Shown one piece after another: positions 1 through 64,000 of a DNA stretch of 64,000 nt. The translations under genes were made by a program, and so were the position numbers. How positions within the stretch are numbered: position 1 is the stretch's first letter; each line of letters begins with the position of its first letter. Under the pieces are notes generated by a model. That model made no database searches. It saw only the letters and a program-made list of their open reading frames with translations, and was not told where the DNA came from. The stretch is from positions 1 to 64,000 of IMG/VR virus record IMGVR_UViG_3300027542_000004, one strand, 5' to 3'. The stretch is from a virus. Taxonomy: Duplodnaviria; Caudoviricetes.

Positions 1-46
1 TTCAATGGCAAATGGCTGGCAAGAGACACTGCCGGAAGGGCATGAA

Positions 47-80
47 AAAACCTCAGAACTGTCTGACAGTCTGAGGTTTT
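47..80. terminator. Inverted repeat, probable host terminator downstream of the tRNA 3' end (minus strand)
   Basis: AAAACCTCAGA...TCTGAGGTTTT, 11-bp stem with A/T tails. Confidence 0.6.
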
Positions 81-113
81 AAGGTTTTGCGGACTTTTTT
101 ATGATCCGTGGGT

Positions 114-127
114 TGCGGAAAGACAGG
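114..127 (-). mobile_element. Probable prophage att core (duplicated 3' end of a host tRNA, likely tRNA-Ser)
   Basis: Minus strand reads CCTGTCTTTCCGCA, resembling a T-stem/acceptor 3' end as I recall it for Bacteroidales tRNA-Ser; ~110 bp beyond the integrase stop. Confidence 0.6.
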
Positions 128-235
128 TACTCTACCACATTTTTCCACTTTCTCGCGCTTATTTCTACACCGAAGCATATCACTGATTTATTGTTTTCTT
201 CCATTATTAAAACTTGCATACACTTTCACACAATA

Positions 236-1633
236 TCAATTTTCTGCCCCACTTTTTGCCCCACGATTATTTTTAACAGATTCATCACCATCTACCCCAA
301 ATTTTTCTATTCGGTTGAAAGCGGTCATAGCGGAACGTCTAACATCATCCGCAATATCAAGGTAAGGCTTCATCGTTGCGTAATCTGAATGACCAGTCCA
401 TTTCATCACGATATTGGTAGGAATACCAAGCATGATGGCATTGCAGACAAAAGTACGCCGGGCGCAGTGTGTTGACAGAAGTTCATATTTCTTATACGTC
501 TTGTCATATCGTTTTGTTCCTTTATACCTCGTTATGGTAATTGGCGCATCGATTCCACAAATCTTACCCATCTCTTTAAGGTAATCATTCATCTTCTGAT
601 TGGTAATAACCGGCAAAGCCTTGTCATCGGGGAATGGAATATCAGCATACTTATCCAGTATGGCGCGTGAATACCTATTAAGTTCTATCGTCAGAGAGTC
701 ATGCGTCTTGATGGTGGTGATATGAATTTCAGTATCCGTGATGTTTGACCGGCGGAGATTATAAACATCGGAATACCTTAAAGACGTAAAACAGCAGAAA
801 CAGAAAACATCCCGGACTTGTGAAAGATAGTTTTTTTGACCGAAATCAAAATCATACACTTTCATCAGTTCATCCTTAGTAAGAAAGATGACAGGTTTCT
901 CAGCCGTTTTTAACTTCACTTTCTGATATAGGAAAGGTGAAGCATCGCAATAGCCATGCTCCTGCGCCCATCTCAAGAATACTTTTACAAATGCAATATC
1001 ATTCTTGATGGTAGTATTGGCAAGACCTTTATTCTTGAAATTGTCAAGAACTTTCCCAAAATGCTCAATGAAAAGATTGACTCCACCTTTAATAATGTCA
1101 TTCAATGATAATTTAGGCGATATACTGCGAAGATGTTTTCTTATGGTTCTACATTTTACCAGAGTTCCCTCACTCCATCGTCCGCTTGTAGTACCATCCT
1201 TAATAAATTCATCATATATCTTAAAGAGCGGTTCATCGGCAGGATTAGCTTCCTTTTCTTTTTCAATGTATTTTTCAGGATTAACCTGTCTGTCGTATGC
1301 TTCCGAAAACTCTTCTTTTGTTGGTATGTGGTCAGCTTCTTCAAAACGCATAAAGATGGAGTTAATCAAATCCTCCATATCTTGTAGGTCTTTGTTTATA
1401 ACTGATGCCGGTGTCTTATTCTTTCCATGTGTGCTTTTCGCCTTGCAGCGTTGTATTGATTTCTCCCAGTTATCAGGATTGACATTGTGATTTACACTCA
1501 AGCGCACACGTTGACCCTGCCAGACGATAACACACCTTACGCGACCCTCCGGCTTCTTATTCTTCTTTTCCGCTGTTTCCGGTTTCTTCTTTACTTCTAC
1601 ACCAAAAGATATACTACGCTTGATTGCTATCAT
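236..1633 (-). CDS. int: Tyrosine site-specific integrase
   Basis: Catalytic motifs LRYSD, KT, HCARR, GH, Y; N-terminal arm-binding region. Confidence 0.95.
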   Translation of the reverse strand: MIAIKRSISFGVEVKKKPETAEKKNKKPEGRVRCVIVWQGQRVRLSVNHNVNPDNWEKSIQRCKAKSTHGKNKTPASVINKDLQDMEDLINSIFMRFEEADHIPTKEEFSEAYDRQVNPEKYIEKEKEANPADEPLFKIYDEFIKDGTTSGRWSEGTLVKCRTIRKHLRSISPKLSLNDIIKGGVNLFIEHFGKVLDNFKNKGLANTTIKNDIAFVKVFLRWAQEHGYCDASPFLYQKVKLKTAEKPVIFLTKDELMKVYDFDFGQKNYLSQVRDVFCFCCFTSLRYSDVYNLRRSNITDTEIHITTIKTHDSLTIELNRYSRAILDKYADIPFPDDKALPVITNQKMNDYLKEMGKICGIDAPITITRYKGTKRYDKTYKKYELLSTHCARRTFVCNAIMLGIPTNIVMKWTGHSDYATMKPYLDIADDVRRSAMTAFNRIEKFGVDGDESVKNNRGAKSGAEN

Positions 1634-1638
1634 AGACC

Positions 1639-2280
1639 TTACACCTTATTTATATCATTCGCCTGTGGATAGATGTAGCCAAGCACGTAAAACATCCTGC
1701 TGACCGAATCAATGGGGATTTCAAAAGGCTCATAAATCATTTTCCCGTCCGGATATGTAGCACAGTTTGAAGAATACAAAGCGATGTGAGCATTATCCTT
1801 TCCTTTCTGCAACCTTTTTACTGTAACAAATTCATTAGTTTCTATAAGGTAGTTATTGCCCGGTATTAACAACTTCATATCCATTACGCGCTTCATAACA
1901 AGTATGCAGCCTACTGGATACTCAGCCATGCTATCACTTGTATTCCTAATAGCTATTTCCGCTTTGGGAAAACAAGACCCCACATTTATATAGTCTGGAG
2001 AAGATTTGCTATCGGTTATTTCTTCAACCGAATTGAACATTGCAATCATCCCCTCTGCTTCTTTATGCGTCATCGGCCCACTCTCAAACATTAGCCATTC
2101 CTTGCGTATCTCAGGAAATGCCTCAATAATCTTGTTGGCAAGTTTCATGCTTATACCATGTCGGCCTCCCCGGATGTCTGTAAAAGTTTGCGCAGAAGCA
2201 ATCCCCACTTTATCTGCAAGGTCTTTCCACGTTAATCCGGTCATTTGCTGGATTTCGATAAGTTTTTCTCCGTCAGTCAT
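1639..2280 (-). CDS. CI-like repressor (XRE HTH plus S24-like domain)
   Basis: HTH LTWKDLADKVGIASAQTF; C-terminal SDSM...TVKRL; divergent from early operon. Confidence 0.8.
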   Translation of the reverse strand: MTDGEKLIEIQQMTGLTWKDLADKVGIASAQTFTDIRGGRHGISMKLANKIIEAFPEIRKEWLMFESGPMTHKEAEGMIAMFNSVEEITDSKSSPDYINVGSCFPKAEIAIRNTSDSMAEYPVGCILVMKRVMDMKLLIPGNNYLIETNEFVTVKRLQKGKDNAHIALYSSNCATYPDGKMIYEPFEIPIDSVSRMFYVLGYIYPQANDINKV

Positions 2281-2400
2281 AATGTTAACGATTGTTAAAT
2301 ACTGATTTTACTATTGCTTCAATCAGTATTTTGTTGTACTTTTGCAGTGTCAATACTGATTAACTACTTAATCAATCAATGTAAAAACAATGATTAAATA
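2281..2400. promoter_or_regulatory. Divergent immunity promoters with repeated AATACTGAT operator-like sites
   Basis: TACTTTTG -7-like element near 2338; AATACTGAT at ~2298, ~2352 and inverted at ~2322. Confidence 0.55.
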
Positions 2401-2665
2401 CTTAATCGGCATTACAGATGCAAAGTTAATACTTATTTTTGAAATAAGCCAAATGGAACAGAGAAAAATTAAGCGTGGCGACCGATTGCAAGTTGCTCTT
2501 TTAGAGTTGAATGTGGGGGAATCAGTAAAAGTACCTTACCGGCACTATTCTGAAAACTCTATACGGTCAACTGTAACGCAACTCAAGAAAGGCAGCGAAG
2601 ACCCTATTGGGTATGATATAGATGCGCGGTCTAACGTAGCCGCCATTATAACACGTACTCAGTAA
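2390..2665 (+). CDS. Small DNA-binding protein in Cro-like position (start may be 2453)
   Basis: ORF position opposite the repressor. Confidence 0.5.
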   Translation: MIKYLIGITDAKLILIFEISQMEQRKIKRGDRLQVALLELNVGESVKVPYRHYSENSIRSTVTQLKKGSEDPIGYDIDARSNVAAIITRTQ

Positions 2666-2667
2666 TT

Positions 2668-2991
2668 ATGGAAAATGTAGGAACATTTACTATTGGTCTT
2701 GACACCCCTATTCATCTGCTGACACCCCGACAATTATTTGAAATGTTGGGCGAATGGCAAGCAAAGACAAAACAAGTAGAAGAAAAACCCCAGAAGCCTG
2801 AGCGATGGTATGCAAATAGCATTGGTGAACTTGCTGAAATCCTCGGAACATCGGAATCAACAGTCTATCGTATGAAAGCAAACGGAGTGCTTGATGACTG
2901 CATCAGCCAATATGGGCGATGGATGATGATAGATGTAAACAAGGTGTTTGAGAAGTTCAAGCTATCCAACAGGCGTAGGAAAAAGAAATAG
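2668..2991 (+). CDS. Excisionase-like HTH protein (DUF3853-like)
   Basis: SIGELAEILGTSESTVYRMKANG motif. Confidence 0.7.
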   Translation: MENVGTFTIGLDTPIHLLTPRQLFEMLGEWQAKTKQVEEKPQKPERWYANSIGELAEILGTSESTVYRMKANGVLDDCISQYGRWMMIDVNKVFEKFKLSNRRRKKK

Positions 2992-3076
2992 GATGAGCCA
3001 AGAGAGGCAGTCCTTTGGCGAAAGCCATAAACATCAACATTCTAACGCCCGGTTTATGCAAGCAGCCGGGCAACTT

Positions 3077-3200
3077 GAAGACATAGCGAAAATTGGTAGG
3101 CGCATCACTTATTCAACATAAAGCCCGTAGTCGGGAGGTGCCGAGTGGATAAGGAAGTATGGTAGGCGATACAATGTGGGTTCGACTCCCACTGTCTTCA
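3077..3200 (+). ncRNA. tRNA-like RNA with expanded anticodon arm
   Basis: Acceptor GAAGACA/TGTCTTC+A, D arm GCG..TGGTA..CGC, T arm GTGGG-TTCGACT-CCCAC; ~70 nt between D and T arms. Confidence 0.65.
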
Positions 3201-3250
3201 CTAATGCAAGGCCGGAAGCAGTAAGACGGCATTAAAAAACATTCTTCATT

Positions 3251-4207
3251 ATGATAGAAGAAATTCAGGGATATGAGGTCGCCCGTCTGAATGACCCTAC
3301 GCCAGCGCAGTTGGTTGAAACCATCGACCATTCGGAACGCGCAAACATTGATATGCAGGTAGCAACTGCGCATCAGTATCCACGAAGCATCAGCCGTTGC
3401 GTGAACAATTCTATCGCCATAGCAACGATGGATATGGAAACGGCACAGTCGTGCGGATATGCTCTCCCCCGTGGTGGCAAACCTATTACCGGCCCATCGG
3501 TGCATCTTGCAAAAATTATCGCACAGCAATACGGCAATATGCGAGCCGAGGCGCGTGTGGTTAATGTGACCGCGACACAGGTCGTTTCACGCGGCACCGC
3601 TTGGGATTTGGAAAACAACTATGCCGTAGCCTTTGAGGTGCGTAGGTCTATCCTTACTTCAAAAGGTGGTCGTTTTTCGGAAGACATGATAACCGTTACT
3701 GGCAATGCGGCAAATGCAATCGCTTTTCGTAATGCGATTTTCACCCTTGTACCTAAAGCTATCACCGACAAGGTGTATAAGGCAGCGCAGAATCTTATCA
3801 CGGGTGATTTATCTGACGAGGAAAAACTCGTCAAGCGTCGCGCAGGTGCAATCAAGCATTTCAATGATATGTACGGCATATCAGAGGAAGAGGTTGTCAA
3901 GTTGTGTGGCAAGCATACCATCAATCAGATTCAGGCAAATGAAATTGCCCTATTGCTTGGAATCGTTCAGTCACTCAAAGACGGTGATACAACCATTGAA
4001 GAGGTGATGGCTCCTATTCGGAATAGCAAGGAAGCAAAATCAAGCAAGCTCAACGACATTGCCAGCCGTGCAGCCAAAGGCAAAAACAAGCAATCTGCCC
4101 CGGCTGAATCAGAACAGCCGCAGAACGCCCCCACTGAACACGTAGATGAAGAAACGGGCGAAGTGAAAGAAGATGGCATTTTCTCAGCACCCAACCCTGA
4201 AATTTAA
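3251..4207 (+). CDS. Putative single-strand annealing/recombination protein
   Basis: 318 aa ORF next to YqaJ exonuclease and SSB-like gene; acidic tail. Confidence 0.5.
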   Translation: MIEEIQGYEVARLNDPTPAQLVETIDHSERANIDMQVATAHQYPRSISRCVNNSIAIATMDMETAQSCGYALPRGGKPITGPSVHLAKIIAQQYGNMRAEARVVNVTATQVVSRGTAWDLENNYAVAFEVRRSILTSKGGRFSEDMITVTGNAANAIAFRNAIFTLVPKAITDKVYKAAQNLITGDLSDEEKLVKRRAGAIKHFNDMYGISEEEVVKLCGKHTINQIQANEIALLLGIVQSLKDGDTTIEEVMAPIRNSKEAKSSKLNDIASRAAKGKNKQSAPAESEQPQNAPTEHVDEETGEVKEDGIFSAPNPEI

Positions 4208-4212
4208 GTATC

Positions 4213-4917
4213 ATGGCAAATATAAACTTTAATCAGGAACAGCGCAGTTTGGACTGGTACCGCGCTCGCTTAGGCTACATTACCGGTAGTCAGGTAGGTT
4301 CGCTTATGAAAAGCGGACGTGCAAAGGATAAGGTTTTCAGTGAAACCGCTCTGACATACCTTTATCAACTTGCAGGGGAACGCTCCCTTAATCCCGAAAT
4401 CGTGAAAGATGACAATATGTTTTCTTTCTACATCGACACCACCACATCAACCTCTAAGGCTATGCGCTTCGGCACTGAGCAGGAGGAACACGCCCGAAAC
4501 ACATATATACAAATCACCGGGCGCGAAGTCAAGGAGGTGGGTCTTTGCAAGCATCCCAAAATCCCATTTTTGGCTTCATCGCCTGACGGAATTACAAGCG
4601 ATAAAAACGAGGTGGGTTGTGTAGAAATCAAATGCCCCACATTGTCAACTTATAGCAAATATGTTGCTGAAATCCACGATAACGAATCACTGAAAAAAGT
4701 CAATCCTGACTATTTCTACCAGTGCCAGAACCACATGGCTTGCACCAACACCTCTTTTTGCGACTTCATTGCCTTTTGTCCTTTTGTGGAGAATCCTATC
4801 CACATTGTACGCATCACACGCGATAATGACGAAATCGCCCTCATTGAGGAACGTGTCGCACTTGCAGAAGACGTAATCAAAGCAAACTATTCACAACTTA
4901 ATCCCCAAAGAGCATAA
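4213..4917 (+). CDS. YqaJ/lambda-type exonuclease
   Basis: W..AR.G.ITGS, SPDG, EIKCP, YQ.Q motifs. Confidence 0.9.
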   Translation: MANINFNQEQRSLDWYRARLGYITGSQVGSLMKSGRAKDKVFSETALTYLYQLAGERSLNPEIVKDDNMFSFYIDTTTSTSKAMRFGTEQEEHARNTYIQITGREVKEVGLCKHPKIPFLASSPDGITSDKNEVGCVEIKCPTLSTYSKYVAEIHDNESLKKVNPDYFYQCQNHMACTNTSFCDFIAFCPFVENPIHIVRITRDNDEIALIEERVALAEDVIKANYSQLNPQRA

Positions 4918-4919
4918 TC

Positions 4920-5249
4920 ATGGCAGATAACAACACTTTTCTTACGGGCAGCATTTGTCTTACTGACATACCCGTAAGCCAGATGAAAAAAGTAATGTGC
5001 AAAGACGGTAAGGAACGTGTGTTTCTTAATGTCGCAATCTTCGCAAAGAAGCAGCCTCAGACTTTTGGCGACCGCACATATACCCACTTTATATCCTGCG
5101 CACCTAAGAAAGAGGAGCGCATAGAGGGTGAAAACTACATCATGGGCGACCTTGAAACAAGGTCATCCAAACCTCAGACACCGACAACGGAAGACGTTGC
5201 AAATGCTCCCAGCTTCGCACCAAACGAAAAACCAGACCTACCATTCTAA
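4920..5249 (+). CDS. SSB-like protein
   Basis: Small beta-rich ORF ending in DLPF. Confidence 0.55.
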   Translation: MADNNTFLTGSICLTDIPVSQMKKVMCKDGKERVFLNVAIFAKKQPQTFGDRTYTHFISCAPKKEERIEGENYIMGDLETRSSKPQTPTTEDVANAPSFAPNEKPDLPF

Positions 5250-5310
5250 GAATCACTTTCACTCGGCTATATCGTGGCAAACCCACGGTATAGCCATAAA
5301 TAAACATAGA

Positions 5311-6897
5311 ATGAACTCAGCTTTATTAACTGATGGCTATAAATTAGACCATCGCAGACAATATCCGGCAGGAACGGAATATGTCTATTCAAACTGGACT
5401 CCACGCAGTAACGAGTATCTCAAGGAAGCCGAAGATGGTGCAGTGGTGTTCGGTATTCAGTATTTCATCAAGAAATATCTGATAGAGAACTTCAATCGCC
5501 ACTTCTTTAACAAGCCGGAAGATGAGGCAGTCGCATCATTCAAACGCCGCATCGATACATTTCTTGGCAAGAATGAGGTCGGCAAGGAACATATAAGGGA
5601 GCTTCATAAACTTGGCTATCTGCCTATCAAGATGAAATCACTCCCGGAGGGTTCTATATGCCCCATTCGTGTGCCGATGGTCACAGTTATCAACACAAAC
5701 CCCAAATTCTTCTGGCTTACCAATTATTTGGAAACCATCATGTCTTGTGAGTTCTGGCTCCCAATGACATCAGCCACTATCGCCCGTATCTACCGCAAGG
5801 AACTTGAACGTCATGCCGAAAAGACCGGCTTCACACCTGACGTTAATCTTGGTTTTCTGTGCCACGATTTTTCAATGCGTGGAATGGCAGGTCTTGAAGC
5901 CGCTATTACAAGCGGTATGGGTCATCTGACATCATTCGTAGGCAGTGAAACACTCCCGGCTATTGATGCGGTAGAAGAATACTACAACGCAGATGCGGAA
6001 AAGGAAATCATCGCAATGACTGTACCAGCATCGGAACATAGCGTTATGTGTGCCGGTGGCAAAGATGATGAAATCGGCACATTCAAAAGGTTTCTTACTG
6101 AAATCTATCCCACAGGCTTTTGCAGCATCGTAAGCGACACATGGGATTTATGGCAAGTCGTTACTGACTTCTTGCCACGCCTCAAGGACATCATAATGAA
6201 TCGGGATGGTCGTTTGGTCGTTCGCCCCGACAGTGGAAACCCAGTAGATATTATCTGTGGTGTCAATCCGGAAGACTGCGTTGAAATCAATGGTAAAGAG
6301 TACCATATCCCCGGTGTAATGAGGGATGCGCAGTATTCTGAATCAATTCAAGATGCTATCAGATGCTATCCTAATGACCCTGTTTATATGGCGATGGAAG
6401 TATCACCTGCTGAAAAGAAAGGTGTGTATGAACTTCTGTGGGATATATTCGGTGGAATTACCAACGAAAAGGGTTACAAAGTCCTTGATACCCACATCGG
6501 AGTCATCTATGGGGACAGCATCACTATCGAACGTCAGAAAGAAATCTATCGCAGACTTGAAGCAAAAGGTTTTGCAGCCACAAATCTCGTTTTGGGAATT
6601 GGCTCTTATACCTATCAATATCGCACCCGTGATAGCCTCGGCTTCGCTATGAAAGCAACATGGTGTCAAGTGAATGGCGAACCGCGAGAAATCTTCAAAT
6701 CGCCCAAAACTGATAGTGGAATGAAGAAGTCACTCAAGGGGCTTATCCGCGTTGACAAGGACGAAAACGGCAAATTCTATGCTACCGATTGTGTAAGCAA
6801 AGAACAGGAAGCAGGTGGTTGCCTTGAAACCGTCTTTGAAGACGGAAAGCTCGTAAAAGAAGTTTCATTTTCAGAAATCCGTGAAAGACTATGTTAA
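5311..6897 (+). CDS. Nicotinamide phosphoribosyltransferase-family protein (Namat-like, NARP1)
   Basis: TDGYK..H..QYP, HDFSMRG, PASEHS, VSDTWD, RPDSG, YGDSIT motifs. Confidence 0.9.
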   Translation: MNSALLTDGYKLDHRRQYPAGTEYVYSNWTPRSNEYLKEAEDGAVVFGIQYFIKKYLIENFNRHFFNKPEDEAVASFKRRIDTFLGKNEVGKEHIRELHKLGYLPIKMKSLPEGSICPIRVPMVTVINTNPKFFWLTNYLETIMSCEFWLPMTSATIARIYRKELERHAEKTGFTPDVNLGFLCHDFSMRGMAGLEAAITSGMGHLTSFVGSETLPAIDAVEEYYNADAEKEIIAMTVPASEHSVMCAGGKDDEIGTFKRFLTEIYPTGFCSIVSDTWDLWQVVTDFLPRLKDIIMNRDGRLVVRPDSGNPVDIICGVNPEDCVEINGKEYHIPGVMRDAQYSESIQDAIRCYPNDPVYMAMEVSPAEKKGVYELLWDIFGGITNEKGYKVLDTHIGVIYGDSITIERQKEIYRRLEAKGFAATNLVLGIGSYTYQYRTRDSLGFAMKATWCQVNGEPREIFKSPKTDSGMKKSLKGLIRVDKDENGKFYATDCVSKEQEAGGCLETVFEDGKLVKEVSFSEIRERLC

Positions 6898-7721
6898 TAG
6901 ATGGTATGCAGGTAATCAACATTACCAATCAGACCGGGTGTAAAATCACCACATTTCCCGATGGGGAAAAGCACGTCACAGTTGATGAACTGAACCGCAG
7001 AATCCCAGTGTCAATCTTTTGCCGTATAGCTTGTGCAGATGACCTTTTCTGCCTTATGCAAGTTGCTGATGTTGTCAAGCGTCAGGAAATGATTATTGAC
7101 AACCTTTTCATTGGCTACCTTATGACAATGAGATGCGACCGCCTATTTGACATCAACCGCCCGTTTTCGCTTAAACTGGTTGCGAACATCATCAATGATA
7201 TAGGCGCAAAGCGTGTAAACATCGTGGAACCTCATTCAATGGCTTCTATGCTACTTATAAAGGATTCTGTCGGCATCCTTTCTACCGCTGAGTTCTTTAT
7301 CAGAGAGATTCGTAATTCAAAGGAAAGGAATCTTGATGTAGTGCCGGTTCTACCTGACAGCGGTGCAGTAAGCCGATACCGGTTAATGATGCCCTATGTA
7401 GTTTGCAACAAAGAGCGTGACCCGGAAACAGGTAAACTACTGTCATTTTCTGTAAACGCAGGGGATGTGGATTGCAAAAACAAAGATTTGGTTCTGCTTG
7501 ATGACCTTTGCGATGGTGGCGGAACTTTTGTAGGTCTTGCACCTAAACTCCGCGAACTTGCCCCGAAATCCTTATCGCTTCTTGTTACCCACGCTATTCA
7601 GCTTGAGGGTATCAAGAAAGTTGCCGAAGCCTATGATAATGTGTTTATCACTAACTCCTACAAGGAGTGGGAAGATGAGCCATTACCCGAAAATGTAACC
7701 GTCTTTAAGGTCTTCAAATGA
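6891..7721 (+). CDS. PRPP synthetase-family protein (Adps-like, NARP1)
   Basis: FPDGE, R.DR, PD.GA, LDDLCDGGGTF, VTH motifs. Confidence 0.9.
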   Translation: MLIDGMQVINITNQTGCKITTFPDGEKHVTVDELNRRIPVSIFCRIACADDLFCLMQVADVVKRQEMIIDNLFIGYLMTMRCDRLFDINRPFSLKLVANIINDIGAKRVNIVEPHSMASMLLIKDSVGILSTAEFFIREIRNSKERNLDVVPVLPDSGAVSRYRLMMPYVVCNKERDPETGKLLSFSVNAGDVDCKNKDLVLLDDLCDGGGTFVGLAPKLRELAPKSLSLLVTHAIQLEGIKKVAEAYDNVFITNSYKEWEDEPLPENVTVFKVFK

Positions 7722-7987
7722 AAGGATTCTTTAGAAGATGGAAACGTAAAAAGTCAGAAGCACCTGCCAATCCTAAACCAGTTGCTCAATTCAGTGTGAC
7801 CATTTATAAGGATTGTGCCGAATTTCACATTGATGGTGACGAGGTTAAGATTGGTAGTGCGCTTGTGACTCTCCTACTGAATAATCAGTATGCCCACAAG
7901 ATTATTATTAACTCTGTCATTTCAGCGGAAAAGGAGCGTGAAAGACAACGTGCCTATGCTGAAATGATGGCAATAAATCTGAACTAA
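7718..7987 (+). CDS. Hypothetical protein
   Basis: Coupled ORF in early operon. Confidence 0.6.
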   Translation: MKGFFRRWKRKKSEAPANPKPVAQFSVTIYKDCAEFHIDGDEVKIGSALVTLLLNNQYAHKIIINSVISAEKERERQRAYAEMMAINLN

Positions 7988-7988
7988 T

Positions 7989-8408
7989 ATGTTTTTTGAA
8001 GCAAAAATCAAAGTAGAAAAGACCCTTGATAGTGGTGAAGTAAAGGAAGTTACGGAGCATTTCATTCTGGATGCAGAACTGTTTGGCGAAGCGGAAAAGA
8101 TTATGTTTGAGGAGTATCCCAATCATAAGGTTGATGTTTTTGCCATCTACCGTAGCAAAATCCGGGAAATAATCAATCAGAAAGAAGATGACAAGCCTTT
8201 CTTCAAGGCTACCGTTATAGACATCTTTACAGATGAAGTGACCGGCAAGGAAAAGGAAACGAAATATGAAATCCTTGTATGCGCTGAGAGCGTGGCAGAA
8301 GCGACCGCCATAACCAATGAATATCTCAAGCAAGGATATGACCTGCGTCTGGACGAAATCAAGCGTGTTAAAATCGTCGATTATATCCAATATAAGCCGG
8401 CAGCATAA
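7989..8408 (+). CDS. DUF4494-like protein
   Basis: FEAKIK...KEVTE..ILDA..F.EAE and repeated half. Confidence 0.65.
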   Translation: MFFEAKIKVEKTLDSGEVKEVTEHFILDAELFGEAEKIMFEEYPNHKVDVFAIYRSKIREIINQKEDDKPFFKATVIDIFTDEVTGKEKETKYEILVCAESVAEATAITNEYLKQGYDLRLDEIKRVKIVDYIQYKPAA

Positions 8409-8420
8409 TCAGTCATCGCC

Positions 8421-9260
8421 ATGAACCCAAGTCAATCCGAAATAGGTTGGATACGCCTTTATCGTAAGATAACGGAATGGCGATGGTATGGTGTGCCTAA
8501 TATGATGGCTGTGTTCATCCATCTACTTATCAGCGCGAACCACAAAGACGGATATTGCTACGGATTTGAGGTTAAGAGGGGTCAGCTTCTGACCTCTCAA
8601 GCTAAGATAATGGAACGGATAGACATCAAGCGTGGTGCATTACGTGAATGTTTGGATAAGTTAGTGGCATCAGGTGAAATCGTCATTGTTACAACCAACA
8701 AACATTCACTAATAACTATTTGCAATTATGATAGTTATCAAGGCGGTGAGGACAATTACAACCAACAAACCGCCAACAAACCGCCAACAGAAAACCGTCA
8801 GACCGTACCTCAAGACATACCTCAATCCGACCCTCCAACCGCCACAAACAATAATAATAAGAATAAAAAGAATGATAAGAATGAAAGAATGGAAGAAGAG
8901 GAAAAAGAGAGTAAAACTCTCCAAAAGGCGAAAGAAGATTTTGATGCTTTTCGCAAAGCATATCCCGGCACTAAGCGAGGATTGACTACGGAATTTGAAA
9001 ATTTCAAGCGAAAACATAAAGACTGGCGCGATGTAATCCCGCTTCTGCTCCCTGCGGCTAAGGCGTATGCTGAACAGACAAGGGGAACACCAAAAGAATA
9101 TATCAAGCATCTCCAGACGTGGATAAATAACCGCTGCTGGGAAACCGAATATCAACCCAATAAACAACCCATCTATGGAATCAATAGACCTTATCAACCA
9201 AATGGTGTATCTCCAGCCGACAATGGCCTCAAGATGCCAGACGGAAGTCAAATCCACTAA
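8421..9260 (+). CDS. Replication initiator (lambda O-like) with internal iterons
   Basis: GWIRLYRKI.EW.WY, RGQL; internal AACCGCCA repeats then A-rich tract; C-terminal F...YP..K and TWIN..CW. Confidence 0.8.
   Translation: MNPSQSEIGWIRLYRKITEWRWYGVPNMMAVFIHLLISANHKDGYCYGFEVKRGQLLTSQAKIMERIDIKRGALRECLDKLVASGEIVIVTTNKHSLITICNYDSYQGGEDNYNQQTANKPPTENRQTVPQDIPQSDPPTATNNNNKNKKNDKNERMEEEEKESKTLQKAKEDFDAFRKAYPGTKRGLTTEFENFKRKHKDWRDVIPLLLPAAKAYAEQTRGTPKEYIKHLQTWINNRCWETEYQPNKQPIYGINRPYQPNGVSPADNGLKMPDGSQIH
8755..8910 (+). repeat. Probable replication origin (iterons plus A-rich tract) inside initiator gene
   Basis: CAAACCGCCAA tandem copies, AACCGCCACAAAC, followed by purine/A-rich run. Confidence 0.55.
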
Positions 9261-9861
9261 GGCGTTGTTTCTTGACTGCATAAAGTCATATTGCAAGGAT
9301 TTCGTTGTGGATGACAGAAACAAGCAAGTCGTTACCGACCTCTTTCATTGGTGCATCCGTGATAAGAAAGGCGCATATAATCCTGAAAAGGGATTGTGGA
9401 TATATGGCAATATCGGTACAGGCAAAAGCACCCTGATGAAAGCCATCCTGCTATTCGTCACAAAGTATTGGCTTCGGGATAGCGGTGAGGGTGTAAAGCC
9501 TAAATGGGTTAATGTACCAACATTCTGTGGAACATACGCCACTGACGGATTTTCGGTGTTTGATTCAATCCCTATGGGTTTTGATGAATTGGGTACTGAA
9601 ATAGCCCCTACAAACCACGTAGGCAATAAACTGAACGTTGTGGCGCATCTGATAAATACTATCTACGACAACAGAAGTGACATCCCTAAAATTATAACTA
9701 CCAACAGTTCATTATCCGGAATACTCAGTCTTTATGGCCCAAGAACAGTTGACCGAGTGGCACAACTTTTCAATCTTGTGGAACTGAAAGGAATGTCAAG
9801 GCGTGGCACTGAGGATATTTGGAAAATGATTCAAAAAGAACAAAACAAAGACAAGGAGTAA
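9175..9861 (+). CDS. DnaC-like P-loop ATPase (start uncertain)
   Basis: Walker A GNIGTGKS, FDELG.E, ITTN, SRR. Confidence 0.8.
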   Translation: MESIDLINQMVYLQPTMASRCQTEVKSTKALFLDCIKSYCKDFVVDDRNKQVVTDLFHWCIRDKKGAYNPEKGLWIYGNIGTGKSTLMKAILLFVTKYWLRDSGEGVKPKWVNVPTFCGTYATDGFSVFDSIPMGFDELGTEIAPTNHVGNKLNVVAHLINTIYDNRSDIPKIITTNSSLSGILSLYGPRTVDRVAQLFNLVELKGMSRRGTEDIWKMIQKEQNKDKE

Positions 9862-9869
9862 CAATCTCT

Positions 9870-11759
9870 ATGAAATCTTATAGCGACTTTGGTATAGACA
9901 TCCCATCTGGACGCAATAGCGGCAAGATAAAAATGATATGCCCTAAATGCCATGAGCAACGGAAGAATAAGCGAGATAAAAGTTTATCCGTTGACTTGGA
10001 TAAGGGCGTATGGCACTGCCATTATTGTAGCTGGAGCGGAACTATTCACGTTGGTGAAAGGTCGCATGATGCTCCGAAGAAAGAATACCGCAGACCAACA
10101 CCACGCCCCATCACCACACTTTCACGCAAATTAGTTGATTGGTTCAATAGTCGTGGTATTTCGGAAAGCACCCTCAAGAAAATGAAAATAAATGAGGGTG
10201 AACATTTCATGCCTCAGAAAGGTAAGAAGATGAATACCGTACAATTCAACTATTATCTGAATGGCGAACTTATCAACGTTAAGTATCGCACAGGGCAAAA
10301 GGATTTTATGCTTGAAAGCGGTGCGGAACTGATACCTTACAATCTTGATGCCATCACCGGTGAAAGCGAGTGCATTATCACTGAGGGCGAGATGGATTGC
10401 CTTTCATTCGTGGAAATCGGAAAGGCAAATTGCATAAGCGTACCCAATGGAGCGAATAGTAATCTATCATATCTTGATGACTTCATTGATGGATGGTTTG
10501 AAGATAAGGAAACAATCTATATAGCCTCAGATACCGATACTAAAGGACTGCAACTTCGCGATGAACTTATTCGTAGATTTGGTGCAGAACGATGCCGAGT
10601 GATAACTTATGGCGATGATTGTAAGGATGCCAACGAACATCTACAAAAATACGGTAAGGAAAGTCTTGAGAAGTGTCTTCGTGATGCAAAGGAAGTAAAG
10701 GTAGATGGAGTATTCTCGCTGAATGATTACGAGGAGGAACTTGACTCAATCTATAAAAATGGTCTGAAAAAGGGTTTTCTTGTAGGTCATCCCAATCTTG
10801 ATGCTTTAATCAGCTTTGAAACCAAGCGACTCGCTATCGTGACCGGCATACCGGGTAGCGGTAAATCGGAATTTATCGACGAGATGTGTGTGCGTCTGAA
10901 TATTCTTTACGATTTCAAGGTCGGTTTCTTCTCACCGGAGAATATGCCGATGGAATATCATGCCGTCAAATTGATTGAAAAGTTATGTGGAAAGAAACTG
11001 CAAGCCTATTCTAACAGTGATGAGAATATCACTCTAGACCAGTACTCAAATGCCAAGTCTTATTATCGGGATAACTTCTTTCATGTTATGCCGGAAGACG
11101 GATATACAATAGACAACATTCTGGCAAAGGCTAAATATCTTGTAAGACGCAGGGGCATAAGAATCTTCGTTCTTGACCCATTCAACCGAATAGAGCATGA
11201 GCAATCCAGCCGCGAATCGGAAACCCAATACATATCACGGGTTCTTGACCGGATGTCATCTTTCGCAATCCAGAACGACATTCTTTTTGTGTTGATGGCA
11301 CACCCCACAAAAGTGCGCAAGGATAACGGAAACGGTGGAATCCCTACTATGTATGACATCAATGGTTCGGCTAACTTTTTCAACAAGGCTGATTATGGTA
11401 TCATTGTGCATCGCGAGCGTGATGAAAGTAAGAACTACACGCTTGTAAGGGTGGAAAAGGTAAAGTTCAGACATCTCGGTCAGCCGGGTGATGCTACTTT
11501 CAAGTTCAACGTCATCAATGGTAGATATATACCGTGGAAGCAAAGCGATGGTATAGTCGTGAATTTCAAAGCTGATATGGTAGATATGATAAAGCAGAAG
11601 CAGAATGATGAAATCACCATACCTCAGACTCAGATAGAATTGCCGTGGAATAATCTGCCAAGTTCGCCACCATTAACACCTTTCTCCCAGACAACATATA
11701 ATCCTGACCCGGATTTCCCATTTGGGCCGACTGACCCAGATGAACCATTACCATTCTAA
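9870..11759 (+). CDS. Primase-helicase (T7 gp4/Twinkle-like)
   Basis: Zn finger CPKC..CHYC, TOPRIM EGEMD/DTD, KDANE, Walker A GIPGSGKS. Confidence 0.92.
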   Translation: MKSYSDFGIDIPSGRNSGKIKMICPKCHEQRKNKRDKSLSVDLDKGVWHCHYCSWSGTIHVGERSHDAPKKEYRRPTPRPITTLSRKLVDWFNSRGISESTLKKMKINEGEHFMPQKGKKMNTVQFNYYLNGELINVKYRTGQKDFMLESGAELIPYNLDAITGESECIITEGEMDCLSFVEIGKANCISVPNGANSNLSYLDDFIDGWFEDKETIYIASDTDTKGLQLRDELIRRFGAERCRVITYGDDCKDANEHLQKYGKESLEKCLRDAKEVKVDGVFSLNDYEEELDSIYKNGLKKGFLVGHPNLDALISFETKRLAIVTGIPGSGKSEFIDEMCVRLNILYDFKVGFFSPENMPMEYHAVKLIEKLCGKKLQAYSNSDENITLDQYSNAKSYYRDNFFHVMPEDGYTIDNILAKAKYLVRRRGIRIFVLDPFNRIEHEQSSRESETQYISRVLDRMSSFAIQNDILFVLMAHPTKVRKDNGNGGIPTMYDINGSANFFNKADYGIIVHRERDESKNYTLVRVEKVKFRHLGQPGDATFKFNVINGRYIPWKQSDGIVVNFKADMVDMIKQKQNDEITIPQTQIELPWNNLPSSPPLTPFSQTTYNPDPDFPFGPTDPDEPLPF

Positions 11760-11770
11760 ATCAAAAACAA

Positions 11771-12607
11771 ATGAAAGATATAGAACTTTTTAATGACCAT
11801 TTTCAGAACTTCAAGGGTTATGGCATACCCAAAGCGCAGTTAATCATTGCAGATGTGCCATACAATCTTGGAAACAACGCATACGCCTCTAATCCGAAAT
11901 GGTATAAGGATGGGGATAACAAGAATGGTGAAAGTGAATTAGCTGGTAAGCAATTCTTTGATACCGATAAGGATTTTCGCCCGGCTGAGTTCATGCACTT
12001 TTGTTCGCAAATGCTTGTAAAAGAGCCAAAGGAAACCGGGAAAGCACCTTGCATGATTATCTTTTGTGCGTTCAATCAGCAGATGTATTTCATTGAATTA
12101 GGGGAACGCTACGGTTTCAAGAATTATATACCATTGGTTTTTCGTAAGAACTATTCGCCACAAGTACTCAAGGCAAATATGAAGATTGTCGGTAATTGTG
12201 AGTATGGCATTTTGCTTTATCGTGATAAACTCCCCAAATTCAACAATGATGGGCGAATGGTTTTCAACTGCATGGATTGTCCGCGTGATACGAAGACACC
12301 AAAAATTCATCCTACGCAGAAATCAGTGCCGTTGCTTGAGCAACTTATCCGTATCTTCACAGACCCCGGCGATGTTGTCATTGACCCGTGCGCCGGCAGT
12401 GGAACTACATTGCTCGCAGCCCGAATGTGTGGACGTAGGGCTTACGGATTTGAAATAAAGAAGAATTTTCATGCGGATGCAATCAATCTTCTGAACACCT
12501 ATAACCCTCCTTTGTCGATGTTTGATGTTGCCGACTTGGACGCGAAAAGGGCAAAAGGAAAACAACATAAACAATCAACACTCTTTCAGGATGAACCCCA
12601 AAAGTAA
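11771..12607 (+). CDS. N4/N6 DNA methyltransferase (beta class)
   Basis: DVPY, HPTQK, DPCAGSGTT. Confidence 0.9.
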   Translation: MKDIELFNDHFQNFKGYGIPKAQLIIADVPYNLGNNAYASNPKWYKDGDNKNGESELAGKQFFDTDKDFRPAEFMHFCSQMLVKEPKETGKAPCMIIFCAFNQQMYFIELGERYGFKNYIPLVFRKNYSPQVLKANMKIVGNCEYGILLYRDKLPKFNNDGRMVFNCMDCPRDTKTPKIHPTQKSVPLLEQLIRIFTDPGDVVIDPCAGSGTTLLAARMCGRRAYGFEIKKNFHADAINLLNTYNPPLSMFDVADLDAKRAKGKQHKQSTLFQDEPQK

Positions 12608-13286
12608 CATCATTCTTGGCGATAGCTTTGAATTACTGAAATCGATGGCAGACAAAAGCGTTGACCTTGCCCTATGTGATTGCCCTTACGGAATCGACAT
12701 TTGCTCAAGTGGCAGATTGATTAAGGAAAAAGGCCGACAATATAAGGCTTGGGATAAACAAGCCCCATCAACGGAATTTTTTCAAGAGCTTTTAAGAGTC
12801 AGCAAGAACGCCATCATTTTCGGTGCAAACCATTTCATTGAACGTATCCCCATCAATTCAAAATGCTGGATTGTGTGGGATAAGGAACAGCCGGAAGCAC
12901 TGTCTTTCGCTATGTGTGAACTTGCGTTGACAACCTTTGACCGCTCCGCAAAGATATTCAGATATAGCGCAGCACGTCAGAACGTAAAGGAAACTCGCAT
13001 ACATCCGACCCAAAAGCCGGTAGCATTATATGGCTGGATATTCAGAAACTTTGCAAACCCCGGTGATTTAATACTTGACACCCATTTAGGCAGTGGAAGC
13101 AGTCGTATCGCTGCCTATCAGATGGGATTGGATTTCATCGGTTGTGAAATTGACCCTGAATATTTTTCAGCGCAAGAAGATAGATTCAAGCAGGAATGTA
13201 TGGGCGTAACCCGTAGGGGAGATAAGATATTCACCCAATATAACCTTTTCAACGAAGACCAAAATGGAGAAGATAACAGTATTTGA
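12591..13286 (+). CDS. Second N4/N6 DNA methyltransferase (beta class)
   Basis: DCPY, HPTQKP, DTHLGSGS. Confidence 0.9.
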   Translation: MNPKSNIILGDSFELLKSMADKSVDLALCDCPYGIDICSSGRLIKEKGRQYKAWDKQAPSTEFFQELLRVSKNAIIFGANHFIERIPINSKCWIVWDKEQPEALSFAMCELALTTFDRSAKIFRYSAARQNVKETRIHPTQKPVALYGWIFRNFANPGDLILDTHLGSGSSRIAAYQMGLDFIGCEIDPEYFSAQEDRFKQECMGVTRRGDKIFTQYNLFNEDQNGEDNSI

Positions 13287-14397
13287 AGCCTTTGCCGGAT
13301 ATGGCAGTCAGTCTATGGCATTGGAAAAACTCAAACAAGACATAGGACTGGATTATGAAGTCGTAGGCATCAGCGAGATAGACCCAACCGCCATCAAAGC
13401 CTATTATGCAGCGCGTGACCCTGAACTTACCTCGCGTTGTGATACGGTTTTTGACTTGGAAAATGTAATCCGGGGGGGGTATCAACCACCGAAAGAACTT
13501 GTAGAAAAGTATCCCAACTATGGGGATATTACACTTATAAACTGGGAGGAAGTCCCGGATTTCAATCTTTTTACCTATTCATTTCCCTGCACCGACATCA
13601 GCAATGCCGGGTTGCAGAAAGGACTTGCCGAGGGGTCTGGAACCCGTTCATCACTTCTATGGGAGTGCGCAAGGGCAATAGAATTGAAACGCCCCAAATA
13701 TCTCTTGATGGAAAACGTCAAGGCACTCGTCAGCGACAAATTTATGCCCGATTTCAAGAAATGGGCAAAATACTTGGAAAACCTCGGTTATTCAAATCAC
13801 TATCAGGTACTGAACGCAAAAGATTATGGTGTGCCGCAGAACCGCGAGCGCGTCTTTATGGTCAGTATCTTAGGCGAAGCCATATACTATTTCCCCAAAC
13901 CATTCAAGTTAGACCGCCGCCTCAAGCACGTATTGGAAACAGACGTGGATGAGAGCTACTATCTGTCTGATGAAAAGATTCAGGCAATAATCGACCATTG
14001 CGAGCGCAAGCAAGCAGAGGGTTGTGGCTTCAAGACGAACTTCCAAACCGGGGGTATTGCGGAACAATCACAGGCAATTATGGGCAACGAGAAACTGACA
14101 CTTACATCAGAGAATGAAGATGGGATTATCGTTGTGGGTAAAATGAACAATTCACAGGACGGAAAAATCGTGGATGCAGATGGCATAGCACCGACACATA
14201 CAAGCGGACACGGAAACTGCCCTAAAGTATTAGTAAATACCCCACCCAAAACAATTTGTCTGAACTCAAAGGATGAAACAGGAAAACAACCGAGTATCCA
14301 TGACCGGGTATATGACAGTAATGGAATAGCAACCGCACTGACTACCGGGTGGCATCCTTGTGTTACCGAATACCCAAACAATCAAGATAATGATTAA
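13264..14397 (+). CDS. C5 cytosine methyltransferase, N-terminal part (motifs I-VIII plus TRD modules)
   Basis: FAGYG, FPC, ENV, Q.RER motifs. Confidence 0.9.
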   Translation: MEKITVFEAFAGYGSQSMALEKLKQDIGLDYEVVGISEIDPTAIKAYYAARDPELTSRCDTVFDLENVIRGGYQPPKELVEKYPNYGDITLINWEEVPDFNLFTYSFPCTDISNAGLQKGLAEGSGTRSSLLWECARAIELKRPKYLLMENVKALVSDKFMPDFKKWAKYLENLGYSNHYQVLNAKDYGVPQNRERVFMVSILGEAIYYFPKPFKLDRRLKHVLETDVDESYYLSDEKIQAIIDHCERKQAEGCGFKTNFQTGGIAEQSQAIMGNEKLTLTSENEDGIIVVGKMNNSQDGKIVDADGIAPTHTSGHGNCPKVLVNTPPKTICLNSKDETGKQPSIHDRVYDSNGIATALTTGWHPCVTEYPNNQDND

Positions 14398-14427
14398 AAA
14401 TCGCCATTTACCCCCCCCGAAATAGTC

Positions 14428-15732
14428 TTGATAGGTAATATAATGCCGTCAGGACATCGTGCCGGAAACGTATTTGACCCTAATGGAATATCTCCAACCA
14501 TTATGGATAATCATGGCTACCCGGCTTTCGTGATAGAAAAAATTAAAAATGAAGATATGAATCAGCTCATTCAAGTTGCACAGATTTATGACAAGGAAAA
14601 GAATCCCACCAATGGCAGGGTTTATGACCCTTGTGGTATATCGCCAACACTGACAACTCCGACTGGAGGTAATTCGATGCCGCTGATAATGACAATGGAA
14701 GAAAACGTAATGAACTCACGCCTGAAAGAAATGCTTGAAGATGGTCAAATCCCATTTATGGATGGTCTTTGGATTGATACCTACAACAAGGGTGTTAATC
14801 CAAACGTAGCCGGAACACTCAGAACGACCATTGATAGCGCAAATATGCACTATGTTATGGAACAGATACCTTTCAACACAGCCGACAACGGATTAGCCTA
14901 TACAATCACTACTCGTTATGGCGCGATGTGCGCGAGCAATCTGATTGATGGAAATTTCCCTATGACCGGCATCTTAACAATCGACAATCCAACAGAAGAA
15001 ATGAAACGACAAATTGAAGACGGAATCCTTAACTTTGACAAAGGTATGCCGAAACAGTCAACTGCTAAGTCTTGTGCAATGCGAAGACGTGGCACTGAGG
15101 GTGCTTATCGTCAAGAAGTGGAAATTGGCGATGATGTAGCCAACGCCCTCACCACCGTTCAGAAAGACTCTATGATTCTTGAGGGCGAAGACCCATCAAT
15201 CATCAGCCTTATGTCTTGGAATAGACCCGGCGGCGACGTAGGCGACGTTTCGCCGGCAATTACCACAAGCGCATGGGAACAGAACAACTTCGTAAAACTC
15301 CCGGACGGTGACAGCCCTATGGTTATGGCCGACCCACGGAAGAATTACGGCAGATTACAGCCATCGGCTGAATCCTCGCCCACGCTTCTCAGCACTGACT
15401 ACAAATCGCCCCATCTTGTAGTGGAAAGAGGCGACGGTGAACTTGATATGTCTGACCCAGAAACGCGCATCATCAAGCGAGCCGCAGACCATGTGGCGCA
15501 GGAGTACGGAACGCAGACGCGCTTTCGCATACGCAAGCTGACCCCACGCGAGTGCTACCGCCTTATGGACGTGCCGGAAGAATATATCGACCGCCTGTTA
15601 GCGTCTGGCATATCCAAATCCCAACACTACAAACTGGCGGGAAATTCTATCGTGGTATCATGTCTTTATCACATCTTCAAGAATTTATTTACCAATGAAA
15701 TCCCAGTTAATCAACAGCTATCCCTTTTCTGA
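14428..15732 (+). CDS. C5 methyltransferase, C-terminal part (TRD modules plus motifs IX-X); start uncertain
   Basis: RKLTPRECYRLM, LAGNSIVV; repeated G..PTL.T modules; same frame as 13264 ORF. Confidence 0.85.
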   Translation: MIGNIMPSGHRAGNVFDPNGISPTIMDNHGYPAFVIEKIKNEDMNQLIQVAQIYDKEKNPTNGRVYDPCGISPTLTTPTGGNSMPLIMTMEENVMNSRLKEMLEDGQIPFMDGLWIDTYNKGVNPNVAGTLRTTIDSANMHYVMEQIPFNTADNGLAYTITTRYGAMCASNLIDGNFPMTGILTIDNPTEEMKRQIEDGILNFDKGMPKQSTAKSCAMRRRGTEGAYRQEVEIGDDVANALTTVQKDSMILEGEDPSIISLMSWNRPGGDVGDVSPAITTSAWEQNNFVKLPDGDSPMVMADPRKNYGRLQPSAESSPTLLSTDYKSPHLVVERGDGELDMSDPETRIIKRAADHVAQEYGTQTRFRIRKLTPRECYRLMDVPEEYIDRLLASGISKSQHYKLAGNSIVVSCLYHIFKNLFTNEIPVNQQLSLF

Positions 15733-15733
15733 T

Positions 15734-16471
15734 ATGCTTGACGGCATAAAGCTCCCAGAATCGGTCATTGCCGAAATGGAAAAGCGAGGGATAAGTGCAA
15801 ACCCCATACCCATAAAGCCGATGATTGACACCGGCATCCACTTCAAGAAGCGCGAACCAATGCGCGAGCGTGAGTTATCTACGGAAGAATTTCTGAATCT
15901 TTTTGAACGTCAGGAATCCTTGAGAATGGCATACATCCCTCATTTCATAACCCAATGCGTAGTCTATTATCTGGACTTGCTTGTAGCGTATGCAAGGGAT
16001 AACCGACTTTCTGATTACAAGAAGCAGACACGTAGGCTAAGGGAAATAAAAGAAGAATATCTCACGGCACTCAAACATGAAATGCCGACTCATGTTTTTC
16101 AGAAGTTTCTTGACCAGCGCGATGAATACCTTGCAAGTTGTGGAGCTAATCTGAATTTGATGTATTTCACGTTCGGAAACCAGATTCTCAAGTATCACGG
16201 GCGCATTGAACACGAAAGTATCTTCTGCTATGCCAATATCATAGTCGCTTTCATAGACTATGTAGAAGACTTTGACCGACAGGTTAACAAGCGAATTGCT
16301 GAAAAACTTGGGATGCCTTGTCGGAATCATGGGGATGCAAGACTGACAGCTATCAAAAGTGTTTGTATGGCTATCAAGAATCAGTATCCCATAAAACCTA
16401 ACGAGCAGACTAACCTCTGTGTAAACGTGATGGCAAATAAAGCCAGCGCAATGATAAATGATATGTTATAA
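15734..16471 (+). CDS. Hypothetical protein
   Basis: Long ORF in operon. Confidence 0.7.
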   Translation: MLDGIKLPESVIAEMEKRGISANPIPIKPMIDTGIHFKKREPMRERELSTEEFLNLFERQESLRMAYIPHFITQCVVYYLDLLVAYARDNRLSDYKKQTRRLREIKEEYLTALKHEMPTHVFQKFLDQRDEYLASCGANLNLMYFTFGNQILKYHGRIEHESIFCYANIIVAFIDYVEDFDRQVNKRIAEKLGMPCRNHGDARLTAIKSVCMAIKNQYPIKPNEQTNLCVNVMANKASAMINDML

Positions 16472-16491
16472 ACAACCCCATCATCAACAAT

Positions 16492-17235
16492 ATGGAAAAA
16501 ACCATTATTGACATCATCGACAAGAAAGCCCAACGTCAATACCGTGGTATGACGGAAACAAAGCGTAAGGCTTACCTGGCAATGCTCTACGCAGGTACCC
16601 AGATAACCCAGAATGGGTGTTCAGTAAGGGATATTGCTCCTGAAATTGGATATTCTGAAAGCGGAACATCCAAACTTGTGCAGAAGTGGATAGAGCTTAT
16701 GGAGAAAGGTGACATTACAGTAAATCTGATTATCACTGCTATTCATAAGTTACCGAGGAATAAGCGATTTCAACTTAAATCTGTGGAAAAAGTGGAAGAT
16801 GCCCCCAAAAAGCCAATCGTGGCCGTCAAGGAAGAGCCGCAGATAGTTGAAAAGGTCATCGTCAAACCATCTAAGCCACGAGTTAAGAAAGTCCTCGGTT
16901 TTCTTATCACTCCAGAAGATGAAATGCGTGAAAGAGCTGCAATCAGAGCATCCATACTTTACTTTCAGAATTACGGAAAAGGCAGAGAACCACGTCTGAA
17001 TGGTGAATACTATACACCCGGCACCAATCCAGATGATGCGCCAAAAGATGATAGTAAATGGTTGCCCCTTGATACAGCCGCCCTTTACTGTGGTTGTAAA
17101 GAGGAAGTTATCAATAGAGCCGGTCAGAATGGCATCATTGCAAGGCGTGTATATAGAAGCACCTCCAATCGTAAATACTACGAATATAAGATAGATGATT
17201 TAGACCAGTTTATACGTGACAATCATCTTCTTTAA
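16492..17235 (+). CDS. Hypothetical protein with possible HTH domains
   Basis: SVRDIAPEIGYSESGTSK and C-terminal AALYCGC...INRA. Confidence 0.6.
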   Translation: MEKTIIDIIDKKAQRQYRGMTETKRKAYLAMLYAGTQITQNGCSVRDIAPEIGYSESGTSKLVQKWIELMEKGDITVNLIITAIHKLPRNKRFQLKSVEKVEDAPKKPIVAVKEEPQIVEKVIVKPSKPRVKKVLGFLITPEDEMRERAAIRASILYFQNYGKGREPRLNGEYYTPGTNPDDAPKDDSKWLPLDTAALYCGCKEEVINRAGQNGIIARRVYRSTSNRKYYEYKIDDLDQFIRDNHLL

Positions 17236-17309
17236 GCCGTGAATAAAAGTGTCAGGTCAAAAGATCTTAAAGAGTGAATAAGAGTTAAAAGTTTTATTCG
17301 CTCGGCACT

Positions 17310-17350
17310 TTTATTTGCATAATTAAACTAATTGGTTTAACTTTGTGTTA
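17310..17350 (+). promoter_or_regulatory. Bacteroidetes sigma-A-type promoter
   Basis: TTTG ... TAACTTTG. Confidence 0.6.
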
Positions 17351-17383
17351 TAAAATATAGTAAATAATTTAATCAAATAATAT

Positions 17384-17881
17384 ATGAAGCAAGAGAAACC
17401 GCCTCAAGATGGTGTTGAGAAATGGGCTGAATGGCTTGATGCGCAGCCTAAGAAAACACGCCTGAATAATGAGCAAATGGATATTTTCATTGCTATGACA
17501 ATGAAAGAAAATGATGTTGAAACGGATTCAGACGCATTGAAGCTTGTTGCCCCAAAACAACAAAACTATGCTTCTATGTTCTTCAACAGAGTAAAAGCCT
17601 GTCACACCTATACAGTCAGCGTGGCAGTTGCAATCTTTATGTCAACGCTTATCAAGCGACCCGGTGAAGCCGTAATCTATTCTAACTTTCTTCAATATAA
17701 AGCCTTTAAGATGGGCAAAAAGAGGATGACGATGCGTGAAATAGCGTTGATATGGGCTTGGGGATTTTTCTCTCAGGAAACCTTGCAACTGGCATGGGAT
17801 AGACAGAAGTATGCCGGATGTTATGCTTCAAATATGCTTGACTCTTACGAAGCACAGAAATCCATTGAAATCGCAGATTGA
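17384..17881 (+). CDS. Hypothetical protein
   Basis: ORF after promoter. Confidence 0.65.
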   Translation: MKQEKPPQDGVEKWAEWLDAQPKKTRLNNEQMDIFIAMTMKENDVETDSDALKLVAPKQQNYASMFFNRVKACHTYTVSVAVAIFMSTLIKRPGEAVIYSNFLQYKAFKMGKKRMTMREIALIWAWGFFSQETLQLAWDRQKYAGCYASNMLDSYEAQKSIEIAD

Positions 17882-17883
17882 CT

Positions 17884-18159
17884 ATGGCAAATAAAAAGCA
17901 TAAAAGGAGAAAGAAAGGTCTATATCAGACCAATAAGGAAGCAAAGGTGCATGAAATAATAGAATGTCCTGTCTGCCATACCAAGTTTGAAAAGATTCAA
18001 TGGATGCAGGCGTTTTGTTGCAGCCAATGCAAAGACAAGTTTCACAATATGCGATGCAAAGACCGGCACCGCTATTATGAACCAGAGGATGATAACCCAT
18101 ACGATAGTTTTTCAGATGAAGCTATGGATTTGGGAATTGCTGACTTTAATGATGATTAA
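17884..18159 (+). CDS. Zinc-finger protein
   Basis: CPVC...Q.FC...CK.K.HN. Confidence 0.65.
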   Translation: MANKKHKRRKKGLYQTNKEAKVHEIIECPVCHTKFEKIQWMQAFCCSQCKDKFHNMRCKDRHRYYEPEDDNPYDSFSDEAMDLGIADFNDD

Positions 18160-18160
18160 A

Positions 18161-18592
18161 ATGGATAAGAATCTATCATCACAAATGGCTTTGTCGATTG
18201 AGCAAATGCTGGAACTCCAAACGGTCGGTGTTGACATATCGGATACTCGTTTGGCGTGGTGTCCTTTATATAGTCAGGCACATCCAACTACACTTATTGG
18301 ATATTACCTGATGGATAAAGATATTGCGGAATCCGACATCTGCGCAACCATCTGGCCTACTTATACGCTTGAGGATATAATGCTGAAAATGCCGCTCGCA
18401 GAAGTCAGGTATAATGAACTTATGCCGAAAGATAGGAACTGGGTTGCATCGGTATGTATGAAAGACCAACATTTTTTTAATAAGAGCCATGCAGATAAGA
18501 CTCCTTTAGGGGCTGCGTTTTTGGCTTTGAAATGGATGGCAATAGCATATCCAGAAAAAATCATCATACTGCAAAACGACACCAACAAATGA
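18161..18592 (+). CDS. Hypothetical protein (paralog of 52120-52617)
   Basis: IEQM..LQ..G and P.YT..DIM.K.P motifs. Confidence 0.65.
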   Translation: MDKNLSSQMALSIEQMLELQTVGVDISDTRLAWCPLYSQAHPTTLIGYYLMDKDIAESDICATIWPTYTLEDIMLKMPLAEVRYNELMPKDRNWVASVCMKDQHFFNKSHADKTPLGAAFLALKWMAIAYPEKIIILQNDTNK

Positions 18593-19566
18593 AGTATTTT
18601 AGGATTGTTAAGGAGTCTCCCACTATCTACCGGATAGACCAAAGACATTCGCTTCTATTTGGTCTAATCAAATTTTGGGATAATGGTGCATCAGACCTTT
18701 GCCCTAACATCAGATTTGAACGTGGCGTTGATGCTTTACACTATATAATACGAACCTACCCGGATAGTCGTATCACCCTTAAATATACTCATATATATGG
18801 CTTCTGAAACAACATCCCCGATAATCGACCCCGTGACTCTGAGCGAGGAACAACGAGATACAATTTCAGCAATGTATTCTACTGAAAAACAACTTGAGTT
18901 TTCAGGTGAAACTGAAAATGAGAAGACAGTTGGACGAAGTATTTGTATGACACTTGATGGCTTTTCGGCTATAATTATTTTAACAAAGAAGAATAACAAT
19001 GGATGTTCAGATACCGGTTATCTATCCCTCAACTCTTACAGAGGAGCAGAGGAAGATAATCAAAGCAATGTTTCATCATTATGAAAAGAGAATAATACAT
19101 TCTTCAGATGATATGAATGGTTTTATAGCCGAGGGTCATGTAGATGCCTTTCTATGGCTTTTTGGTGAGGATTTTTTTGAAAAAGGAGAATAATATGGAA
19201 AATGGTATTCTTTTCAATCGAAAAGACCGCGTAAGGCTCAAGAAATACCGCGATATTATTTGTGACGGTCAGCTTACGGATATTGGGCCGGAAGATATTG
19301 GCGAGGTAGTCGCTGATTGTTGGGGTGGATATGTAAAAGTTGATAATCCCCAATACGACCGATATAGCAATGTTGTGGCATACGAGAATGGTATCCCATC
19401 AAGAATCAGGTGTAAAAGATGTGGTGGTGAAGGATATTTCGTAGGAAACGTGAAAGAAGCTATTGATATGCTCAAAGCGTCTATCGCAAATCGTAAAGGC
19501 TTATCAGTAAAAGAATCAAAGCAATTACTAAGGATATTAAATAATTACAATAATGGAACTCAATGA
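18589..19566 (+). CDS. Run of small hypothetical ORFs (18589-18807, 18797-19084 uncertain, 18999-19193, 19194-19566)
   Basis: Tightly packed plus-strand ORFs. Confidence 0.5.
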
Positions 19567-19879
19567 TTATCAGAAAGCAGCCCTTTCAACTGCAATATAT
19601 CCGAATGATGGTAATATCAGTTATCTCGCACTTGCTATATGCGGTGAAGCCGGTGAACTTGCTGATAAGGTCAAAAAGGTTTTACGTGATAAAGACAGCA
19701 ATTTTACGGAAACCGATAAACGCGCATTGGCATTGGAACTTGGTGATGTGATGTGGTATGCTGCAAATCTCGCCTATGTTCTTGGCTATGACCTGTCCGA
19801 AATAGCACAGATGAATAGAGAAAAGGTAGCAGAGCGCATTGAACGTGGAACACTTCATGGAGATGGAGATTATCGATAA
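19553..19879 (+). CDS. MazG-like NTP pyrophosphohydrolase
   Basis: GEAGE...KK..RD, ELGDVMWY, G.GD.R. Confidence 0.9.
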   Translation: MELNDYQKAALSTAIYPNDGNISYLALAICGEAGELADKVKKVLRDKDSNFTETDKRALALELGDVMWYAANLAYVLGYDLSEIAQMNREKVAERIERGTLHGDGDYR

Positions 19880-19884
19880 TACTT

Positions 19885-20388
19885 ATGGCAGCAGATACAC
19901 CTTTTTCTATCACGCAGATAGAACTTGCTCTTGCGCAATACTTCAACTATCGCACAAATTTGATAGTACCGAAAGTATCATGGGGTCTTCTCAATCACGA
20001 AGCTGACCTATTGATTATGAACAGGACTGGTTATTTGACGGAAATTGAAATTAAAAGAAGTTGGGCTGATTTTCTTGCGGATTTTCGCAAAAGTCATACT
20101 CATGATGATTCAAAGGTGTCATGGTTTTATTATGCCGTGCCTGAATCTATCGTTGAAAGGTGTAAGGCAAAGTTGATGGAAATAGACCCCAATAAACGAT
20201 GGGGATTGATAAGTTACTTTACCGATAGAATGGGTGAATGTTGGCCGAATATCGTTTGGTATCCATCAAACTCTACAAAACACAATCCATCAAAGAAACT
20301 ATCACTTGAGGAACAATACCAACTTGCGCGACTCGGTGCTATGCGCACATGGCCGCTGAAAAATAAAATAATAAGCAATGGAAAATAA
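19885..20388 (+). CDS. PD-(D/E)xK nuclease-fold protein (MmcB-like)
   Basis: EADLL...EIEIK.S.ADF..D. Confidence 0.7.
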   Translation: MAADTPFSITQIELALAQYFNYRTNLIVPKVSWGLLNHEADLLIMNRTGYLTEIEIKRSWADFLADFRKSHTHDDSKVSWFYYAVPESIVERCKAKLMEIDPNKRWGLISYFTDRMGECWPNIVWYPSNSTKHNPSKKLSLEEQYQLARLGAMRTWPLKNKIISNGK

Positions 20389-21022
20389 ATATGACATCAT
20401 AGTAAAGAAGCATACCGGTGTGGAACTTGTGCAACTTGCCGCCAGTTTTACATCCGGTCACGAAAGTAAGATAACCCTGAAACGTGCCTACAAAACGGAA
20501 CACTCCATCATAAGGACACAAATCTTCACGGTGGAATGTTACAATATCCCTCTTTTTGTAAGCACCCATTTCATCCGTCATCATGTGGGTTCACAGCCTT
20601 ACCAATTAACCTGTCGTATCGACCGCCCCGGCGGTGGTAATCCCCATCTCAAGGAACGTATCGCAGAGGTCAACGAATTGCTCGCAGATGGAAGAATTGA
20701 AGAAGCCTGTGATATTCTGAATTGGCTTGCAGAAAATTCAGACCGCTACACAAAGGTGAATCTTCTGCTTTTTGGAAATGCGCAAGCATTTATTGATATG
20801 GCAAAACTCCGTCTTTGTACCACTGCTTCACCTGAAACAAGAGAAATCTTTCAGGTTATAAAGTCCAAGATTGCAGAAGTTGACCCCGACTTAGCTCCAT
20901 TTCTTGTAAAGAAATGTGTTTATCGTGGAGGTATCTGCTGTGAACTTAAATGTTGCGGATACAACAAATCTGATATGTTTCAGAAAGAACTCGCCCAGTA
21001 TAAATTACTTTTCTCCAATTAG
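20378..21022 (+). CDS. ThyX-like flavin-dependent thymidylate synthase homolog
   Basis: EHS.IR, H..RH, N...F...A.LRLC..A..E.R. Confidence 0.7.
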   Translation: MENKYDIIVKKHTGVELVQLAASFTSGHESKITLKRAYKTEHSIIRTQIFTVECYNIPLFVSTHFIRHHVGSQPYQLTCRIDRPGGGNPHLKERIAEVNELLADGRIEEACDILNWLAENSDRYTKVNLLLFGNAQAFIDMAKLRLCTTASPETREIFQVIKSKIAEVDPDLAPFLVKKCVYRGGICCELKCCGYNKSDMFQKELAQYKLLFSN

Positions 21023-21025
21023 GCT

Positions 21026-21451
21026 ATGGATGACGATGGAATCCAATATATCAAGTTTATGAATGAAGAATGTAGGCTACGTTACCTTATCGATAAGTAT
21101 AAGGAACATGATAAGAAACGTAATCGGTACATCGCACATCTATTGCGAATGAATGACCAGCAAGCCGAAAAGATAAAACGACTTGAGGCTCTTTCGGAAC
21201 GTCAGCATGAAGAAATAGATGAGTTGATGGATGCCTACGATGGTGCGAAGCCTTTAATTGCAGACAAGGCACACCGGGCAAACGTCTATGAACTTATCAA
21301 AAGGGCAAATGAAGCGAAAAAGAATAGACGGGTGGTGGAAAAGCTCACAACCGAAAATACCCGTCTATCCGAAGAAAACAAAGGTCTGAAAGACCGGGTA
21401 AAAGCACTTGAAACAATCATCAAAAATCTACATAATGGAACAAAACAATAA
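21026..21451 (+). CDS. Coiled-coil hypothetical protein
   Basis: Heptad-rich ORF. Confidence 0.6.
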   Translation: MDDDGIQYIKFMNEECRLRYLIDKYKEHDKKRNRYIAHLLRMNDQQAEKIKRLEALSERQHEEIDELMDAYDGAKPLIADKAHRANVYELIKRANEAKKNRRVVEKLTTENTRLSEENKGLKDRVKALETIIKNLHNGTKQ

Positions 21452-21773
21452 TCCCCGTGTCATTGACTTCTCCAATGATTTAGAATCAGTCAATGACGAC
21501 AAATCTCCGGATGTAAAGGCGTTTAAGAATACCGTTAGCAAAATGACCGACATCTTTATCGCTAAGAACCATGATTATGGCAATTCATTTGGGGAAACTG
21601 TGCGCGAGCTTGGTGTTGTTGCCGGCTTCGCTCCTATCATGCACAAGTTCAATCGCCTTAAAAACATCATTAAGGGAAACACTCCCCTTGTAGAGGGCGA
21701 AACCATCGAGGATACTCTGCTTGATATGGCAAACTACTGTATCATGCTTAATATGGAAATAAGCCAAAAGTAA
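21435..21773 (+). CDS. DUF1599 / nucleotide-modification-associated domain protein
   Basis: KNHDYGNSF...K..R...E...DTLLD.ANY. Confidence 0.85.
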   Translation: MEQNNNPRVIDFSNDLESVNDDKSPDVKAFKNTVSKMTDIFIAKNHDYGNSFGETVRELGVVAGFAPIMHKFNRLKNIIKGNTPLVEGETIEDTLLDMANYCIMLNMEISQK

Positions 21774-21778
21774 ATGAT

Positions 21779-21997
21779 ATGACCATTCAATATTTCAAGT
21801 TATATCTTGCTGGCATCATCTTCGGAATAATTCAGATGAGCGCAGATTTATTAAAGGCTGTCTATGAAACAGATTATTTTATGATAGCTTTTATGGGTCT
21901 TATGTTTATCGTGATGATAAGGCTATTGATTTGGGCGATGCGTGAACATAAACGAGAAAGAATGAAATATGGCAATCAATCCCAATCTCATAAATAA
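21779..21997 (+). CDS. Small membrane protein
   Basis: Two hydrophobic stretches. Confidence 0.55.
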   Translation: MTIQYFKLYLAGIIFGIIQMSADLLKAVYETDYFMIAFMGLMFIVMIRLLIWAMREHKRERMKYGNQSQSHK

Positions 21998-22394
21998 CCT
22001 GCTTGATGTTTTCGCAGAAGCGGAAAAAGTCAGAGAAAAGGGTATTATGCCCGGTCTGAATGAGCAATATAAGCAATTTGGAATAAAGTATTTTGTATCT
22101 TACAAGGAGGTGGAACATATCAAAAATATGTTTCACCGGATAGGTAGGTATGATGAATCAGAATCATTGAAACTGCTGAATATTTCACCGGCAGAAAGAT
22201 ATGTCTTTAACCAAAGTCTGAAAGATATGGTAGAGGAAATGGTGATGAAGATGATTCAGGATGGAGTCATTGTTCTTGAGATAAAGGATTCTGATTACGG
22301 CAAACCATCATCGGAACTTACATTGACGGTTCGTGTTGTAAATCCCAGACCAACCATAAGGCGCATTGATATTCAAAGAAAAGATAAGGATTAA
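21969..22394 (+). CDS. Hypothetical protein
   Basis: Last ORF of early arm. Confidence 0.6.
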   Translation: MAINPNLINNLLDVFAEAEKVREKGIMPGLNEQYKQFGIKYFVSYKEVEHIKNMFHRIGRYDESESLKLLNISPAERYVFNQSLKDMVEEMVMKMIQDGVIVLEIKDSDYGKPSSELTLTVRVVNPRPTIRRIDIQRKDKD

Positions 22395-22430
22395 ATAAAG
22401 GGCGATTGGATAATACCGACCGCCCTTTAT
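22395..22430. terminator. Bidirectional terminator between convergent arms
   Basis: ATAAAGGGCG...CGCCCTTTAT. Confidence 0.7.
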
Positions 22431-22448
22431 AGTTATGGAAAAGTATGT

Positions 22449-22877
22449 TTATGTACGATTAGCAGGATTTGGCTCTACGAATTTAAGCATCATGTGGCAG
22501 AATGTACGTTGTGCATTCATTCCATAATCAGTGCCTTTACCACGATATATCAGATGATACACATCCGGGCTTTCTTGAGGTACTTGCAACGTGATTTCAC
22601 CCTTATACATAAGAGCAAGAAAACTATTTTTCTTTTGCAGAAAGTCTTCTTTGGAACTACCGGTAATGGTAAAATCCAGAAGCAACTCACGGGATGCAAT
22701 CTTTGGATTAGCATCTACAATGATGCGTTTTCCGTGTTCAAGGCGCGACTCGTTTTCGATATTTTCCTTTAATGTCAATGGCTCGGTCAGCGCATCAAGA
22801 AAACCATCCCCCATACGCACCCCAAAGGTATCATATACAGAATATTTGTTGATTTTAAGTTCCGGTATTTTATTCAT
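22449..22877 (-). CDS. Putative distal tail protein
   Basis: Directly follows tape measure; ENESRLEHG and EPNP.NR motifs. Confidence 0.65.
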   Translation of the reverse strand: MNKIPELKINKYSVYDTFGVRMGDGFLDALTEPLTLKENIENESRLEHGKRIIVDANPKIASRELLLDFTITGSSKEDFLQKKNSFLALMYKGEITLQVPQESPDVYHLIYRGKGTDYGMNAQRTFCHMMLKFVEPNPANRT

Positions 22878-22879
22878 GC

Positions 22880-25800
22880 TTAGAGATTTTTAGTATTTTT
22901 CTTGATTTCAGCAATGTCAGCTTGCATCGTCTGAATAGGCTTGACAATCGCCCCAGTGTTTTCACTGATAGTCTGCAATTCGATGTAGATTTTTGCAAGC
23001 TGACGCTCGATGTTATCCTGATGAACGTTGAAACGGCTATATTCCATTGCAATCTGGATAAGTTCATCGGTCATGTCCGCAAGAGTCATTGCAGAAATGT
23101 TGTCGGTAGCCTTGATTGATTCCACAGCTTCCTGCATTGCCGTCATCCTGCCAATGATGGCAAGACCCGTATCTTCCGTAATGGTAGTAACACCGGCTTT
23201 TGATGCCTCCTGCGAATACGCACTCCCGGCATCCCATCCCATAGCCTTTTTAAGACTATCGCGGTCAGTTATGGCACTATTTACGATGCTGTCCCACTCC
23301 TTTTTCAGTTTGGCTTGCTCTTCTTCGGTCAGACCATTGTCATCATTCATAGCATCTGCAAACCCCTCATACCACTTTTTCAAGAGGTCATTATATTTGG
23401 AGTTCATAAGGCTATTGATAACGGCCTGCTGCATCATCTTTTCCCAGTTGCTTGCGAAATCTTTAGAATCGGATTCCATATCAAGCAACAGGGATTTGAA
23501 GTCATCCTTGACGCTATCAAAAGAAACATCGGTCAACGACTCCCTGAAAGCGGTCTCAAGCTCTTCCAGTTCCTTGTAGTATTCGATGTATTCATCCATG
23601 AACTGAGCCGCATCTTTGTAGCCATCATCGGCAAGACCCTTGATTTTGGCGTAAAGGTCAGGTGCGCTCTGTGCAATCTTAGCCATCTGTTCTGACGTGA
23701 GTTTCCAGAAGTCACCGGCACTCTGCACGGATTTACCAACAATGGAGGATATGCGCGACCAGTCAGAACCGCTCATTCCTTTGTTGATTTTGTTATTAGA
23801 CGACTTATGACCACCAACGCCTAAGAAGCCATTTGAATATGCTGCACCAGAACGCTGCATCATTTCTTGGGTATTCTTCATTGACTGCTCAATATCGGCT
23901 TTCTGCTGACGATACAAGTCACCCATATCGGCAGTAGCAGCTTCCCTCATTTCCGTAGCAAGGTTATCCACAGCCTTACGAAGAGCCTCATTGGTTGCTG
24001 TCAGGCGTTCAATATCTTTTTCAAGATTCTTATCACTTTCACCGTTACCCCACCAATCAAACAGACCACCCATTGTGAAGACTGACTTGAATATTCCGAG
24101 AATACCTTTGTATAGGCTTTCTCCAATCTGTTTGAAGATTTCACCAGATAGGATATTGTCGATAATACCGCTTATGGCATTGAATACAGAATCAAGAATG
24201 GAAGATATAAGCGTACCCACACCATCCTTGAGGATGTCAAGGATTTTAAGAACTGCGGCAATAATCTGACCGATAAGACCGGCTTTACTAAGACCCTCGG
24301 TAAGTTCTGCCGGCATTTCCTTTGCTATCGCGGCACCTGCTTCTGCCATGCCGTCGTTCAGTTCCTTTGTGTCTTTCCCAATATCCTTGAGTGCTTTCAG
24401 TCCATCGATGCCTCCTTTAAGTTGGTCAAATGCGCCCCATAGTTCAGCCAACTGTGAAAGACCTGCGCCACTGAGGAACGTATAGATTTCACTGACAGGT
24501 TGCATCACATTCTTAGCGGTCATTGATAATAGTGTGCCACTGCTTTGAACCTGATTCTGTGCCTCCTGCATAGCCTGATTGTTTGCAACGACAGTGGCGG
24601 CATAATTATCCATCGCTGCTTGAGCGGCTTCAACGGCATCGGTATATTCTTTCAACTGAGCCGGAGTTGTATCTGCATTATTTCTTGCCTTTTCAAGATT
24701 GATGTCAGCCGTATTCTTAGCCTCGGTCAACTTTGCAAGTTCCTCGTTTACCCTTGTATCGTTTTCAGTCGCAACCCTTAATTCATTAAGGGCGTTCTGA
24801 TAGTCTGCAAGGGCAGAAGAAAGGTCTTTCCATGATTCAGTTGTGCCGAGTTGGGTACGAAGATTCTTCATCGCATTGATAACCGTCTGCTGATTGTCAG
24901 CTCCGGACTTTCTGAAAGCATCTGACTTGACATATTCCTGCAACTGCTTATAGAGTGGCTCAAGCTGACCACGCATAATGACACCGACATTATCAAAGAC
25001 TGAATACCAATCAATCTTACTGGTCATAGCCTTTGATTCAAGATTTCTTATTTCCGTGTCGCGTTGGGCCGTAAGAGTCAATTCTTCACCCTTATTCTGG
25101 GCATTGCGAATCTTTTCAGCATATTCTTCTGCAATGGCAAGCTTCTTCTGCTGAAATGTTCCATACTCCCTAAGATAATCACGCATCGCAGTGACATCGG
25201 TCTGATAGATTTTCTGCAATTCAGATGCCTCATTGTTGGCGATAAGAGAAAGCTGGGTATCATAGCCGACATTCTCCCTTGCCTGTTCCTGATATTGCTT
25301 GCGCATTTCAGCAAGCTGGGTATCGGAGAATTGAGCATAATACTGATATTCCTTGCGGTCTTTACCGCCTTTCATCCATTCTTGAAGGGCATTTTTCTCA
25401 AGAGTGGACGCTTCCTTTTTCAATTCAGCCTCAAGAGCCTGACGTTTCTTTTCAGACGTGAATTTAATGGTGGCTATTTCCTTTTCGGAATTATCCTCCA
25501 TCTGTGCAATTTCAAGTTCACGCTGACGATTCTTTTCAGCCTGTAAAAGTTCCGTAGTGCGCTTCTCTTCCTCAAGCTGTGCCTTGCGAAGTTCATAGGC
25601 TCTCTGCTTGGGGTCATCCTTTCCGTTTTTCTTATCCTTTTTAGTCTTATCCCTTTTATCAAGGGCTTTCAACTGCTTTTCATAATACTTATAAAGTTCA
25701 CTGCTTTGGTCAACCTTTTGCATCTGAGCGTTGATGGACTTGCGGATTTCAGAAAATTCCTCGGTTGTTTTGGCGTTCTGAATCTGGCTTTCAAGGGCGG

Positions 25801-28800
25801 TCTTGATAGACTGCATAGCCTGACTCTGATTGCCTTTATTTCGGTTGTATTCGCCCACCATTAAGTCGTTTTTTAACTGACGATACAATCGCTTATCAAC
25901 ATCAGACATTGCACCCTCGCCCAACTGCGTACCATAACGGTCAATAAACTGCTGCAATAGTGCCGACTGCTCGGAATTAAGATGGTAGTTCTTGCCGCCC
26001 ATCTTGAAATTGCTTCGTAGACGGGCGTTCCGTACAATCGCGTTATAGGCATCCAAATCGGCTTTTGCCATCTTTGTGCCGGGAGTGATTTTGCCGTTCT
26101 TTCCATACTTGGCAAGAAGATTCTGCAAGGTCTGACGTTCTGCGCCGGTCGTATTCAAGACCTGACCGCCCACATCACGGAGCGTAATCTTGATTTTGTC
26201 AAGTGTATTTAGTGCAATATCAAGATATTTGGTGTCAATGTAAGGCGTGGCTACGGCGTTGTCAACGTCTTTCATCTTGTCTTCCGCTTGCGCTGCCTTA
26301 ACCGACGTTTCATCCAGCGCAGTGTTGTCGGTTGTCGGCGTAGCTGACGATTCATCGACATCGCCAATCTTGCCTTCCGTTTGTTCGGCGGCTTCAAAAA
26401 GTTCATGTATGTTGATAGGGTCTGCCAAAGGTTTGACCGGTTTTGCATTGATTTCATCAACCTCTTTCGATACCTTTGTCAGCTCCTCGGTCAATTTCTT
26501 GGAATCAAAGGTGGAATAATCAATTTCCGGCTGTGCCGCAGCCGCACGTTCAGCGGCATCCGCAGCGGCATTTGCTTGGGCTTGCGTCTTCTCGGTCAGT
26601 TTATCAAGCGTATTGGTTTTGTTAATAAGCTCGGAAACAAGTTTGGATGTATCCTTGATGTCAAGAACATACTGCTCGGCAAATCCCATCTGTTTCGCCA
26701 GTGCCTTTGCATCCATGTTTGCGGTTTGGGCAATTTCCGTCTGCAAGCGGGCAATTTCTTGACGTGCCTTTACAGCGGCTGCGTTTTCAATCTTTTGACC
26801 ATTCTCGGTATAGGTTACATTAGCGGCATATTCCTTTTCAGCATCCTCAAGGAGTTTGACCATTTCAGTAAGTTCAGCCTTTTTGTTTTCCACCGTACTT
26901 GCTATGGTGTCGGCCATAATCTTGGATACTTCGGCAGCTTCCCCGGATGAATCGTTTTCAATGATTTCTTTCATTTCATCCTTGAAAGATGTAGTGGCGG
27001 CATCCTTTTCTTCCTGAATAGTTGCAAGACGATTGGCGGTCTGTCGTGCTTCGCCCTCTGCCAGAATCAGTTGGTTAAGCTGCGCACGGGCTTCATTTAA
27101 CTGCTCAATCTTATCCCTTTCCTTGTCGATGTGGATACCGTATTCTTCCGCCATCTTGATAAGCTCCTCTACGGCATCCTTGTGTACCCGGCTATCCTTG
27201 TTCACGGAGTTCATTACGGCGTATAGCGTATCGATGTTGTTTTTCAGCTTCAACGTGGATTCGCCAAATCTTTCAGACATAGCGGATGATTCCTCAGCTT
27301 CGTCCTTAAACGACATAAATAGACCGATGACGGTTGTCAGGGCGGTAATTATCATGCCGAAGGGATTGGTCATAAAAGCGACCTTGAGGCTATTCCATGC
27401 GTTCTTGCAGGCGTTGGTGGCCGCAGTCAGCGCATACTTTCCGATGGTCAATGCTTTATCCTTTGCCGTGGCAAGTGCGGTCACGATTGTGCCGCGACTG
27501 GTTGCGGCGGTATTTACGTTTGTGGCCGCAGTATTGGCGGTGGTTGCGGTTGTTTCTCCAATGACGGCGGCTGTGGCGGTCTGTTTCTGCACGGCTTGCT
27601 GTGCGGTAATCGCGCCATTCAGTTCCTTTTCTGCTGTGTTTATACCCTCGGCTGCTGACTGCTGGGCGGTTATAGCGGAAGCCAGCTCCTCTACTGTCGC
27701 CATGTATTCTTCGGCGGCGGCTTTCTTATCGTCGGCATCGCCGGCGGCTTCTGCCATCTCCATCAGTTCTTTTGCAGACTCAACGCGCCTTTCCGCAGCT
27801 TCTACAAGTTGGTCGCTTGCGGCTTTCTGCATGTTCGCGCTTTCAAGTGCCGCCTGCTTTGTATCAACGAGTGCCTGTGCATAGTCGCGCTCATTCTGCA
27901 AGCGTTCAGCGGTATCATTCGTGATTATTCCGTTGGCATTGGAGTCGTTGATGTCGGCATCAAGGCCACGCCCGGCTTCTTCGCGCTGGGTCTGCATGTC
28001 CTTGAGATGCGTTTCGTAGGTCTTCTGCGCTTCTTCTGCGATACGACGCTCATTCTCGGCGATGCGCTGCTGTTCCTGCTGCCATAAACGCCCCTGCTGG
28101 ATTGAGTCGGCATACGTCTGGTCGATAGACCCTTCCTCAAGAGCCTTGCGTATGTCATCGTCGTAACCCTCCATCATCTTGGCGTTCTGCATTTCCTGTA
28201 TCTTGGCAAGTTCGGCATTGAAGCCATCCACGATGCCCTTTGAAGCGTCGATAACGGATTGCTTGGCTGCGAAATTGGAAAGCATCACGGAGGTCTTGTA
28301 AACACCGAAAGCCGCCGCAGCGGTGGCGAGTACCGGAATGATTCTGCCGATATTGTCAACAATAGTGGAAGCCGCGTCAATAACGCCCACAAGCGCACCC
28401 TCCATATTCTGACCCATGTCATTAAACATCAAGTCCATCGAGTCATTCAGCTTGGCGATTGCACCCGGTATGGTCTTCGATGCCGTTTCCGACATCTTGT
28501 AGTATTTGCCTCCCTCGCTTGTTGCGTCAAGAAAAGCCTGCTGAACCATCTCGGCTGAAATCTTGCCCTGCGACATTTCTTCCTTGAGCGCACCGATAGA
28601 TTTGCCGGTCTTTTCGGATATGACCTGCAATGGCTGGAAGCCTGCGTTTACCATCTGCATCAAGTCCTGACCCATCAGCTTGCCCGCTGCCGACATCTGC
28701 GAAAACGCAAGCGAAAGCGACTGAAAGCGGCGGGTATCGCCCATAGCAATATCGCCGATAGCCTGCAAGTATCGCGGAACTTTGTCAGCGTCGATGCCGA

Positions 28801-29302
28801 AGCCGAGCATCATCTGTGCAGTGGAAACAGTAGGTGCAAATTCAAGCGGCGATATTTTGGCAAACTCCTGTAATTCGGCGTTCAGCTTCTCGCCCTTACG
28901 CTTGCCAATCATCGTTTCGATAGATGCGTTCATCTGCTGGAACTGACCGCGTATGCTTGTGATTTTGGTAAGGAACTCACCCAGACCATACACGCCGGCA
29001 AGACCGCCCACGGCCATCATCGGTCGCGTCAGTAAGTCCTGTATGCGGTTGACCTCGGTAAATATTCCACTGAGGTTTTTCTTGATGCCAAATTCCATTT
29101 CCGCACCACTGCGCATTGCGGCCTGTGCAAGCTGACGATAACGCGCCGTGCTTTCGGCGAGTTTCTTGTTCAGTGCATCAATCGACGCGCCGGCCTGCCC
29201 CGGCCTAAAATTCTGAATTTGGGTCTTGGTCTTTGCGATTTCCTGTTGTAAACGTATCAGTTCGGAGTAATCCGCATCTACGTCAAATGCTAAATATGGC
29301 AT
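22880..29302 (-). CDS. Tail tape measure protein
   Basis: 2140 aa helical, Ala-rich ORF; tape-measure domain (FSQMSAAGKLMGQDL.Q...AG); hydrophobic segments. Confidence 0.92.
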   Translation of the reverse strand: MPYLAFDVDADYSELIRLQQEIAKTKTQIQNFRPGQAGASIDALNKKLAESTARYRQLAQAAMRSGAEMEFGIKKNLSGIFTEVNRIQDLLTRPMMAVGGLAGVYGLGEFLTKITSIRGQFQQMNASIETMIGKRKGEKLNAELQEFAKISPLEFAPTVSTAQMMLGFGIDADKVPRYLQAIGDIAMGDTRRFQSLSLAFSQMSAAGKLMGQDLMQMVNAGFQPLQVISEKTGKSIGALKEEMSQGKISAEMVQQAFLDATSEGGKYYKMSETASKTIPGAIAKLNDSMDLMFNDMGQNMEGALVGVIDAASTIVDNIGRIIPVLATAAAAFGVYKTSVMLSNFAAKQSVIDASKGIVDGFNAELAKIQEMQNAKMMEGYDDDIRKALEEGSIDQTYADSIQQGRLWQQEQQRIAENERRIAEEAQKTYETHLKDMQTQREEAGRGLDADINDSNANGIITNDTAERLQNERDYAQALVDTKQAALESANMQKAASDQLVEAAERRVESAKELMEMAEAAGDADDKKAAAEEYMATVEELASAITAQQSAAEGINTAEKELNGAITAQQAVQKQTATAAVIGETTATTANTAATNVNTAATSRGTIVTALATAKDKALTIGKYALTAATNACKNAWNSLKVAFMTNPFGMIITALTTVIGLFMSFKDEAEESSAMSERFGESTLKLKNNIDTLYAVMNSVNKDSRVHKDAVEELIKMAEEYGIHIDKERDKIEQLNEARAQLNQLILAEGEARQTANRLATIQEEKDAATTSFKDEMKEIIENDSSGEAAEVSKIMADTIASTVENKKAELTEMVKLLEDAEKEYAANVTYTENGQKIENAAAVKARQEIARLQTEIAQTANMDAKALAKQMGFAEQYVLDIKDTSKLVSELINKTNTLDKLTEKTQAQANAAADAAERAAAAQPEIDYSTFDSKKLTEELTKVSKEVDEINAKPVKPLADPINIHELFEAAEQTEGKIGDVDESSATPTTDNTALDETSVKAAQAEDKMKDVDNAVATPYIDTKYLDIALNTLDKIKITLRDVGGQVLNTTGAERQTLQNLLAKYGKNGKITPGTKMAKADLDAYNAIVRNARLRSNFKMGGKNYHLNSEQSALLQQFIDRYGTQLGEGAMSDVDKRLYRQLKNDLMVGEYNRNKGNQSQAMQSIKTALESQIQNAKTTEEFSEIRKSINAQMQKVDQSSELYKYYEKQLKALDKRDKTKKDKKNGKDDPKQRAYELRKAQLEEEKRTTELLQAEKNRQRELEIAQMEDNSEKEIATIKFTSEKKRQALEAELKKEASTLEKNALQEWMKGGKDRKEYQYYAQFSDTQLAEMRKQYQEQARENVGYDTQLSLIANNEASELQKIYQTDVTAMRDYLREYGTFQQKKLAIAEEYAEKIRNAQNKGEELTLTAQRDTEIRNLESKAMTSKIDWYSVFDNVGVIMRGQLEPLYKQLQEYVKSDAFRKSGADNQQTVINAMKNLRTQLGTTESWKDLSSALADYQNALNELRVATENDTRVNEELAKLTEAKNTADINLEKARNNADTTPAQLKEYTDAVEAAQAAMDNYAATVVANNQAMQEAQNQVQSSGTLLSMTAKNVMQPVSEIYTFLSGAGLSQLAELWGAFDQLKGGIDGLKALKDIGKDTKELNDGMAEAGAAIAKEMPAELTEGLSKAGLIGQIIAAVLKILDILKDGVGTLISSILDSVFNAISGIIDNILSGEIFKQIGESLYKGILGIFKSVFTMGGLFDWWGNGESDKNLEKDIERLTATNEALRKAVDNLATEMREAATADMGDLYRQQKADIEQSMKNTQEMMQRSGAAYSNGFLGVGGHKSSNNKINKGMSGSDWSRISSIVGKSVQSAGDFWKLTSEQMAKIAQSAPDLYAKIKGLADDGYKDAAQFMDEYIEYYKELEELETAFRESLTDVSFDSVKDDFKSLLLDMESDSKDFASNWEKMMQQAVINSLMNSKYNDLLKKWYEGFADAMNDDNGLTEEEQAKLKKEWDSIVNSAITDRDSLKKAMGWDAGSAYSQEASKAGVTTITEDTGLAIIGRMTAMQEAVESIKATDNISAMTLADMTDELIQIAMEYSRFNVHQDNIERQLAKIYIELQTISENTGAIVKPIQTMQADIAEIKKNTKNL

Positions 29303-29470
29303 GGCTGTTGAGTTGTTATTTTCAACCAGCCAATTTACCGCTCAAGTGCGCGTTACACATTATTTTCCGCGCACGTATAGCAAACTATCAGAAAAAAGTC
29401 GTAACTTTGTATTGTAAAAGAGAAAAATTGTGCAGAAAGGGTGTAAATAACCTTTAACCCTACTGCCAAA

Positions 29471-29923
29471 ATGAACGAAAGTGCAAAAATCAACATTGGA
29501 AAGGTAGCAGCGTTGAAGAAGCTGCGAGAAAAAGTGAGCGAGCTTTCCGATGTAATGAAAGAATTGGGCGAGCCGATTCTTGATGACCTTGCTCTACTAC
29601 CAGCAATCTACGAAGCATACAAACGTGTGTTCCAACGTCGCGGATGCCCGGATGAAGCCACAAGCGTCCGCAACCGCAAGAAATTTCTCATGGTCGTGTT
29701 GTATCTCTATTCGCCGAAAGCACTCGCCGGCGACAGGATGCGCATGGGATTACGAAAAAAAGTGTCGGAATTGTTCGGCTTGACTACAAGCACCCCAATA
29801 TCCGACAACTGCGCGGGTCTTATCGTGCAATATCACGCTTATGCGGATTTCAGACGCGACGTTGACCTTATTTTCCAAGAGGTTCTGAATACTCTTGAAG
29901 ATAAACTCATTGTTACTGACTAA
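29471..29923 (+). CDS. Hypothetical protein, possible regulator
   Basis: ORF after TAACTTTG promoter at ~29402. Confidence 0.65.
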   Translation: MNESAKINIGKVAALKKLREKVSELSDVMKELGEPILDDLALLPAIYEAYKRVFQRRGCPDEATSVRNRKKFLMVVLYLYSPKALAGDRMRMGLRKKVSELFGLTTSTPISDNCAGLIVQYHAYADFRRDVDLIFQEVLNTLEDKLIVTD

Positions 29924-30213
29924 ATAGCGGAATACGCCGGCATCTTGATAGCATCTGCCGGATAGCCTACCATCGCTAACGCCTCGGAAAGATAAGCATC
30001 CATATTGGCGATAGCGGTGCGCCCCGACATACCCAGTCGCCAGAAGTACGACTGATATTCTTCCATGCTTTGATTAAGGTCAAGATGATACTTGTCAAAA
30101 AGTCCCTTAATGACGGCGCAATCCTCGTATCGTTCAGTGGATAAGGCGTATTGGAAAATGACGGTCAAAATCTGACTGCCGTAATCCATCAGTGCCTTTT
30201 CAAACTTATTCTC
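29920..30213 (-). CDS. Hypothetical protein
   Basis: MENKFEKAL... overlapping the upstream HTH gene. Confidence 0.6.
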   Translation of the reverse strand, partial: ENKFEKALMDYGSQILTVIFQYALSTERYEDCAVIKGLFDKYHLDLNQSMEEYQSYFWRLGMSGRTAIANMDAYLSEALAMVGYPADAIKMPAYSAI

Positions 30214-30505
30214 CATCGACGGGAACAACTTTAAGCTGCGCTCCGCATTTGGGGCAAAGGAACTCGTCCGCAGGTCTTTCTTTATTCGGCGCGGTGGCAC
30301 GGATAGCGTCAAGCTCTTCATCTGACAAGAGCAGACTCCATGCCGGAACACCGAGGGCTTCGGCAATCTTCACAAAGGTTTCAACTTTGGGCATCGTGCC
30401 ACGGATAAGCTGATTAAGACCTACGGTGGTCATGCCCAGTCTTTCCGCAAGGTCTTTCTGCGTCACACCGGCTTCAATGATGCGCTCTCTGATTCTGTTC
30501 TCCAT
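30206..30505 (-). CDS. XRE-family HTH regulator with C-terminal zinc ribbon
   Basis: VTQKDLAERLGMT...P.VET..KIA.ALGV; CPKCG. Confidence 0.88.
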   Translation of the reverse strand: MENRIRERIIEAGVTQKDLAERLGMTTVGLNQLIRGTMPKVETFVKIAEALGVPAWSLLLSDEELDAIRATAPNKERPADEFLCPKCGAQLKVVPVDGE

Positions 30506-30614
30506 TTCCTATTTTTCGGGTTAAAGTAAACTGTTTGCAAAGTTAACAAAAGAGGAATACAATTAAAGTATTCAATATATTAAATAGTGTTAAGACAAAG
30601 CAAAAACTTATATT

Positions 30615-30685
30615 GTTATTTGGTGGATTAAATTATTTACTTTAACTTTGCATCGTAATCAATAACACCAATAAAAGTAAAAGGC
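30615..30685 (+). promoter_or_regulatory. Repeated promoter cassette, copy 1
   Basis: TTTG..TAACTTTGCATCGTAATCAATAAC; related copies at ~39855, ~42025, ~43242. Confidence 0.75.
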
Positions 30686-31021
30686 ATGAAACTGATAACA
30701 AAAGCACTTGAAAAGACCTTTGCAAAATATCCCATGTATTCGCAGGATGGCAAAGGCAACGATGCGGTAGTAATCGCAAAATTCTTTCTGCCGGGTAGCG
30801 GCTTCACATGGTACGTCACAGAAGCAGAAAAGCAGGCCAACGGCGACTACATGTTCTTTGGCTATGTAGAGGGCTTGGATAGCGAGCTTGGCTACTTCAC
30901 ACTATCGCAGCTTCAAAACGTGCGCGGTCGCTTTGGCTTGCGCGTTGAACGCGACATGTATTTCAACAACGGCAAGACCACACTTGCTCAAGTGAAACGC
31001 GAAAACGAAATGGCATACTAA
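30686..31021 (+). CDS. DUF2958-family protein
   Basis: KFF.P....TWY..E...FFG.V.G...ELGYF.L..L...VERD.YF. Confidence 0.85.
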   Translation: MKLITKALEKTFAKYPMYSQDGKGNDAVVIAKFFLPGSGFTWYVTEAEKQANGDYMFFGYVEGLDSELGYFTLSQLQNVRGRFGLRVERDMYFNNGKTTLAQVKRENEMAY

Positions 31022-31087
31022 ACAACATCGACGGGCGAGCCGGTCATTAGATGGCATGGCTTGCCCGCCCTAACACCCACAAAAGCA

Positions 31088-31652
31088 ATGATACTCAAAC
31101 TTAAATATATCGGCGTTAACGACTGGAGCTATCGCGTGTATGAAGACCAGAATGGCCGTCGCTACGGCAATATAGAATTAGAAGATAGCAACGACATTAG
31201 CGCAATCTATCTCTTGACGGCTGACTACGAAGAGCCACTTTGCCCCATAACTGACTGCAAAGATTTGGAGGCGGTTGAAATCACGCACCGCGATGGCAGT
31301 GTAAACACAATCACAATCCCCAACAAATAAAATCCGAAAGCTATGGCAACAAGTCAGGAACTACCGGAATGGATGACCGAGGCGCAGATGGATGAACTTG
31401 CCGGCATCATCGACAATATCATCGGCGAGGGCGAAGAAGCCAACGCACCGCAATGGCGAATTGACAACGAGGTCAATAAAGCCACGGCGCGGTATATCGC
31501 CAAACATCACCCCAACGATTAAGCAGCAGAACCATGAGAACGATTAAATACAATAGCTTTGAAGAGGCATTTGCCGCGATGCTTGAATTTATCGACAAGG
31601 GAATCAAGTGCAAAGGCATCGGTCTGACAACCCTCGCTGTTTGGGATGACTG
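31088..31652 (+). CDS. Three small hypothetical ORFs (31088-31330, 31343-31522, 31534-31652)
   Basis: ATG ORFs with A/C-rich leaders. Confidence 0.5.
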
Positions 31653-31755
31653 ACGGAAAAAGACCTATTTACGACTTTGTGTAATAGGTCGTAAGAGAAC
31701 GACACCGAAATGTTTTGCGATGCGGAAATAACAGTAATTTAGCATCGTAAAACAT

Positions 31756-31828
31756 CGCGGGTTGGAGCAGTTGGAAGCTCGCCAGTTTAACTTGCTGGAG
31801 GTCGTCGGTTCGAGTCCGACACCCGCTA
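31756..31828 (+). tRNA. Initiator-like tRNA body with AAC anticodon (reads GUU)
   Basis: C1/U72 mismatch, GCGGGT/ACCCGC stem, A73, D stem GAGC/GCTC, anticodon arm CCAGT-TTAACTT-GCTGG, T arm GTCGG-TTCGAGT-CCGAC; CCA not encoded. Confidence 0.88.
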
Positions 31829-31856
31829 CAAATAAAATCACTTACAAACAAAATCA

Positions 31857-32228
31857 ATGAAAAAGTTAACCCTACAAATTGACAAAAAGTGCTTTCAGGC
31901 AATTCTGAAAGGCGAGCAGAAAGTCGAGCATCGGAACGTGTATCCCAATAACGCCAAGAAGTATGTCATCGAAGAAGACAAGACTGATGAAAACGGCGAA
32001 GCCATCACGGTTGTAACACCGGTTCACTACGATGCCCTCACCCTTATCAATGGTCGCCGCAAGGATGCGCCCCGTCTGACCGTGGAGGTCGTATCGGCTG
32101 AATTTGTCGTACTGACCGACGAAGACGGCAATGATTTGACCTTTGAAGAGAATGGCGAAGTGTACTATGTTTGTCAGGTATGGTACACCCTCGGAAAGGT
32201 TCTTGAAACCGCCAACATCAACGAATAA
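31857..32228 (+). CDS. ASCH/PUA-like domain protein
   Basis: LTLQI.K..F.AIL.G.QK.E.R motif. Confidence 0.7.
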   Translation: MKKLTLQIDKKCFQAILKGEQKVEHRNVYPNNAKKYVIEEDKTDENGEAITVVTPVHYDALTLINGRRKDAPRLTVEVVSAEFVVLTDEDGNDLTFEENGEVYYVCQVWYTLGKVLETANINE

Positions 32229-32255
32229 TCATTAACCCTTTAACACTATAAGTGA

Positions 32256-32456
32256 GTTAAACGTAGAATTGATAACAACTATGGCCCCCGTCGGAACATG
32301 AACGGTGCCGGTGTCGGTGGCCGACTCGTAGCCCGTCGCACCCCTGCGGGCGTAGTTGCTGGTCGTAGCCAGCTCGGAAATCGTGAACAGCGACGCGCTG
32401 ACCTCCGTGCGGCCTTTGCAAAAGAGATTCGCGCCGCTGGTGGAACAACCGGCTAA
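32256..32456 (+). CDS. 66 aa Arg/Gly-rich protein with proposed GTT start (absent from ORF track)
   Basis: TGA-GTT-AAA opens VKRRIDNNYGPRRNMNGAG...GGTTG*; fills the gap between ASCH and PAPS-reductase genes. Confidence 0.65.
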   Translation, partial: VKRRIDNNYGPRRNMNGAGVGGRLVARRTPAGVVAGRSQLGNREQRRADLRAAFAKEIRAAGGTTG

Positions 32457-32468
32457 CGCGACTTTTGC

Positions 32469-33230
32469 ATGAATAGGTACGAAGAAACTATGCAAATAAT
32501 CCGGGGTATCCGTCAACAGACGGATACTGCCGTTTTATTTTATTCAGCCGGTGGAAAAGATGGCATCGCGTTGCTTGATATGCTTTCGCCTATCTTCAAC
32601 AAGGTCATTTGCTATTATATGTGGCTTGTACCGGGTCTTGACCACGTGAAACCCTATCTTCATTGGGCGATAACGAAATACCCGAATGTTGAGATACGTC
32701 AGATTCAGCACTATCAGCGTGATTTCTATGACCGATACGGATTCTTTCAGGAGGGTGATGGCAATCCCGATATTAAGCCTCGCAAGGTAGGCGAAGTTGA
32801 GGAGATGGTGCGTCAGGAAACCGGCATAAAATGGGCTTTCAGTGGGATGAAAGGCGTAGATGGCTATATGAAACGGATGCGTCTTCTGACATTCAAGAAA
32901 CGGAATGGCACATATATCACTGATAAAGGCATGGTCTATCCGCTCGCGGTCTGGACTAACAAAGAAGTTTTGAAATACATAGAGATGCGGAATCTTATCA
33001 AGCCTTTCGTTTACAATCCGAAAGATGTAAGTCAGGGCTTCGGTGTCGATTTGCGCTCGCTCCTTATCCTGCGTCAACGCTTCCCACGCGATTATCAGCG
33101 AACCATACGCGAGTTCCCATTCTGCGAGAAATTGATTTTTGATTATGAAAACGGCATCCTGCCACATGGTCAGGAAAAGGAGGTCGCAGAAATAATCAAG
33201 CGCATTGAAAGAGAATCAGAAGCCGAATAG
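32469..33230 (+). CDS. PAPS reductase-family (PP-loop) protein
   Basis: SAGGKDG, G.K..D...R, YPL..WT..EV..Y. Confidence 0.8.
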   Translation: MNRYEETMQIIRGIRQQTDTAVLFYSAGGKDGIALLDMLSPIFNKVICYYMWLVPGLDHVKPYLHWAITKYPNVEIRQIQHYQRDFYDRYGFFQEGDGNPDIKPRKVGEVEEMVRQETGIKWAFSGMKGVDGYMKRMRLLTFKKRNGTYITDKGMVYPLAVWTNKEVLKYIEMRNLIKPFVYNPKDVSQGFGVDLRSLLILRQRFPRDYQRTIREFPFCEKLIFDYENGILPHGQEKEVAEIIKRIERESEAE

Positions 33231-33234
33231 AGAA

Positions 33235-34119
33235 ATGAAAGAAAATAAGATTAAACAGGCTGAGCAGCGCACGGTAAAAAGAAGCGAAATCAACTTCGCT
33301 TCCTACAATCCGCGTGTCATCAGTGATGATGCAAGAAAGAAGCTCAAGAAAAACTTGCAGACTGTCGGCTTGCTTGGCGGTGTGGTCTGGAACGAGCGCA
33401 CCGGCAACCTTGTATCAGGTCATCAGAAAGTCGGCATCATGGATGCGGTCAACCGCTATGATGCGGAAACGGGCAATAATGATTACGAATTTCGTGTTGA
33501 GGTCGTTGACTTTGACGATAAGACGGAAAAAGAGCAGAACCTCTTTATGAACAACCGAGCCGTGCAGGGTACATACGACGATGATATGCTGCGCGAGCTT
33601 CTTCAAGGAATAGACTATACCAATGCCGGCTTCGACGATACCGATATGCAGCTCCTCGGTCTTGGCGATTTCGGCGACTATGATATGGGCGACATGTTCG
33701 GCGACGATGGCGAAGATGCCACGGATGGCGGCGATGCTGACGCGCCGGGCGAACCCACGGAAAGCAAAGACTGGTCAAAGGGCGATGTTGTCGGCGAGCG
33801 TGAAGACCTTGCAATCCACGATGAAATGACAAAGGAAAGCGGCGAGAATCACAAGCTCGACCGCAGCGCGGATTTTTATCAGGATAGCGAGGCCAACCAG
33901 ATAGCCCGCCACAACGAAGTGCAGAAAATCAAAGACCGCATCGCAAGTCAGAACGACGTGAACAAGGACGGCGGCATGTTGTCCTATGTAGTCATCAGCT
34001 TCAAGACACCGAGCGAGAAAGTCCGCTTCATGGAAGATTACGGCTTCGACCCTATGGCCAAGTACATCAACGGCGAAGAATTTGTAAACAAATTGGAATT
34101 TGGCGATGATGAAGATTAA
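33235..34119 (+). CDS. ParB/Srx-like protein
   Basis: YNPR.I, VWN.RTG.LVSGHQ; acidic linker. Confidence 0.82.
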   Translation: MKENKIKQAEQRTVKRSEINFASYNPRVISDDARKKLKKNLQTVGLLGGVVWNERTGNLVSGHQKVGIMDAVNRYDAETGNNDYEFRVEVVDFDDKTEKEQNLFMNNRAVQGTYDDDMLRELLQGIDYTNAGFDDTDMQLLGLGDFGDYDMGDMFGDDGEDATDGGDADAPGEPTESKDWSKGDVVGEREDLAIHDEMTKESGENHKLDRSADFYQDSEANQIARHNEVQKIKDRIASQNDVNKDGGMLSYVVISFKTPSEKVRFMEDYGFDPMAKYINGEEFVNKLEFGDDED

Positions 34120-34212
34120 CGCAAAAATTTAACTTTATTCTTTAATTTAGTATTGCGCAATTAAAGAATTTTGTTTAACTTTGCATATTATACAGACACT
34201 GACAACAGAGAT

Positions 34213-34668
34213 ATGAACTACCGATTTTTAAGCAGCATAACCGACGCGGAGGTTGCGGATTTTCGCAACAGGCTCGCGGCTGAACTGGCGACACGCATGA
34301 CCGGCGACGGCAAGCGTGTTATCAGTGACGAGGCCATCGGGCAGGAGGTCAACCTTAACATCTCCACGGAAGATGCGAAGAAATATCTGCAAAGCAACGA
34401 CGCGGAGAATTATGACTACGCGCAGCTTGCAGACGTTATCGCGGCCAAGTACCGCACATTCAGCGATGAAGACATCATGGCCACGCGCAAGGCGATGGTC
34501 GATAAATTCATGGCTCTTGCCGATGAGTATGGCTGGGATAAAGAACAGGCACGACGCGATGCCAAAAAGGAGTTTTACGACAACCTTTCTGACGGAACTA
34601 TCCTTGAACTTCTGCGCAATGGCGAGTCGATTGAGGATTATGTCGAATATGTAAGTATTTACGACTGA
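34213..34668 (+). CDS. Acidic hypothetical protein
   Basis: ORF after TAACTTTG promoter at ~34177. Confidence 0.65.
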   Translation: MNYRFLSSITDAEVADFRNRLAAELATRMTGDGKRVISDEAIGQEVNLNISTEDAKKYLQSNDAENYDYAQLADVIAAKYRTFSDEDIMATRKAMVDKFMALADEYGWDKEQARRDAKKEFYDNLSDGTILELLRNGESIEDYVEYVSIYD

Positions 34669-34674
34669 TAGCGA

Positions 34675-35370
34675 GTTAAAAAGCCACGTAAGACAGATTA
34701 TAACGCGAGAGTCACAAAGGCACTCAAGGGAAAGGGCGTACCTCACCTTGAAGAGCCGATGTACCGCGTATCCGCGTCGGCTTTTACAAAGGCTATAAGA
34801 CGCGGCAAGGCATCGCAAGGCAGGAACGGCTGGATGGTTGACCTGCATAGCAAAAGCGAATACAAGCGGATGCGATGCTTTCTTACTCCGGACGGAAAGA
34901 CAGGTGTAGCGATAAAACGCGATGGGGATGTAGTGTCTGTATTCTCCACCAGCGGAAAACGAGGCGCAATGGCAAAAATCATACCGTTTGCGGTCGCTAA
35001 TGGTGGTCGCAAACTGGATTGTTATGCTTTCTCGGATGGCCGCAGTTCACTTCACAACATGTACGGAAGATTCGGCGCAAAGGCTCACGGCAAAATGACC
35101 TTTGACCCGCAATATAATCCTGTTTTCCAACGCACGGCGCAGGCCAATCCCGGTATGCGCAGACCCTCTCATGTCGTGGCGATGACGCTGCCGGGCAGTC
35201 TTGCCGGTGTCATGCGGGCTTACAACGCTGACAGGAAGATTGACCTTGGGCGCGTGAGGTCGTATAATGATTACGACAAGATGATGGATGACTTTCCGCG
35301 CATCTTGCACTACGCGGAAAGTCAAGCGGTGTCAGAGGCGCACTTGGCGGCGGTAAATAACCAACCCTAA
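34675..35370 (+). CDS. Basic protein with GNAT-like domain; proposed GTT start (ORF track starts at ATG 34759)
   Basis: TAG-CGA-GTT-AAA adds 28 in-frame codons; DGDVVSVF...GG.KLDC...Y.RFG resembles a GNAT fold. Confidence 0.65.
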   Translation, partial: VKKPRKTDYNARVTKALKGKGVPHLEEPMYRVSASAFTKAIRRGKASQGRNGWMVDLHSKSEYKRMRCFLTPDGKTGVAIKRDGDVVSVFSTSGKRGAMAKIIPFAVANGGRKLDCYAFSDGRSSLHNMYGRFGAKAHGKMTFDPQYNPVFQRTAQANPGMRRPSHVVAMTLPGSLAGVMRAYNADRKIDLGRVRSYNDYDKMMDDFPRILHYAESQAVSEAHLAAVNNQP

Positions 35371-35382
35371 CACTACAAGAAT

Positions 35383-35976
35383 ATGGCAAAGATTGAAGAA
35401 ATCATCCCGTTCATCCTTTACTTTGAAGCCGGCGTAAACAAACGCTATCTTTCACTTCCTCCCGAACAGATATTTGAGCAGGCGAAAAAGACGGGCTTCG
35501 CAAATGACCCCGACGATGCCGGCGGCGCGACCATGTGCGGTATCACGATAGCGACCTACAAGGCGTACTGCAAGCGGAAAGGCTATCCCGTACCTACGGT
35601 GTTCAGCCTGCGTAACATCACATACAAGCGTTGGCGCGACGTACTCAAGACGCTTTTCTGGGACAGATGGAAAGCCGATGAAATCAAAAGCCAAGCCCTT
35701 GCGAACAACCTCGTCGATTGGGTGTGGGCAAGCGGCGTGAACGGCATCAAGATACCGCAGAGGCTTCTCGGCGTGACACAGGACGGAATTGTCGGCCCAA
35801 AGACGATAGCCGCAGTCAACGCAGCCAACGAAGCGGAACTATTCACGAAGATTTACGAAGCCCGCATCAATTTCGTGGATGGCATCGTGCGCAGAAAGCC
35901 GAGCCAGAAGAAATTCATCAAGGGCTGGAAACGACGTATCAACGCAATCACCCTATCCGGGCTGAAATTCACATGA
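35383..35976 (+). CDS. Endolysin, glycoside hydrolase 108 with peptidoglycan-binding domain
   Basis: E...GFANDPDD.GGAT..GIT, DGIVGPKT, KF.KGW..R. Confidence 0.9.
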   Translation: MAKIEEIIPFILYFEAGVNKRYLSLPPEQIFEQAKKTGFANDPDDAGGATMCGITIATYKAYCKRKGYPVPTVFSLRNITYKRWRDVLKTLFWDRWKADEIKSQALANNLVDWVWASGVNGIKIPQRLLGVTQDGIVGPKTIAAVNAANEAELFTKIYEARINFVDGIVRRKPSQKKFIKGWKRRINAITLSGLKFT

Positions 35977-36251
35977 TGACTTTACGCAAGAAATCCATAG
36001 ATGACATTTACCGACAAGCTCAGTCAATCAAGGTTGAGCTTGCTGGTGGATGTCATTCCAACTGGGTATCATTGATTGATAAAATCTTATATCGCTATAT
36101 TGACAATATTAAAAAATCAGCGGCATACCTACATTGCAAAATAGCCAACCATAGCAGAGAATTAAACTTCAGCGCAGCCGACTTTATCAGGATTAGGAAT
36201 ATTGCTAATAGCCTACAAGTTTATTCCCCGGTTTACATGGGTCTGATATAA
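35973..36251 (+). CDS. Hypothetical protein
   Basis: Coupled ORF (ATGA overlap). Confidence 0.55.
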   Translation: MMTLRKKSIDDIYRQAQSIKVELAGGCHSNWVSLIDKILYRYIDNIKKSAAYLHCKIANHSRELNFSAADFIRIRNIANSLQVYSPVYMGLI

Positions 36252-36263
36252 TCCAATACGACG

Positions 36264-36935
36264 ATGCCGAAGAAGCGAATTAGTAGCAAAACACCGCGCA
36301 AGCCCAAAGCCACACCCTCGTTTGATTACGAGAGTGAGGAATTTTTGTCGCAGGTCGATGCGCTTGCTTTTGAGGGCTTTTACAATACGGAAATTGCTGA
36401 CGAACTGAACATTAGCCGATACGAGTTGGAAATGGCGATTTCACAATGCGAAAAATTGCGCAACACGATAGCGTCTGCACGCGAGCGTGCGCGTGCGCGA
36501 GGCGCAGAAATGCCATCCCCGGCAATGTTTGCAAAAGTCTGGGCGAAGTGCAAGGGAAAGCGCACTCAGCTGATGAAAGAATTTGGAATCGGCTGGACGA
36601 AGCTGCAATCGTGGTTAGCGCAAGAGCCTATTTTCGTCGATATTATGGCGGAACGCGACCTTGAATTTCTGGAACAGATAGACACCGCCAGTCGCATACT
36701 TGCGTTGGGCGGCGTAAAAGGAAAGGATGAATTTAAGGGCTGGAGTCGCTACCCTGACAGTTGGATGATACGCTACCATCTGAATACGCTTGGAAGACGC
36801 TACGGCTATGGCGAGAATCCCATACAGCCGGAAGTCGCCGATGACACTATTCCAAAGGATATTGAACAGGGTATCGACATTGATAGCTGGATTCGTCAAG
36901 AAGTGGAACAAAAGAAACGGGATAAAGAAGAATGA
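36264..36935 (+). CDS. Probable terminase small subunit
   Basis: HTH-like segments; coupled to TerL. Confidence 0.65.
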   Translation: MPKKRISSKTPRKPKATPSFDYESEEFLSQVDALAFEGFYNTEIADELNISRYELEMAISQCEKLRNTIASARERARARGAEMPSPAMFAKVWAKCKGKRTQLMKEFGIGWTKLQSWLAQEPIFVDIMAERDLEFLEQIDTASRILALGGVKGKDEFKGWSRYPDSWMIRYHLNTLGRRYGYGENPIQPEVADDTIPKDIEQGIDIDSWIRQEVEQKKRDKEE

Positions 36936-38230
36936 TTATCAACCATGAGATATATTACCCCCTTTATACTGACAAGGAACATTTCATCATCCTTGTCACG
37001 GGCGGTCGTGGCTCCGGTAAATCATTCGGAATCGGCGGTTTCTTGGAACGCCTATCATTTGAACTGAAACGCAAAGGTCTATCAAAAGCGGAATCGGACA
37101 AGATTGTGCATAAAATCCTCTATACGCGCTACACTATGACCAGTGCGAACATTTCCATTATACCTGAATTTTTGGAAAAGATAGAGCTTGACGGCACGAC
37201 CCGGTACTTCCATACGACCAAAACCGACATCATAAACAAGATGACCGGTAGCCGTATTATGTTCCGTGGCATCAAAACATCATCCGGCAATCAGACCGCA
37301 AAGCTGAAATCCATCCACGGCATCACAACCTTTGTGTGCGACGAGGCCGAGGAGTGGACTTCCGATAGGGAATTTGAAACAATCGCCTTTTCAATCCGTC
37401 AGGTTGGAATCCAGAACAGGATTATCATCATTATGAACCCTACGGATAGCAACCACTTCATCTATCAGAAATACATCAAGGACACGCACAGGATAGAATA
37501 CTTTGACGGAGTGCCGGTGCAGATTTCCACACATCCGCAAGTGCTTCATATCCATACGACGTATCTTGACAACAAGGAAAATCTTTCGGAAGAATTTATC
37601 AGGTCAGCCCAAGAAATGAAAGAGCGCGACCCGGAACGCTACGGCCACATCTTCATGGGTAGATGGGCAGACGTAGCCGAGGGTGCGGTCTTCAAGAAAT
37701 GGGGTATCGTCAGCGAGTTTCCAAAGAACTGCAAGCATGTGGCTCGCGGTCTGGACTTCGGATATTCCAACGATGTCAGCGCATGTGTAAAATGCGGCGT
37801 AGTAGGTAATGACCTATACATCGACGAGCAGATTTTTGAAACCGGACTACTTTCCAAAGACCTCATAAGGAAATTAAGCGAGGATGACTCGTTTGTCTTC
37901 GCCGACAGTGCCGACCCGCGACTGATTGATGAAATCGGGCTGGGTGGTGTAATCATCTACCCTGTGGCGAAGCCAGCCGGAAGCATCATTGCCGGTATTG
38001 AAAAGATGAAATCCTTTGACAACATCTTTGTCACGAAGCGGTCATTGAACGTGCAGGAAGAATTGCGCAACTATGTGTGGGCAAAAGACAAGGATGGCAA
38101 CTACATCAACATGCCGGAAGATGCCAACAACCACTCCATCGACGCGACCCGGTATTACGTGCTTGGCTGCATCCTCGGCAAGATTCTCAAGCCGAAGAAA
38201 GTCAAGAAATCAGATTTAGGAATATTCTAA
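36932..38230 (+). CDS. terL: Terminase large subunit (PBSX-type)
   Basis: GGRGSGKS, DEAEE, NP, GLDFGY, ADSA, NH.IDA.RY. Confidence 0.95.
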   Translation: MIINHEIYYPLYTDKEHFIILVTGGRGSGKSFGIGGFLERLSFELKRKGLSKAESDKIVHKILYTRYTMTSANISIIPEFLEKIELDGTTRYFHTTKTDIINKMTGSRIMFRGIKTSSGNQTAKLKSIHGITTFVCDEAEEWTSDREFETIAFSIRQVGIQNRIIIIMNPTDSNHFIYQKYIKDTHRIEYFDGVPVQISTHPQVLHIHTTYLDNKENLSEEFIRSAQEMKERDPERYGHIFMGRWADVAEGAVFKKWGIVSEFPKNCKHVARGLDFGYSNDVSACVKCGVVGNDLYIDEQIFETGLLSKDLIRKLSEDDSFVFADSADPRLIDEIGLGGVIIYPVAKPAGSIIAGIEKMKSFDNIFVTKRSLNVQEELRNYVWAKDKDGNYINMPEDANNHSIDATRYYVLGCILGKILKPKKVKKSDLGIF

Positions 38231-38241
38231 CAACGCCAGAT

Positions 38242-39699
38242 ATGAATAACTACTTACAGCAAATCTTAACCTATTTCCGCAACCTCACGCTAAATGCGTC
38301 CGGGGTTAGCCGCGACCTGTATCAGCTTTTGCAGGATAAGGACATCAGCCGCGCATTGGATATGCTCCAGAACCGCGATGATGAAGTTGACCAAGCAATC
38401 AAGGAGTATAATCCGCAGACGCATGACGTGATGAAACGCCCCAACAAATTCCGTAAAGGCGATGACCCCTATATCACGGAAAAGTTGCCACGCACACGCG
38501 CCCGCTACATCAACGACATCGAGCTATTCTTCTTGCTCGGCAATCCTATTGAATGGAAGAAAGAAGAGGGCGACGATGAAGCCTTTTCGCTATTCACAGA
38601 TTTTCTGGAAGAGCAGCACTTCAATTCACGCATCCGTCAGGCGAAACGACTTGCCGGCGCGGAAACCGAGTCAGCCCTTATCGCGCACATCTACCGCGAT
38701 GATGATACAGGCGAGCGTCGCGTCAAGCTGAATGTATTGGCGCGTTCCAAAGGCTATCGCCTGCGCCCACTGTTCGACACCATCGGCAACATGACCGCCT
38801 TTGCATACGGATACGTGACGAAAGAACATGGCCGCAGTATTCAGCACTGGGATTTCCAAACACCCAAAATCCTTGCTTACTGCCGTAAGGCGCAAATCGG
38901 ATGGGAAATCGAAATCTATCCCAATCCCACCGGCAAGATAAACGTCATCTACTTTCAGCAGCCAAAGGCATGGGATGGCGCGGAAGCCCGCATCAACCGC
39001 GAGGAGATGCTTGACAGTAAGACCGGCGACACCAACAATTACTTTTCCGACCCCATCGCCGCCGCCACTGCCGACGTCATTCAGACCATGACCGACCCCA
39101 ACAAGCCCGGAAAGCTCATTCAGCTTACAGGCGAAAAGTCAAGGTTTGAGTACGTCAACCCACCGCAGGCATCGCAGACACGCGACGCGGAAAAATCCGA
39201 CCTTTCAAAGAGCATCCTTTTTGATACCTACACCCCGGATTTTGACACCGAGGCCATGCGTGGCTTCGGCACGCTTTCCGGTGTGGCAATCCGCAACGCT
39301 TTCATTCTTGGCTACATCAAGCGCGACAACCGCAAAGAAATCTACGATGAACTTGTGGGCCGTTTCCGCAATATCGTTATCGCCATACTTGCATACGAGC
39401 ATCCCGATAAGAGAAAAGCTCTGGAGTCACTCAAAATCAAATTTGAATTTGCGGAACCATTCGCCGATGACAAGCAGGCGAAGTGGCAGTCCATCGCAAG
39501 CCTGTATCAAGCCGGTCTGATTTCGTTGGAAACCGCCGTGACCATGTTGTCGCTGACCGATGCACCAGAAGAAGAAATCGCTCGCCTCCTCGCGGCTTCC
39601 GCACAGAAGCAACAGCAGGGTCAGCAGCCTTCCGCAAACAAAGAAGACAATCCGGCACAACCCCCTGTAAATATTCCGCGAGAACCTATATCAGCATAA
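38242..39699 (+). CDS. Portal protein (SPP1-like)
   Basis: Follows TerL; 485 aa; LSGVA and G.ISLETA motifs. Confidence 0.85.
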   Translation: MNNYLQQILTYFRNLTLNASGVSRDLYQLLQDKDISRALDMLQNRDDEVDQAIKEYNPQTHDVMKRPNKFRKGDDPYITEKLPRTRARYINDIELFFLLGNPIEWKKEEGDDEAFSLFTDFLEEQHFNSRIRQAKRLAGAETESALIAHIYRDDDTGERRVKLNVLARSKGYRLRPLFDTIGNMTAFAYGYVTKEHGRSIQHWDFQTPKILAYCRKAQIGWEIEIYPNPTGKINVIYFQQPKAWDGAEARINREEMLDSKTGDTNNYFSDPIAAATADVIQTMTDPNKPGKLIQLTGEKSRFEYVNPPQASQTRDAEKSDLSKSILFDTYTPDFDTEAMRGFGTLSGVAIRNAFILGYIKRDNRKEIYDELVGRFRNIVIAILAYEHPDKRKALESLKIKFEFAEPFADDKQAKWQSIASLYQAGLISLETAVTMLSLTDAPEEEIARLLAASAQKQQQGQQPSANKEDNPAQPPVNIPREPISA

Positions 39700-39854
39700 T
39701 ATCTGCCATTGTTGTCATATCTGGATGCGTCACGTCTGAGTTAAAGGCGTGGCGCATTGTTTTACGCTATCAGCGCAAAATCAGCGCGTTAAAGCAAACA
39801 CTTTTATTAACAATAGTTAAAAGTAAGTATTTACTTTAATATTTTCGCTAAAAT

Positions 39855-39925
39855 ATTTGGTGGATAAAAGTAAAAGCATTAACTTTGCATCGTAATCAAT
39901 AACAAACCCCAATAAGTAAGAAGTT
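39855..39925 (+). promoter_or_regulatory. Repeated promoter cassette, copy 2
   Basis: ATTTGGTGGAT...TAACTTTGCATCGTAATCAATAAC. Confidence 0.75.
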
Positions 39926-40189
39926 ATGAAACTTAAAGACAATGGCCAAATCGCAATCGACTCGGCAGACATACTGAAACAGAATCGCTATCGTTTTGAA
40001 ATCGATACAGAAGACATCGTGATGGGCTTCGCTAAAACGATGAAAACGACAACGCGCAACGTTCAAAAAGCAATCAACATGATTAAAAAGGTGTGCAACG
40101 ACTGCGGCACTTTCATCTCGCCCAGTGTGCGCATTGTAAGCGTCAGAATGTATCAGAACAACGAACTCGTTAAATCCCTTAACGCTTAA
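39926..40189 (+). CDS. Hypothetical protein
   Basis: First ORF after promoter. Confidence 0.65.
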   Translation: MKLKDNGQIAIDSADILKQNRYRFEIDTEDIVMGFAKTMKTTTRNVQKAINMIKKVCNDCGTFISPSVRIVSVRMYQNNELVKSLNA

Positions 40190-40194
40190 TCAGT

Positions 40195-40419
40195 ATGGCA
40201 AGAAAACACGACTACATGCTATTAGGTCGCCTTTTGTGCGACTGCAAGTATTATCTTGGCAACGGCAATCGTAAGGCCAAACATCTATGGGCTGGCGACG
40301 AGCAAGAGCAGATAGATAAGATGCGCGAGCTATGGGATGCAATGCCGGCAGACGGCAAACCAGAATGGCTCACAAGAGAACAGATTGACAACTACGCCAA
40401 ACAGATGGGCGTTAAATGA
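40195..40419 (+). CDS. LPD11 (large polyvalent protein domain 11) protein
   Basis: LL.RL..DC.YYLGNG.R..KHLWAG....QI.KMRELW...KPEWLT. Confidence 0.75.
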   Translation: MARKHDYMLLGRLLCDCKYYLGNGNRKAKHLWAGDEQEQIDKMRELWDAMPADGKPEWLTREQIDNYAKQMGVK

Positions 40420-40421
40420 TA

Positions 40422-40934
40422 TGGCTATGGCAAAAGCAAAATACAACCTCGTTACAACGACAAGAACAACCGCCGGCGCGGAGTCGCAGTACGTCAACCC
40501 GCTTGGCTCGGTTGAAACCGACGGAATGGAAGATGTTATCCTTGCATGGTGCATCATCGACTATTCAAATGCCCTTATGAAGAAGCTCAGGAGTGAGGGC
40601 TACAAGGTCGCCAATGTTGAAGACTATCAAGATTTTCAATGGCGCAAAATTACCCTGTCTGACGGCACGACAATGACCATAACCACTCAAGCAGCGTAAT
40701 ATGTTAGCCACGGATAAGCAAATCAACTATCTGCAACAGTTAGCGGATAAGGTAGAGCGGATGCACAAGGCGCACCCCGGCGCGGTCAAGTGCAAAACCC
40801 CATACATCGACTGGCATACGGAACGACACAAGGGCGTGACAACACTGGATGCCTCAATCAGAATCAAGGCATACAAAACCATAATTCGGGAAACCAATTT
40901 TGCTTTCATGCTTCTTGGTTTCGCCCAGATGTAA
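40422..40934 (+). CDS. Two small hypothetical ORFs (40422-40699, 40701-40934)
   Basis: Packed ORFs; second has ATDKQI.YL motif. Confidence 0.55.
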
Positions 40935-40953
40935 CCCCAAAGAACAACGAACA

Positions 40954-41214
40954 ATGGCAACACTTATAAAGGCAGACGGAACGCAGACCGTCGTACACCC
41001 GCAAGCCGGCATCGGCAAAAAGTTTACCCTCAAAGAAATGCAGACCTTTGTTGATGGCTACGTGCAATACATCTACCTTGAAAGCGGAAAGATAGCCGTG
41101 GTCAATGAAGAGGGGCGCATCATAGGGCTTAAACCTAACGCCCGCGCAAGCCTTGTAACCGGCTACAATCTTGTTGGCGATGTCTTAATTTGCGATAATG
41201 GCGAATTAGATTAG
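40954..41214 (+). CDS. DUF3846-family protein
   Basis: LKEMQ..V.GY.Q, VNEEG...GL.PN..AS, LVGD. Confidence 0.75.
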   Translation: MATLIKADGTQTVVHPQAGIGKKFTLKEMQTFVDGYVQYIYLESGKIAVVNEEGRIIGLKPNARASLVTGYNLVGDVLICDNGELD

Positions 41215-41271
41215 GTCAAGAGCAAGAAAATCACTAATTTTGCAGTACAACTAAACGAGAAAAGTACAATC

Positions 41272-41876
41272 ATGGTAACAATCAAGATAGAATTTGAATA
41301 CGAGGGCAAGCAGCACAACCTCAAGGCGATGCTTAACAACGACCTGTCAAAGTTAAGTAAAAGTAAAAATAACAACGCCACGGAAATTGTTGATGACTTC
41401 GGCGATGATGGGCGGTGGTCTTTGTATTTTGCCGATTTCGATGATGAGCACGATGTCGAAGTGATGATGTATCGTGATGCTGATGGCGATAAACAGCTTG
41501 AGGCTGATTATGCAATTATTTGGAACAAAGGCAATAATGGTGTCATAGAAGATGAGATTGATGTAAAATCCAGCGTTAAACACACCTAAAGCATATCATG
41601 GAATCCGATAATTATTACGAGGTGTTTACCAATGTCAATCATGCTGCAAGTAAGCTCTATGTGGTTGAAATGGCTTTTTCGCTTGAAGAAGCACACGAAA
41701 CGCTTAAAGGCATGAAATCAAGGGTATGCGGAAAGCGACCTCGCAAATTCAAAGGTACATACGCCGATGATGAAGATGCGCCACTCGTTAACTTTGAAAT
41801 TGTGCGCGTTATTGATGGCTGCGCCGAAGAAGATGCCACGTATCAGACAGATTGGTATCACGCATTACGAAAATAG
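41272..41876 (+). CDS. Two hypothetical ORFs (41272-41589, 41598-41876)
   Basis: Follow TAATTTTG promoter at ~41235. Confidence 0.6.
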
Positions 41877-41935
41877 AATTACTTGATGAAACAAAGATAT
41901 TGATTACAAGCGTCTTCATACGCACTTATTGGGTA

Positions 41936-41966
41936 GCCTCGGCACTGCGCCGGGGCTTTTCTTTTG
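41936..41966 (+). terminator. Intrinsic terminator
   Basis: AGCCTCGG..CCGGGGCT followed by TTTCTTTT. Confidence 0.6.
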
Positions 41967-42024
41967 CACTGGCGTTCCGCGATTAAATTTGATGCTTATT
42001 TTTCTTGAAAAAAGTTGCTGAAAA

Positions 42025-42085
42025 ATTTGCACAATTAAAGTATTTACTTTAACTTTGCAGTGTAATCAATAACACCAATATAAGT
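42025..42085 (+). promoter_or_regulatory. Repeated promoter cassette, copy 3, with palindrome TTAAAGTA-TT-TACTTTAA
   Basis: Direct reading. Confidence 0.75.
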
Positions 42086-42092
42086 GAACAGT

Positions 42093-43092
42093 ATGGATAC
42101 GACTAAAGAACTGAACGCAAGACTTGAGATAGTAAACCTCAAGGGATACAGATTCAACACGCCCAAAGGCATCTGTACGATGCGCGGCTTCGCCTTTTTC
42201 ATCAAGGGCAAGGGCTTTGTAAGATTCAAACATGACCTCCCCGGCGTACCTTATGCGCCATGTGGCGGCAGAAAGGCGTTACTTTCAATCCTGAACAGTG
42301 GCGGCTTCGTGAACTATGACGGCTTAGAATTTACCAACCCTATCAGCGAAAACTAAACGACCATGACAACAGAACAGCGCAAAGCGATAGCTGCGGAAGC
42401 AAAGATACCATTCTGCAACGTGGCAGCTTTCAGAAATCCCGACAATGCAAAGAGTTATCTTCGGCACACGGTCAAGATGAACATGATGATGCGCGTCAAG
42501 GGCGAATACTGGATAGTGTCGCCTGCGGAAGCTGAACGCCTCAATAAACTTGGTTACGAATACGCTAAATTTTAATCGCCATGACAGCAAAGCAATCCCT
42601 TAAAAATTACATAGCCTATCTTATCGGCAAGGGTCAGAGCATCGGCTTACTTGAAGCAGTCAAGACAGACGTACCACGCGCCGACGGCATCGCCGGCACA
42701 CGCGAATTTGAAATCACGGAACTTTACCGCGATGGTCGCGGTGTTTGCCACATCAGCGACGGCATCAATCGCCGCAGTGTTCACGAACTTACGGAAAGCC
42801 AGTGCAAGCATATTCTTGTTAACCTTTAATCAGCAGCATCATGGGTATATTAAGACTTAAACGAGTCCACGGAACGGATTACGAAAATTTCAATGCCGGC
42901 TATGCGCTCTACGAGGATGAAGCCGGTCGCCAGTATAGCGGATATGTAGGTCGCGGAAACACGCCAGACCCTCGTTTCTGGGCTACACTTAATCAATATT
43001 GGGAACGCGACCTCAGTATCTTCACACGCGAATATTGCGAATATCAGGGCATCGACCGCCCACAGTACACGCAGATTGAAATCATCGGCTAA
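42093..43092 (+). CDS. Array of four small hypothetical ORFs (42093-42356, 42363-42575, 42581-42829, 42841-43092)
   Basis: Tightly spaced ATG ORFs. Confidence 0.65.
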
Positions 43093-43241
43093 CAATCTCG
43101 TCATCAGCGAAAAGCGGAAGCCGACAGCCATAATCGGCTTATAATGGGCATGTAGTCACGTCTGCCGGGATTTGAATAGCAAAAGTTAAAGCATTTACTT
43201 TGTTAAATAATCTTAAATAAAAGTATTTTTCTTATATTATT

Positions 43242-43300
43242 ATTTGGTAGATTAAAGTATTTACTATAACTTTGTAACCGTAATCAAAACCCAATAAGAT
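43242..43300 (+). promoter_or_regulatory. Repeated promoter cassette, copy 4
   Basis: ATTTGGTAGATTAAAGTATTTACTATAACTTTGTA. Confidence 0.75.
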
Positions 43301-43504
43301 ATGAAGACTACAAACAACCCCTACAAGATTGAACATGTCAGCGATTTTGGCATGGCCTATTATCAGGTAGTGCGCAAGCGCGATGAAGCCATTCTCTACG
43401 CCAATAGCAACATTGACAACATCGCCTCTTTCATTCTTGACGAGGGCATCGACGTGGCCGGCTTTGACGCAGTGCCTGAATTTGCAAACAATCACGTTTT
43501 CTAA
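43301..43504 (+). CDS. Hypothetical protein
   Basis: First ORF after promoter. Confidence 0.6.
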   Translation: MKTTNNPYKIEHVSDFGMAYYQVVRKRDEAILYANSNIDNIASFILDEGIDVAGFDAVPEFANNHVF

Positions 43505-43516
43505 ATCTGAACGACC

Positions 43517-43777
43517 ATGACCGCTACAATAGAACTTATACAGGAGGCAACCCCAAGGGGCGAATACAAGCCCACAACGCTTGACGAGCTAAAGGCTAAA
43601 GCAGACATTCTCGTTACGGCGATTGATAGCCACTATGAAATCGTGGTAAAGAACCCAAGCATAAAGCTCAATGGGCGCGGCATCAAGCGCAGCACGTACA
43701 TCGGCAACATCTTCTATGTGACCGAGCGCGTCTATAAGCAGCTATGCAAAGAATATAACGTAATGTGCGACTTCTAA
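43517..43777 (+). CDS. Hypothetical protein, duplicated at 48004-48291
   Basis: C-terminal ~60 aa identical between copies. Confidence 0.75.
   Translation: MTATIELIQEATPRGEYKPTTLDELKAKADILVTAIDSHYEIVVKNPSIKLNGRGIKRSTYIGNIFYVTERVYKQLCKEYNVMCDF
43622..43722 (+). repeat. 101-bp perfect inverted repeat, left copy (partner 48059-48159)
   Basis: Base-by-base comparison. Confidence 0.88.
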
Positions 43778-43788
43778 TTTTCATCAAC

Positions 43789-45690
43789 ATGGCATCAACT
43801 CACTTCATAATATACCACAAGCAGCATGAAGACGAGGGCATCGTACTTGACGGCTTCAAATGCGCTTACAAGGGCGACAAAGATGATATGGCAAGAGTCT
43901 ATCGTGAATTTTTCAACAAGGCTAAAAAGCTCGTTGAACTGGGACAGGCAACAGACCTAAAAGAAAGTTATGACGATGATGGAACGCTTTCTTTCAAGTT
44001 TACCCGCAACGGTATCGTGATGAAGACTTTCTCATGTGAACGCAAGCGAGCCGCATGGCTTCTCGCATAATACACCCGGTTATGACATCAAAAGAGAAAA
44101 TATACGCGCAAATCCTTGAAACGCGGAACGCGATTGACAAGCTGAACGGCAACGCACCCCGTTACGACATCGACAAGTGCCTACGCACCAACTATGCGCA
44201 GACACACACAAGGGCAGAACTTAATACAGAACTGGGCATCGCCCAATCCTGCCTACGGAACACCCGGAGCAAAAAGGCGATTGAAAAATGGTACGGCACA
44301 CCCGCCGGCATCGCCTACCGCGAAGAGCGTGAGGCCAAAATCAAAAGCCTGCGGCGCGAAGTCTTGAACACCCACCGCGATACGACAAGCGACGTGCATC
44401 GCTTCATCTATCAGCACCTCGGCAAGCAGTGGCGTGTGCGCGTCATCGGCGAAAGAGCCATGACGATAGAACTACTTAACAAGGTCGGAAAGAGCCAATT
44501 CGGATACGACATTGAGTTTTACTACGGCCACGAAACATGCGACCCGGATAAGTTTGAAATCAGTTGCTCAAGTGTCGGCGGCTATGACCCAACGCAGGAC
44601 TCGCGCAGGCTTGACTATTTCATCGGCCTGACCACGCTATCAAAGTACGACGTGGCTACTGAACTGAAAAGCCTCTTGAAGTCTTTCTCGGATTATTGTT
44701 ACCGACAGGGCAATGAAATCTACCGACTTGAAAACGAACTTGAAAACCCACCTTACAATGGCTAAAAAGAAAGAACCGGTATTATGCTACTTTCATTTCA
44801 TGTATAACCAGTGGAATGAACAGACGGCACAAAAGGTATTTGCAGACGCTTCGTGCGGATGGCAGTACCTATGGGATAAATGGTGCCGCTTATGCGATGA
44901 CTATGGGATGTATGGTGCAATAACAATGTTTTACACTGAGAGTCTTGACGGCAATCTTCAAAAGATGCTTGCAGACGCTTCAAACGAATACTACAATGGA
45001 AAATAACAAACTACCCCAGATTGATTACAATCAATTTTGTGGTGATACACATATCACCACAAAGGATATGATGCCTGAACTTGTTGCCTATTCTATCCTA
45101 TGGCACAATATGGGCTACGGAAATGACCCGGTGACACAGACTGAAACATCACGCGCTCATGTGCTTTGTCTGCCTTTCGCCCTAAAGATACGCGACAGAC
45201 TGCGTGAAGATGGCAGATGGCCGGAAGATAAGAATGTAGAATACACAGGTATCATCATATCGATACTGATGATTAAGGCTGCCGGTCTGACCCCAGAGAA
45301 ACTCAAGATGCTACGCGATGTTATCACTGATGAAATCTTTAGAGCCGGTATCTTCTGATGATGTTCAACGAAAGAAAACCTATCACAACGCTTGCAGGGG
45401 TGAAAGCCTTTGCAAGCTATCTCTTCTTTGACCTTGCGACTGCCTTTCATCCTGATGATGACTTCACGGAATATGTCAAGCATGAAGATGGCGGAGCTGC
45501 CTTTGCATCGGTCAGGGCTGAAAGATTGAATCAAAGAATGTCGGAATGTCGCCAAGTGTGCGATGCCGCAGGTGTCGATATATGCGAGCAGATGGGTGTT
45601 GCATTAGATTATTTCAATGCGATAGCATCCGGGGCAACTCCTGACGAAGCAAGAAAGGCCACTTATTTTGATTTTGACGGCTCGCAATGA
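43789..45690 (+). CDS. Array of five hypothetical ORFs (43789-44070, 44082-44765, 44758-45006, 44996-45358, 45358-45690)
   Basis: Overlapping or coupled ORFs. Confidence 0.65.
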
Positions 45691-45889
45691 TGTTAGGTAG
45701 GCAGATGTACCACTTGCATAGAATAAAGCGAAATTTGGCACATCTGATGCAGAAATAAGGGTGTTTAGGATTTACGCCACGATTGTCATTGTAAGTGTGA
45801 ATGAAAAAGGATGACATTTTCGCCCGGTCATCAAGGTTGGGAATGCGCATCGCGGAAAATCGCAAATCGGTCTTTTTGTTTATTTTTTC

Positions 45890-46097
45890 ATCATACTTTT
45901 CTTTCATTCTTCTTATTCTCTTTATTCTCTTTATTCTTATTATTATTGTTTGTGGCGGTTTGACCTCCTATTGGATGGCGGTTTGACCTCCTATTGGATG
46001 GCGGTTTGGGGTGCGGTTTGTTGGTTGTAAAATTGTAGAGTAGTGGTGTAAAACACACGGAAACAATAAATTGTGTTGGCGTTTTGCTGGTTGTAAT
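45890..46097 (-). repeat. Intergenic copy of the initiator-gene iteron region with a 23-bp tandem repeat
   Basis: Minus strand shares TTACAACCAACAAACCGC and AACCGCCACAAACAATAATAATAAGAATAAA with 8757-8867; TGGCGGTTTGACCTCCTATTGGA x2.4 at 45953-46008. Confidence 0.82.
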
Positions 46098-46137
46098 AAA
46101 AAATCCACTGAATCCGGATATGGGCTCAGTGGATTTT
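46098..46137 (-). terminator. Intrinsic terminator after Rha gene
   Basis: AAAATCCACTGA...TCAGTGGATTTT. Confidence 0.75.
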
Positions 46138-46159
46138 CTTATGCAGATTGTTGTGCCGG

Positions 46160-46777
46160 TCAGGGCATACGGTTTCCGAGGATGAAAGAATGACCATCTC
46201 CAAGCTTCCGTCTGATGATGTAACCGCCCATTTCAAGTCTGTCCCACGCTTCTTCAACGTCAATCTTGTCGATTCCGAGTGCTTTTGAAATCATGTTGTT
46301 GGTGACAACGAAAGGTACTTCTCGCGACGACCTGATGCCGTTCCGCAGATATGAATATATCGCTACATCATAGGCGCTTAGTATGACATCTGTTGCCGGG
46401 ATAATCTTTCCGCTGGCAAGGTCTTCACGCATCTCGTCTGCGAGCCTACGCGATTCCGCGAATATGTCGGCCATCGTTTCCGGACGTTGGATGCTTTCAA
46501 GTTCTTTCCATCTTCGGATAAGGATTGCCCGCTGTCGGTCATCATACTTTGATGTGACGAATAGCGTTTGTTCAAATGTCAGTTCATAACATGGTCTTTG
46601 CTTCCCTTGCGAATCTGTGTATGAGGTGAGGGCAAAATTTCCCTCACCTACTTCAATCCAGACTTTCTCCATCTTACGGATGACCTTTAACAAATCGGCA
46701 TGGCGAATATCAAGAAACTGAGCTATCTCAAGACTGGTTCTTGTTGGTTGCCTGTAAATCGTTGGTACTACTTCCAT
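46160..46777 (-). CDS. Rha-family phage regulator with C-terminal winged HTH
   Basis: TSLEIA....RHADLLK.IR, SY.D.QGK.RPCYEL, I.RW.ELE. Confidence 0.85.
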   Translation of the reverse strand: MEVVPTIYRQPTRTSLEIAQFLDIRHADLLKVIRKMEKVWIEVGEGNFALTSYTDSQGKQRPCYELTFEQTLFVTSKYDDRQRAILIRRWKELESIQRPETMADIFAESRRLADEMREDLASGKIIPATDVILSAYDVAIYSYLRNGIRSSREVPFVVTNNMISKALGIDKIDVEEAWDRLEMGGYIIRRKLGDGHSFILGNRMP

Positions 46778-47019
46778 AATCCTTGATATTAGTCAAATTC
46801 AAATTCATCATCATAAAGGTCAATGGTGGTCCCGCTGCTGAACTGGATGACGAACCGGTATCCGTTTCTACCGATGATGGTGCCGCGATGGTATCCGCGC
46901 CACGGCTCTTTCAATTCTACTTGCTTTCCGTATTCAGGGAAATTTGTATCTTCTTCGTACATTGCTGATGGGTGTTATGGGCGACCCGGATTGCAGAGCC
47001 GCCCGGTTAGACATTGTAA

Positions 47020-47661
47020 TTATGCGGTCACTGATGATTCAATCAGTTCCGTGTCGATATAGGCGTTATCAACGTTGATTTCATTACCCTCATCGTCAAG
47101 AGTCCAGACACGCGATGTCAGGATTTCAAGATGTGGCTTGTTGATGCCGCCCACCGATGCGACCATATCATTTCCGATTTCCACGCTTACACAGAAATAG
47201 CCGGTCACTACCGGGGTGATTGCAGCCACCACTGCCGCCAGTGCGAGGGATGCTGCCTTTGAATTGAAACTTGTTACTTGCATTTTCATTCGCTTTATTG
47301 GTTGATTACATAAAAGTCTTTTCAGATAAACCATCCTCCCCCAACTGAGCATATCTTCCGTTTCCTGAATATCCTTTGCCTCCTGCCATGCTTCGCGTAT
47401 GCGGTATGATGCCTCCTTTTCAATGCGGTATTTATCCGGCTTGCCATAAGGGATTTCTTCATCATCTGCATTATAGTGATAGACGTTACATTCATTGATA
47501 GAAACGTCACCATCCTCATCATCAATCCATCCACTGACTTCACATGACAGGGCGTTTCCGTCTTCATCATCATATTCAACAGAAGTAAAGAATCTGCCCG
47601 GCTCACATTCATAGACGGCATTGATAATAGCATCTTCAAGGTCTTTCAGGTTGGGTATCAT
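47020..47661 (-). CDS. One frame that looks like two fused small genes (starts ~47661 and ~47289)
   Basis: A-rich leader-like linker before internal ATG; G5 tract at junction. Confidence 0.5.
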   Translation of the reverse strand: MIPNLKDLEDAIINAVYECEPGRFFTSVEYDDEDGNALSCEVSGWIDDEDGDVSINECNVYHYNADDEEIPYGKPDKYRIEKEASYRIREAWQEAKDIQETEDMLSWGRMVYLKRLLCNQPIKRMKMQVTSFNSKAASLALAAVVAAITPVVTGYFCVSVEIGNDMVASVGGINKPHLEILTSRVWTLDDEGNEINVDNAYIDTELIESSVTA

Positions 47662-47662
47662 G

Positions 47663-47992
47663 TCAAGCCATTTTATAGAGGTTGCATTTCTTGAAAGAAC
47701 GATACTCCTGCTTCTCGGTATCATAGTACACTTGCACTGTGTCTGCCGGTCTGCGACCGCTCCCCTGCGTTTCAGGGAGGCGGTGTGGGTCAAGTGTGCC
47801 GAAAGCCTGTCTGAGCGTTCCGTCAACTTTCATAAAGAAGAATTGTACGATGCCGGTGCGCATAGCTTTTGTAACTTTGGCGTTGAGCCATGCCACCTTG
47901 AGGGCTTCTGCCATTGTGAAGCCGTTGCGTTTTACGAACATCCATGCCATTCTCATAATGTTGGCGAGGGTTGATTTTCTTTCGTTGCTCAT
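47663..47992 (-). CDS. SH3 beta-barrel / DUF2693 (WYL_2-like) protein
   Basis: M..AW...EALK.AW, F.KVDGTLR.A.GTL, YYDTEK..YRSFKK.NL. Confidence 0.8.
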   Translation of the reverse strand: MSNERKSTLANIMRMAWMFVKRNGFTMAEALKVAWLNAKVTKAMRTGIVQFFFMKVDGTLRQAFGTLDPHRLPETQGSGRRPADTVQVYYDTEKQEYRSFKKCNLYKMA

Positions 47993-48003
47993 AGCCGTAT
48001 CTT

Positions 48004-48291
48004 TTAGAAGTCACACATTACGTTGTATTCTTTGCAGAGCTGCTTGTAAACTCTTTCAGTCACATAGAAGATGTTGCCGATGTACGTGCTGCGCTTGATG
48101 CCGCGCCCATTGAGCTTTATGCTTGGGTTCTTTACCACGATTTCATAGTGGCTATCAATAGCCGTTACAAGTATGTCTGCCTTTGCCTTTTCATCATCAA
48201 GTGTTGTGCGCTTGTATTCGCCACGCTTGATGAAATTGTCGTTAGGTACAAAGTAACCTGTTGCTGTGCCATATTCGTTTGTAGTAGTCAT
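48004..48291 (-). CDS. Hypothetical protein, paralog of 43517-43777
   Basis: Identical C-terminal ~60 aa. Confidence 0.75.
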   Translation of the reverse strand: MTTTNEYGTATGYFVPNDNFIKRGEYKRTTLDDEKAKADILVTAIDSHYEIVVKNPSIKLNGRGIKRSTYIGNIFYVTERVYKQLCKEYNVMCDF

Positions 48292-48302
48292 ATCTTATCG
48301 TT

Positions 48303-48569
48303 TTAGAAGAGTTTTACAATTACATTACCATTCTCAGCGTTGACAGAACCATCGTTGATTAAACCGCGATTCTTGGCGATTGCGATGTTAAGACCAGCCT
48401 CAGAGCAAACATCCATTGAATTTGTGAAAGGGGGCAGTTGAAAAGTAATGATTGCACCTGCCACGCCTCTCTGCCAGTTGTCGATGACGCTTGCGCGAAA
48501 AACATTCTCAAGGCGTTCAACCATGTTGGCTGATGCTTTCTTGAAGTCTATCTTATTTGTCTTTCTCAT
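48303..48569 (-). CDS. Hypothetical protein
   Basis: First ORF after minus-strand TAACTTTG promoter (~48614). Confidence 0.6.
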   Translation of the reverse strand: MRKTNKIDFKKASANMVERLENVFRASVIDNWQRGVAGAIITFQLPPFTNSMDVCSEAGLNIAIAKNRGLINDGSVNAENGNVIVKLF

Positions 48570-48789
48570 ATCGTTGGTCTTTTGTTGTCGTTTAACTTTG
48601 ATGATGCAAAGTTATAGAATAAAATCTATATATGCAAATAAAATATAGTCTAAACACTATTATTTAACAATTATTAACAATAGGCTAAAATCTATAAATA
48701 ATAAAAATAATAGCGTTTAGTCTAATTTAATTTTGTAGATTAAATTTTTTTGTTTAATTTTGCACCATTAAAAATATAGATTAAAGGCT

Positions 48790-49293
48790 ATGGATATAAA
48801 GCAAAGAATAAAAGAGGCAGGGATGACCGTCAGTGAAGTGGCGGCTCGGATGCCACGACCGGATGGAGGTGTGGGAATTGCACAGGCTTCATTATCTGCT
48901 ATAATTAATGGCAATCCGACTATAAATAAATTGAAAGACATTGCCGATATTCTTGGTATATTGCTTTCGGAACTTGTTAAGGATGAATCTTCGTTAACTC
49001 AAAGGATTCACTGCCCTTATTGTGGAAAATCAATTCGTATAACATTGACAGCAGAAAAAGAAGAGCATCGGCATACACCGATAAGGAAAACTGTTGACTT
49101 ACGTCTGAATACTGATGATGGTACAAAATATAGATATAAGCATCCCCATTCAAGAGAAGAAAGAATGGCTATTCTGGAACTTCAAACCTTACCGGGTGAG
49201 GATGGCATGGTTAGTGTCCTTAATACAAATCCCATTGATTCGGATGGAAACGAAGTATTTGATATAGAATATGACCGTTTGATGCCAATATAA
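48790..49293 (+). CDS. XRE HTH regulator with zinc ribbon and C-terminal extension
   Basis: GMTVSEVA.RM...GNPT..KL..IA..LG; CPYCG. Confidence 0.8.
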   Translation: MDIKQRIKEAGMTVSEVAARMPRPDGGVGIAQASLSAIINGNPTINKLKDIADILGILLSELVKDESSLTQRIHCPYCGKSIRITLTAEKEEHRHTPIRKTVDLRLNTDDGTKYRYKHPHSREERMAILELQTLPGEDGMVSVLNTNPIDSDGNEVFDIEYDRLMPI

Positions 49294-49316
49294 TTTTATC
49301 ACAAAAATATAATAAT

Positions 49317-49925
49317 ATGAGAATATTTTCATTATTTATCGCATTTATGTTGACTTTCAACATATTCGCGGAAGAAGTCTTAATAGGGGGTTATCACGAT
49401 AACAATGGCGATGGCGAACATAATGTTATTGCTCGGCTTAAAGAAAATGGAAGTAAGATTGATTGTATCTATATTTTTGTTGCTTCAACAATGGGCAACG
49501 GATACTATCGTATAGACAGCAATAAAATTCCGGAATTTGTGACTGCATTGAGTGAAGTAAAAACAAAATTTGAGGAATGGTCAACACAAGCAATAGACAA
49601 TGGCATAGAAAAATTTACGAAACAAATCAGTGTTAACTTTCCAAAGGTGGTAGTTTATCTATCTGGAAAATCCAATTTCAATTTTTCGCAAAAGCTCAAT
49701 GCTCTTTTTCAAGTTGACAATGGGATTCCTTGTGTTTGGATATACGCTTCAACATCAACTAATTTTTCCAAATATAATAACAAGAAGGAAGTTTTCTCAA
49801 TGCTTTTTGAGAATCCATCTGACATAGATGGACTGATTTCTATTCTACGAGATGAAGAAACAATTTTGCAGTTAGCCCATAAAAATCTTCAAATCGAAAG
49901 GAAATTCGATGACCTCTTTCAATAG
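49317..49925 (+). CDS. AT-rich exported protein (moron-like)
   Basis: N-terminal signal-peptide-like MRIFSLFIAFMLTFNIFA. Confidence 0.65.
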   Translation: MRIFSLFIAFMLTFNIFAEEVLIGGYHDNNGDGEHNVIARLKENGSKIDCIYIFVASTMGNGYYRIDSNKIPEFVTALSEVKTKFEEWSTQAIDNGIEKFTKQISVNFPKVVVYLSGKSNFNFSQKLNALFQVDNGIPCVWIYASTSTNFSKYNNKKEVFSMLFENPSDIDGLISILRDEETILQLAHKNLQIERKFDDLFQ

Positions 49926-50064
49926 TTTTCAAGAATCCCTATAAACAATTTGCGCATCAGTCATCCGATTGGTGCGCTTTCTTTTTGTGCATACATGAAA
50001 GGCGACACGCATCAACGCGCATCGCCATCCGGCAGTAAAAAAAAGAAAAATTGTGTAGAAAGAC

Positions 50065-51339
50065 TTATTGTTCAGAAGTTATTTCCTCATTATCAATGGT
50101 CAACGCGCAGAAGCCTTTACAAGCTCCACGGAAACCATTGTGGTATTCTTTGGCAGTCATACGCTTCTTGTTTGGCAACTGCAAAATATCAATCGAAAGC
50201 AACATATCCTGACAGGCGACCATCAGTTTGCCATTCTCCCAGAACCATTCTCCGGGTGCGCGGAAGCCGCGAGGAATGTCAGTAAGACTTGCCTTGTGAA
50301 TCTTCACATCGGTTGCGGAATCTGCCTCAAGCAACCTTACCGAAGTCCATGCAGTCGGCACTGACCCTGCGATAGCCGGGGTCTTTGGATATTGTTCGCC
50401 ACAAATAACTGATGAATGGGCGCGTATGAAGTTATGAACGACTTCTGCGGAATCAGTCCAACGGATAAAGGCATCATTGCGGTAGAGCTTGGGCGCATGG
50501 CTCGGTTGAAAGAAATCGCATATAAGTTCTGACTGCGGAACTCCATTGCACGAATGACCAATACGCTGGATTGCATCATCCATCATATCCGCACCGAAAT
50601 TGCGAAGTCTGATATGCACTTCTTCCGCGCTTTCTTCCGGGCCTATGTAGATTCCGAGGTTGTTGATGATTTTGCCTGTATCCACACCCTTATCGATTAC
50701 GAAAGTGGTGATGCCGGTCATCGCGCTTCCGTCCTTGATTGCGGATGTGATAGTGGATGCGCCCCGGTACATTGGAAGAAGCGATGAATGGAGATTGATG
50801 ACTCCCCATTTAGGTATGCGGAACAATTCAGATGGTAATATGCAGTATTCAACCACAACTCCCAACGTGGGATTCAGATTGCGGATTTTTTGAAGAAAAG
50901 ATTCTGATTTAAGTTGAAGATGCGATGGCTGATATACAAGAAGACCTGCCTCTTCCGCATAAACACTGACAGGTGATGGGCAACACTTGTTTCCGCGACC
51001 GCAAGGCTTATTCTCCATAGTCACGACAGCAGCCACATCATATCCCTTTTCAACGAGCATCTTTAGAGTCGGCACAGCGAAATGTCCGTTTCCGAAAAAT
51101 ACAATCCTGATATTATTCCGATTCACCGGCTTTTCTTGGTCATATTCGGGATAAGCCGATATTGCGTCTTCCGGAACAATGCTATATCCATCGGCCTGAT
51201 TGACCTTAACTAAGTAATTGCCATCTTCATCCGGGCAAAGGATTCTGCACGGCACGAAAAACTGATTTTCAAATTGGTCGCCGGCGCAATGCCCAACCAC
51301 ATTTACCAAATGACCAACGCGGTATCTTGGAGCTTTCAT
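50065..51339 (-). CDS. fmt: Methionyl-tRNA formyltransferase homolog with N-terminal extra domain
   Basis: IVFFG...FAVP.L, VVT...KP.GRG, INLH.SLLP.YRGA, G.DTG, APK, C-terminal LQLP.KKRM. Confidence 0.88.
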   Translation of the reverse strand: MKAPRYRVGHLVNVVGHCAGDQFENQFFVPCRILCPDEDGNYLVKVNQADGYSIVPEDAISAYPEYDQEKPVNRNNIRIVFFGNGHFAVPTLKMLVEKGYDVAAVVTMENKPCGRGNKCCPSPVSVYAEEAGLLVYQPSHLQLKSESFLQKIRNLNPTLGVVVEYCILPSELFRIPKWGVINLHSSLLPMYRGASTITSAIKDGSAMTGITTFVIDKGVDTGKIINNLGIYIGPEESAEEVHIRLRNFGADMMDDAIQRIGHSCNGVPQSELICDFFQPSHAPKLYRNDAFIRWTDSAEVVHNFIRAHSSVICGEQYPKTPAIAGSVPTAWTSVRLLEADSATDVKIHKASLTDIPRGFRAPGEWFWENGKLMVACQDMLLSIDILQLPNKKRMTAKEYHNGFRGACKGFCALTIDNEEITSEQ

Positions 51340-51605
51340 TTTGATGAACCGGTCTGGATGTCGATACGTGCGCCGCACTGCGGACAGATGATGATAGCGG
51401 AATTTGGCTCAAGGTAATCTGTGAATAAAGAAGATACCGGCACTTCCAGCACTTTTGCAATTCGCTCAAGCGTGGATATGTTAGGATTGCCCTTTTCATT
51501 AACGATGTTGCCGAGTGTCTGAGGGGTGATTCCCATCTTTTCCGCGAGGCTTTTAAGGGTCATGCCCTTAGCAGCGACAATGTTCTTGATTCTGAATTTT
51601 GCCAT
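51336..51605 (-). CDS. XRE HTH regulator with zinc ribbon, coupled to fmt
   Basis: GMTLKSLAEKMGITPQ...NP.ISTLERIA; CPQCG; ATGA overlap with fmt. Confidence 0.88.
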   Translation of the reverse strand: MAKFRIKNIVAAKGMTLKSLAEKMGITPQTLGNIVNEKGNPNISTLERIAKVLEVPVSSLFTDYLEPNSAIIICPQCGARIDIQTGSSK

Positions 51606-51794
51606 AGTAAAAGTAAATACTGATTTGGGTAGTTTCTTAATTTTTTTTGCAAAAATACTCTTCCATAGGTACTTATAACGAGTCTAAAGAGTGAAATATT
51701 GTTAAATACTGATTAAAACAATAGTAAATACTTGCTCAATAAATAATATTAGTGTATCTTTGCAGCGGTTTAGTTATAGACCTAATGAGAAAAG

Positions 51795-52118
51795 ATGAAC
51801 CAGACAATTTGTGACATAGAAGAAGACTGGGATGATTACGCCTACGACCATAATTATGACCTCTATGACAGTCTTGATTATGAAGATGACCCGCGTAACC
51901 TGACCGACAGACCATCGCGATTTGTCAAACGTCATATCCTGCCCGGTTTGCACCCTTTGATTGAGGAAATCCGTGCGAAGAATGGCAAGGCTAAGATGGG
52001 CGAACAATTACGATGCCCTATGTGCGGAAGAAAGTTTGTCAAGAAGTCTTATCAACAGAAATTTTGCACAAACAACTGTAAGGTCAAATACCACAACAAA
52101 CGACAGGTATGGTACTGA
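51795..52118 (+). CDS. Zinc-finger protein (paralog of 17884-18159)
   Basis: CPMC...F.K...Q.FC...CK.K.HN. Confidence 0.7.
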   Translation: MNQTICDIEEDWDDYAYDHNYDLYDSLDYEDDPRNLTDRPSRFVKRHILPGLHPLIEEIRAKNGKAKMGEQLRCPMCGRKFVKKSYQQKFCTNNCKVKYHNKRQVWY

Positions 52119-52119
52119 T

Positions 52120-52617
52120 ATGGAAACAACAATAAACAAAGTTACGCCGACAATAGAGCAGATGCGCCACTTGCAATCGCTTGGCGACAAGTGCGAGGGC
52201 GCAAGCATGGTCTATCATCCGGCATCTGCACATTCTGAAATCTTCAAGTTGGAGGTTGGAAATGTGGAACACAAGCGCGAGTTTTGGGCTGAATCCAAAC
52301 GCATTGCATTAGTGGGCGAGGGTTTCTTCGACCGGATGCACGGGCGCGATGTGCCTGCATACACCGCCGATGACATTATGGCGAAATTGCCGGAATCAAT
52401 TCTTATCAACGGTATCTGGCATCTCCTTTTCATAGGCAATAAGCATGTTGACGGCCTGCGTGTCTTCGCGGCATCATATTCTTTCAGGGATGATAGCGGA
52501 AGATTTGTGGCAGCGCGTCAGGATACCGAGTGGGAGTCCACAATCTTTATCCAGTTACTCTATGCCGTGTATCTGTGGTGCATTGAAAACAAACACATCA
52601 ATCTTACGGAAAAATGA
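52120..52617 (+). CDS. Hypothetical protein (paralog of 18161-18592)
   Basis: IEQM..LQ..G; PAYT.DDIM.KLP. Confidence 0.7.
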   Translation: METTINKVTPTIEQMRHLQSLGDKCEGASMVYHPASAHSEIFKLEVGNVEHKREFWAESKRIALVGEGFFDRMHGRDVPAYTADDIMAKLPESILINGIWHLLFIGNKHVDGLRVFAASYSFRDDSGRFVAARQDTEWESTIFIQLLYAVYLWCIENKHINLTEK

Positions 52618-52829
52618 CCATTGAAGAAGTCCTTACACTGATAAGCCGCATCGCATTTATTCGCTGTCAAGGTTGTCTGATTGCCTTTTGGATAATGCTA
52701 TGGCGACAGAACAGAGCGCGGAAGAAGCGCGAAGAAGAATACAGACGTGACTTTGAAGCCTTGCAGAATCTTTCGGGCGAGGAATATTGGAAAGCCTACG
52801 CTAAATTTAAGCAAAAGTACATCAAATAA
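52614..52829 (+). CDS. Small hypothetical protein
   Basis: Coupled ORF. Confidence 0.5.
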   Translation: MTIEEVLTLISRIAFIRCQGCLIAFWIMLWRQNRARKKREEEYRRDFEALQNLSGEEYWKAYAKFKQKYIK

Positions 52830-52837
52830 ATAATGAC

Positions 52838-53407
52838 ATGAAATTACTGTTTTTCGATTTAGAAACGACCGGTACGCTGGTCAACAAGCACGGAATACAC
52901 CAAATGTCCGGCTTCATCGTAATCGACGGCGAAATCAAGGAGAAATTCAATCTTCATGTTCGCCCCAATCCAATGGCGCAGATTGACCCCGCCGCATTAG
53001 AGGTGGCAGGTGTGACGGAAGCGCAAATCAAGGCTTACCCTCCGATGGAGCAGGTGTACGCCGGCTTCGTTGATAAGCTATCCCAGTACGTTGACCGCTA
53101 CAACAAGAAAGACAAATTCTTTCTCGTCGGCTATAACAACGCATCATTCGACAATCAGTTTCTCCGTGCGTGGTTCATTCAGAACGGCGATAAATACTTC
53201 GGCTCATGGTTTTGGGCAAACAGCATAGACGTGATGATAATGGCGACTCCTTACCTCGCTGAACGTCGCGCCGAGATGGAAAACTTCAAACAAGGCACGG
53301 TCGCCAAAACCCTCGGCATAGTCGTGGAAGATGACAAGCTACACGATGCACTCTACGACATCGAAATCTGCAAAGCCATCTACGACAAGGTTTGTGGAAA
53401 GTATTAA
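52838..53407 (+). CDS. DEDDh 3'-5' exonuclease (DnaQ-like)
   Basis: DLETTG, YN..FD..FL, HDALYD. Confidence 0.9.
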   Translation: MKLLFFDLETTGTLVNKHGIHQMSGFIVIDGEIKEKFNLHVRPNPMAQIDPAALEVAGVTEAQIKAYPPMEQVYAGFVDKLSQYVDRYNKKDKFFLVGYNNASFDNQFLRAWFIQNGDKYFGSWFWANSIDVMIMATPYLAERRAEMENFKQGTVAKTLGIVVEDDKLHDALYDIEICKAIYDKVCGKY

Positions 53408-53426
53408 CCCCTAACCATCATACCAA

Positions 53427-54209
53427 ATGAGAATCAAGAAGCAAAAATCGTTCAAGAACGGTACGGTGTACTGCCTTGAGCTGGAAGACGGAATGTTGGT
53501 TGAAACAACCGACACCTTTCTGCCTTACTACACCAAAGACGCAATCGGTCGCAAGCAGAATTTTCTTGACAACAATCAGCTCGGTAGTCGTGCGGAACGC
53601 TGGATGATAGGCGTATCCACAATGAGCGGATGCCCGGTTCATTGCAAATTCTGCGCTACCGGCAACATGAAGCGTTGGCGCAATCTTACGGCTGACGAAA
53701 TTGTCGGTCAGGTGGAATTTGCCATCGCACAGGCAGGATTCAACCCGGCAGATGCCCGCGAGTTCAAAATCAACTACACGCGCATGGGTGAGCCTTTCTT
53801 GAACATCGACGCAGTTAAAGAAGCCATTGCCCGCATCACGGAAAAATATCCGAACACACATCACTACGTTTCAACCATCGGCATCGCCGGCAGCGATTTC
53901 TCTTTTGTCAAGGGGAACGTGACGCTCCAGATAAGTCTGCATAGCTTTGACGATGACAAGCGTAACTGGCTTATCCCTTACCCCAAGAAGATGACCATCG
54001 AAGAGCTGGGGCGCATACGCACGGAAAGCAACCTTAAAACGACCATCAACCTTACACTCGTTGACGAGTCGGATTTCGATGCTGAAAAGCTGGCGAAGTA
54101 TTTTGACAAGGATTATTTCTTTGTCAAGCTATCGCCCATCAATCCCAACAGCATATCGGAAAAGAACAATCTCGGTAACGGTGTTATCGAGGGCGTGAAC
54201 ATTGTATAA
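53427..54209 (+). CDS. RlmN/Cfr-like radical SAM protein, N-terminal part
   Basis: GCPVHCKFCATG, RNLT.DEIV.QV, MGEP..N, VST.G, ISLH. Confidence 0.85.
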   Translation: MRIKKQKSFKNGTVYCLELEDGMLVETTDTFLPYYTKDAIGRKQNFLDNNQLGSRAERWMIGVSTMSGCPVHCKFCATGNMKRWRNLTADEIVGQVEFAIAQAGFNPADAREFKINYTRMGEPFLNIDAVKEAIARITEKYPNTHHYVSTIGIAGSDFSFVKGNVTLQISLHSFDDDKRNWLIPYPKKMTIEELGRIRTESNLKTTINLTLVDESDFDAEKLAKYFDKDYFFVKLSPINPNSISEKNNLGNGVIEGVNIV

Positions 54210-54229
54210 CCACTTAACACAACAACCAC

Positions 54230-54349
54230 ATGGAAGCAATCAAGAAACAGCTTGAATCTATGGGTTACGATTATGCGGTAGCAATCGCAACCAAGTCGGA
54301 AATCGAAAACGGTGCTGCCTGCGGACAGCTCGCAATCATCGCCGAGTAA
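54230..54349 (+). CDS. 39 aa peptide carrying the RlmN C-terminal AACGQL motif
   Basis: MEAIKKQLESMGYDYAVAIATKSEIENGAACGQLAIIAE, own ATG and A/C-rich leader. Confidence 0.75.
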   Translation: MEAIKKQLESMGYDYAVAIATKSEIENGAACGQLAIIAE

Positions 54350-54359
54350 CCCGGAAACC

Positions 54360-54397
54360 GGCGGCTTGAGGAGTGCTTCGGTATTCTTCAAGTCGCC
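54360..54397 (+). other. 17-bp RNA hairpin with C(UUCG)G loop
   Basis: GGCGGCTTGAGGAGTGC-TTCG-GTATTCTTCAAGTCGCC, four G-U pairs. Confidence 0.7.
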
Positions 54398-54412
54398 ATT
54401 ATCCTTGAAACG

Positions 54413-54877
54413 ATGGAAAAATTTCTATTGATACTCCCGGTGGTTGGTATGATTGTCGTTGTGGGCATCCCACTATGGGCATACCTGTCTTTCAAATCAT
54501 ACAAGCGGAAACTGCGCCGCGTCTATGACGAAATCAAGATTGGCGACCGCTACAAGTTTGAAATGCCGCCTCTACATCCGTTTGACGAATCTCATGTTTA
54601 CAAGGCGACTATTATAGGCAAGACGTTAGCCCGTGGAAAATCCCCGTGGGTGCAATATCGCTACGATGATATGCTATATCCGCAATACGAGAATAGATTT
54701 GCCAAGACCATCACAAAAGGTCTGATGGAAAGCCTTATCGAAGAGGCGAAGAAGCACATCGCCGAACACGAAAGCAACCCCAAATCAATGGTACATCCGG
54801 AGGTTCTTGCGCATTGGAAGAAAATCGCGCAAGGCATCCCTCCTTTCGGATACAAGGTCGTAGATGAAAAATTCTGA
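54413..54877 (+). CDS. Membrane-anchored hypothetical protein
   Basis: N-terminal hydrophobic helix. Confidence 0.6.
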   Translation: MEKFLLILPVVGMIVVVGIPLWAYLSFKSYKRKLRRVYDEIKIGDRYKFEMPPLHPFDESHVYKATIIGKTLARGKSPWVQYRYDDMLYPQYENRFAKTITKGLMESLIEEAKKHIAEHESNPKSMVHPEVLAHWKKIAQGIPPFGYKVVDEKF

Positions 54878-54896
54878 CTTAATATCATAAAACAAA

Positions 54897-56027
54897 ATGA
54901 AATTTACCATCAACAGTAAGGCTCTTTTGAGCCGTCTGGTTGCCGCCGGCAAAGCCGTAAGCAACCGACCCACGATTTCCATTCTGGGCAATTTCATGTT
55001 CGCCCTTGATGGGAAGACCGTCACAATCACCGCATCCGATACCGACAACGTGGTAATATCGCGCATTGAAGCCAACGATGCCGAGGGTGCTGGTAGTGTC
55101 TGCATCGATGCAAAGCGCGTCACGGAACTGCTCAAGGCAATGCCGGATTGCCCCGTGGTGTTTGACATCAACGATTCAACCCACGCAACCATCATCCGCT
55201 ACACCAACGGAAAATACAATCTGTCTGGTCTGCCCACCATAGACTATCCCATTGGCGAGGCTGACGAAACGGAAGTCAAGGGCGTATTCACAATGCCAGC
55301 TTCGCAGATTCTCAAGGCACTGGATGTTGTCGGCTTCGCTACATCCAACGATGAACTCCGCCCCATGCTGAACGGAGTGTATTGGGATATTACGGAAGAT
55401 GCCGTTACATTCGTGGCAACCGACACCCATGTACTTGCAAAGTATCGTAGTACGCAGACCGCCCCCGGCAAGGTCATGAGCTTCAATCTGCCCAGTAAGT
55501 CAATCGCGCTTATCCGTGCGTTCATCGGAAAGCAGAGCGACATAAAGCTGACGGTCAGCGAAAGATTCGTCATCTTTGAGGGTAGCGACTTCAAGGTGCG
55601 CTCTACGCTTTATAATGGAATGTACCCGAACTACAACCGCGTTATTCCCGTCAATCAGCCCATCTCTATCACGGTTGACCGCATGGACTTCGCTAACGCT
55701 ATCACACGTGTTGCCATCTGCGCTGACGCACAGACACCGGTGCTTCGCCTCAAGATTGCAGACGGAAAGATTGACATCGTGGCGCAGGACATCAGCTTCA
55801 ACATCGGCGGCGAGGAGAAAGTGACGTGCGACTACAACGGAACACCGCTTGAAATCGGATTCAGTTCAATCTACCTCAAGGGCGTACTTAACGCGATGAA
55901 CACGCAGAACGTCGTGATAAAGCTGGCGGAGGCAAGCCGACCCGGATTGTTCCTACCCGCTGAAAACGACGAATACGGCGAACTTACGCTTTTGTGTATG
56001 CCCATAAATATCCAGCAAACGACTTAA
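54897..56027 (+). CDS. dnaN: DNA polymerase III beta sliding clamp
   Basis: 376 aa; DELRP.LNGV, VATD.H.L, YPNY.RVIP, IGF, MP. Confidence 0.93.
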   Translation: MKFTINSKALLSRLVAAGKAVSNRPTISILGNFMFALDGKTVTITASDTDNVVISRIEANDAEGAGSVCIDAKRVTELLKAMPDCPVVFDINDSTHATIIRYTNGKYNLSGLPTIDYPIGEADETEVKGVFTMPASQILKALDVVGFATSNDELRPMLNGVYWDITEDAVTFVATDTHVLAKYRSTQTAPGKVMSFNLPSKSIALIRAFIGKQSDIKLTVSERFVIFEGSDFKVRSTLYNGMYPNYNRVIPVNQPISITVDRMDFANAITRVAICADAQTPVLRLKIADGKIDIVAQDISFNIGGEEKVTCDYNGTPLEIGFSSIYLKGVLNAMNTQNVVIKLAEASRPGLFLPAENDEYGELTLLCMPINIQQTT

Positions 56028-56326
56028 TGGGAAAAGAAAGAGGCGATTTAGCCGTAGGCAGAAAGTTCAATTTCAGAAACCATCACATCTATGCTTGTCA
56101 ACATGGGATTGATACCCAAGAGATGCTTAAACAGGTTATAAAGCAGGAAAAGGAATGGTGCGAAAGGAGCATATTCCTTGCAATTCAGCTCCATAATCTG
56201 ATTGAATATGACGTAGAGGTGGATGATAATTATGAAGTGACTATTCATGCACGGCTTCGGGGCGTTGTGCCGCCCGAAAAGATGGAAGATGTAAGACGCC
56301 AGTCTAATGAAGAAAGCAATAAATAA
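56027..56326 (+). CDS. Hypothetical protein
   Basis: TAATG-coupled ORF. Confidence 0.55.
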   Translation: MGKERGDLAVGRKFNFRNHHIYACQHGIDTQEMLKQVIKQEKEWCERSIFLAIQLHNLIEYDVEVDDNYEVTIHARLRGVVPPEKMEDVRRQSNEESNK

Positions 56327-56450
56327 AATCAAAGACATCCTATTTGGGATTTTCGCAATTATCGTCTGTCTTATTCTTGCCGTCGTGCTTTGGCTGACGG
56401 GAGATAAGATGGATGATGATTACGACCCGTGGGATTGCTATCAGTAAGCT

Positions 56451-56906
56451 ATGCAGAGAATCATTAAATTTCGCGGAAAATCCGTTGCTGACGGTACATG
56501 GGTCTATGGCGACTTAATCCACATGAAAGGACGCAAGGTTGCGATATGGCCCACGGAAGAGAAATACGATGGTGGCGCGATTGAGGTTATACCCGCTTCG
56601 GTGGGTCAGTACACCAATTCACGCGACTGCCTCAAGAAAGAAATCTACGAGGGTGACATTGTGCGCCAGAAATGGGAAACCACAGTGATAGATGAACACG
56701 ATGACGCATATTCAGCAAAAGGAACGCAGACCGGAATTGTGGTGCTACGCACGAGGGGAGTCTGCATGTCACCCTGCCTGAAAGAAAACGACCTTACGGA
56801 AGATGCGCTGCTGACAAAGAATGTACCTGTTACCGGGTGGCGTTCTGAAATCATCGGCAATACAACCGACAATCCCTCACTATTTGAGGAAATCTGTAAC
56901 CCTTAA
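56451..56906 (+). CDS. YopX-family protein
   Basis: IKFRGK...WVYGDL, VGQYT...D....EIYEGDIV, EIIGN. Confidence 0.9.
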   Translation: MQRIIKFRGKSVADGTWVYGDLIHMKGRKVAIWPTEEKYDGGAIEVIPASVGQYTNSRDCLKKEIYEGDIVRQKWETTVIDEHDDAYSAKGTQTGIVVLRTRGVCMSPCLKENDLTEDALLTKNVPVTGWRSEIIGNTTDNPSLFEEICNP

Positions 56907-56925
56907 CCAATTAACCCCAACTGCA

Positions 56926-57627
56926 ATGAAAAAGTACATCGGTACGAAGACGCTTAACGCCGAGCCTATGACAAAGGGCGAGGCTTATGACCGTTCTTTA
57001 CTGCGTGGTGGAATAACACCCGTAGAGCGTGAAATCCTCGGCTATCATGTCGTTTATCCTGACGGCTATGAAAGCTGGTCGCCCAAAGACGTATTTGATG
57101 CGGCCTACAATGTCGCCGACACATTACTTGACCGCCTTAACATCGAATACAAAGAGCTTGACAAGAAAGCCGGCAAAATCGTTGAGTTCAGACTGACGGA
57201 AGCCTATAAGAATCTGCGCGACACCGACCGCGCCATGCTTGATGTTCAGTTCGACACCATGATTAGCTATCTGAGCATCCTCGGTTGTCGCTCTACATCA
57301 GTGGAAACAGGTCAGGGCGGCTTCTGCGGTCTTGACTTCGGCACGGCAATCCATCTCCTTGAACGTGGATACGTCATCCGTCGCAGCGGATGGAACGGCA
57401 AGGATATTGTCGTGTTCAAGCAAGTGCCGTCAAGCATCAAGAGCGACATCATTCCCAACATGCAATCCCTGCCCCTCAAGGCTAAAGAACTTATCATGGC
57501 CGGAAACAAGCGTATAGACTACACCTCGCAGTGTCTTATCTATAACACGAAGACTGGTCGCGCCGATAGTTGGGTTCCATCTATCAGCGACGTGTTCGCC
57601 CATGACTGGGAGCTTGTAGCCGACTAA
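56926..57627 (+). CDS. Multi-domain protein with C-terminal DUF2829 (Tad2-like) domain
   Basis: DFG.AI..L..G..IRR.GWNGK...WVPS.SD.FA.DWE; N-terminal Y.DGY.SWSPK.VF..AY. Confidence 0.78.
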   Translation: MKKYIGTKTLNAEPMTKGEAYDRSLLRGGITPVEREILGYHVVYPDGYESWSPKDVFDAAYNVADTLLDRLNIEYKELDKKAGKIVEFRLTEAYKNLRDTDRAMLDVQFDTMISYLSILGCRSTSVETGQGGFCGLDFGTAIHLLERGYVIRRSGWNGKDIVVFKQVPSSIKSDIIPNMQSLPLKAKELIMAGNKRIDYTSQCLIYNTKTGRADSWVPSISDVFAHDWELVAD

Positions 57628-57665
57628 TCAATCATCCTATCTACCACGTGTAGAAAAGGAAACGG

Positions 57666-57702
57666 CGGCGTAGGCCGCGACAAGTCTGCGCCGCCTGCTT
57701 TT
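57666..57702 (+). terminator. Probable terminator
   Basis: GGCGGCGTAGGC...GTCTGCGCCGCC followed by T-rich tail. Confidence 0.55.
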
Positions 57703-57725
57703 ACCAATCACTAACATCACAAGAA

Positions 57726-59202
57726 ATGAGCAAGCAAGAACTTATAGAAGCATTGGAAAGTATGCCCGACGATGCCGTACTCTTTGTGGATGGCGGCTTT
57801 TACAATCTGGTTGAGGTCAGCAATGTAAAATACGACCCGTCGCAGAATATTATCGTCATCGAATAAAGTTATGACCGAGGAAGAAAAACGCGAGGCTTAC
57901 GTCCGCACGGTGTTTGCCGGAAATGATGGCGACGTGTTCACGCGAAGCGACCTCCGCGCCTACATTGAAGAAGCATGGTCTGCCGGCTATGATGAGGGTG
58001 CGCGTGATTTTGGCGACACGGTAACGAATTATCCATTTCCATTAAGCGTATGGCCAACGCCCCTTTCCCGTTTTCAAGCCGATAAGCTGGCTAAAGAATT
58101 TGAAGCCCTTGACGAGATATGCAAGGACAGCGGATGTCGGGATGCGCTTATAAAAACGCTTTTTGAAGAAGCGGAAAAACAAGCCGAAGCGTTTATGCCA
58201 CGTGACCTTATCGGCTCGGTTGAATACTTCGGCGACAAGTTAAAACTATTAAGACTGAAATCAAATGAACGAACAGACGGAAAACAGCAAAGCAACTCTT
58301 AAAGACTGGCTAACATTCATCATCTTCACAATAGTAATCCTTTCATTAGGTATCATAGCCGGTTTTTCAGCGGGAAGAAAACACCCGGCAGCATCGGTTA
58401 AGGATGAATGGCTGTCAGATGTGCGCAAGGAGGTTAATCTCTTGGAGTCATCTTTCAAGGAAGCGGAAGAAGAATATCAGTTTGGCATCGAACTGCGCGA
58501 CTCCATCATTACCGCCATGAAGCGCGAAATCAGAAAAGGCGACAACGCCGAAGTTCCTATCAAAGTAAATATCAACATTACCGATGATAATAGCAAATAA
58601 AGACCTTGTAAGTGGTGATTACGTCAATCTTGATGCTGCTATTGCCTTGAGTAAGGTTGGCTATGACGTGCCGACGCATACTCATTACACCGGATATAAG
58701 GGTTACGGAAGCGTCAGCCTTACATCCAACACTGAAAAGCTGACAGGTGTAGGCAGTATGGTTGATAGACCCATCTTGCAAAAGGCGGTGGAATGGCTGC
58801 GCGAGCGTCGCAACATCTGCCTACGCATCAACTACGTCATGCAGACGCGCAAGTGGTTTTTCGACTACCTGAATATGAAAGATGGGAGCTATGACGATAG
58901 CACATCCACCTACGATGACACAACGGGCTATTACGATAGTTACAACGATGCCGTCAACGCCGGAATAGTTGCCATCTGCGAACACATCAAGGACAATGAA
59001 GATACGACAGGCGAAGAAAATCCTATTGGGTAAGAATACATCCCGCGACTGCTACCGCCGTATGCGCCCCGCCTATGAACGCGAAGACGGCACTATGGTA
59101 TTTCCATCATGGCATGACATTCCACGGATAGCAAGGGTGAACAAACGACTACTCAGATACATTAACCGATTAAGCAATGAAGACAAAGAAAAACTTCTTT
59201 AA
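57726..59202 (+). CDS. Run of hypothetical ORFs (57726-57866, 57871-58302, 58265-58600, 58584-59033, 58996-59202)
   Basis: Overlapping plus-strand ORFs; 58265 has a TM helix. Confidence 0.6.
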
Positions 59203-60010
59203 GGGTAAATCCTTATACCGACCCACCGGCAAGGCTGGCGAATATTCCGCTTGGGCTTGCAACTTCTATACCGGGTGTTCAAATAACTGTTCATACTGCT
59301 ACTGCAAGCGTGGCGTTATGAGCCATGTATGGAGCGAAGAGCCGATGTTTAAAAAATGCTTCAAGGACAACGACCATGCCATAGCGGTGTTTGAAAAGGA
59401 AATGCTCGCAAACATCGACGAACTGCGTAAGACGGGCATCTTTTTCAGCTTCACTACCGACCCCATGATACCCGGCAAGACGCTTGAGCTTACGATGGAA
59501 GCGGTCAGCCTTGGGCTGCGTAATGACGTGCCGGTGCAGATACTTACCAAACGTGCGGATTGGCTTGATGCCGAGACGTGGAAAGCCATGTGCGCTACCA
59601 TCAATCCCGACTACAAGAAAATCGCCATTGGCTTCACACTGACAAGGCGTGATGACCTTGAGCCGGGTGCAAGTCCGCATACGGAACGCATAGCCGCCAT
59701 GAAGCGTTGTCACGAACTGGGATGTCACACTTTCGCAAGTATTGAGCCGATTGTCGATATAGCCAATTCGGAATGGGCGATGAGTGATGCCTATCCCTAC
59801 TGCGAACTGTTCAAGGTTGGTCTGATGAGCGGCGGCGCGAAACCCGACAAGCACGAACTGAAAACACTTGTTGACAGATGGAATAGCACACTTGACAAGT
59901 CAGGCAAGAAGATATATTGGAAGCAGAGCGTAGTTGACTATCTGGGCGATGATTTCACGTTCTGGATGGACTCCTGCGTAGATGCCGACTACAACATATT
60001 CGACTATTAG
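59177..60010 (+). CDS. Radical SAM protein (spore-photoproduct-lyase-like branch)
   Basis: N.YTGCSNNCSYCY, FTTDP, ILTK, EPGAS, SIEP. Confidence 0.82.
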   Translation: MKTKKNFFKGKSLYRPTGKAGEYSAWACNFYTGCSNNCSYCYCKRGVMSHVWSEEPMFKKCFKDNDHAIAVFEKEMLANIDELRKTGIFFSFTTDPMIPGKTLELTMEAVSLGLRNDVPVQILTKRADWLDAETWKAMCATINPDYKKIAIGFTLTRRDDLEPGASPHTERIAAMKRCHELGCHTFASIEPIVDIANSEWAMSDAYPYCELFKVGLMSGGAKPDKHELKTLVDRWNSTLDKSGKKIYWKQSVVDYLGDDFTFWMDSCVDADYNIFDY

Positions 60011-60214
60011 TATTGTTTTAAGGTAAATAAGATTGTTATTATAAATTGTACTTTTGCGGAGCGTGTCGTTGTGAAACGGTGCGCTTTTTTCGTTCTATTC
60101 CGTAGAAAGTTACGACCAAATAAATAAAGTCGTGAGTGTGCGTTTCCTTAATAATGTGGTTGCTTTATTTAGTCGTAGTTTTGCGTAGAATACTTAAACC
60201 CCAAACTACATCCA

Positions 60215-60961
60215 ATGAAAGCTAAAATCTTTGCAAAACTAAAACAGGAGTATTCCTCTCTTGGGTTAGGCGATGAATATCTGATGTCAAAAGCCGATTC
60301 CCTTGCAGCGACCGGTCTTGTGACTGACGATAACATCGATGCTGTCGTGGCTTGCCAGCGTAAGGAGCTTGAGGGTCTTCAGAAAGCCAACGATAAGCGC
60401 GTCACTGATGCGCTTGAAAAAGAGCGTAAGAAGCATGAAGAAGAAACTCGCAAAAAGGAGCAGGAAGCCGAAGAAGCCCGTCGCAAAGCCGAGGAAGAAG
60501 CCGCCGCCAAAAAGAAAGGCGAGCATACCGACCCGGTTACAAACCCCGACGTTGAAGCCCTCCGCAAGCAGGTGGAAGAGCTGACCGCCGCCGGCAAGAA
60601 GCGCGACGAAGAATATGCGGCCAACCTGAAAACGCTTACCGAATCACGTGACAGTCTTGGAAAGCAGGTCAAGGAACTTGTTGACAAGAACGCCGCATCG
60701 GAAGCAGCCGCAGCCAAGGCAGCACGCAATGCGATGATAATGGCGAAAGCCAAAGAGTTGGGCGTTCCCCAGTGGCGTATCGACGAGGGCTTCACAATCG
60801 CGGAAGACGCGAGCGAGGAGGTCATCACCGAAACGCTGACAAAGGTTGCGAACAATATCAACACAAACATCCTGCCGGGTAGTCGTGGCGGATTCCCCCT
60901 CGCCGGCAACGAGCCGACTAAGGAAGACCTCGCTTCGATAGCTGCAAGCCTTGTTAAGTAA
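60215..60961 (+). CDS. Probable capsid scaffolding protein
   Basis: Coiled-coil, Lys/Glu-rich; first head gene. Confidence 0.7.
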   Translation: MKAKIFAKLKQEYSSLGLGDEYLMSKADSLAATGLVTDDNIDAVVACQRKELEGLQKANDKRVTDALEKERKKHEEETRKKEQEAEEARRKAEEEAAAKKKGEHTDPVTNPDVEALRKQVEELTAAGKKRDEEYAANLKTLTESRDSLGKQVKELVDKNAASEAAAAKAARNAMIMAKAKELGVPQWRIDEGFTIAEDASEEVITETLTKVANNINTNILPGSRGGFPLAGNEPTKEDLASIAASLVK

Positions 60962-60983
60962 CAACTAAACCCCAACGAGAATT

Positions 60984-61430
60984 ATGAAAAATGACATCTC
61001 ACCCAACAAGGAAACGGTTGTCTTCGGTAATGATTCCTCAGTAATCCGCAAGTACATTGCCGGCATCGCCGGTGGTCGTACACTGGACTGCTCGGATTTT
61101 GTCGATGACACTGTTCTCGCCGGCCACGTCATCATCAAAAAGGCCGACGGAAAGTATGCCCCGATGCCCGTCATCGCGGCTGTTCCCGCGAAGCCCGCAC
61201 AGGGCGAAAACCCTACTGTTGCGGCTCAGCCCGCCAAGTACGGCACACTCCCTACCGGCGCATCCTACGCCGGCGTTCTCTATCGCTCAATCAGTAAGAA
61301 AAACCCCGCTGCTTCCATTATGACGATAGGTATTGTCAATCCCGACATGACCCCCTATCCCATGACAGACATCCTGACCGCGTTCACGGCTGCCTGCAAA
61401 ATTTCCTTTGAAAAGGACGAAGAAGCATAA
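60984..61430 (+). CDS. Probable head decoration protein
   Basis: Between scaffold and capsid; GGRTLD, AGH.II, GVL motifs. Confidence 0.65.
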   Translation: MKNDISPNKETVVFGNDSSVIRKYIAGIAGGRTLDCSDFVDDTVLAGHVIIKKADGKYAPMPVIAAVPAKPAQGENPTVAAQPAKYGTLPTGASYAGVLYRSISKKNPAASIMTIGIVNPDMTPYPMTDILTAFTAACKISFEKDEEA

Positions 61431-61445
61431 AAACCGAGTATCTGA

Positions 61446-62534
61446 GTTAAACAGTCATTCTATTTCGATTACGCGCAGAAATACTTCCCCGGCCTCGTTC
61501 TGGCCGTGGTTGAACGTCTGAACGAAAAGCGCAACAACTCCGCGCAGACGTATCTCTACAAAGAGAAACTTCGCCCCCAGTTCTCGCTTGATGGTCGCTG
61601 GGCTTCCATTCTTGCCGAATACACCCGTGTAGCCGCCGACGTTGTGGCACTTGACTCCGAGCTTCCGCTCAAGAGCCGTGACACGCTGGAGGTTGCTTCC
61701 GGCACTATCCCCAAGATAGGTATGAAGCTCTACCTGACCGAAAAGCAGATGAAGGACGTTGATTCGATGATTGCACAGGGTCTTCCCCTTGAAACCATCA
61801 TCAACAACATCTTCGCCGACACCCCCCGTTGCATCGAGGGCATCTGGGAGCGCATCGAAGACATCTTCCTTTCCGAGCTTTCGTCCGGCGTGGGCATTTC
61901 CGAACGTAACAACGGCACCGGCGTGCGCATCAACATGAACTTCTATGAGGCCAATCAGTTCCTCGTATCGGCTCTGTGGAGCGCAACTACCGCCACACCG
62001 CTTGACGACATTCAGAAAGTCGTTGACAAGTCCATCGAAGACTCCAACACCATCATCGACGCATACGCCGACGATACCGCCCTCCAGCTTCTTTACAAGA
62101 ACGGTCAGGTGCGTGCGCAGTTTGCCTTTGACCAAGGCATCGCCATGACTGCATCAACAGCCATCCCCGTGCTTGACCTTTCCAAGCTCCAGCAGCTTTT
62201 CCTCACCAAGTGGAACATCCGTCTGCACCGCGTTTCGCGCCGTGTGAAGACCGAGCTTAACGGAGTTAAGCAGAACCACAACCCGTGGAAGAAAGGCACT
62301 ATTACCTTTGTCTGCGATGAAGAGCTTGGCTCGCTTGTATGGACTAACGTCGCCGAAGTCAACCGCCGTGTTGATGGTGTAGTCTATCAGGTAGCCGACG
62401 AATACATCCTTGCAAAGAAGTATTCCAAGACAGACCCCCTCCGCGAGTTCACCGCTTCCGAGGCTATGGTTGTCCCCGTGTTGAACAACGTTGACCGTAT
62501 CTATACGCTCGACTCTCAGACTGTTCAGGAATGA
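61446..62534 (+). CDS. Major capsid protein; proposed GTT start (ORF track uses GTG 61506)
   Basis: ~362 aa in head operon; frame opens at TGA-GTT-AAA 15 nt after the previous stop. Confidence 0.8.
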   Translation, partial: VKQSFYFDYAQKYFPGLVLAVVERLNEKRNNSAQTYLYKEKLRPQFSLDGRWASILAEYTRVAADVVALDSELPLKSRDTLEVASGTIPKIGMKLYLTEKQMKDVDSMIAQGLPLETIINNIFADTPRCIEGIWERIEDIFLSELSSGVGISERNNGTGVRINMNFYEANQFLVSALWSATTATPLDDIQKVVDKSIEDSNTIIDAYADDTALQLLYKNGQVRAQFAFDQGIAMTASTAIPVLDLSKLQQLFLTKWNIRLHRVSRRVKTELNGVKQNHNPWKKGTITFVCDEELGSLVWTNVAEVNRRVDGVVYQVADEYILAKKYSKTDPLREFTASEAMVVPVLNNVDRIYTLDSQTVQE

Positions 62535-62869
62535 AAGCAACCGTCCTCGTACCTTTCCGCGACAAATACGACCATGCAGTCGTGTATGCGCCCGGAGATG
62601 TAAAGGAATTTGACAATGACCGCGCAGTGGCACTGGCCGCTCGCGGTCTTGTCGAACCCTTTGCAGAAGCTCCCAAAGAACCCGAAGAAAAGGCAGAAGC
62701 CGACGCGAAGCCCGCCAAGCCTAAAGGTAAGGGCAAAGGTAAATCCACCAAAAAGGAAAAGGAAGTCGCCGATGCAGCTCCCGAAGCCGATAAGGTAGAA
62801 GCCGATGCCGACACCGAAGCTGACGCGCCCGAAGAAGCAGAAGCCGAAGATTCCAACGATAACGAATAA
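62531..62869 (+). CDS. Small head-associated protein
   Basis: F.DK....Y..GD..E....RA..L...GL motif, low-complexity tail. Confidence 0.65.
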   Translation: MKATVLVPFRDKYDHAVVYAPGDVKEFDNDRAVALAARGLVEPFAEAPKEPEEKAEADAKPAKPKGKGKGKSTKKEKEVADAAPEADKVEADADTEADAPEEAEAEDSNDNE

Positions 62870-62874
62870 TACCG

Positions 62875-63216
62875 ATGACAATACGCGCTTACATAACCGA
62901 TAAGTTGAAAGCCTACGGAATCACGGAGGCGCAGCTTGTCGATTTGTATATTTCGTCCGGGTTGAAACTTGACTCCGATGTCATGGATAACGACCCCACC
63001 GCAGTAGGCATTGCACTGACGCAGACGCTTGAGGAGTGCATCCTTGCGCCGCGACTGTCAAGTGTAAGCGAAAGCGGGTTTTCGATGTCGTGGAACTACG
63101 ACTCCGTGGGCAAGTATTACCTTTGGCTTTGTCGTAAATGGGGCGTGACCCCTAACGATGATGTCTTGGGTATGCTTGGCATTTCCACTATTATAGACCG
63201 CACCGATAATTGGTAA
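62875..63216 (+). CDS. Probable head-tail adaptor
   Basis: SVSE.GFS.SW motif; position after capsid. Confidence 0.65.
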   Translation: MTIRAYITDKLKAYGITEAQLVDLYISSGLKLDSDVMDNDPTAVGIALTQTLEECILAPRLSSVSESGFSMSWNYDSVGKYYLWLCRKWGVTPNDDVLGMLGISTIIDRTDNW

Positions 63217-63220
63217 AAGC

Positions 63221-63550
63221 ATGTACTACGCACCCCACATATTGCAGAAGCGCATTATCGCCGAGGAGAAGTCGGATGAATTTGGAAGACCTATTCCAGA
63301 AGAAGCTGGCGACTCTTGGGTGGAAGTGTGCCGATGCAGATGTGACCACAATGGGGATAAAGAAGTCAAGATGCCCGATGGCACGGTCGTAACGCCGGAA
63401 TATCATGTTGTCCTTGAGGACAACGAACCGGATATTGAAGTCGGCGATTACGTGCGTTGTCTGAAAGCAGACGGAACTATCCGTGGCGAGGGTCGTGTCA
63501 TTAAGCCGAAAACATTAAACTATCTGCCTTATGCGGAGATCTATCTGTAA
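63221..63550 (+). CDS. Probable head closure protein
   Basis: DEFG.P...W...CRCD; synteny. Confidence 0.6.
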   Translation: MYYAPHILQKRIIAEEKSDEFGRPIPEEAGDSWVEVCRCRCDHNGDKEVKMPDGTVVTPEYHVVLEDNEPDIEVGDYVRCLKADGTIRGEGRVIKPKTLNYLPYAEIYL

Positions 63551-63839
63551 GTTTGACTTTAGCGACGTGCGCCCGGCTTTAGCTCGCTTTCATCGTGATA
63601 TGCGTAAGCAAGTTGAGCGCGTCGGTCAGGAAGCAGTGGATTACGCGGTTGAGCATGGCGATTACCATGATGTCACCGGCGAAACGCGCAGAAGCAATCG
63701 TTACAAGGTTGATGCCAACAACAATCTGACCATCTACAACGAGTGCGACCACGCCGCAGAACTTGAGGCAAATGGCAAAGATGTAATAGAAAATGCGGCC
63801 TTATTCGCAGAACAACGACTTAAAGAGATTTTTGAATGA
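63531..63839 (+). CDS. HK97 gp10-like neck protein
   Basis: G.Y.D.TG..R.S, A..LE..G.DV. Confidence 0.6.
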   Translation: MRRSICKFDFSDVRPALARFHRDMRKQVERVGQEAVDYAVEHGDYHDVTGETRRSNRYKVDANNNLTIYNECDHAAELEANGKDVIENAALFAEQRLKEIFE

Positions 63840-64000
63840 TTACCACCACTGACGCAGCAAACATCCTTTACACCGCCTGCAAAAATATCTTTGGGATGCC
63901 GGTCTATCAGGCTGGCAACATTCCCGCCGGTAAAGTAGGCAAGGATGGCCGTGTAGTCATCCATGCAAAAGAGTATACCCCCGGCTCTACATGGAAGAAA
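63836..64000 (+). CDS. Probable tail terminator (truncated by window edge)
   Basis: MITTTDAANILY... ORF with ATGA overlap. Confidence 0.5.
   Translation, partial: MITTTDAANILYTACKNIFGMPVYQAGNIPAGKVGKDGRVVIHAKEYTPGSTWKK

Follow-up and report, generated by a model that had tools for sequence, protein, structure and literature searches.

A candidate private initiation system in a gut Bacteroidales phage: an initiator-bodied tRNA(AAC) and genes that open at GA-GTT

To our knowledge, every natural initiator tRNA reads AUG-type codons with a CAU anticodon. A tRNA is ordinarily admitted to the P site by virtue of three G-C pairs in its anticodon stem, and in E. coli codon-anticodon pairing at initiation can be extended by pairing of mRNA position -1 with tRNA position 37. 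Bacteroidota make little use of Shine-Dalgarno pairing. Code switching by phage suppressor tRNAs is known from crAss-like and Lak phages, whose late genes are recoded at stop codons. No natural precedent for a non-CAU initiator tRNA was found in the literature searched, only an engineered E. coli i-tRNA(AAC). According to the available part of that report (Hutvagner et al., 10.1101/2021.05.25.445580), the engineered tRNA raised initiation only at GUU and gave Val and formyl-Val N-termini; formylation of the Val-tRNA was limiting, and Fmt was about 60-fold slower on Val-tRNAfMet.

The locus described here lies in a window of 64,000 nucleotides (the whole stretch of DNA that was analysed), and its carrier is a gut Bacteroidales phage. 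The initial annotation spoke of a prophage; the source record, a viral contig from IMG/VR with a length of 96,654 bases, does not show integration here. The features discussed below are as follows.

30641..30650, + strand: promoter-like box TTTAACTTTG, about 1.1 kb 5' of the tRNA and on its strand
31756..31828, + strand: initiator-bodied tRNA with valine anticodon AAC (ARAGORN, Rfam, sequence reading, host comparison, family covariation)
31857..32228, + strand: 123-aa gene of PHROG 625 (unknown-function family), directly 3' of the tRNA
32256..32456, + strand: small basic Arg-rich ORF of 66 codons that opens TGA-GTT (compared with relatives)
34675..35370, + strand: 231-codon gene of a PHROGs unknown-function family that opens CGA-GTT, first canonical start 28 codons on
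50065..51339, - strand: phage-type methionyl-tRNA formyltransferase (Fmt) homolog, 424 aa from ATG 51339 (Pfam, TIGR00460, 1fmt alignment)
51336..51605, - strand: Cro/CI-type HTH gene, 3' end overlapping the Fmt start by 4 nt, beside a divergent intergenic region
61446..62534, + strand: major capsid gene (Phage_cap_E / PHROG 29) that opens TGA-GTT, with GTG 61506 20 codons on
64260 (genome position, just past the window): tail tube gene that opens at GA-GTT, the fourth GTT-start gene

Anatomy and descent of the tRNA

A tRNA-Val(aac) is predicted at 31756-31829 by ARAGORN, and 31756-31828 scores 48.6 bits against the Rfam tRNA model. The features that the initial annotation had listed are all present on reading the sequence: position 1:72 is unpaired (C1 opposite U72), G2-C71, C3-G70, A11-U24 and A73 are in place. 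The anticodon loop is UU-AAC-UU. We take G2-C71, C3-G70 and A73 to be formyltransferase determinants. CCA is not encoded by the gene. The anticodon, AAC, is not the CAU of initiator type, and the anticodon stem (CCAGU/GCUGG) has the pairs A-U, G-C and U-G where the host has three G-C, so that the three consecutive G-C pairs (29-41, 30-40, 31-39) are absent. The NAC anticodon and A73 of an elongator tRNA-Val are found here (AAC, A73). However, a paired 1:72 and a purine at position 37, which are general features of elongator tRNAs, are not found in this tRNA or its family, as detailed below.

Compared with the tRNA-fMet of the Lepagella host, the phage tRNA has the same base at 49/56 positions outside the anticodon arm, whereas inside the arm only 4/17 are identical. 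The comparison indicates that the phage tRNA derives from a host initiator tRNA in which the anticodon arm was replaced. The same is seen across Bacteroidales host tRNA-fMets (Lepagella, Paramuribaculum, Bacteroides), to which the acceptor stem, D arm, variable region and T arm are near-identical (46-49 of 56-57 positions), and which share the unpaired 1:72, G2-C71, C3-G70, A11-U24 and A73. The host molecules differ in carrying anticodon CAU in the loop CU-CAU-AA.

The tRNA family is common: it is present in at least 100 IMG/VR contigs, and also in prophages of Bacteroides, Parabacteroides, Muribaculaceae and Hallella genomes. The search pattern left column 72 free, fixed positions 2, 3 and 11 and partly fixed 70, 71, 73 and 24; the patterns fixed the 5' half of the molecule, and the family counts apply to sequences sharing that half. 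Among 24 distinct sequences so defined, 1:72 is unpaired in 24/24, and A11-U24, G2-C71, C3-G70 and A73 are likewise kept in 24/24. All 20 cloverleaf pairs are 100% paired, with 11 pairs changed on both sides. The three anticodon-stem G-C pairs, present in host initiators, are absent in 24/24; position 29:41 is A-U in 18, G-C in five and U-A in one, and 31:39 is U-G in 23/24. With the anticodon left free in the pattern, NAC was recovered in 80/80 viral loci, and a loop-free pattern gave U37 in 93/93 loci.

Start sites and the anticodon

Four phage genes without a usable canonical start open at GA-GTT (32256, 34675, 61446 and 64260). The three frames within the window had already been proposed as GTT-opened, and this stands: each GTT lies 0-1 codons past an in-frame stop, and the first canonical start follows 14 (ATG 32298), 28 (ATG 34759) and 20 (GTG 61506) codons downstream. 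Two details of the initial annotation are not supported. The AAA after GTT is not conserved among orthologs, and the "GNAT-like" label for the gene at 34675 finds no family in Pfam, NCBIfam or Atlas, with PHROGs giving only an unknown-function family; its homolog in G003 (41% identity) opens at AGA-GTT too. The motif GAGTTAAA is found in the window at 32254, 34673 and 61444, plus 17282 and 39738. These five matches compare with 2.29 expected, and five or more were reached in 7/100 shuffles, so the count alone is not significant. GAGTT is not depleted within genes (37 sense-strand copies in G000, four in frame) and thus the five-base motif cannot be the sole start determinant. An excess of AGTTAAA is partly due to the reverse complement of TTTAACTTTG, which has five exact + strand copies in the window and is a candidate Bacteroidetes -7 box.

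Orthologs of the capsid and tail tube genes show ATG-to-GTN replacement at the start. In 10/18 compared capsid loci, the closer ones (72-100% identity), GTT stands at the aligned first codon, and the 8/18 more distant ones (33-64% identity) have ATG in precisely that position. Upstream of GTG 61506, the 20 capsid codons align residue for residue with the N-termini of these ATG-started relatives. The homolog comparison suggested with the initial annotation is thereby borne out, the N-terminal extension being conserved and ATG being aligned in 8/8 distant loci. The capsid GTT of G003 and G005 follows AGA instead of a stop, and in G003 the stop of the gene upstream is in another frame. Among records with a GTT-started capsid, 4/5 have the tRNA(AAC), and the fifth is a 66%-complete fragment. 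For the tail tube, 8/80 relatives (at least 77% identity) open at GA-GTT, and in 72/80 (64% identity or less) an ATG lies 3-8 residues ahead of the same motif, which is conserved. Positions 3-176 of the 178 in PHROG 14600 align to residues 6-179 of the GTT-started tail tube, and the first canonical start after the GTT of G005 comes 75 codons later.

The tRNA, the 123-aa gene and a small GTN-start ORF form a conserved synteny. An ASCH domain in the 123-aa gene is only a lead. The small ORF at 32256 has an in-frame ATG at codon 15 that is conserved in every relative seen, and it could also start there. The 14 codons ahead of this ATG are conserved as protein, with 7/13 differing codons synonymous between G000 and G008.

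Across relatives, anticodon base 34 matches the third base of the start codon in three states: AAC with GTT, GAC with GTC and UAC with GTA. The small ORF opens at GA-GTT in 5/5 AAC loci and at GA-GTC in 47/48 GAC loci where it was found, the remaining one being a script misread. In bacterial genomes it has GTT at 4/4 AAC loci and GTC at 5/5 GAC loci, and UAC loci (n=3) have GA-GTA starts, that of a capsid homolog included. The covariation anticipated in the initial annotation is thus observed; with one AAC clade, a few GAC groups and two UAC types, it reflects a small number of independent events. Every proposed start triplet has GA directly before it, and the tRNA family shows no variation at U37 U38. 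The covariation of orthologous GTN starts with the anticodon lends comparative support to a use of the tRNA at start codons in the P site.

The formyltransferase homolog and the proposed route of initiation

The formyltransferase homolog that had been reported at 50065-51339 is confirmed by Formyl_trans_N (3.4e-30; 105.6 bits, cut-off 26.1) and Formyl_trans_C (6.6e-14; 52.4 bits, cut-off 21.1) in Pfam. Against TIGR00460 it scores 189 bits, below the equivalog cut-off of 201.5, although this is still by far the best family. An alignment to 1fmt (E 2.5e-37) extends over the insertion loop specific to Fmt and over the motifs HxSLLPxxRG and DTG, whose His and Asp are presumably the catalytic residues. 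The adjacent Cro/CI-type HTH gene is context for Fmt expression. G000, G003 and G005 have the Fmt gene, as do 4/5 genomes with a tRNA(AAC) prophage; it was not found in G006, G007 or G008, nor in 5/5 genomes with tRNA(GAC). Thus, judged from these genomes, phage-type Fmt appears to travel with the AAC class only, and complete GAC-class phages without Fmt still have GTC starts.

Beside the observed tRNA anatomy and descent, missing canonical starts, conserved N-termini, ATG-to-GTN replacement, covariation and Fmt co-occurrence, we consider it very probable that the phage brings its own initiator tRNA reading GUU, which would be valine-charged and formylated and on which four genes would depend. 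A Bacteroidales host tRNA-fMet would have been copied and only its anticodon arm exchanged, giving GUU reading. Host ValRS would load valine, since all family members keep the valine identity elements A35, C36 and A73, and the phage Fmt homolog would formylate the product through the retained acceptor-stem determinants. The tRNA would then enter the P site at GA-GUU sites, the start triplet pairing with A34 A35 C36 while the preceding GA could pair with U37 U38, making a five-base start signal. Among the four genes that would rely on it are those for capsid and tail tube, which are the virion's two most abundant proteins, and in sister lineages the design would recur with GAC/GUC and UAC/GUA. 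No support came from these comparisons for the purposes that the initial annotation had inferred, a translational late switch and evasion of host defences.

A simple initiator model is seriously challenged by the lack of three G-C pairs in the anticodon stem; in the available part of PMC6393288, an E. coli initiator without them is formylated but does not initiate. Tentatively, Bacteroidota phages may have evolved a natural orthogonal initiation in which GA-GUN is read by an extended anticodon (34-38, NACUU), extra pairing replaces the three G-C pairs, and AAC, GAC and UAC define lineage-private start codons. The AAC lineage might then have moved its capsid and tail tube to this mode and acquired a valine-suited formyltransferase. 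This wider scheme we hold to be possible rather than probable.

It is unlikely that the GTT genes are instead started by the host initiator as a weak near-cognate, or by termination-reinitiation, with the phage tRNA, for instance, counteracting anticodon nucleases as decoy or replacement, or adding to the valine elongators. All three GTT sites in the window do lie 0-1 codons from an in-frame stop, the three G-C pairs that initiation requires in E. coli are missing from the phage tRNA (PMC6393288, available part), and the native E. coli initiator starts weakly at GUU, with Met N-termini, in the available part of 10.1101/2021.05.25.445580. However, such starts do not predict a third start base that tracks anticodon base 34 through three states, nor do they fit the capsid GTT that follows AGA in G003 and G005, where the G003 stop is out of frame, or the high output needed for a capsid protein; and the unpaired 1:72 and initiator body argue against an elongator.

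The tRNA may also be a working private initiator that differs in detail, being unformylated, with the Fmt homolog serving another substrate or lysogen physiology, or carrying an amino acid other than valine. GTC starts in complete GAC-class phages without Fmt would agree with this, as would an Fmt that lies away from the tRNA on the opposite strand behind a Cro/CI-type gene, falls short of the equivalog cut-off and carries an additional domain at its N-terminus. It is nevertheless quite unlikely, since the insertion loop and catalytic motifs align with E. coli Fmt, the acceptor-stem determinants are all kept in 24/24 tRNAs, and a pattern with a free anticodon recovers nothing but NAC, which would follow from a need for ValRS to recognise A35 C36. 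Finally, it is most improbable that translation begins at ATG 32298, ATG 34759 and GTG 61506, behind untranslated leaders in which GAGTT is a regulatory RNA or DNA element: each ORF has such a start 14-28 codons on, and every relative seen keeps the ATG of the small ORF, but the capsid extension matches the N-termini of ATG-started relatives, the tail-tube profile covers the extension, the G005 tail tube would lose 75 codons, and the small ORF's upstream differences are synonymous at 7/13 codons.

Comparison with known systems

The locus looks like a natural virus-owned start codon, a change of start codon previously achieved by engineering only, as far as the literature searched goes. If true, private initiation by the phage tRNA would be the initiation counterpart of phage stop-codon recoding, placing the most abundant structural genes on a codon from which the host cannot start. 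As with phage suppressor tRNAs, a phage tRNA would alter codon reading, often in structural genes that are unreadable without it; however, suppressor tRNAs act at stop codons in elongation, whereas the GUU system would act at initiation and with a new start codon. Gene callers mis-annotate such phages, truncating the capsid by 20 residues here and the G005 tail tube by 75. For synthetic biology, the system would provide an orthogonal initiator optimised by nature and a formyltransferase to match, and the question arises of how, in Bacteroidota, the P site can accept a tRNA that lacks the three G-C pairs.

The phage enzyme resembles E. coli Fmt (1FMT/2FMT; TIGR00460) in its two-domain architecture, insertion loop and HxSLLPxxRG and DTG motifs. 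It differs in that it has about 40% identity to host Fmt, is longer by about 88 residues at the N-terminus and contains an insertion within the C-terminal half, and its presumed substrate is Val-tRNA rather than Met-tRNA. As in the extended pairing of E. coli, bases flanking the start would pair with anticodon-loop bases beside the anticodon; unlike it, two flanking bases (G-2, A-1) are invariant, as are U37 U38.

Close in design is the engineered i-tRNA(AAC), which shares an initiator body, an AAC anticodon and GUU starts. According to the available part of 10.1101/2021.05.25.445580, however, that tRNA is man-made, keeps the E. coli anticodon stem-loop and is about 100-fold weaker than AUG. 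The phage system is natural, with the whole anticodon arm replaced, no three G-C pairs, U37 U38, a conserved GA at its starts, essential virion genes that would depend on it and a dedicated Fmt homolog.

Genes opened by GTT

Three reading frames in the window, at 32256, 34675 and 61446, had been proposed in the initial annotation to start at GA-GTT-AAA, and all three do open in this way, 0-1 codons past an in-frame stop; the next canonical start lies 14, 28 and 20 codons downstream, respectively. A stop-to-stop ORF table of the whole record, together with comparison with relatives, added a fourth gene. The features concerned are as follows.

31756-31828: tRNA with anticodon AAC, the sole standard tRNA in the window (ARAGORN and Rfam)
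32256: small Arg-rich ORF, GTT-opened
34675: 231-aa gene, GTT-opened
61446: major capsid gene, GTT-opened
Genome 64260, just past the window: tail-tube-like gene, the fourth GTT gene, opening CGA-GTT

Capsid relatives were sought by tblastn against GenBank phages and by an IMG/VR scan, and 18 loci have one. At the alignment position of codon 61446, 10 of these (72-100% identity) carry GTT, with differing flanks (TGA or AGA before; AAA, AAT or ACA after), and eight (33-64% identity) carry ATG, so that the N-terminus is conserved and Met-started in distant relatives, a point that the initial annotation had proposed to test. The residues after ATG are homologous (e.g. MEKSFYF and MNESLFI, against VKQSFYF in the window). 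Because these distant capsids align at codon 61446 with homologous N-termini, the comparison indicates that the N-terminal extension is coding and that GTT took the place of a canonical start in one clade. Among 80 IMG/VR relatives of the tail tube, the eight closest open at GA-GTT and 72 have an ATG 3-8 residues ahead of the conserved motif. The extension lies within the coverage of PHROG 14600, and in G005, one of the tRNA(AAC) relatives, a canonical start comes only 75 codons past GTT.

The 231-aa gene has a homolog in G003, another tRNA(AAC) relative, that is likewise GTT-opened (41% identity); the relatives recovered were this one and near-identical ones, with no ATG-started ortholog among them. 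Its earlier "GNAT-like" label is unsupported. The small Arg-rich ORF adjoins the tRNA and is conserved there, and upstream of its internal ATG seven of the 13 codons that differ between G000 (evidently the window's own record) and the Fmt-less phage G008 are synonymous. An ORF at genome 65225-65500 (locus L167:1225-1500) has a conserved N-terminal part and lacks a start codon in every relative, tRNA-less phages included; it is probably a frameshifted tail assembly chaperone after the tail tube, rather than a member of the GTT-start group.

Other readings of these starts were considered. Readthrough from, or fusion with, the upstream gene is rejected: all three GTT ORFs share its frame in the window, but they are separated from it by two to three stops, and the upstream stop of G003 falls in a different frame. 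A conserved AAA second codon, or pairing extended to 8-10 nt, is rejected since the bases that follow the start triplet differ among orthologs (AAA, AAT, ACA, GAA, CAG, GCA), only G-2 and A-1 being invariant around their GTN (GTT, GTC or GTA) starts. An ATC two codons upstream of the capsid GTT is rejected as the start, being separated from GTT by TGA in the window and in locus L009. Motif counts alone were also set aside as evidence for GTT starts, as the excess of GAGTTAAA is not significant (5 against 2.29 expected). AGTTAAA, with 19 occurrences against 9.8 expected, owes part of its excess to TTTAACTTTG, a promoter-like box on the + strand of which it is the reverse complement; the box has 21 matches at <=1 mismatch against 6.7 expected. 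This box, presumably a Bacteroidetes -7-type phage promoter, lies inside longer conserved leaders preceding + strand operons at these window positions.

17336, + strand
30641, + strand
34174, + strand
42048, + strand
48591, + strand

An initiator-bodied tRNA family

The acceptor and D-stem features on which an initiator-like tRNA had been proposed can be read in the sequence: C1 opposite U72, G2-C71, C3-G70, A11-U24 and A73. The anticodon arm has the stem CCAGU/GCUGG and the loop UU-AAC-UU. Set beside the host initiator tRNAs of four genomes, this arm matches at 4 of 17 positions and the rest of the molecule at 46-49 of 56-57. The tRNA(AAC) is found in four of the five GTT-capsid records, the remaining one being a fragment, and a homologous tRNA with anticodon GAC is found in two ATG-capsid phages, each estimated to be 100% complete.

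Searches for the family used patterns in which the 5' half of the molecule was held fixed. With the anticodon left free, at least 100 IMG/VR contigs match, and the anticodons among the matches listed (80 loci) are GAC in 71, AAC in six and UAC in three. When the loop was left free the same loci were found again, with UU-NAC-UUG in 93 of 93 readable loci among the matches listed. Across 24 distinct tRNA sequences all 20 cloverleaf pairs are 100% paired, with both-side changes at 11, and 1:72 is paired in none. An IMG/VR scan of this body for anticodons with a purine at position 36 gave no match. The tRNA is absent from GenBank phage records, where just five weak matches, to other tRNAs, were found.

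Several other tRNAs were noted. Two IMG/VR contigs (L261:683-758 and L262:7316-7391) carry an initiator-bodied tRNA with C1xA72, an encoded CCA and anticodon CGU, labelled tRNA-Thr by ARAGORN; its codon, ACG, is known as a near-cognate start. A Pukyongia sp. MAG (Flavobacteriaceae; L160:1428-1500) has an initiator-bodied tRNA (C1xU72) with a UU..UU-type loop and anticodon GCU, reading the Ser codons AGC and AGU, which may represent another private start codon. In MT835576 (L001:14002-14076), a contig with an ATG-started capsid, ARAGORN reports a four-base anticodon tRNA (tggt) within a five-tRNA cluster. The window itself has a 124-nt tRNA-like element at 3077-3200 on the + strand (Rfam tRNA 35.2 bits, no ARAGORN call), in which the acceptor, D and T arms are good, the anticodon arm is replaced by ~38 nt and the variable insert is 24 nt; G002 and G003 give similar matches.

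Covariation of anticodon and start codon

The suggested covariation of anticodon and start triplet is seen, AAC going with GTT, GAC with GTC and UAC with GTA, with few lineages underlying it. In IMG/VR the small ORF, which went unrecovered in 27 of the 80 loci, opens at GA-GTT in 5/5 AAC loci where it was recovered and at GA-GTC in 47/48 GAC loci, the other one being a wrong Val read by the script. Bacterial genomes give GTT in 4/4 AAC loci and GTC in 5/5 GAC loci. At the three UAC loci the starts are GA-GTA; one of them belongs to a capsid homolog whose next canonical start is 24 codons downstream. Small, very basic proteins starting VRRRK or VRRK, often with a GG end, are also all GA-GTN-opened near the tRNA module, in the Fmt-less phage G007 and at the positions below; they provide no independent support, since the GA-GTN motif itself was the search key.

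G003 (tRNA(AAC) relative): 44501
G005 (tRNA(AAC) relative): 15837 and 16159
G008 (Fmt-less phage): 25609 and 26617
L081 (compared locus): 5478 and 5778

GA precedes every proposed start; position -3 and the second codon are variable. As only 5 of 91 ordinary ATG starts of the phage have GA ahead, GA is not a general start context. In the tRNA family U37 and U38 are invariant, position 37 of tRNAs being normally a purine. The initiator reading meets a difficulty in the three missing G-C pairs of the anticodon stem, because an E. coli initiator without them is formylated and does not initiate, according to an excerpt of PMC6393288. Since the invariant GA can pair with U38 and U37, a five-base codon-anticodon helix, in which mRNA G-2 would pair with U38 and A-1 with U37, might hold the tRNA at the start site without those pairs. 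There is no clear depletion of internal GAGTT or GAGTC within genes; thus, further features must help to define starts.

Formyltransferase, host and known systems

The reported phage homolog of methionyl-tRNA formyltransferase (Fmt) is real. The 424-aa protein has Met-tRNA formyltransferase as its nearest match (TIGR00460 189 bits, cut-off 201.5; 1fmt E 2.5e-37), its insertion loop and catalytic motifs align with those of 1fmt, and it is ~40% identical to host Fmt, with ~88 additional residues at the N-terminus. A model from a three-sequence alignment is unusable (mean pLDDT 47), its first 60 residues tentatively resembling a small beta domain (pLDDT ~70). On the minus strand, the last bases of a Cro/CI-type gene are shared with the start of the Fmt gene. 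Fmt is present in G000, G003, G005 and four of five genomes with an AAC prophage, and missing from the comparison phages G006, G007 and G008 and from all five genomes with a GAC prophage. Peptide deformylase gave no match in G000, G003, G005, G007 or G008. In excerpts of one study, the Vmax of E. coli Fmt is 60-fold lower on Val-tRNAfMet, and extra Fmt aids initiation in an engineered system (10.1101/2021.05.25.445580). As excerpted, these results would give the lineage with capsid and tail tube on GUU a reason to carry a phage Fmt.

The window covers the first 64 kb of the IMG/VR viral record, which is linear (96,654 bases, completeness estimate 86%) and encodes a lambda-E-type major capsid protein, a tape measure protein and Cro/CI-type regulators; its relatives are classed as proviruses. 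As the tRNA is shared with genomes of Lepagella muris, Paramuribaculum intestinale, another Muribaculaceae isolate and Bacteroides MAGs, the most likely host is a gut bacterium of the Muribaculaceae or Bacteroidales. A tRNA-Ser(CGA) at genome 95028-95115 (- strand), 1.5 kb from the record end, could mark an integration site.

A literature search found engineered i-tRNA(AAC) work and no natural phage counterpart. The putative GUU-start initiator-tRNA system, as read from sequence, is considered to be without natural precedent, and the working system that most resembles it, the engineered i-tRNA(AAC), is artificial.

What the first reader, a model, noticed from the sequence alone, without database searches (positions are those of the whole stretch)
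31785..31794. Anticodon loop pairs with 8-10 nt of the proposed start sites, not just the triplet
Seen: tRNA positions 30-39 read GUUUAACUUG. The sites TGAGTTAAAC (32253-32262, 61443-61452) and CGAGTTAAAA (34672-34681) pair with it over 9-10 nt when G-U is allowed. The tRNA has U37/U38, whereas position 37 is normally a purine. It lacks the three G-C anticodon-stem pairs typical of initiators, and the closing pair is U-G. Inference: the loop may act as an extended anticodon or guide that separates true GUU starts from ordinary Val codons in a phylum that largely lacks Shine-Dalgarno signals.
Basis: partly seen in the sequence, partly recalled or inferred. Interest (0 to 1): 0.85.

Follow-up and report, generated by a model that had tools for sequence, protein, structure and literature searches.

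The report
Five-base start signal for phage tRNA

Summary
The sequences are as described. tRNA positions 30-39 read GUUUAACUUG, and the three sites can pair with them over 9-10 nt.

The tRNA is an initiator-type tRNA: 1:72 mismatch, A11:U24, host-initiator backbone, anticodon AAC. The three sites are real starts. Distant homologues of the capsid and tail-tube genes have ATG exactly where this clade has GTT. Across about 100 related phage and prophage loci, all genome hits in Bacteroidota, the first codon of a conserved small gene follows the anticodon (AAC-GTT, GAC-GTC, UAC-GTA).

Flank pairing is only partly supported:
- **5' side.** G(-2)A(-1), complementary to U38/U37, is present in every homology-defined start context. 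It is rare before ATG starts (12 of 308). ATG starts prefer U(-1)/U(-2), which matches A37/A38 of host initiators.
- **Position -3.** It is T, C or A and never G.
- **3' side.** The AAA(C/A) half is not conserved. It matches the general A-rich second codon (AAA is the commonest second codon). It does not covary with tRNA nt 30.

Of the five GAGTTAAA copies, two are not starts: one is a hairpin loop and one lies in a promoter region.

Best reading: a five-base GAGUY signal, an extension of the known nt37:-1 pairing.

This scan reached the same conclusion earlier on other DNA (e1-5767360).

The parts
31756..31828 (+). Initiator-type tRNA with Val anticodon AAC (C1xU72, A11:U24, A73)
   Evidence: ARAGORN; Rfam RF00005 48.6 bits; cloverleaf with 12 of 20 pairs compensated across 18 family members; backbone aligned to Bacteroidota host initiators
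31785..31794 (+). tRNA nt 30-39, GUUUAACUUG (G30, U31, loop UUAACUU, G39), the stretch named in the finding
   Evidence: counted from 31756
31792..31793 (+). U37 U38, complementary to A(-1) G(-2) of the start sites (host initiators have A37 A38)
   Evidence: U37U38 in at least 89 viral contigs against 1 with G37A38
32254..32258 (+). GAGTT start signal of the small Arg/Gly-rich gene (GTT at 32256)
32256..32456 (+). 66-aa Arg/Gly-rich protein gene that starts at GTT. It is conserved about 0.5 kb 3' of the tRNA in the whole family, and its first codon follows the anticodon
34673..34677 (+). GAGTT start signal of the 231-aa gene (GTT at 34675)
34675..35370 (+). 231-aa protein of unknown function (phrog_2563). 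The first ATG is 28 codons downstream of the GTT. The homologue in G001 aligns from residue 1 at 41% identity and also starts AGA GTT
61444..61448 (+). GAGTT start signal of the major capsid gene (GTT at 61446)
61446..62534 (+). Major capsid protein (phrog_29, PF03864). GTT in 10 relatives, ATG at the same codon in 5 distant homologues
50065..51378 (-). Fmt-like formyltransferase (Formyl_trans_N plus Formyl_trans_C), probable partner of the tRNA
   Evidence: TIGR00460 189 bits, cut-off 201.5; present in G001 and G002, absent in G005, G006 and G011
39738..39745 (+). GAGTTAAA copy that is not a start: loop of a 14-bp hairpin followed by a U-rich stretch
   Evidence: the terminator pattern scan did not flag it
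17282..17289 (+). GAGTTAAA copy in an intergenic promoter-like stretch, followed by only 12 open codons. Probably not a start

Best explanation
The phage encodes a copy of the host-type initiator tRNA. Its anticodon has been changed to AAC and its positions 37/38 from AA to UU. In the ribosomal P site it starts at least four phage genes at GUU: a small Arg/Gly-rich protein, a 231-aa protein, the major capsid protein, and a tail-tube-like protein just past the window's end. It is probably charged with valine and formylated by the phage's own Fmt-like enzyme.

The start signal is five bases, G(-2) A(-1) G U U. A(-1) pairs with U37, and G(-2) possibly wobbles with U38. This extends the codon-anticodon helix as shown experimentally for U(-1):A37 of tRNA-fMet. 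A pyrimidine at -3 may add a further pair with G39.

The downstream AAA(C/A) that makes the match look 9-10 nt long is the ordinary A-rich second codon and is read by the next tRNA, not by the initiator.

Shown here: the tRNA type; that GTT sits at the homologous position of ATG; anticodon/start-codon covariation; invariance and specificity of GA; non-conservation of the 3' half. Inferred: physical pairing of -1/-2 with 37/38, valine charging, and formylation.
For: **Real starts.**
- Capsid: 10 of 16 loci have GTT as codon 1, and 5 distant homologues (49-64% identity) have ATG at the same codon with the following residues conserved. One locus (L016) aligns only from residue 3.
- Tail tube: of 80 loci, 10 show NGA GTT and 70 show ATG at the equivalent place (G002).
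- Small gene: codons between the GTT and the internal ATG change synonymously, for example CGT to AGA. Several homologues have no other possible start.

**Anticodon/start covariation.** In 111 tRNA loci (a few contigs appear twice), 94 have the small ORF. The pairings are GAC-GTC 78, AAC-GTT 14, TAC-GTA 1 and GAC-GTT 1. L150 is an AAC anticodon in a GAC-type backbone and has a GTT start.

**GA at -2/-1, sets found by homology and not by motif.**
- 19 of 19 unique small-gene contexts.
- 11 of 11 genome loci with a hit.
- 4 of 4 capsid contexts, 2 of 2 for the 231-aa gene, and 5 of 5 tail-tube contexts.
- When orthologues use ATG, -2/-1 is CG, TA, AG, CT, CA, TT, AA or AT.

**Background.** GA precedes ATG in 12 of 308 ORFs. 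ATG starts have T at -1 in 48% and T at -2 in 32% (n=158). Host initiators of three Bacteroidota read CUCAUAA, with A37 A38.

**Loop conservation.** At least 89 viral contigs carry U37U38 with a Val anticodon; 1 has G37A38; 0 have U37 with a non-U at 38.

**Precedent.** In passages of PMC10018350, E. coli tRNA-fMet A37G and A37U variants favour mRNAs whose -1 base is complementary.
Against: - No tRNA variant allowed a compensatory test. The only non-U37 member (L132/G011, G37 A38, G31-C39) has no identifiable GTY-start gene.
- G at -2 is invariant and never A, although A would pair better with U38. Pairing alone does not explain that.
- From general tRNA knowledge, U38 normally contacts nt 32, so it may not be free to pair.
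- Position -3 is A, which cannot pair with G39, in 9 of 43 contexts.
- The contexts are related by descent, so the counts overstate independence. The real replication is 4 gene families and 3 anticodon lineages.
- In-frame GA-GTT also occurs inside genes. Depletion is weak (z about -2.1 to -2.4), and control 5-mers deviate by as much.
- The ATG background comes from a crude ORF caller that takes the first canonical start.
- No expression, N-terminal or structural data exist.
Confidence: 0.55

Rival explanations
1. GA is a selected part of the GTY start signal but is read by something other than the tRNA loop: the ribosome's E-site region, IF3, or a phage factor such as the conserved small Arg/Gly-rich protein. 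U37U38 then serves another purpose, such as blocking purine-37 modification, keeping the tRNA out of elongation, or escaping host anticodon nucleases.
For: - G(-2) is invariant although A would pair better with U38.
- Position -3 is never G in 43 contexts but is often A. That looks like a sequence preference, not pairing.
- A small Arg/Gly-rich gene always accompanies the tRNA.
- Anticodon-loop changes in phage tRNAs have been proposed as nuclease evasion (PMC10264068, search listing only).
Against: - The flank is complementary to 37/38 for both classes of initiator in the same phages: GA with UU, and U-rich with AA.
- A causal nt37:-1 effect is documented in E. coli (PMC10018350 passages).
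- No candidate reader of GA is known.
Confidence: 0.3
2. One reading: the whole anticodon loop plus closing pairs (nt 30-39) acts as an 8-10 nt guide that pairs with -3..+7 of the start site.
For: - Literal complementarity of 10, 10 and 9 positions at the three window sites.
- With G.U allowed, +4, +5 and +6 can pair with U33, U32 and U31 in 42, 31 and 35 of 43 contexts. This is slightly above the purine content of ATG genes at those positions, 0.86, 0.61 and 0.63.
- U31.G39 is a weak closing pair kept in 17 of 18 aligned members.
Against: - With an identical loop, relatives carry AAT, ACA, AAG, AGA, CAG, GAA, AAC and GCA as second codon.
- Position +7 pairs with nt 30 in 10 of 43 contexts. 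With C30, +7 is G in only 3 of 24.
- AAA is the commonest second codon of ATG genes (19 of 101).
- From established ribosome mechanics, +4..+6 is the A-site codon and must stay free for the next aminoacyl-tRNA, and U33 makes the U-turn.
- Two of the five GAGTTAAA copies are not starts.
Confidence: 0.05
3. The flank match is chance plus shared descent, and only the GUU triplet matters.
For: - The GAGTTAAA count is not significant (5 against 2.29 expected; 7 of 100 shuffles reach 5 or more).
- Many contexts are copies of one ancestor.
Against: - GA holds in four unrelated genes and three anticodon lineages while the neighbouring positions -3, -4 and +4..+9 vary.
- At a 3.9% background (12 of 308), four independent gene families alone give about 2e-6.
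- GA disappears whenever an orthologue uses ATG.
Confidence: 0.05

Closest known systems
Quadruplet (extended) codon-anticodon pairing between tRNA-fMet position 37 and mRNA position -1. Source: Hollerer and Jeschek, NAR 2023, PMC10018350, passages read. Esposito et al. 2003 in Chlamydomonas chloroplasts is known to me only as cited there and from recall.
   Same: A base 3' of the anticodon pairs with the base 5' of the start codon and favours initiation. The A37U variant of E. coli tRNA-fMet favours complementary -1 bases. Here U37 faces an invariant A(-1).
   Different: - Here the change is natural, fixed in a phage tRNA family, and coupled to a changed anticodon.
- The conserved flank is two bases (GA), perhaps three, and invariant. 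In E. coli it is a modest preference.
- Pairing itself is not shown here.
Engineered orthogonal initiator i-tRNA(AAC) with GUU start codons in E. coli. Sources: bioRxiv 10.64898/2025.12.21.695813, abstract and outline read; 10.1101/2021.05.25.445580 and 10.64898/2026.04.16.719103, search listing only.
   Same: An initiator tRNA body with anticodon AAC starts translation at GUU with valine or formyl-valine. ValRS charging and Fmt formylation are the bottlenecks, which fits a phage that brings its own Fmt-like gene.
   Different: From what I recall, the engineered tRNA changes only the anticodon and so would keep A37/A38 and the three G-C pairs; I did not check this in the text. The phage tRNA has U37U38, U31.G39 and no GGG/CCC run, and its mRNAs carry GA before GUU.
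Bacterial initiator tRNA-fMet of Bacteroidota hosts (fetched)
   Same: 1:72 mismatch, A11:U24, A73, and nearly identical D and T arms. The best E. coli matches are tRNA-Met genes at a median of 4 places per genome.
   Different: Anticodon AAC instead of CAU, U37U38 instead of A37A38, and U31.G39 with mixed pairs instead of the G-C run.
Kozak-like start context of Bacteroidia (A at -3, -6, -12, -13). Source: Baez et al., NAR 2019, PMC6847099, passages read.
   Same: In a phylum without Shine-Dalgarno use, bases just upstream of the start codon tune initiation.
   Different: GTY starts here have T, C or A at -3 (T in 28 of 43) and an invariant GA at -2/-1, which that work does not describe.

Membership tests
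Bacterial initiator tRNA (tRNA-fMet type) | Unpaired 1:72 position | tested here: met
   C1xU72 in the window. In 18 aligned members, columns 1 and 73 are CxU, CxA, CxC, AxA or UxC and are left unpaired by the consensus fold.
Bacterial initiator tRNA (tRNA-fMet type) | A11:U24 in the D stem (elongators have Y11:R24; the rule itself is recalled) | tested here: met
   AU in 18 of 18 aligned members. For the members found by pattern, this pair was fixed by the search pattern. It also holds for L153 and for the host initiators.
Bacterial initiator tRNA (tRNA-fMet type) | Three consecutive G-C pairs 29-31:39-41 in the anticodon stem | tested here: not met
   A29-U41, G30-C40, U31.G39. The host initiators fetched have GGG/CCC or GG/CC.
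Bacterial initiator tRNA (tRNA-fMet type) | Anticodon CAU and loop CUCAUAA | tested here: not met
   Loop UUAACUU against CUCAUAA in hosts.
Bacterial initiator tRNA (tRNA-fMet type) | Formylation by Fmt and P-site delivery by IF2 | not testable with these tools
   Only circumstantial: an Fmt-like gene is present in this phage, G001 and G002.
Elongator tRNA-Val | Paired 1:72, purine at 37, Y11:R24 | tested here: not met
   C1xU72, U37, A11:U24. Only the anticodon and A73 fit tRNA-Val.
Extended nt37:-1 pairing at initiation | Complementarity between tRNA nt 37 and mRNA -1 at real starts | tested here: met
   A(-1) opposite U37 in all homology-defined contexts. U(-1) is the commonest base before ATG (48% of 158), opposite A37 of host initiators.
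Extended nt37:-1 pairing at initiation | Compensatory change: a tRNA with another nt 37 has another -1 base | tested here: inconclusive
   Only one variant was found (L132, G37A38), and no GTY-start gene was found in its contig.
Extended nt37:-1 pairing at initiation | Functional effect of -1 and nt 37 mutations | not testable with these tools
   Needs reporters.
Guide-like pairing of the whole loop (8-10 nt) | Conserved complementarity at +4..+7 and covariation with nt 30-33 | tested here: not met
   Second codons vary under an identical loop. +7:nt30 pairs in 10 of 43 contexts and does not follow the G30/C30 switch.

The most novel reading that the evidence does not exclude
A phage rewired a host initiator tRNA at two places at once: anticodon CAU to AAC/GAC/UAC, and positions 37/38 from AA to UU. 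It co-evolved the two bases before the start codon of its own genes (GA). A five-base, perhaps six-base, codon-anticodon-loop helix would then mark a virus-private start site. That would be the first natural compensatory evidence for extended-anticodon pairing in initiation, and a ready design rule for orthogonal start codons.
Probability: 0.45. Interest if true: 0.85.

Novelty: new variant of a known kind. Interest (0 to 1): 0.75.

Why it matters
- **Start-site choice.** How ribosomes pick start sites without Shine-Dalgarno pairing is an open question in Bacteroidota. Here two initiator tRNAs work in one cell, and each class of start site carries the flank complementary to positions 37/38 of its own tRNA. 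This is a natural experiment on the extended-anticodon idea.
- **Annotation.** Gene finders miss or truncate these genes. In the cultured Bacteroides phage BS-TP2 the tRNA has no annotated feature under the match, and the small gene is called from an internal ATG.
- **Design.** A GA-GUY rule would help the design of orthogonal initiation systems, which so far exist only as laboratory constructs.
- **Testability.** BS-TP2 and its host make the claim testable at the bench.

Tried and rejected
**1. More GTY starts in the GAC-lineage phage G005.** Sites 2231, 10751 and 50840 were rejected. They are not conserved in G006 or G007; one is a terminator-like hairpin, and an ATG follows closely. Sites 30686 and 31694 in G005 and 22521 in G007 stay unverified.

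**2. Extra candidates in relatives.** G002 15837, and G001 44501, 57486 and 89368, all begin GA-GTT, but no homologue confirmed the frame. They were not counted.

**3. The only non-U37 tRNA (L132/G011).** I fetched the whole contig and found no gene lacking a canonical start and no small-gene homologue. No compensatory test was possible.

**4. Depletion of GAGTT/GAGTC inside genes against synonymous-codon shuffles.**
- GAGTT: z -2.07 (all frames) and -2.39 (in frame) in G000; -1.42 and -2.43 in G001.
- GAGTC: z -2.04 in G005 and -2.95 in G006 (all frames), where GAGTT is not depleted.
- G000 is also depleted in GAGTC (-2.51), and control 5-mers reach +-3.
- I judged the test inconclusive.

**5. 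The first all-against-all ORF comparison.** It was too noisy because off-frame ORFs also match. I replaced it with site-by-site inspection.

**6. Searches of the named phage collection.** Megablast of the tRNA gave no match. The capsid region gave one unannotated record.

**7. The terminator pattern scan.** It did not flag the hairpin at 39724-39757. The fold did.

**8. Literature.** Searches found no paper on a natural phage Val-initiator tRNA or on its GA flank. This claim rests on those six searches of the held library only. Supplements are closed. Supplementary Figures S24-S26 of PMC10018350 and the supplementary tables of PMC12694917 may bear on the nt37:-1 effect sizes and on BS-TP2, and I did not see them.

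**9. Steps not taken.** I did not use structure prediction, complex prediction or read mapping, because none would test pairing.

Full report
**What is in the sequence.** The window is the first 64 kb of a single 96,654-nt phage contig. ARAGORN and Rfam place one tRNA at 31756-31828(+). Counted from 31756, positions 30-39 are 31785-31794 and read GTTTAACTTG. This gives stem CCAGU/GCUGG, closing pair U31.G39, and loop U32 U33 A34 A35 C36 U37 U38. By hand they can pair with nt 39-30 over 10, 10 and 9 positions when G.U is allowed. GAGTTAAA occurs five times, all on the + strand, against 2.29 expected; 7 of 100 shuffles reach five. The count alone proves nothing.

**The tRNA is an initiator by build.**
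- It has C1xU72, A11:U24 and A73.
- Its D and T arms are almost those of the initiator tRNAs of Bacteroides, Prevotella and Chryseobacterium genomes that carry related prophages. Those host tRNAs read CUCAUAA in the loop and have GGG/CCC or GG/CC next to it.
- In E. coli genomes its best matches are tRNA-Met genes at a median of four places per genome. From my own knowledge, four is the initiator copy number.
- A pattern scan left the anticodon free and fixed U31-U33, U37, U38 and G39. From these, 87 usable loci gave 28 distinct tRNAs. Their anticodons are only GAC, AAC and one UAC.
- In the genome collection, 18 of 18 hits are Bacteroidota.
- An 18-member alignment folds as a cloverleaf. Twelve of 20 pairs show compensatory changes, including all four upper anticodon-stem pairs. 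Position 1:72 is never paired.
- The phage also encodes an Fmt-like protein with Formyl_trans_N and Formyl_trans_C domains. TIGR00460 scores 189 bits, just under its cut-off of 201.5. The gene is present in G001 and G002 and absent in the GAC-lineage phages G005 and G006.

**The sites are real starts.**
- *Major capsid.* The frame (phrog_29, PF03864) opens with GTT right after an in-frame TGA. Its first GTG is 20 codons in and its first ATG 92 codons in. Of 16 related loci, 10 have GTT as codon 1. Five distant homologues (49-64% identity) have ATG at exactly that codon, with the next residues conserved (MEKSFYFEY against VKQSFYFDY). One locus aligns only from residue 3.
- *Tail-tube-like gene.* This gene lies just beyond the window, with its GTT at contig position 64260. 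In one search, 10 of 80 loci show NGA GTT and 70 show ATG at the equivalent position. G002 has an in-frame TAA directly before CGA GTT.
- *231-aa gene at 34675.* It aligns from residue 1 with a 41%-identical homologue that also starts AGA GTT.
- *66-aa Arg/Gly-rich gene at 32256.* It is conserved about 0.5 kb downstream of the tRNA throughout the family. The codons between the GTT and an internal ATG change synonymously, for example CGT to AGA and CCC to CCG. Several homologues contain no other possible start.

**Anticodon and start codon change together.** I searched downstream of 111 tRNA loci (a few contigs appear twice) for the small ORF, allowing GAGT followed by T, C or A. Ninety-four loci had it. 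The pairings were GAC with GTC in 78, AAC with GTT in 14, UAC with GTA in 1, and GAC with GTT in 1. L150 carries an AAC anticodon in a GAC-type backbone, and its small gene starts with GTT. This settles that the tRNA reads these codons as starts. Other follow-ups of this scan reached the same point on other DNA.

**The 5' flank.**
- In sets located by protein homology, not by motif, GA stands at -2/-1 in every context. These sets are 19 of 19 unique small-gene contexts (the twentieth row is G001, which uses ATG), 11 of 11 genome loci, 4 of 4 capsid contexts, 2 of 2 for the 231-aa gene, and 5 of 5 tail-tube contexts. In one search, GA was a search condition, so those rows do not test it.
- Neighbouring positions vary. 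Position -3 is T in 28, A in 9, C in 6 and G in 0 of 43 contexts. Positions -4 and beyond differ between genes.
- Whenever an orthologue uses ATG, GA is gone; the dinucleotide is CG, TA, AG, CT, CA, TT, AA or AT.
- Before ATG starts of four of these phages, GA occurs in 12 of 308 ORFs. The preferred bases there are T at -1 (48%) and T at -2 (32%) (n=158). These complement A37 and A38 of the host initiator.
- Each class of start site therefore carries the flank that matches positions 37/38 of its own initiator tRNA.
- U37U38 is close to universal in this family. One contig has G37A38, and none has U37 with another base at 38.

**The 3' flank.**
- With the same loop, relatives have AAT, ACA, AAG, AGA, CAG, GAA and AAC as second codon. 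The GAC lineage mostly has GCA.
- Because U pairs with A and G, +4, +5 and +6 can formally pair in 42, 31 and 35 of 43 contexts. The purine content at these positions in ATG genes is already 0.86, 0.61 and 0.63.
- Position +7 pairs with nt 30 in 10 of 43 contexts and ignores the G30/C30 switch.
- AAA is the commonest second codon of ATG genes in all four phages examined, 19 of 101 in this one.
- These bases are the A-site codon and must be read by the next tRNA; this rests on established ribosome mechanics.
- Two of the five GAGTTAAA copies are not starts: a hairpin loop at 39738, not conserved in relatives, and a promoter-region copy at 17282.

**Mechanism.** The best reading is a five-base start signal, GAGUY. 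A(-1) pairs with U37, and G(-2) perhaps wobbles with U38. A pyrimidine at -3 may pair with G39 (34 of 43 contexts). This extends the nt37:-1 pairing shown in E. coli with A37G and A37U initiators (PMC10018350, passages). The extra pairs could offset the missing G-C run and an A/U-rich codon-anticodon helix. They could also help to tell starts from internal Val codons.

*Weak points.* No compensatory variant could be tested. G(-2) is never A, although A would pair better. U38 usually contacts nt 32. GA-GTT also occurs inside genes, and its depletion there is not convincing. A reader of GA other than the tRNA remains a serious rival.

**Known and new.** Engineered i-tRNA(AAC) with GUU starts exists in E. 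coli (abstract). Six searches of the held library found no paper on a natural Val-initiator or on its flank. Within this scan the system has been reported several times, and one follow-up on another genome reached the same five-base conclusion. I class the flank rule as a new variant of a known kind.

**A bench system exists.** The cultured Bacteroides phage BS-TP2 carries a GAC member of this tRNA family, with no annotated feature under the match. It also has the small gene with TGA GTC, annotated from an internal ATG. Its paper mentions neither tRNA nor start codons in the main text.

Noticed in passing
window 31857-32456: The tRNA is always followed by the same two small genes. The first is a phrog_625 protein, annotated as ASCH-domain in phage BS-TP2. 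The second is a 55-66 aa Arg/Gly-rich protein that starts on the tRNA's own codon. The Arg/Gly-rich protein matches no Pfam, PHROG or NCBIfam family and might be part of the initiation system.
   Followed up: partly
window 50065-51378 (-): The Fmt-like gene has about 90 extra N-terminal residues. It is present in the AAC-lineage phages (G000, G001, G002) and absent from the complete GAC-lineage phages G005 and G006, which must rely on the host enzyme if formylation is needed.
   Followed up: partly
L132 838-912 (-), contig G011: An initiator-type tRNA-Val(GAC) with G37 A38 and a G31-C39 closing pair. It is the only family member without U37U38 and also the only one of the 18 aligned without U31.G39. 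Its target genes were not found.
   Followed up: partly
L100 4118-4191: A single member with anticodon UAC. Its small gene starts TGA GTA, so a third Val codon is used as a start.
   Followed up: partly
L153 (Bacteroides phage BS-TP2, PQ571275.1) 2501-2573 and 3024-3218: A cultured, prevalent temperate phage carries the GAC tRNA, with no annotated feature under the match. Its small gene is annotated from an internal ATG, 11 codons short of TGA GTC.
   Followed up: yes
ATG-start ORFs of G000, G001, G002, G005, G006: T is the commonest base at -1 (and TT the commonest -2/-1 pair in G005 and G006, 23 of 57 and 23 of 68). This is complementary to A37 A38 of the host initiator tRNA. It is a possible general extended-pairing signature in Bacteroidota phages.
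   Followed up: partly
L018 4627-4697, L019 3942-4012, L020 8358-8428: ARAGORN reports an odd 'tRNA-???' with a two-base anticodon about 4.5 kb downstream of the Val-initiator tRNA in three near-identical relatives, but not in the window.
   Followed up: no
window 39724-39757: A 14-bp hairpin (-25.4 kcal/mol for the 71-nt stretch folded, z -3.1) followed by a U-rich stretch lies at the end of the gene block that ends at 39699. It is a probable terminator that the pattern scan missed.
   Followed up: partly

Follow-up and report, generated by a model that had tools for sequence, protein, structure and literature searches.

Here, we describe a phage-borne gene for a long-form member of the Fmt family which, judged from its sequence, is probably an active formyltransferase and the third component of a start system that belongs to the phage, in which it would formylate the valine-charged form of the phage's own starter tRNA. 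Bacterial translation, as it is taught, starts with formyl-methionine on one dedicated tRNA; in this virus, a natural one, a parallel start channel with valine seems to operate, to which some lineages have added a formylase of their own.

The stretch of DNA analysed, referred to below as the window, comprises 64,000 nucleotides of a virus record of 96,654 bp that is linear according to IMG/VR. It opens with an integrase gene (236-1633), followed by a gene for a CI-like repressor (1639-2280), and relatives were found inside Muribaculaceae/Bacteroidales genomes, which makes the term prophage, as used in the original prediction, a reasonable one. The phage comes from the mouse gut. A search of the record, which is rated 86% complete, for a peptide deformylase found none, a weak negative. 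In each of four lysogen genomes out of four, a normal fmt (268-279 bits) lies on a separate contig and the long form scores 195.6-207.4 bits against TIGR00460; the phage long form is a second fmt alongside the host copy.

The long-form formyltransferase

The gene and the parts of its product are laid out as follows.

50065-51339, minus strand: long-form fmt, 424 aa plus stop, with its ATG at 51339 (open reading frame, Pfam and TIGR00460)
51109-51339, minus strand: N-terminal extension, residues 1-77, predicted from structure modelling to be a Tudor/SH3-like small beta-barrel
50572-51108, minus strand: catalytic Formyl_trans_N domain, residues 78-256, with loop 1 (GRG, R115), N182, H184 and D220
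50128-50487, minus strand: C-terminal (tRNA-binding) Fmt domain, residues 285-404 (PF02911), aligning to residues 243-303 of 1fmt

The open frame spans 50065-51378 (minus strand), the conserved ATG (MKAPRY...) being the one at 51339. Both Fmt domains are complete, as had been claimed from the letters alone, with Pfam placing Formyl_trans_N (PF00551) at residues 78-256 (3.2e-30) and Formyl_trans_C (PF02911) at residues 285-404 (6.2e-14). Fmt outscores ArnA, by 189.1 bits (TIGR00460) to 95, by 132 to 74 bits in the comparison with PDB entries, and with an E-value of 2.2e-37 for E. coli Fmt (1fmt/2fmt) against 1e-19. Loop 1 and its GRG motif align in E. coli Fmt, the phage loop matching that of 1fmt residue for residue (TMENKPCGRGNK versus TQPDRPAGRGKK). 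In Fmt this loop (residues 34-49) bears an arginine needed for recognition of the initiator tRNA, according to PMC8843374. The AF2 model of the whole protein (pLDDT 90.2) has Fmt structures as its best Foldseek matches, with a TM-score of about 0.9 (TMt 0.85-0.91).

The original prediction had named clustering with sugar-nucleotide formyltransferases as an outcome that would speak against it; in the tree, the long-form clade lies away from these enzymes and adjoins Bacteroidota Fmt. The long forms, together with those of lineage B (whose Fmt is 32% identical to the window's), occupy one side of a branch with SH-aLRT 99, an arrangement that holds with the N-terminal domain removed. Descent of the long-form fmt from a Bacteroidota-type fmt is the best explanation, and the assignment of the phage gene product to the Fmt family, rather than to the sugar formyltransferases, is supported at the level of sequence.

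The catalytic set of Fmt (Asn108/His110/Asp146 in E. coli numbering) is present, with N182 and H184 aligning to N108 and H110 of 1fmt; N182, H184, D220 and R115 are invariant across 30 long forms and common to 88 ordinary Fmts, and the SLLP motif is invariant across the long-form family. Elsewhere, the GTP motif of Fmt (T11, P12) has given way to GNG and Ala89 to Glu or Asp: N84 occurs in all of 50 long forms, G85 in 49 and E/D164 in all 50, at positions where T (74), P (72) and A (83) prevail among the 88 ordinary Fmts. Pro122 has become Thr (T196) in 45 of the 50. The three replaced near-universal residues adjoin catalytic motifs.

A scan of IMG/VR with the family pattern returned nine loci only, a metagenome scan with the window's Fmt gave, among the matches listed, ordinary short Fmts only (identity at most 39%), and the 40 matches listed by tblastn of the Fmt against phages all fell below 60% identity. 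The best of these was set aside, being an ordinary bacterial fmt of 324 aa beside chloride channel and rpe genes, with no tRNA.

The valine initiator-type tRNA and the capsid start

Two further features of the window bear on the role of the enzyme.

31756-31829, plus strand: initiator-type tRNA, anticodon AAC, with C1xU72, G2:C71, C3:G70, A11:U24 and A73
61446-62534, plus strand: major capsid gene (phrog_29, major head protein), with a GTT start directly after an in-frame TGA

In the mechanism that we propose, the host ValRS would charge the phage tRNA(AAC) with valine, as A35, C36 and A73 suggest; the phage Fmt, by a substrate preference that we infer, would formylate this Val-tRNA, a poor substrate of ordinary Fmt; and the fVal-tRNA would then initiate at GUU codons, the opening codon of the major capsid gene included. 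Relatives have U or C, and in no case G, at position 72 of the tRNA, and the anticodon stem and loop are changed in the phage tRNA (U31.G39, U37 and U38). Anticodon and start codon are paired in both lineages, lineage A having AAC with a GTT capsid start and lineage B UAC with GTA, each in a TGA-GTN-AA context; the homologous capsid gene starts with ATG in six relatives. The sequence GAGTTAAA occurs five times in the window against 2.29 expected, a number reached by 7 of 100 shuffles and not significant alone, and the capsid start is the only one of these sites where the start was checked by comparison.

The co-occurrence of phage fmt with the AAC tRNA, proposed beforehand as a check, stood in one direction and failed in the other. 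Of the 14 records that encode the long Fmt, 12 carry a valine-anticodon initiator-type tRNA (AAC, or UAC in lineage B), the remaining two being fragments that stop short of the expected tRNA site; these counts cover two phage lineages with homologous capsids, not many independent events, and leave out about 25 distant long-form clusters (P0022-P0048, 39-55% identical). The capsid start divides the searched records in the same way, Fmt being found in seven out of seven with a GTN start (G001-G005, G007 and G008) and in none out of six with ATG (G019-G023 and G072). Conversely, among 92 further phage records in which such tRNAs occur, 90 are without Fmt, 15 of the 90 being at least 90% complete, which makes the Fmt an accessory and not a requirement. 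Two of the ATG-starting records, G020 and G021, are both rated 100% complete and have such a tRNA without Fmt; together with the 90 of 92, they imply that the tRNA system runs without a phage Fmt.

Such an accessory might serve the host's tRNA instead, as a general booster that raises formylation of host Met-tRNAfMet during infection or lysogeny; it would then be an auxiliary metabolic gene that is not linked to the valine tRNA in particular. C1xU72, G2:C71, C3:G70 and A11:U24 are shared by the phage tRNA and the host initiator tRNA, so that host Met-tRNA is an equally possible substrate of the phage enzyme; every Fmt determinant is retained, and the majority of valine-tRNA phages have no Fmt of their own. 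We nevertheless consider this reading unlikely, since the long form was found only together with a valine initiator-type tRNA (the two fragments being uninformative), since the family-pattern scan gave so few loci and since the hosts already own a full-scoring fmt. Moreover, three near-universal residues are replaced in all, or all but one, of 50 long forms, which is unexpected if the enzyme had kept both the task and the substrate of ordinary Fmt.

The predicted N-terminal barrel and the upstream gene

The original prediction of about 75 extra N-terminal residues was borne out by an extension of 77 aa that is conserved in relatives, with G9 and Y42 invariant across 30 long forms. Pfam matched no family to residues 1-77. 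Modelled alone (pLDDT 84.8), the extension resembles a Tudor/SH3-like barrel: Foldseek against Tudor, chromo, PWWP and KOW barrels gave a best E-value of 2.7e-3, with TMt 0.86 and an rmsd of 1.4 over 59 columns, and VIA gave Z of 6-8.2, values that are common among unrelated small folds. The model superposes on such barrels (PHF20 Tudor 3P8D, PSHCP Tudor 6NNB and NusG KOW), which are unrelated to it in sequence (identity 6-21%), and the fold itself reveals no binding function. A profile search with the domain gave 36 matches and located the domain at the N-terminus of long Fmts and nowhere else, and an Atlas search for relatives of the domain found none. Those profile matches in several stretches that were checked by Pfam proved to be repeat proteins (CBM_14 chitin-binding, SprB and PPC/PKD); they were rejected as relatives and taken as compositional.

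A small gene precedes fmt, and signals flank the pair.

51336-51605, minus strand: XRE-type HTH gene (open reading frame, PF01381), 89 aa, with a C-terminal CxxC, its stop overlapping the fmt ATG (ATGA)
51650-51657, minus strand: putative promoter box TATTTTTG, a consensus match only, 45-52 nt upstream of the HTH ATG; in L003 at 3023-3030, minus strand
50001-50026, minus strand: terminator-like hairpin directly past the fmt stop, 11 pairs followed by TTTCATG

The upstream gene had been described as a translationally coupled XRE/zinc-ribbon gene. The HTH part is sound (HTH_3, PF01381, 2.3e-14, at residues 6-58), as is the overlap of its TGA stop with the fmt ATG in a shared ATGA, which recurs in L004 and L031; the zinc ribbon is not, as the 89-aa protein has two Cys in all, forming one CxxC knuckle (CPQC) where a zinc ribbon has two. 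Both the extension and the ATGA coupling are found in relatives whose Fmt is just 57% identical, so that neither is an annotation accident. The coupling is confined to one lineage, that of the window, in which an operon of fmt and the gene for the small XRE regulator is the best explanation. The box TATTTTTG fits TAnnTTTG, which we take to be the Bacteroidota -7 promoter box. Both fmt and the HTH gene are covered by contigs from RNA libraries (X17 and X18, two runs from two studies), a weak hint of transcription; RNA libraries can contain DNA. None of the contigs falls on 52-64 kb, which holds the replication and structural genes, although an uncovered part proves nothing. Libraries X15 and X16 gave short pieces only, at 95% likeness.

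The barrel may have been added for binding of tRNA or of a partner. Carried further, this would make the phage protein chiefly a binding or regulatory one, with the Tudor-like domain and the Fmt body holding or protecting the phage tRNA, or docking on the ribosome or synthetase, and catalysis secondary. RNA or peptides are frequent ligands of small barrels with this fold, the PSHCP Tudor and KOW matches being examples, and the extra domain is conserved in, and unique to, the long-form family; the invariance of the catalytic Asn, His and Asp and of SLLP nevertheless argues for retained catalysis, and we regard a mainly binding role as very improbable. Least credible, by a little, is a merely Fmt-like formyltransferase of another substrate (a sugar nucleotide, a nucleotide or a modified base), suggested by GNG in place of GTP, which presumably resembles the GNGSN substrate loop of PurN, by a TIGR00460 score just below the NCBIfam equivalog cut-off (189.1 against 201.5 bits for the window's protein) and by a sole PHROG match to phrog_9240 ('phosphoribosylglycinamide formyltransferase'), but opposed by the conserved tRNA-binding C-terminal domain and loop 1 GRG, by low scores for PurN (53 bits) and for WlaRD, WbkC and FdtF (at most 40 bits), and by the place of the family next to Bacteroidota Fmt in the tree.

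The proposed pathway and known systems

Returning to the formylation of Val-tRNA, a fuller version can be put forward tentatively, and we hold it to be possible rather than probable. The long Fmt may have been retuned to valine, or relaxed in its choice of amino acid, with the Tudor-like domain contacting the phage tRNA, ValRS or the ribosome; in that case, a subset of gut phages would possess a private three-part start pathway (tRNA, start codon and formylase) for the capsid, their most abundant protein, perhaps insulating late-gene translation from host control or defence. If the enzyme does prefer Val-tRNA, it would provide a ready-made part for orthogonal initiation and a natural experiment on amino-acid recognition by Fmt, and it would show that gene finders miss phage genes, capsids included, that start with GTT or GTA. 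A literature search found no report of a natural system of this kind.

The closest known enzyme, both in sequence and in structure, is bacterial Fmt (EC 2.1.2.9; 1FMT/2FMT; TIGR00460), with which the phage protein has in common the two-domain fold, the catalytic Asn/His/Asp, SLLP, the loop 1 GRG arginine and a basic C-terminal domain. It differs in its extra 77-aa domain, the predicted barrel, in GNG for GTP and Glu or Asp for Ala89, and in being a phage-borne second copy. The N-terminal domain of ArnA and the sugar-nucleotide N-formyltransferases (WlaRD, FdtF and WbkC) act on sugar nucleotides, not tRNA; they have the same fold, ArnA also having a C-terminal subdomain, and none scores above Fmt (74-95 bits for ArnA and at most 40 for the sugar enzymes, against 132-189).

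As a system, the nearest counterpart is the engineered E. coli i-tRNA(AAC), for which GUU is reported to be the sole start codon and Val or fVal the first residue (bioRxiv 10.64898/2025.12.21.695813; 10.1101/2021.05.25.445580). The premise of the original prediction, that Val-tRNA is a poor substrate for standard Fmt, is published there for E. coli: the Vmax of FMT for Val-tRNA is about 60-fold below that for Met-tRNA, formylation of Val-tRNA is rate-limiting, and adding FMT overexpression to that of ValRS raises output threefold. The anticodon AAC, the GUU start and an added formyltransferase to offset poor formylation of Val-tRNA recur in the phage; synthetic biologists had to resort to the same remedy in the engineered system. 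The phage system is, however, a natural one, in which the anticodon stem and loop of the tRNA are also changed, and where the engineered system is given more of the host enzyme, the phage has a diverged paralogue with a new domain.

The fmt gene and its phage setting

The source is a temperate phage, the window encoding an integrase, a CI-like repressor, a primase/helicase, terminase, portal and the major head protein. The parent IMG/VR virus record is linear, 96,654 bp in length and rated as 86% complete, the window being its first 64 kb, and no peptide deformylase was found in this record at that level of completeness. The elements around fmt are as follows:

51650-51657, minus strand: TATTTTTG box, a consensus match only
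51336-51605, minus strand: XRE-type helix-turn-helix (HTH) gene, 89 aa, upstream of fmt
51378 to 50065, minus strand: fmt ORF, with its conserved start at the ATG at 51339 (MKAPRY...), giving 424 aa
50026-50001, minus strand: terminator-like hairpin, just 3' of the fmt stop

The box, which fits the Bacteroidota -7 promoter consensus, is a candidate -7 element that, together with the hairpin, bounds a two-gene HTH-fmt unit. The original prediction described fmt as translationally coupled to an XRE/zinc-ribbon gene, and the coupling is borne out by the overlap of the fmt ATG with the TGA of the upstream ORF as ATGA, an arrangement kept in lineage A (the window's lineage, with anticodon AAC and a GTT capsid start). 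The XRE-type HTH is likewise recovered by Pfam (PF01381, 2.3e-14), but the zinc ribbon is borne out only by half, as the 89-aa protein has a single CxxC and so not a full ribbon. The coupled gene is missing from lineage B (G008 and G009, with anticodon UAC and a GTA capsid start), which makes it a local regulator outside the core. Contigs from RNA libraries (two runs, two studies) cover both genes, a weak hint of transcription.

Small HTH proteins that resemble the fmt-coupled one, their C-termini carrying one CxxC knuckle (CPYCGK, CPHCGK), are encoded at 48790-49293 (plus strand) of the window and at 12225-12503 (minus strand) of a fetched locus, L004, these HTH-CxxC regulators being a paralogous set within these phages. 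At window 48780-49939, a single contig from an RNA library (run X18, depth 22.9) spans the HTH-167 gene and a 202-aa signal-peptide-like gene adjoining fmt, a pair that may be expressed during lysogeny. A 260-aa radical-SAM protein (PF04055, phrog_24834; 53427-54209, plus strand), encoded 2 kb from fmt and conserved in locus L031, may represent another translation-related gene of the same block, and the phage also carries an NAD-salvage gene for nicotinamide phosphoribosyltransferase (5128-6897, plus strand; phrog_448, 2.8e-199).

Identity and family of the long formyltransferase

The complete catalytic and C-terminal domains originally read from the sequence are both recognized by Pfam, with Formyl_trans_N spanning residues 78-256 (3.2e-30) and Formyl_trans_C spanning residues 285-404 (6.2e-14). 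The NCBIfam model for fmt, TIGR00460, scores 189.1 bits, slightly below its cut-off of 201.5, and the rival models score 95 (ArnA), 53 (PurN) and 18 bits (dTDP-sugar formyltransferase) on the same protein. A sequence search of the PDB gives Fmt for all of the top six matches, E. coli 1fmt/2fmt being first (2.2e-37, 132 bits), followed at a distance by ArnA (74 bits) and sugar enzymes (at most 40). These scores, along with tree neighbours that are Bacteroidota Fmts, speak against a grouping with the sugar-nucleotide formyltransferases. The alignment with 1fmt/2fmt retains loop 1 (TMENKPCGRGNK in the phage vs TQPDRPAGRGKK in E. coli), which is described as critical in recognising initiator tRNA (PMC8843374). 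N182 and H184 align to N108 and H110 of E. coli Fmt and, with D220, are invariant among 30 long forms (Fmts with the extra N-terminal domain). An AlphaFold model built from this alignment (pLDDT 90.2, pTM 0.87) finds Fmt structures as its best Foldseek matches (target TM 0.85-0.91). With high confidence, then, the protein can be called a tRNA-directed Fmt-type enzyme.

The extra N-terminal residues noted at the outset correspond to residues 1-77, which match no Pfam family and are conserved, with G9 and Y42 invariant in the same 30 long forms and P36, D39, G40, Y42 and Y52 common to lineage B too. Modelled alone (pLDDT 84.8), the domain is predicted to fold as a small four-stranded barrel with one short helix, and in structure it comes closest to Tudor, chromo, PWWP and KOW domains. 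The match to 3p8d has a Foldseek E of 2.7e-3 and TMt 0.86, and the VIA matches, among them the PSHCP Tudor domain and NusG KOW, have Z from 8.2 down to 6. Small folds often reach values of this size, so they name a fold class and no function. Searched against 1.84 billion representatives, the domain profile retrieved only the N-terminus of 373-426-aa Fmts and two short proteins, the remaining matches examined being repeat proteins.

A protein search returned about 48 clusters of 391-434 aa with query coverage of 89-100% and identity down to 39%, below which lie ordinary Fmts of 300-330 aa. In a 69-row tree, the long forms and a distant viral form, L010, fall on one side of a branch with SH-aLRT 99, this clade adjoining a group of Bacteroidota Fmts (support 90), among which are the enzymes of the four host genomes, and removal of the N-domain (64 rows) again gives 99 for the long-form clade, both trees being quick builds with no outgroup. 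Four positions that adjoin the catalytic motifs in sequence separate the two groups:

Residues of 50 long forms compared with 88 ordinary Fmts (E. coli numbering read from the PDB-sequence alignment)
N84: 50/50 long forms; T in 74/88 ordinary Fmts; E. coli T11
G85: 49/50 long forms; P in 72/88 ordinary Fmts; E. coli P12
E or D164: 50/50 long forms; A in 83/88 ordinary Fmts; E. coli A89
T196: 45/50 long forms; P in 88/88 ordinary Fmts; E. coli P122

The linker is separated from the C-domain by a 16-residue insert (SVICGEQYPKTPAIAG...; fmt residues 309-326, window 50362-50415), which is confined to the nine closest relatives and modelled with lower confidence (pLDDT 71-77).

Long forms make up four of the best 80 GTDB loci, in Lepagella muris, a Bacteroides sp. 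MAG, Muribaculaceae Isolate-036 and a Porphyromonadaceae MAG. Each of the four genomes has a normal fmt (268-279 bits) on a separate contig, the long fmt being a second copy within a prophage, beside the host fmt. The region is mosaic: a searched record, G017, is 100% identical to the window in the capsid region (801 bases compared, around window 61300-62100) but merely 58% identical in Fmt, and two diverged fmt alleles seem to have been swapped among otherwise near-identical phages.

An initiator-type tRNA with a valine anticodon and GTN capsid starts

The only tRNA of the window is the following:

31756-31829, plus strand: initiator-type tRNA, anticodon AAC, with C1xU72, G2:C71, C3:G70, A11:U24 and A73

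The host initiator tRNA has the same acceptor stem, C1xU72 included, and position 72 in relatives is U or C, never G. The original prediction named co-occurrence of phage fmt with this tRNA as a check, and in one direction this stands, a valine initiator-type tRNA being present in 12 of 14 long-Fmt records. In lineage A these are the window, G001, G002, G004 (evidently one contig with G018, kept in two collections), G005 and G006, and in all four lysogen genomes the tRNA is on the same contig as the long fmt. No such tRNA was found in G003 or G007; both are fragments that stop short of its expected position, some 18 kb from fmt. In lineage B, where Fmt is 32% identical and its gene adjoins those for portal and terminase with no HTH gene upstream, a tRNA about 9 kb from fmt has anticodon UAC, C1xU72, A11:U24 and the same odd loop.

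In the other direction the association fails. The pattern of shared D-arm and anticodon loop occurs in at least 97 viral (IMG/VR) contigs, with anticodons GAC (81), AAC (22) and UAC (7) among the matches listed, counted per locus so that one record can count repeatedly; all of these have a 1:72 mismatch and A73, the GAC forms all being C1xA72. The loop of this wider family is UU-NAC-UU closed by U31.G39 (L230 1501-1575, L231 1501-1574, L234-L325). Among the matches listed, a TIGR00460 search of 92 further tRNA-bearing records found Fmt in G008 and G009 only, and 15 of the 90 without it are rated at least 90% complete. Phage valine starter tRNAs thus form a broader family in which Fmt is an add-on, encountered where the capsid itself relies on a valine start.

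The capsid ORF of the window begins on GTT directly behind an in-frame TGA. Relatives have ATC in place of the GTG that lies 20 codons past this GTT, and in the capsid alignment third-position variation sets in immediately past it, with indels in the upstream spacer. Among 16 IMG/VR homologues, ten start on GTT and six have ATG at the homologous codon, the N-termini reading VKQSFYF and MEKSFYF, respectively. In the G008 homologue the TGA is followed by GTA, which keeps the TGA-GTN-AA context and matches the UAC anticodon of that record, so start codon and anticodon shift together between lineage A and G008. Of the records searched, all seven whose capsid starts on GTN (G001-G005, G007, G008) have Fmt and none of six with ATG (G019-G023, G072) does, a count that leaves out four small GTT-start fragments (L213, L214, L215, L219) and L227; G020 and G021, each with a completeness rating of 100%, carry a GAC tRNA, start the capsid on ATG and lack Fmt. 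Two more window ORFs (32256 and 34675, plus strand) begin with GA-GTT-AAA, placed at an in-frame stop or one codon past it, their first canonical starts lying 14 and 28 codons inside, and are candidate GTT starts.

Proposed formylation of a valine-charged starter tRNA

The best-supported reading of this purely comparative evidence is that the phage Fmt would formylate the Val-charged starter tRNA. A functional tie between the two is probable, and a true re-tuning of the enzyme for valine is possible but somewhat less likely than not. Our literature search turned up no paper describing such a system in nature. As described in two preprints, an engineered E. coli i-tRNA(AAC) initiates at GUU only, yields N-termini of Val and formyl-Val, and is limited by charging and formylation; with Val-tRNA the Vmax of FMT is about 60-fold below that with Met-tRNA, and output rose 3-fold once FMT was overexpressed on top of ValRS (bioRxiv 10.64898/2025.12.21.695813; 10.1101/2021.05.25.445580). 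Set beside that system, the phage arrangement is its natural counterpart.

What the first reader, a model, noticed from the sequence alone, without database searches (positions are those of the whole stretch)
53427..54349. RlmN-like radical SAM enzyme split so that the methyl-carrier cysteine is on a separate 39 aa peptide
Seen: the 260 aa ORF has CxxxCxxC and MGEP but ends before the C-terminal motif. AACGQL is encoded 20 nt downstream in another frame, with its own ATG and leader. The second conserved Cys upstream of the cluster motif appears replaced (IGVSTMSGC). Established: RlmN/Cfr use the AACGQL Cys as methyl carrier and the upstream Cys to resolve the RNA adduct. Inference: a two-component enzyme that might leave the peptide cross-linked to a nucleic acid, or use the peptide as substrate.
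Basis: partly seen in the sequence, partly recalled or inferred. Interest (0 to 1): 0.7.

Follow-up and report, generated by a model that had tools for sequence, protein, structure and literature searches.

The report
Two-piece phage RlmN-like radical SAM enzyme
This mouse-gut phage makes a relative of the RNA-methylating enzyme RlmN as two separate proteins, a 260-residue body that lacks one of RlmN's two working cysteines and a 39-residue peptide that carries the other; many unrelated phages keep this layout, and its target is unknown.

Summary
ORF 53427-54209 is a radical SAM protein of the RlmN/Cfr fold. ORF 54230-54349, 20 nt on in another frame, encodes a 39 aa peptide ending ...ENGAACGQLAIIAE.

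Among 189 related loci (window, phage contigs, three cultured phages, MAG contigs; at least 5 are repeat fetches), all 189 have Gly where RlmN has Cys118. A separate Cys peptide was found in 184. It lies just downstream, about 1.1-1.3 kb downstream, or upstream of the core.

The peptide gene is under strong purifying selection (dN/dS about 0.05). A complex prediction docks the peptide as the missing last strand and Cys loop (0.79, best control 0.01).

Two points I found:
- Loss of Cys118 is shared with single-chain cellular relatives, so it is not tied to the split.
- All these Cys118-less lineages have Glu seven residues before the carrier Cys, a candidate replacement base.

The target is unknown. 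My four literature searches found no paper on it. The scan found the same system before on other DNA (52 notes, at least 35 genomes).

The parts
53427..54209 (+). Core subunit gene, 260 aa, RlmN/Cfr-fold radical SAM protein. Cluster Cys are C69, C73 and C76. Gly62 (53610-53612) sits at the RlmN Cys118 position. There is no N-terminal RlmN RNA-binding domain and no C-terminal Cys loop.
   Evidence: Pfam Radical_SAM, E 4.3e-10. TIGR00048 RlmN, E 4.8e-23, model positions 75-299 of 355, 81.7 bits against a cut-off of 290. PDB alignments. Model pLDDT 94.1. The 10 best Foldseek matches are all RlmN or Cfr.
54210..54229 (+). 20 nt spacer between the two genes. It holds a TAA at 54215-54217 in the peptide's frame.
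   Evidence: Sequence read. In 78 related loci plus the window the spacer is 17, 19, 20 or 1171 nt, with both frame offsets, and it is much less conserved than the flanking codons.
54230..54349 (+). Peptide subunit gene, 39 aa. It has a helix, a strand (YDYAVAIA) and a loop with the carrier Cys31 (54320-54322) in AACGQL. Glu24 (54299-54301) is invariant.
   Evidence: dN/dS 0.049 over 206 pairs. In 32 diverse peptides G12, A18, A20, T21, E24, A29, A30, C31, G32 and Q33 are invariant. The peptide profile aligns with the last 37-40 residues of full-length RlmN-type proteins, hhalign E 2.2e-4 and 1.5e-4. Docking prediction.
54360..54397 (+). Strong hairpin (17 pairs, UUCG loop) 10 nt after the peptide stop. 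It probably marks the end of the two-gene transcription unit. It has no clear U tract.
   Evidence: Terminator-like scan. RNA fold -31.6 kcal/mol, z -6.3, 0 of 200 shuffles as good. Hairpins with z <= -3 follow the peptide gene in 14 of 31 non-redundant loci.

Best explanation
The two ORFs encode the two subunits of one class A (RlmN/Cfr-type) radical SAM enzyme.

Shown or strongly indicated:
- The 260 aa core binds the 4Fe-4S cluster and SAM.
- The separately translated 39 aa peptide adds its strand (residues 13-18) to the edge of the core sheet (core 231-236). It lays its AACGQL loop over the cluster/SAM site. It thus supplies in trans what RlmN's C-terminus supplies in cis.

Inferred by analogy with RlmN:
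- Cys31 of the peptide takes a methyl group from one SAM.
- A second SAM is cleaved to 5'-deoxyadenosyl radical, which makes a Cys-S-CH2 radical.
- That radical adds to an sp2 carbon of the target.

Release step. The enzyme belongs to a wider clade of RlmN relatives that all lack Cys118. Release of the methylated product is therefore proposed not to need that Cys. My candidate for the missing base is the invariant Glu seven residues before the carrier Cys (peptide Glu24). This is inference.

Target. It is unknown. With the RlmN RNA-binding N-domain absent, it may be a nucleic acid recognised differently, or a free nucleotide.

How sure: two-subunit enzyme about 0.9; catalytic one-carbon transfer with turnover about 0.5.
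For: Fold and family.
- Only RlmN/Cfr models hit strongly.
- Foldseek ranks 1-10 are RlmN or Cfr at E 2e-12 to 4e-7; the next fold is at E 1e-3.

Conserved split.
- Of 189 split-clade loci, 184 have a separate peptide: 128 within 60 nt downstream, 5 at 61-800 nt, 46 more than 1100 nt downstream, 4 upstream, 1 overlapping.
- Cultured phages of Bacteroides, Moorella and Pectobacterium have the pair. The small ORF is already annotated as a CDS in all three records.

Separate translation.
- The spacer and frame offsets vary, and the core ORF stops at TAA or TGA.
- Shine-Dalgarno-like motifs precede the peptide ATG in many loci outside Bacteroidota.

Selection. dN/dS is 0.049.

Peptide is the RlmN C-terminus. 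hhalign aligns it to residues 311-347 of 349 (P0256) and 301-340 (P0268).

Binding.
- ipSAE was 0.79, 0.85 and 0.79 (median 0.79) against a best control of 0.01. That mark was reached by 58 of 80 solved complexes and 2 of 110 mismatched pairs.
- The runs share at least 93% of contacts, and the partner's pLDDT is at least 80.
- Contacts include core 231-237 and 75-81, 118, 120.
- As halves of a fold with solved structures, this pass may reflect likeness to RlmN.

Cys118-less clade.
- Gly at that position in 189 of 189 loci.
- The only Cys columns conserved in 43 single-chain cellular relatives are the three cluster Cys and the tail Cys.
- One tree branch (SH-aLRT 95) separates 17 Cys118-bearing rows from 47 Cys118-less rows.

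Glu at Cys-7.
- Present in 184 of 184 phage peptides and 43 of 43 cellular relatives, two of which also have Cys at the 118 position.
- Present in 20 of 21 Cys118-less representatives (the other has Asp).
- Acidic in 0 of 23 Cys118-bearing representatives.
Against: - No biochemical data exist. The substrate, the product and even methyl transfer are inferred from RlmN (mechanism read in passages of PMC9692996).
- That review states Cys118 is indispensable for resolving the cross-link in RlmN and Cfr. An enzyme without it could stall at the adduct.
- The Glu/Cys118 pattern maps to a single branch of an unrooted tree. It may be one historical event and not compensation.
- I had no coordinates to check that Glu24 reaches the active site.
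- If the peptide were only a structural piece, re-fusion should be frequent. C-terminal fusions are 0 of 189, and the one N-terminal fusion (P0124) is a singleton cluster. That hints at selection for a free peptide, which the turnover model does not explain.
- The peptide alone gives no significant hit to PDB sequences, and the hhalign probabilities are only 45-52%.
Confidence: 0.55

Rival explanations
1. Sacrificial peptide. With no resolving residue the reaction stops at the covalent adduct. The 39 aa peptide is then left attached through an S-CH2 bridge to the target base. Putting the Cys on a free peptide lets the core subunit be reused, so the product is a peptide-tagged nucleic acid or nucleotide.
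For: - The Cys118 equivalent is Gly in 189 of 189 loci.
- RlmN C118A is trapped cross-linked to tRNA (PMC9692996 passages; PDB 5hr6 title).
- No conserved Cys other than the cluster Cys occurs in 32 diverse cores.
- C-terminal re-fusion was never seen: 0 of 189.
- The peptide can be encoded before, after or far from the core, as expected of a separate reagent.
Against: - Single-chain cellular relatives with the same Cys118-less layout keep the Cys in cis (43 sequences). For them a stable cross-link would be suicide, so a Cys118-independent release probably exists in the clade.
- Glu at Cys-7 is invariant.
- The predicted interface is large: 28 of the 39 peptide residues touch the core, with 145 contacts. 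That looks like a fixed subunit, not a leaving group.
- One natural N-terminal fusion exists (P0124).
Confidence: 0.2
2. The peptide is itself the substrate or product (RiPP-like). The radical SAM protein modifies the peptide, for example by S-methylation or a thioether, and the modified peptide is the effector.
For: - The layout is a small conserved peptide gene next to a radical SAM gene.
- 46 of 189 loci carry a second radical SAM gene and a small methyltransferase between the two genes. This resembles a maturation cluster.
Against: - The peptide is collinear with RlmN's own C-terminal helix, strand and Cys loop and is predicted to complete the core's sheet.
- It is conserved along its whole length, with no variable core region.
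- The core matches peptide-maturase families only weakly, at E 5e-4 or worse. Nothing stronger than the generic Radical_SAM and Fer4_12 domains was found in Pfam.
Confidence: 0.08
3. Broken gene or artefact: a frameshifted pseudogene, a sequencing error, or a single protein made by programmed frameshifting or read-through.
For: The two ORFs are adjacent on the same strand, in different frames, and together they resemble one RlmN chain.
Against: - The same split occurs in independent assemblies, cultured phage genomes and mouse-gut runs.
- Spacer length, frame offset and gene order vary while both ORFs stay intact.
- The small ORF has dN/dS 0.049.
- A stop in the peptide frame lies inside the spacer.
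- In 46 loci the two genes are more than 1.1 kb apart.
Confidence: 0.02

Closest known systems
RlmN (23S rRNA A2503 / tRNA A37 C2-methyl synthase; TIGR00048; PDB 3RFA, 4PL1, 5HR6, 6FZ6)
   Same: - Best sequence family and best structural matches.
- Same CxxxCxxC and GEP motifs.
- Same AACGQL carrier-Cys motif.
- The peptide is collinear with RlmN's last 40 or so residues.
   Different: - Scores 81.7 bits against a cut-off of 290.
- Has no N-terminal domain; the match starts at model position 75.
- Cys118 is replaced by an invariant Gly.
- The carrier Cys is on a separate gene product.
- Glu, not Gly, stands at Cys-7.
- It is phage-borne, and the target is unknown.
Cfr (23S rRNA A2503 C8-methyltransferase; TIGR04432, NF000424; PDB 9P0P)
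   Same: Same class A fold and the same two-SAM, Cys-carrier chemistry. It is Foldseek rank 10, E 3.6e-7.
   Different: - Far below the family cut-offs: 50.9 against 550 and 55.3 against 530 bits.
- Cfr keeps both mechanistic Cys in one chain (C338 and C105 per PMC9692996).
RlmN C118A laboratory mutant (PDB 4PL1, 5HR6/5HR7)
   Same: The resolving Cys is absent. The window's Gly62 aligns with the Ala of 4pl1.
   Different: The mutant is an engineered dead end that stays cross-linked to RNA. Here the loss is natural and invariant, and it comes with a Glu at Cys-7 and a trans-acting Cys peptide.
Uncharacterised single-chain Cys118-less RlmN-like proteins of bacteria and archaea (tail ...GSNCGQ; Atlas name 'radical SAM protein')
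   Same: - On the same side of the tree.
- No Cys118.
- The carrier Cys has Glu at -7.
- The tail G[YF][DE]V..S.GE..E....CGQ resembles the phage peptide.
   Different: - One chain of 300-330 aa.
- Next to a thioredoxin-reductase-like flavoprotein in 41 of 46 loci.
- Cellular, not viral.
- No function is on record.
Phage 'genes in pieces' enzymes (split ribonucleotide reductase or polymerase genes of T4-like phages; recalled, no call)
   Same: An enzyme encoded as two separately translated ORFs that reassemble.
   Different: Those splits are recent, lineage-specific and usually caused by an inserted homing endonuclease gene. This split is ancient, spans phages of several host phyla, and cuts off only a 39 aa catalytic loop.

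Membership tests
RlmN (TIGR00048 equivalog) | Whole-protein score above the curated cut-off (290 bits) | tested here: not met
   81.7 bits, E 4.8e-23, model positions 75-299 of 355.
RlmN / Cfr (class A radical SAM methylases) | CxxxCxxC motif for the radical SAM 4Fe-4S cluster, and the RlmN/Cfr fold | tested here: met
   C69, C73, C76. Pfam Radical_SAM. Foldseek top 10 are all RlmN or Cfr.
RlmN / Cfr (class A radical SAM methylases) | Methyl-carrier Cys in a C-terminal loop of the same chain (RlmN C355, Cfr C338) | tested here: not met
   The core ends at residue 260 without it. The motif AACGQL is on the separate 39 aa peptide, so the feature is met only in trans.
RlmN / Cfr (class A radical SAM methylases) | Resolving Cys seven residues before the first cluster Cys (RlmN C118, Cfr C105) | tested here: not met
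   Gly62. Gly in 189 of 189 related loci. No other conserved Cys in 32 cores.
RlmN | N-terminal helical RNA-binding domain | tested here: not met
   The alignment to TIGR00048 starts at model position 75 with query residue 6. Pfam reports only Radical_SAM and Fer4_12.
RlmN / Cfr | C2 or C8 methylation of adenosine in rRNA or tRNA | not testable with these tools
The only tRNA gene of the window has U at position 37, on my reading of the loop.
Cfr (TIGR04432, NF000424) | Score above the curated cut-off | tested here: not met
   50.9 against 550 bits, and 55.3 against 530 bits.
RiPP precursor plus radical SAM maturase | Maturase-type family membership, and a precursor with a conserved leader and a variable core | tested here: not met
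   Peptide-maturase families hit only at E 5e-4 or worse and far below their cut-offs. The peptide is conserved throughout and collinear with the RlmN C-terminus.

The most novel reading that the evidence does not exclude
The free peptide is a consumable reagent. The core enzyme uses SAM to weld the 39 aa peptide through an S-CH2 bridge onto an adenine (or another sp2 carbon) of a host or phage nucleic acid, or of a nucleotide such as an immune signal or an NAD-related molecule. This would be a natural radical 'peptidylation' of a nucleobase used in phage-host conflict.
Probability: 0.17. Interest if true: 0.92.

Novelty: new variant of a known kind. Interest (0 to 1): 0.68.

Why it matters
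RlmN and Cfr are the only characterised class A radical SAM methylases, and their mechanism rests on two cysteines in one chain. Here nature has removed one of them and put the other on a detachable peptide. This has happened in a large family spread over phages of Bacteroidota, Firmicutes and Proteobacteria, and it shares its Cys118-less state with uncharacterised cellular enzymes.

There are two possible outcomes, and either extends known radical SAM chemistry:
- The chemistry has a second way to release product, testable through the invariant Glu at Cys-7.
- These phages make covalent peptide-base adducts.

The system is small, cultured phages carry it, and it can be expressed in E. coli, so the question is directly testable. 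It also adds a widespread gene pair of unknown role to the early/auxiliary gene regions of gut phages.

Tried and rejected
tRNA target.
- The window's only tRNA gene (Val, anticodon AAC, 31756-31829) has U, not A, at position 37 on my reading of its loop. It cannot be an m2A37 substrate.
- tRNA genes lie within about 3 kb of the pair in only 4 of 35 non-redundant loci.

NAD link.
- A NAPRTase-family gene and an NMN-adenylyltransferase/Nudix gene lie beside the pair in 8 and 7 of 35 non-redundant loci.
- Only 10 of 30 whole records that carry the system have a NAPRTase-family gene.
- The window's own record has two such genes, both more than 40 kb from the pair.
- I treat this as a lead only.

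Alternative resolving Cys. Cys16 of the core is conserved among close relatives, but it is His in Moorella phage MTATph1 and Ser in Pectobacterium phage Arno18, and it is not invariant in 32 cores.

Direct sequence matches of the peptide. The peptide alone, and its profile, gave no meaningful hit to PDB chains. It gave none in Pfam, NCBIfam or PHROGs either.

Fused forms.
- The six longer proteins among the 120 closest homologues are N-terminal extensions.
- P0124, with the peptide fused at the N-terminus, is a cluster of 2 sequences with no relatives found over its first 110 residues.

Loci without a peptide: 5 of 189.
- L122 and L170 have too little downstream DNA.
- L106 has a truncated second radical SAM gene followed by unrelated genes.
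- L117 and L081 show none within the fetched flanks.

Expression.
- One contig of an RNA library (X16, 1168 nt, 42 differences) bridges the core gene, the spacer and the peptide gene without an indel in the spacer. Another (X17) covers the core only.
- Contigs of RNA libraries can hold DNA and show no transcript ends or levels, so this is not evidence of expression.

Promoter scan. It gave nothing useful on the + strand.

Literature.
- Four full-text searches found no paper on a phage or split RlmN-like enzyme: RlmN + bacteriophage + radical SAM; radical SAM + RlmN-like + phage; methyladenine terms + phage genome + radical SAM; radical SAM + crAss-like + methyltransferase + hypothetical.
- From those four searches I saw only listings and abstract starts.
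- PMC9692996, found with a separate search on the RlmN mechanism, I read as passages.
- Supplements were not opened.
Full report
What is there.

The spacer holds a TAA at 54215-17 in the peptide's frame, so a simple frameshift cannot fuse them.

The window is the first 64 kb of a 96.6 kb virus record, estimated 86% complete. The identical stretch is held by mouse-gut metagenome runs. The neighbouring genes are phage replication and auxiliary genes:
- a DnaQ-like exonuclease at 52838-53407 and a sliding clamp at 54897-56027;
- a YopX protein and a Tad2-like protein further on.

The core is an RlmN/Cfr-type radical SAM protein.

- Pfam finds only the generic Radical_SAM domain.
- NCBIfam's best hits are RlmN (TIGR00048, E 4.8e-23, model positions 75-299 of 355) and then the Cfr models, all far below their cut-offs.
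- phmmer against PDB chains finds only RlmN and Cfr (5 sequences). It aligns ERWMIGVSTMSGC with RlmN's DRTTVCVSCQVGC, and with DRATLAVSSQVGC of the C118A mutant. Gly62 therefore occupies the Cys118 position.
- An AlphaFold model built on 32 diverse homologues is confident (pLDDT 94.1, pTM 0.91).
- Its ten best Foldseek matches in the PDB are all RlmN or Cfr (E 2.1e-12 to 3.6e-7). The next fold appears at E 1e-3.
- RlmN's N-terminal domain and its C-terminal Cys loop are both absent from this chain.

The split is real, old and selected.

- A first scan of viral contigs gave 80 loci at 82-100% identity. In all of them the core ends at the same place. A peptide MxxIKxQLxxxGYDYAVAIATxxExENGAAC[G/S]QL follows in another frame.
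- In 78 of those loci plus the window (79 rows), the spacer is 20 nt in 63, 19 in 8, 17 in 1 and 1171 nt in 7. Both frame offsets occur, and the core ORF stops at TAA in 63 and TGA in 16.
- Across 29 distinct nucleotide versions of the peptide core, dN is 0.064 and dS 1.31 (ratio 0.049, 206 pairs).
- The 120 closest proteins of 2059 hits are 260-262 aa, apart from six that carry only N-terminal extensions.
- tblastn against GenBank phages found 40 records.
- In Kehishuvirus 'tikkala' (Bacteroides), Moorella phage MTATph1 and Pectobacterium phage Arno18 the core is followed by a 43, 40 and 60 aa AACGQ peptide. The peptide is already annotated as a hypothetical CDS. In Arno18 a 92 aa ORF lies between the two genes.
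- Profile-based scans added viral loci and contigs of MAGs from many phyla.
- With HMMs for both parts I scored all 235 loci. Of these, 189 belong to the split clade. That count includes the window and three GenBank phages, and at least 5 are second fetches of the same contig.
- All 189 have Gly at the Cys118 position, and 184 have a separate peptide. It lies within 60 nt downstream in 128, at 61-800 nt in 5, more than 1100 nt downstream in 46, upstream in 4 (L133 and L166 adjacent; L093 and L174 distant) and overlapping in 1.
- The five without a peptide are explained in part by short flanks.
- Many loci outside Bacteroidota have GGAGG-like motifs 6-10 nt before the peptide ATG.
- In the window a strong hairpin (-31.6 kcal/mol, z -6.3) follows the peptide stop. 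Comparable hairpins follow it in 14 of 31 non-redundant loci.
- A pseudogene or assembly error is excluded.

The peptide is the missing C-terminus and is predicted to dock.

- The profile of 32 peptides aligns collinearly with the last 37-40 residues of full-length RlmN-type proteins. The CGQ motifs are in register (hhalign E 2.2e-4 and 1.5e-4, probabilities 45% and 52%).
- The same profile hits the C-terminal tails of single-chain relatives (for example L227, E 5.7e-7).
- A complex prediction was run with both alignments, a 4Fe-4S cluster and SAM. It gave ipSAE 0.79, 0.85 and 0.79 against a best control of 0.01.
- That mark was reached by 58 of 80 solved complexes and 2 of 110 mismatched pairs. 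The runs agree in at least 93% of contacts, and the partner's pLDDT is at least 80.
- The tightest pairs join peptide residues 13-18 to core 231-236, an added edge strand. The peptide also touches core 75-81, 118 and 120, next to the cluster and SAM motifs.
- These are two halves of a fold with solved structures. The pass may therefore reflect likeness to RlmN, and it does not show binding.

What the missing Cys means.

In RlmN the carrier Cys355 is methylated by one SAM. A 5'-deoxyadenosyl radical from a second SAM then makes a Cys-S-CH2 radical, which adds to C2 of adenosine. Cys118 is needed to resolve the protein-RNA cross-link, probably as a general base, and C118A is trapped on tRNA (passages of PMC9692996). 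Two results bear on this.

First, loss of Cys118 is not peculiar to the split.
- Among more distant relatives there is a single-chain family of 300-330 aa in bacteria and archaea with the tail ...G[YF][DE]V..S.GE..E..IGSNCGQ.
- In 43 aligned members the only conserved Cys columns are the three cluster Cys and the tail Cys.
- A maximum-likelihood tree of 64 proteins puts four Cys118-less groups on one side of a branch with SH-aLRT 95. They are the split phage clade, this cellular family, a smaller ...AACGQA family and a family with neither Cys. The 17 Cys118-bearing rows are on the other side (unrooted, quick search, no bootstrap).
- For single-chain enzymes a permanent self-cross-link would be suicidal. 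A Cys118-independent release therefore probably exists in this clade.

Second, the residue seven before the carrier Cys covaries with Cys118.
- It is Glu in 184 of 184 phage peptides and in 43 of 43 cellular relatives.
- It is Glu in 20 of 21 Cys118-less representatives; the other has Asp.
- It is Gly, Gln, Ile or Lys in all 23 Cys118-bearing representatives.
- Peptide Glu24 is thus a candidate replacement base.
- The caveat is that on the tree this is a single transition, so it may be history and not compensation. I also had no coordinates to check the geometry.

The only fused form, P0124, has the peptide at the N-terminus and is a two-sequence singleton. This suggests the peptide is kept free for a reason that the simple 'split subunit' model does not give.

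Context and target.

- In 46 of 189 loci a MoaA/viperin-like radical SAM gene lies between the core and the peptide gene. It is about 255 aa, with a Cx12Cx2C or Cx5Cx2C motif. A 147 aa SAM methyltransferase (phrog_5399) lies there too. This holds in both Bacteroidota-type and Clostridia/Bacilli-type contigs.
- Within the non-redundant set, 7 of 35 loci carry that module. It is optional, and it is absent from the window.
- NAD-salvage genes are frequent neighbours: a NAPRTase-family gene in 8 of 35 loci and an NMNAT-Nudix gene in 7 of 35. Yet only 10 of 30 whole records with the system have a NAPRTase-family gene, all of them large genomes.
- tRNA genes are near the pair in 4 of 35 loci, and the window's own tRNA has U37.
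- The core is roughly neutral (net charge 0 here; median +1.5 over 32). The peptide is acidic (-3 here; median -4).
- None of this fixes the target.
- The loss of RlmN's RNA-binding domain and the company of nucleotide-type enzymes make a free nucleotide as plausible as a nucleic acid. This is inference.

Comparison and novelty.

The pair works like RlmN/Cfr in fold and probably in Cys-carrier chemistry, but it fails five membership tests for RlmN/Cfr:
- the curated RlmN cut-off;
- the curated Cfr cut-offs;
- the carrier Cys in cis;
- Cys118;
- the N-terminal domain.

I therefore file it as a new variant of class A radical SAM methylases, not as an RlmN. The four searches named under Tried and rejected found no paper on it. 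Supplements were not opened.

The scan itself has met this system repeatedly on other DNA: 52 notes in at least 35 genomes, with follow-up readings that agree with mine. What I add here:
- the placement in a wider Cys118-less clade with cellular single-chain members;
- the Glu-at-Cys-7 pattern;
- the negative genome-level test of the NAD link.

Verdict.

- Two-subunit RlmN-like enzyme: about 0.9.
- Catalytic one-carbon transfer with a Cys118-independent release: about 0.5.
- Sacrificial peptide cross-link: about 0.2.
- Peptide as product: under 0.1.
- Artefact: about 0.02.

Noticed in passing
L189-L234 (genome-contig loci), e.g. L191:1169-2065 beside L191:2047-3027: The single-chain Cys118-less RlmN-like family of bacteria and archaea (tail ...GSNCGQ) sits next to a thioredoxin-reductase-like flavoprotein (Pyr_redox_2) of about 300 aa in 41 of 46 loci. 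The one flavoprotein I read (L191) has no CxxC. It may be a dedicated electron donor. Neither protein has a function on record.
   Followed up: partly
L219:2626-4515, L220:1984-3717, L226:2719-4503: In three Elusimicrobia contigs the single-chain RlmN-like protein is fused to a C-terminal isochorismatase-family domain (E about 1e-40). The Atlas also lists a cluster fused to PNP_UDP_1 and QueT domains. These fusions hint at a small-molecule (nucleobase or nucleoside) substrate for the clade.
   Followed up: partly
L074:3780-4965 (also L164, L172, L177, L162, L133, L093, L160): A conserved two-gene module lies between, or beside, the core and peptide genes in 46 of 189 loci. It consists of a MoaA/viperin-like radical SAM protein with an expanded cluster motif (Cx12Cx2C or Cx5Cx2C) and a 147 aa SAM methyltransferase (phrog_5399).
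   Followed up: partly
proteins P0183, P0185, P0191, P0192, P0197, P0201, P0204 and others: A further RlmN-like family of about 275 aa (motif KIGVSL..GC..GC.YCFTN) has neither Cys118 nor any CGQ Cys. Its members end just after the strand that precedes the Cys loop. I did not check whether they have a separate peptide.
   Followed up: no
protein P0124 (315 aa, metagenomic, 2 contigs): This is the only fused form seen in the split clade. The peptide homologue (...SSACGQLKVL) is joined to the N-terminus of the core, a circular permutation relative to RlmN. It probably arose from the peptide-upstream gene order.
   Followed up: partly
window 56821-57627 and 56451-56906: A 268 aa protein with a C-terminal Tad2-like domain (E 1.4e-15) and a crAss001_48-related domain lies here, preceded by a YopX-family protein. 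An anti-defence gene therefore lies 2.5 kb downstream of the pair.
   Followed up: partly
window 5854-6792 (+) and own record 95479-96078 (-), outside the window: The phage record carries two NAPRTase-family genes (open frames of 590 and 408 aa), presumably for NAD rebuilding. Both are more than 40 kb from the RlmN-like pair.
   Followed up: no
L124:3929-4009: ARAGORN calls a tRNA-like gene with a four-base anticodon (catc) starting 9 nt after the peptide gene's stop codon (peptide gene L124:3798-3917 plus stop) in one viral contig. A tRNA-Met gene lies upstream of the core.
   Followed up: no
window 54413-54877: A 154 aa ORF lies directly after the hairpin. It starts with a hydrophobic, membrane-like segment, has no family hit at E 1e-3 or better, and did not recur among neighbours in the non-redundant loci.
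   Followed up: no
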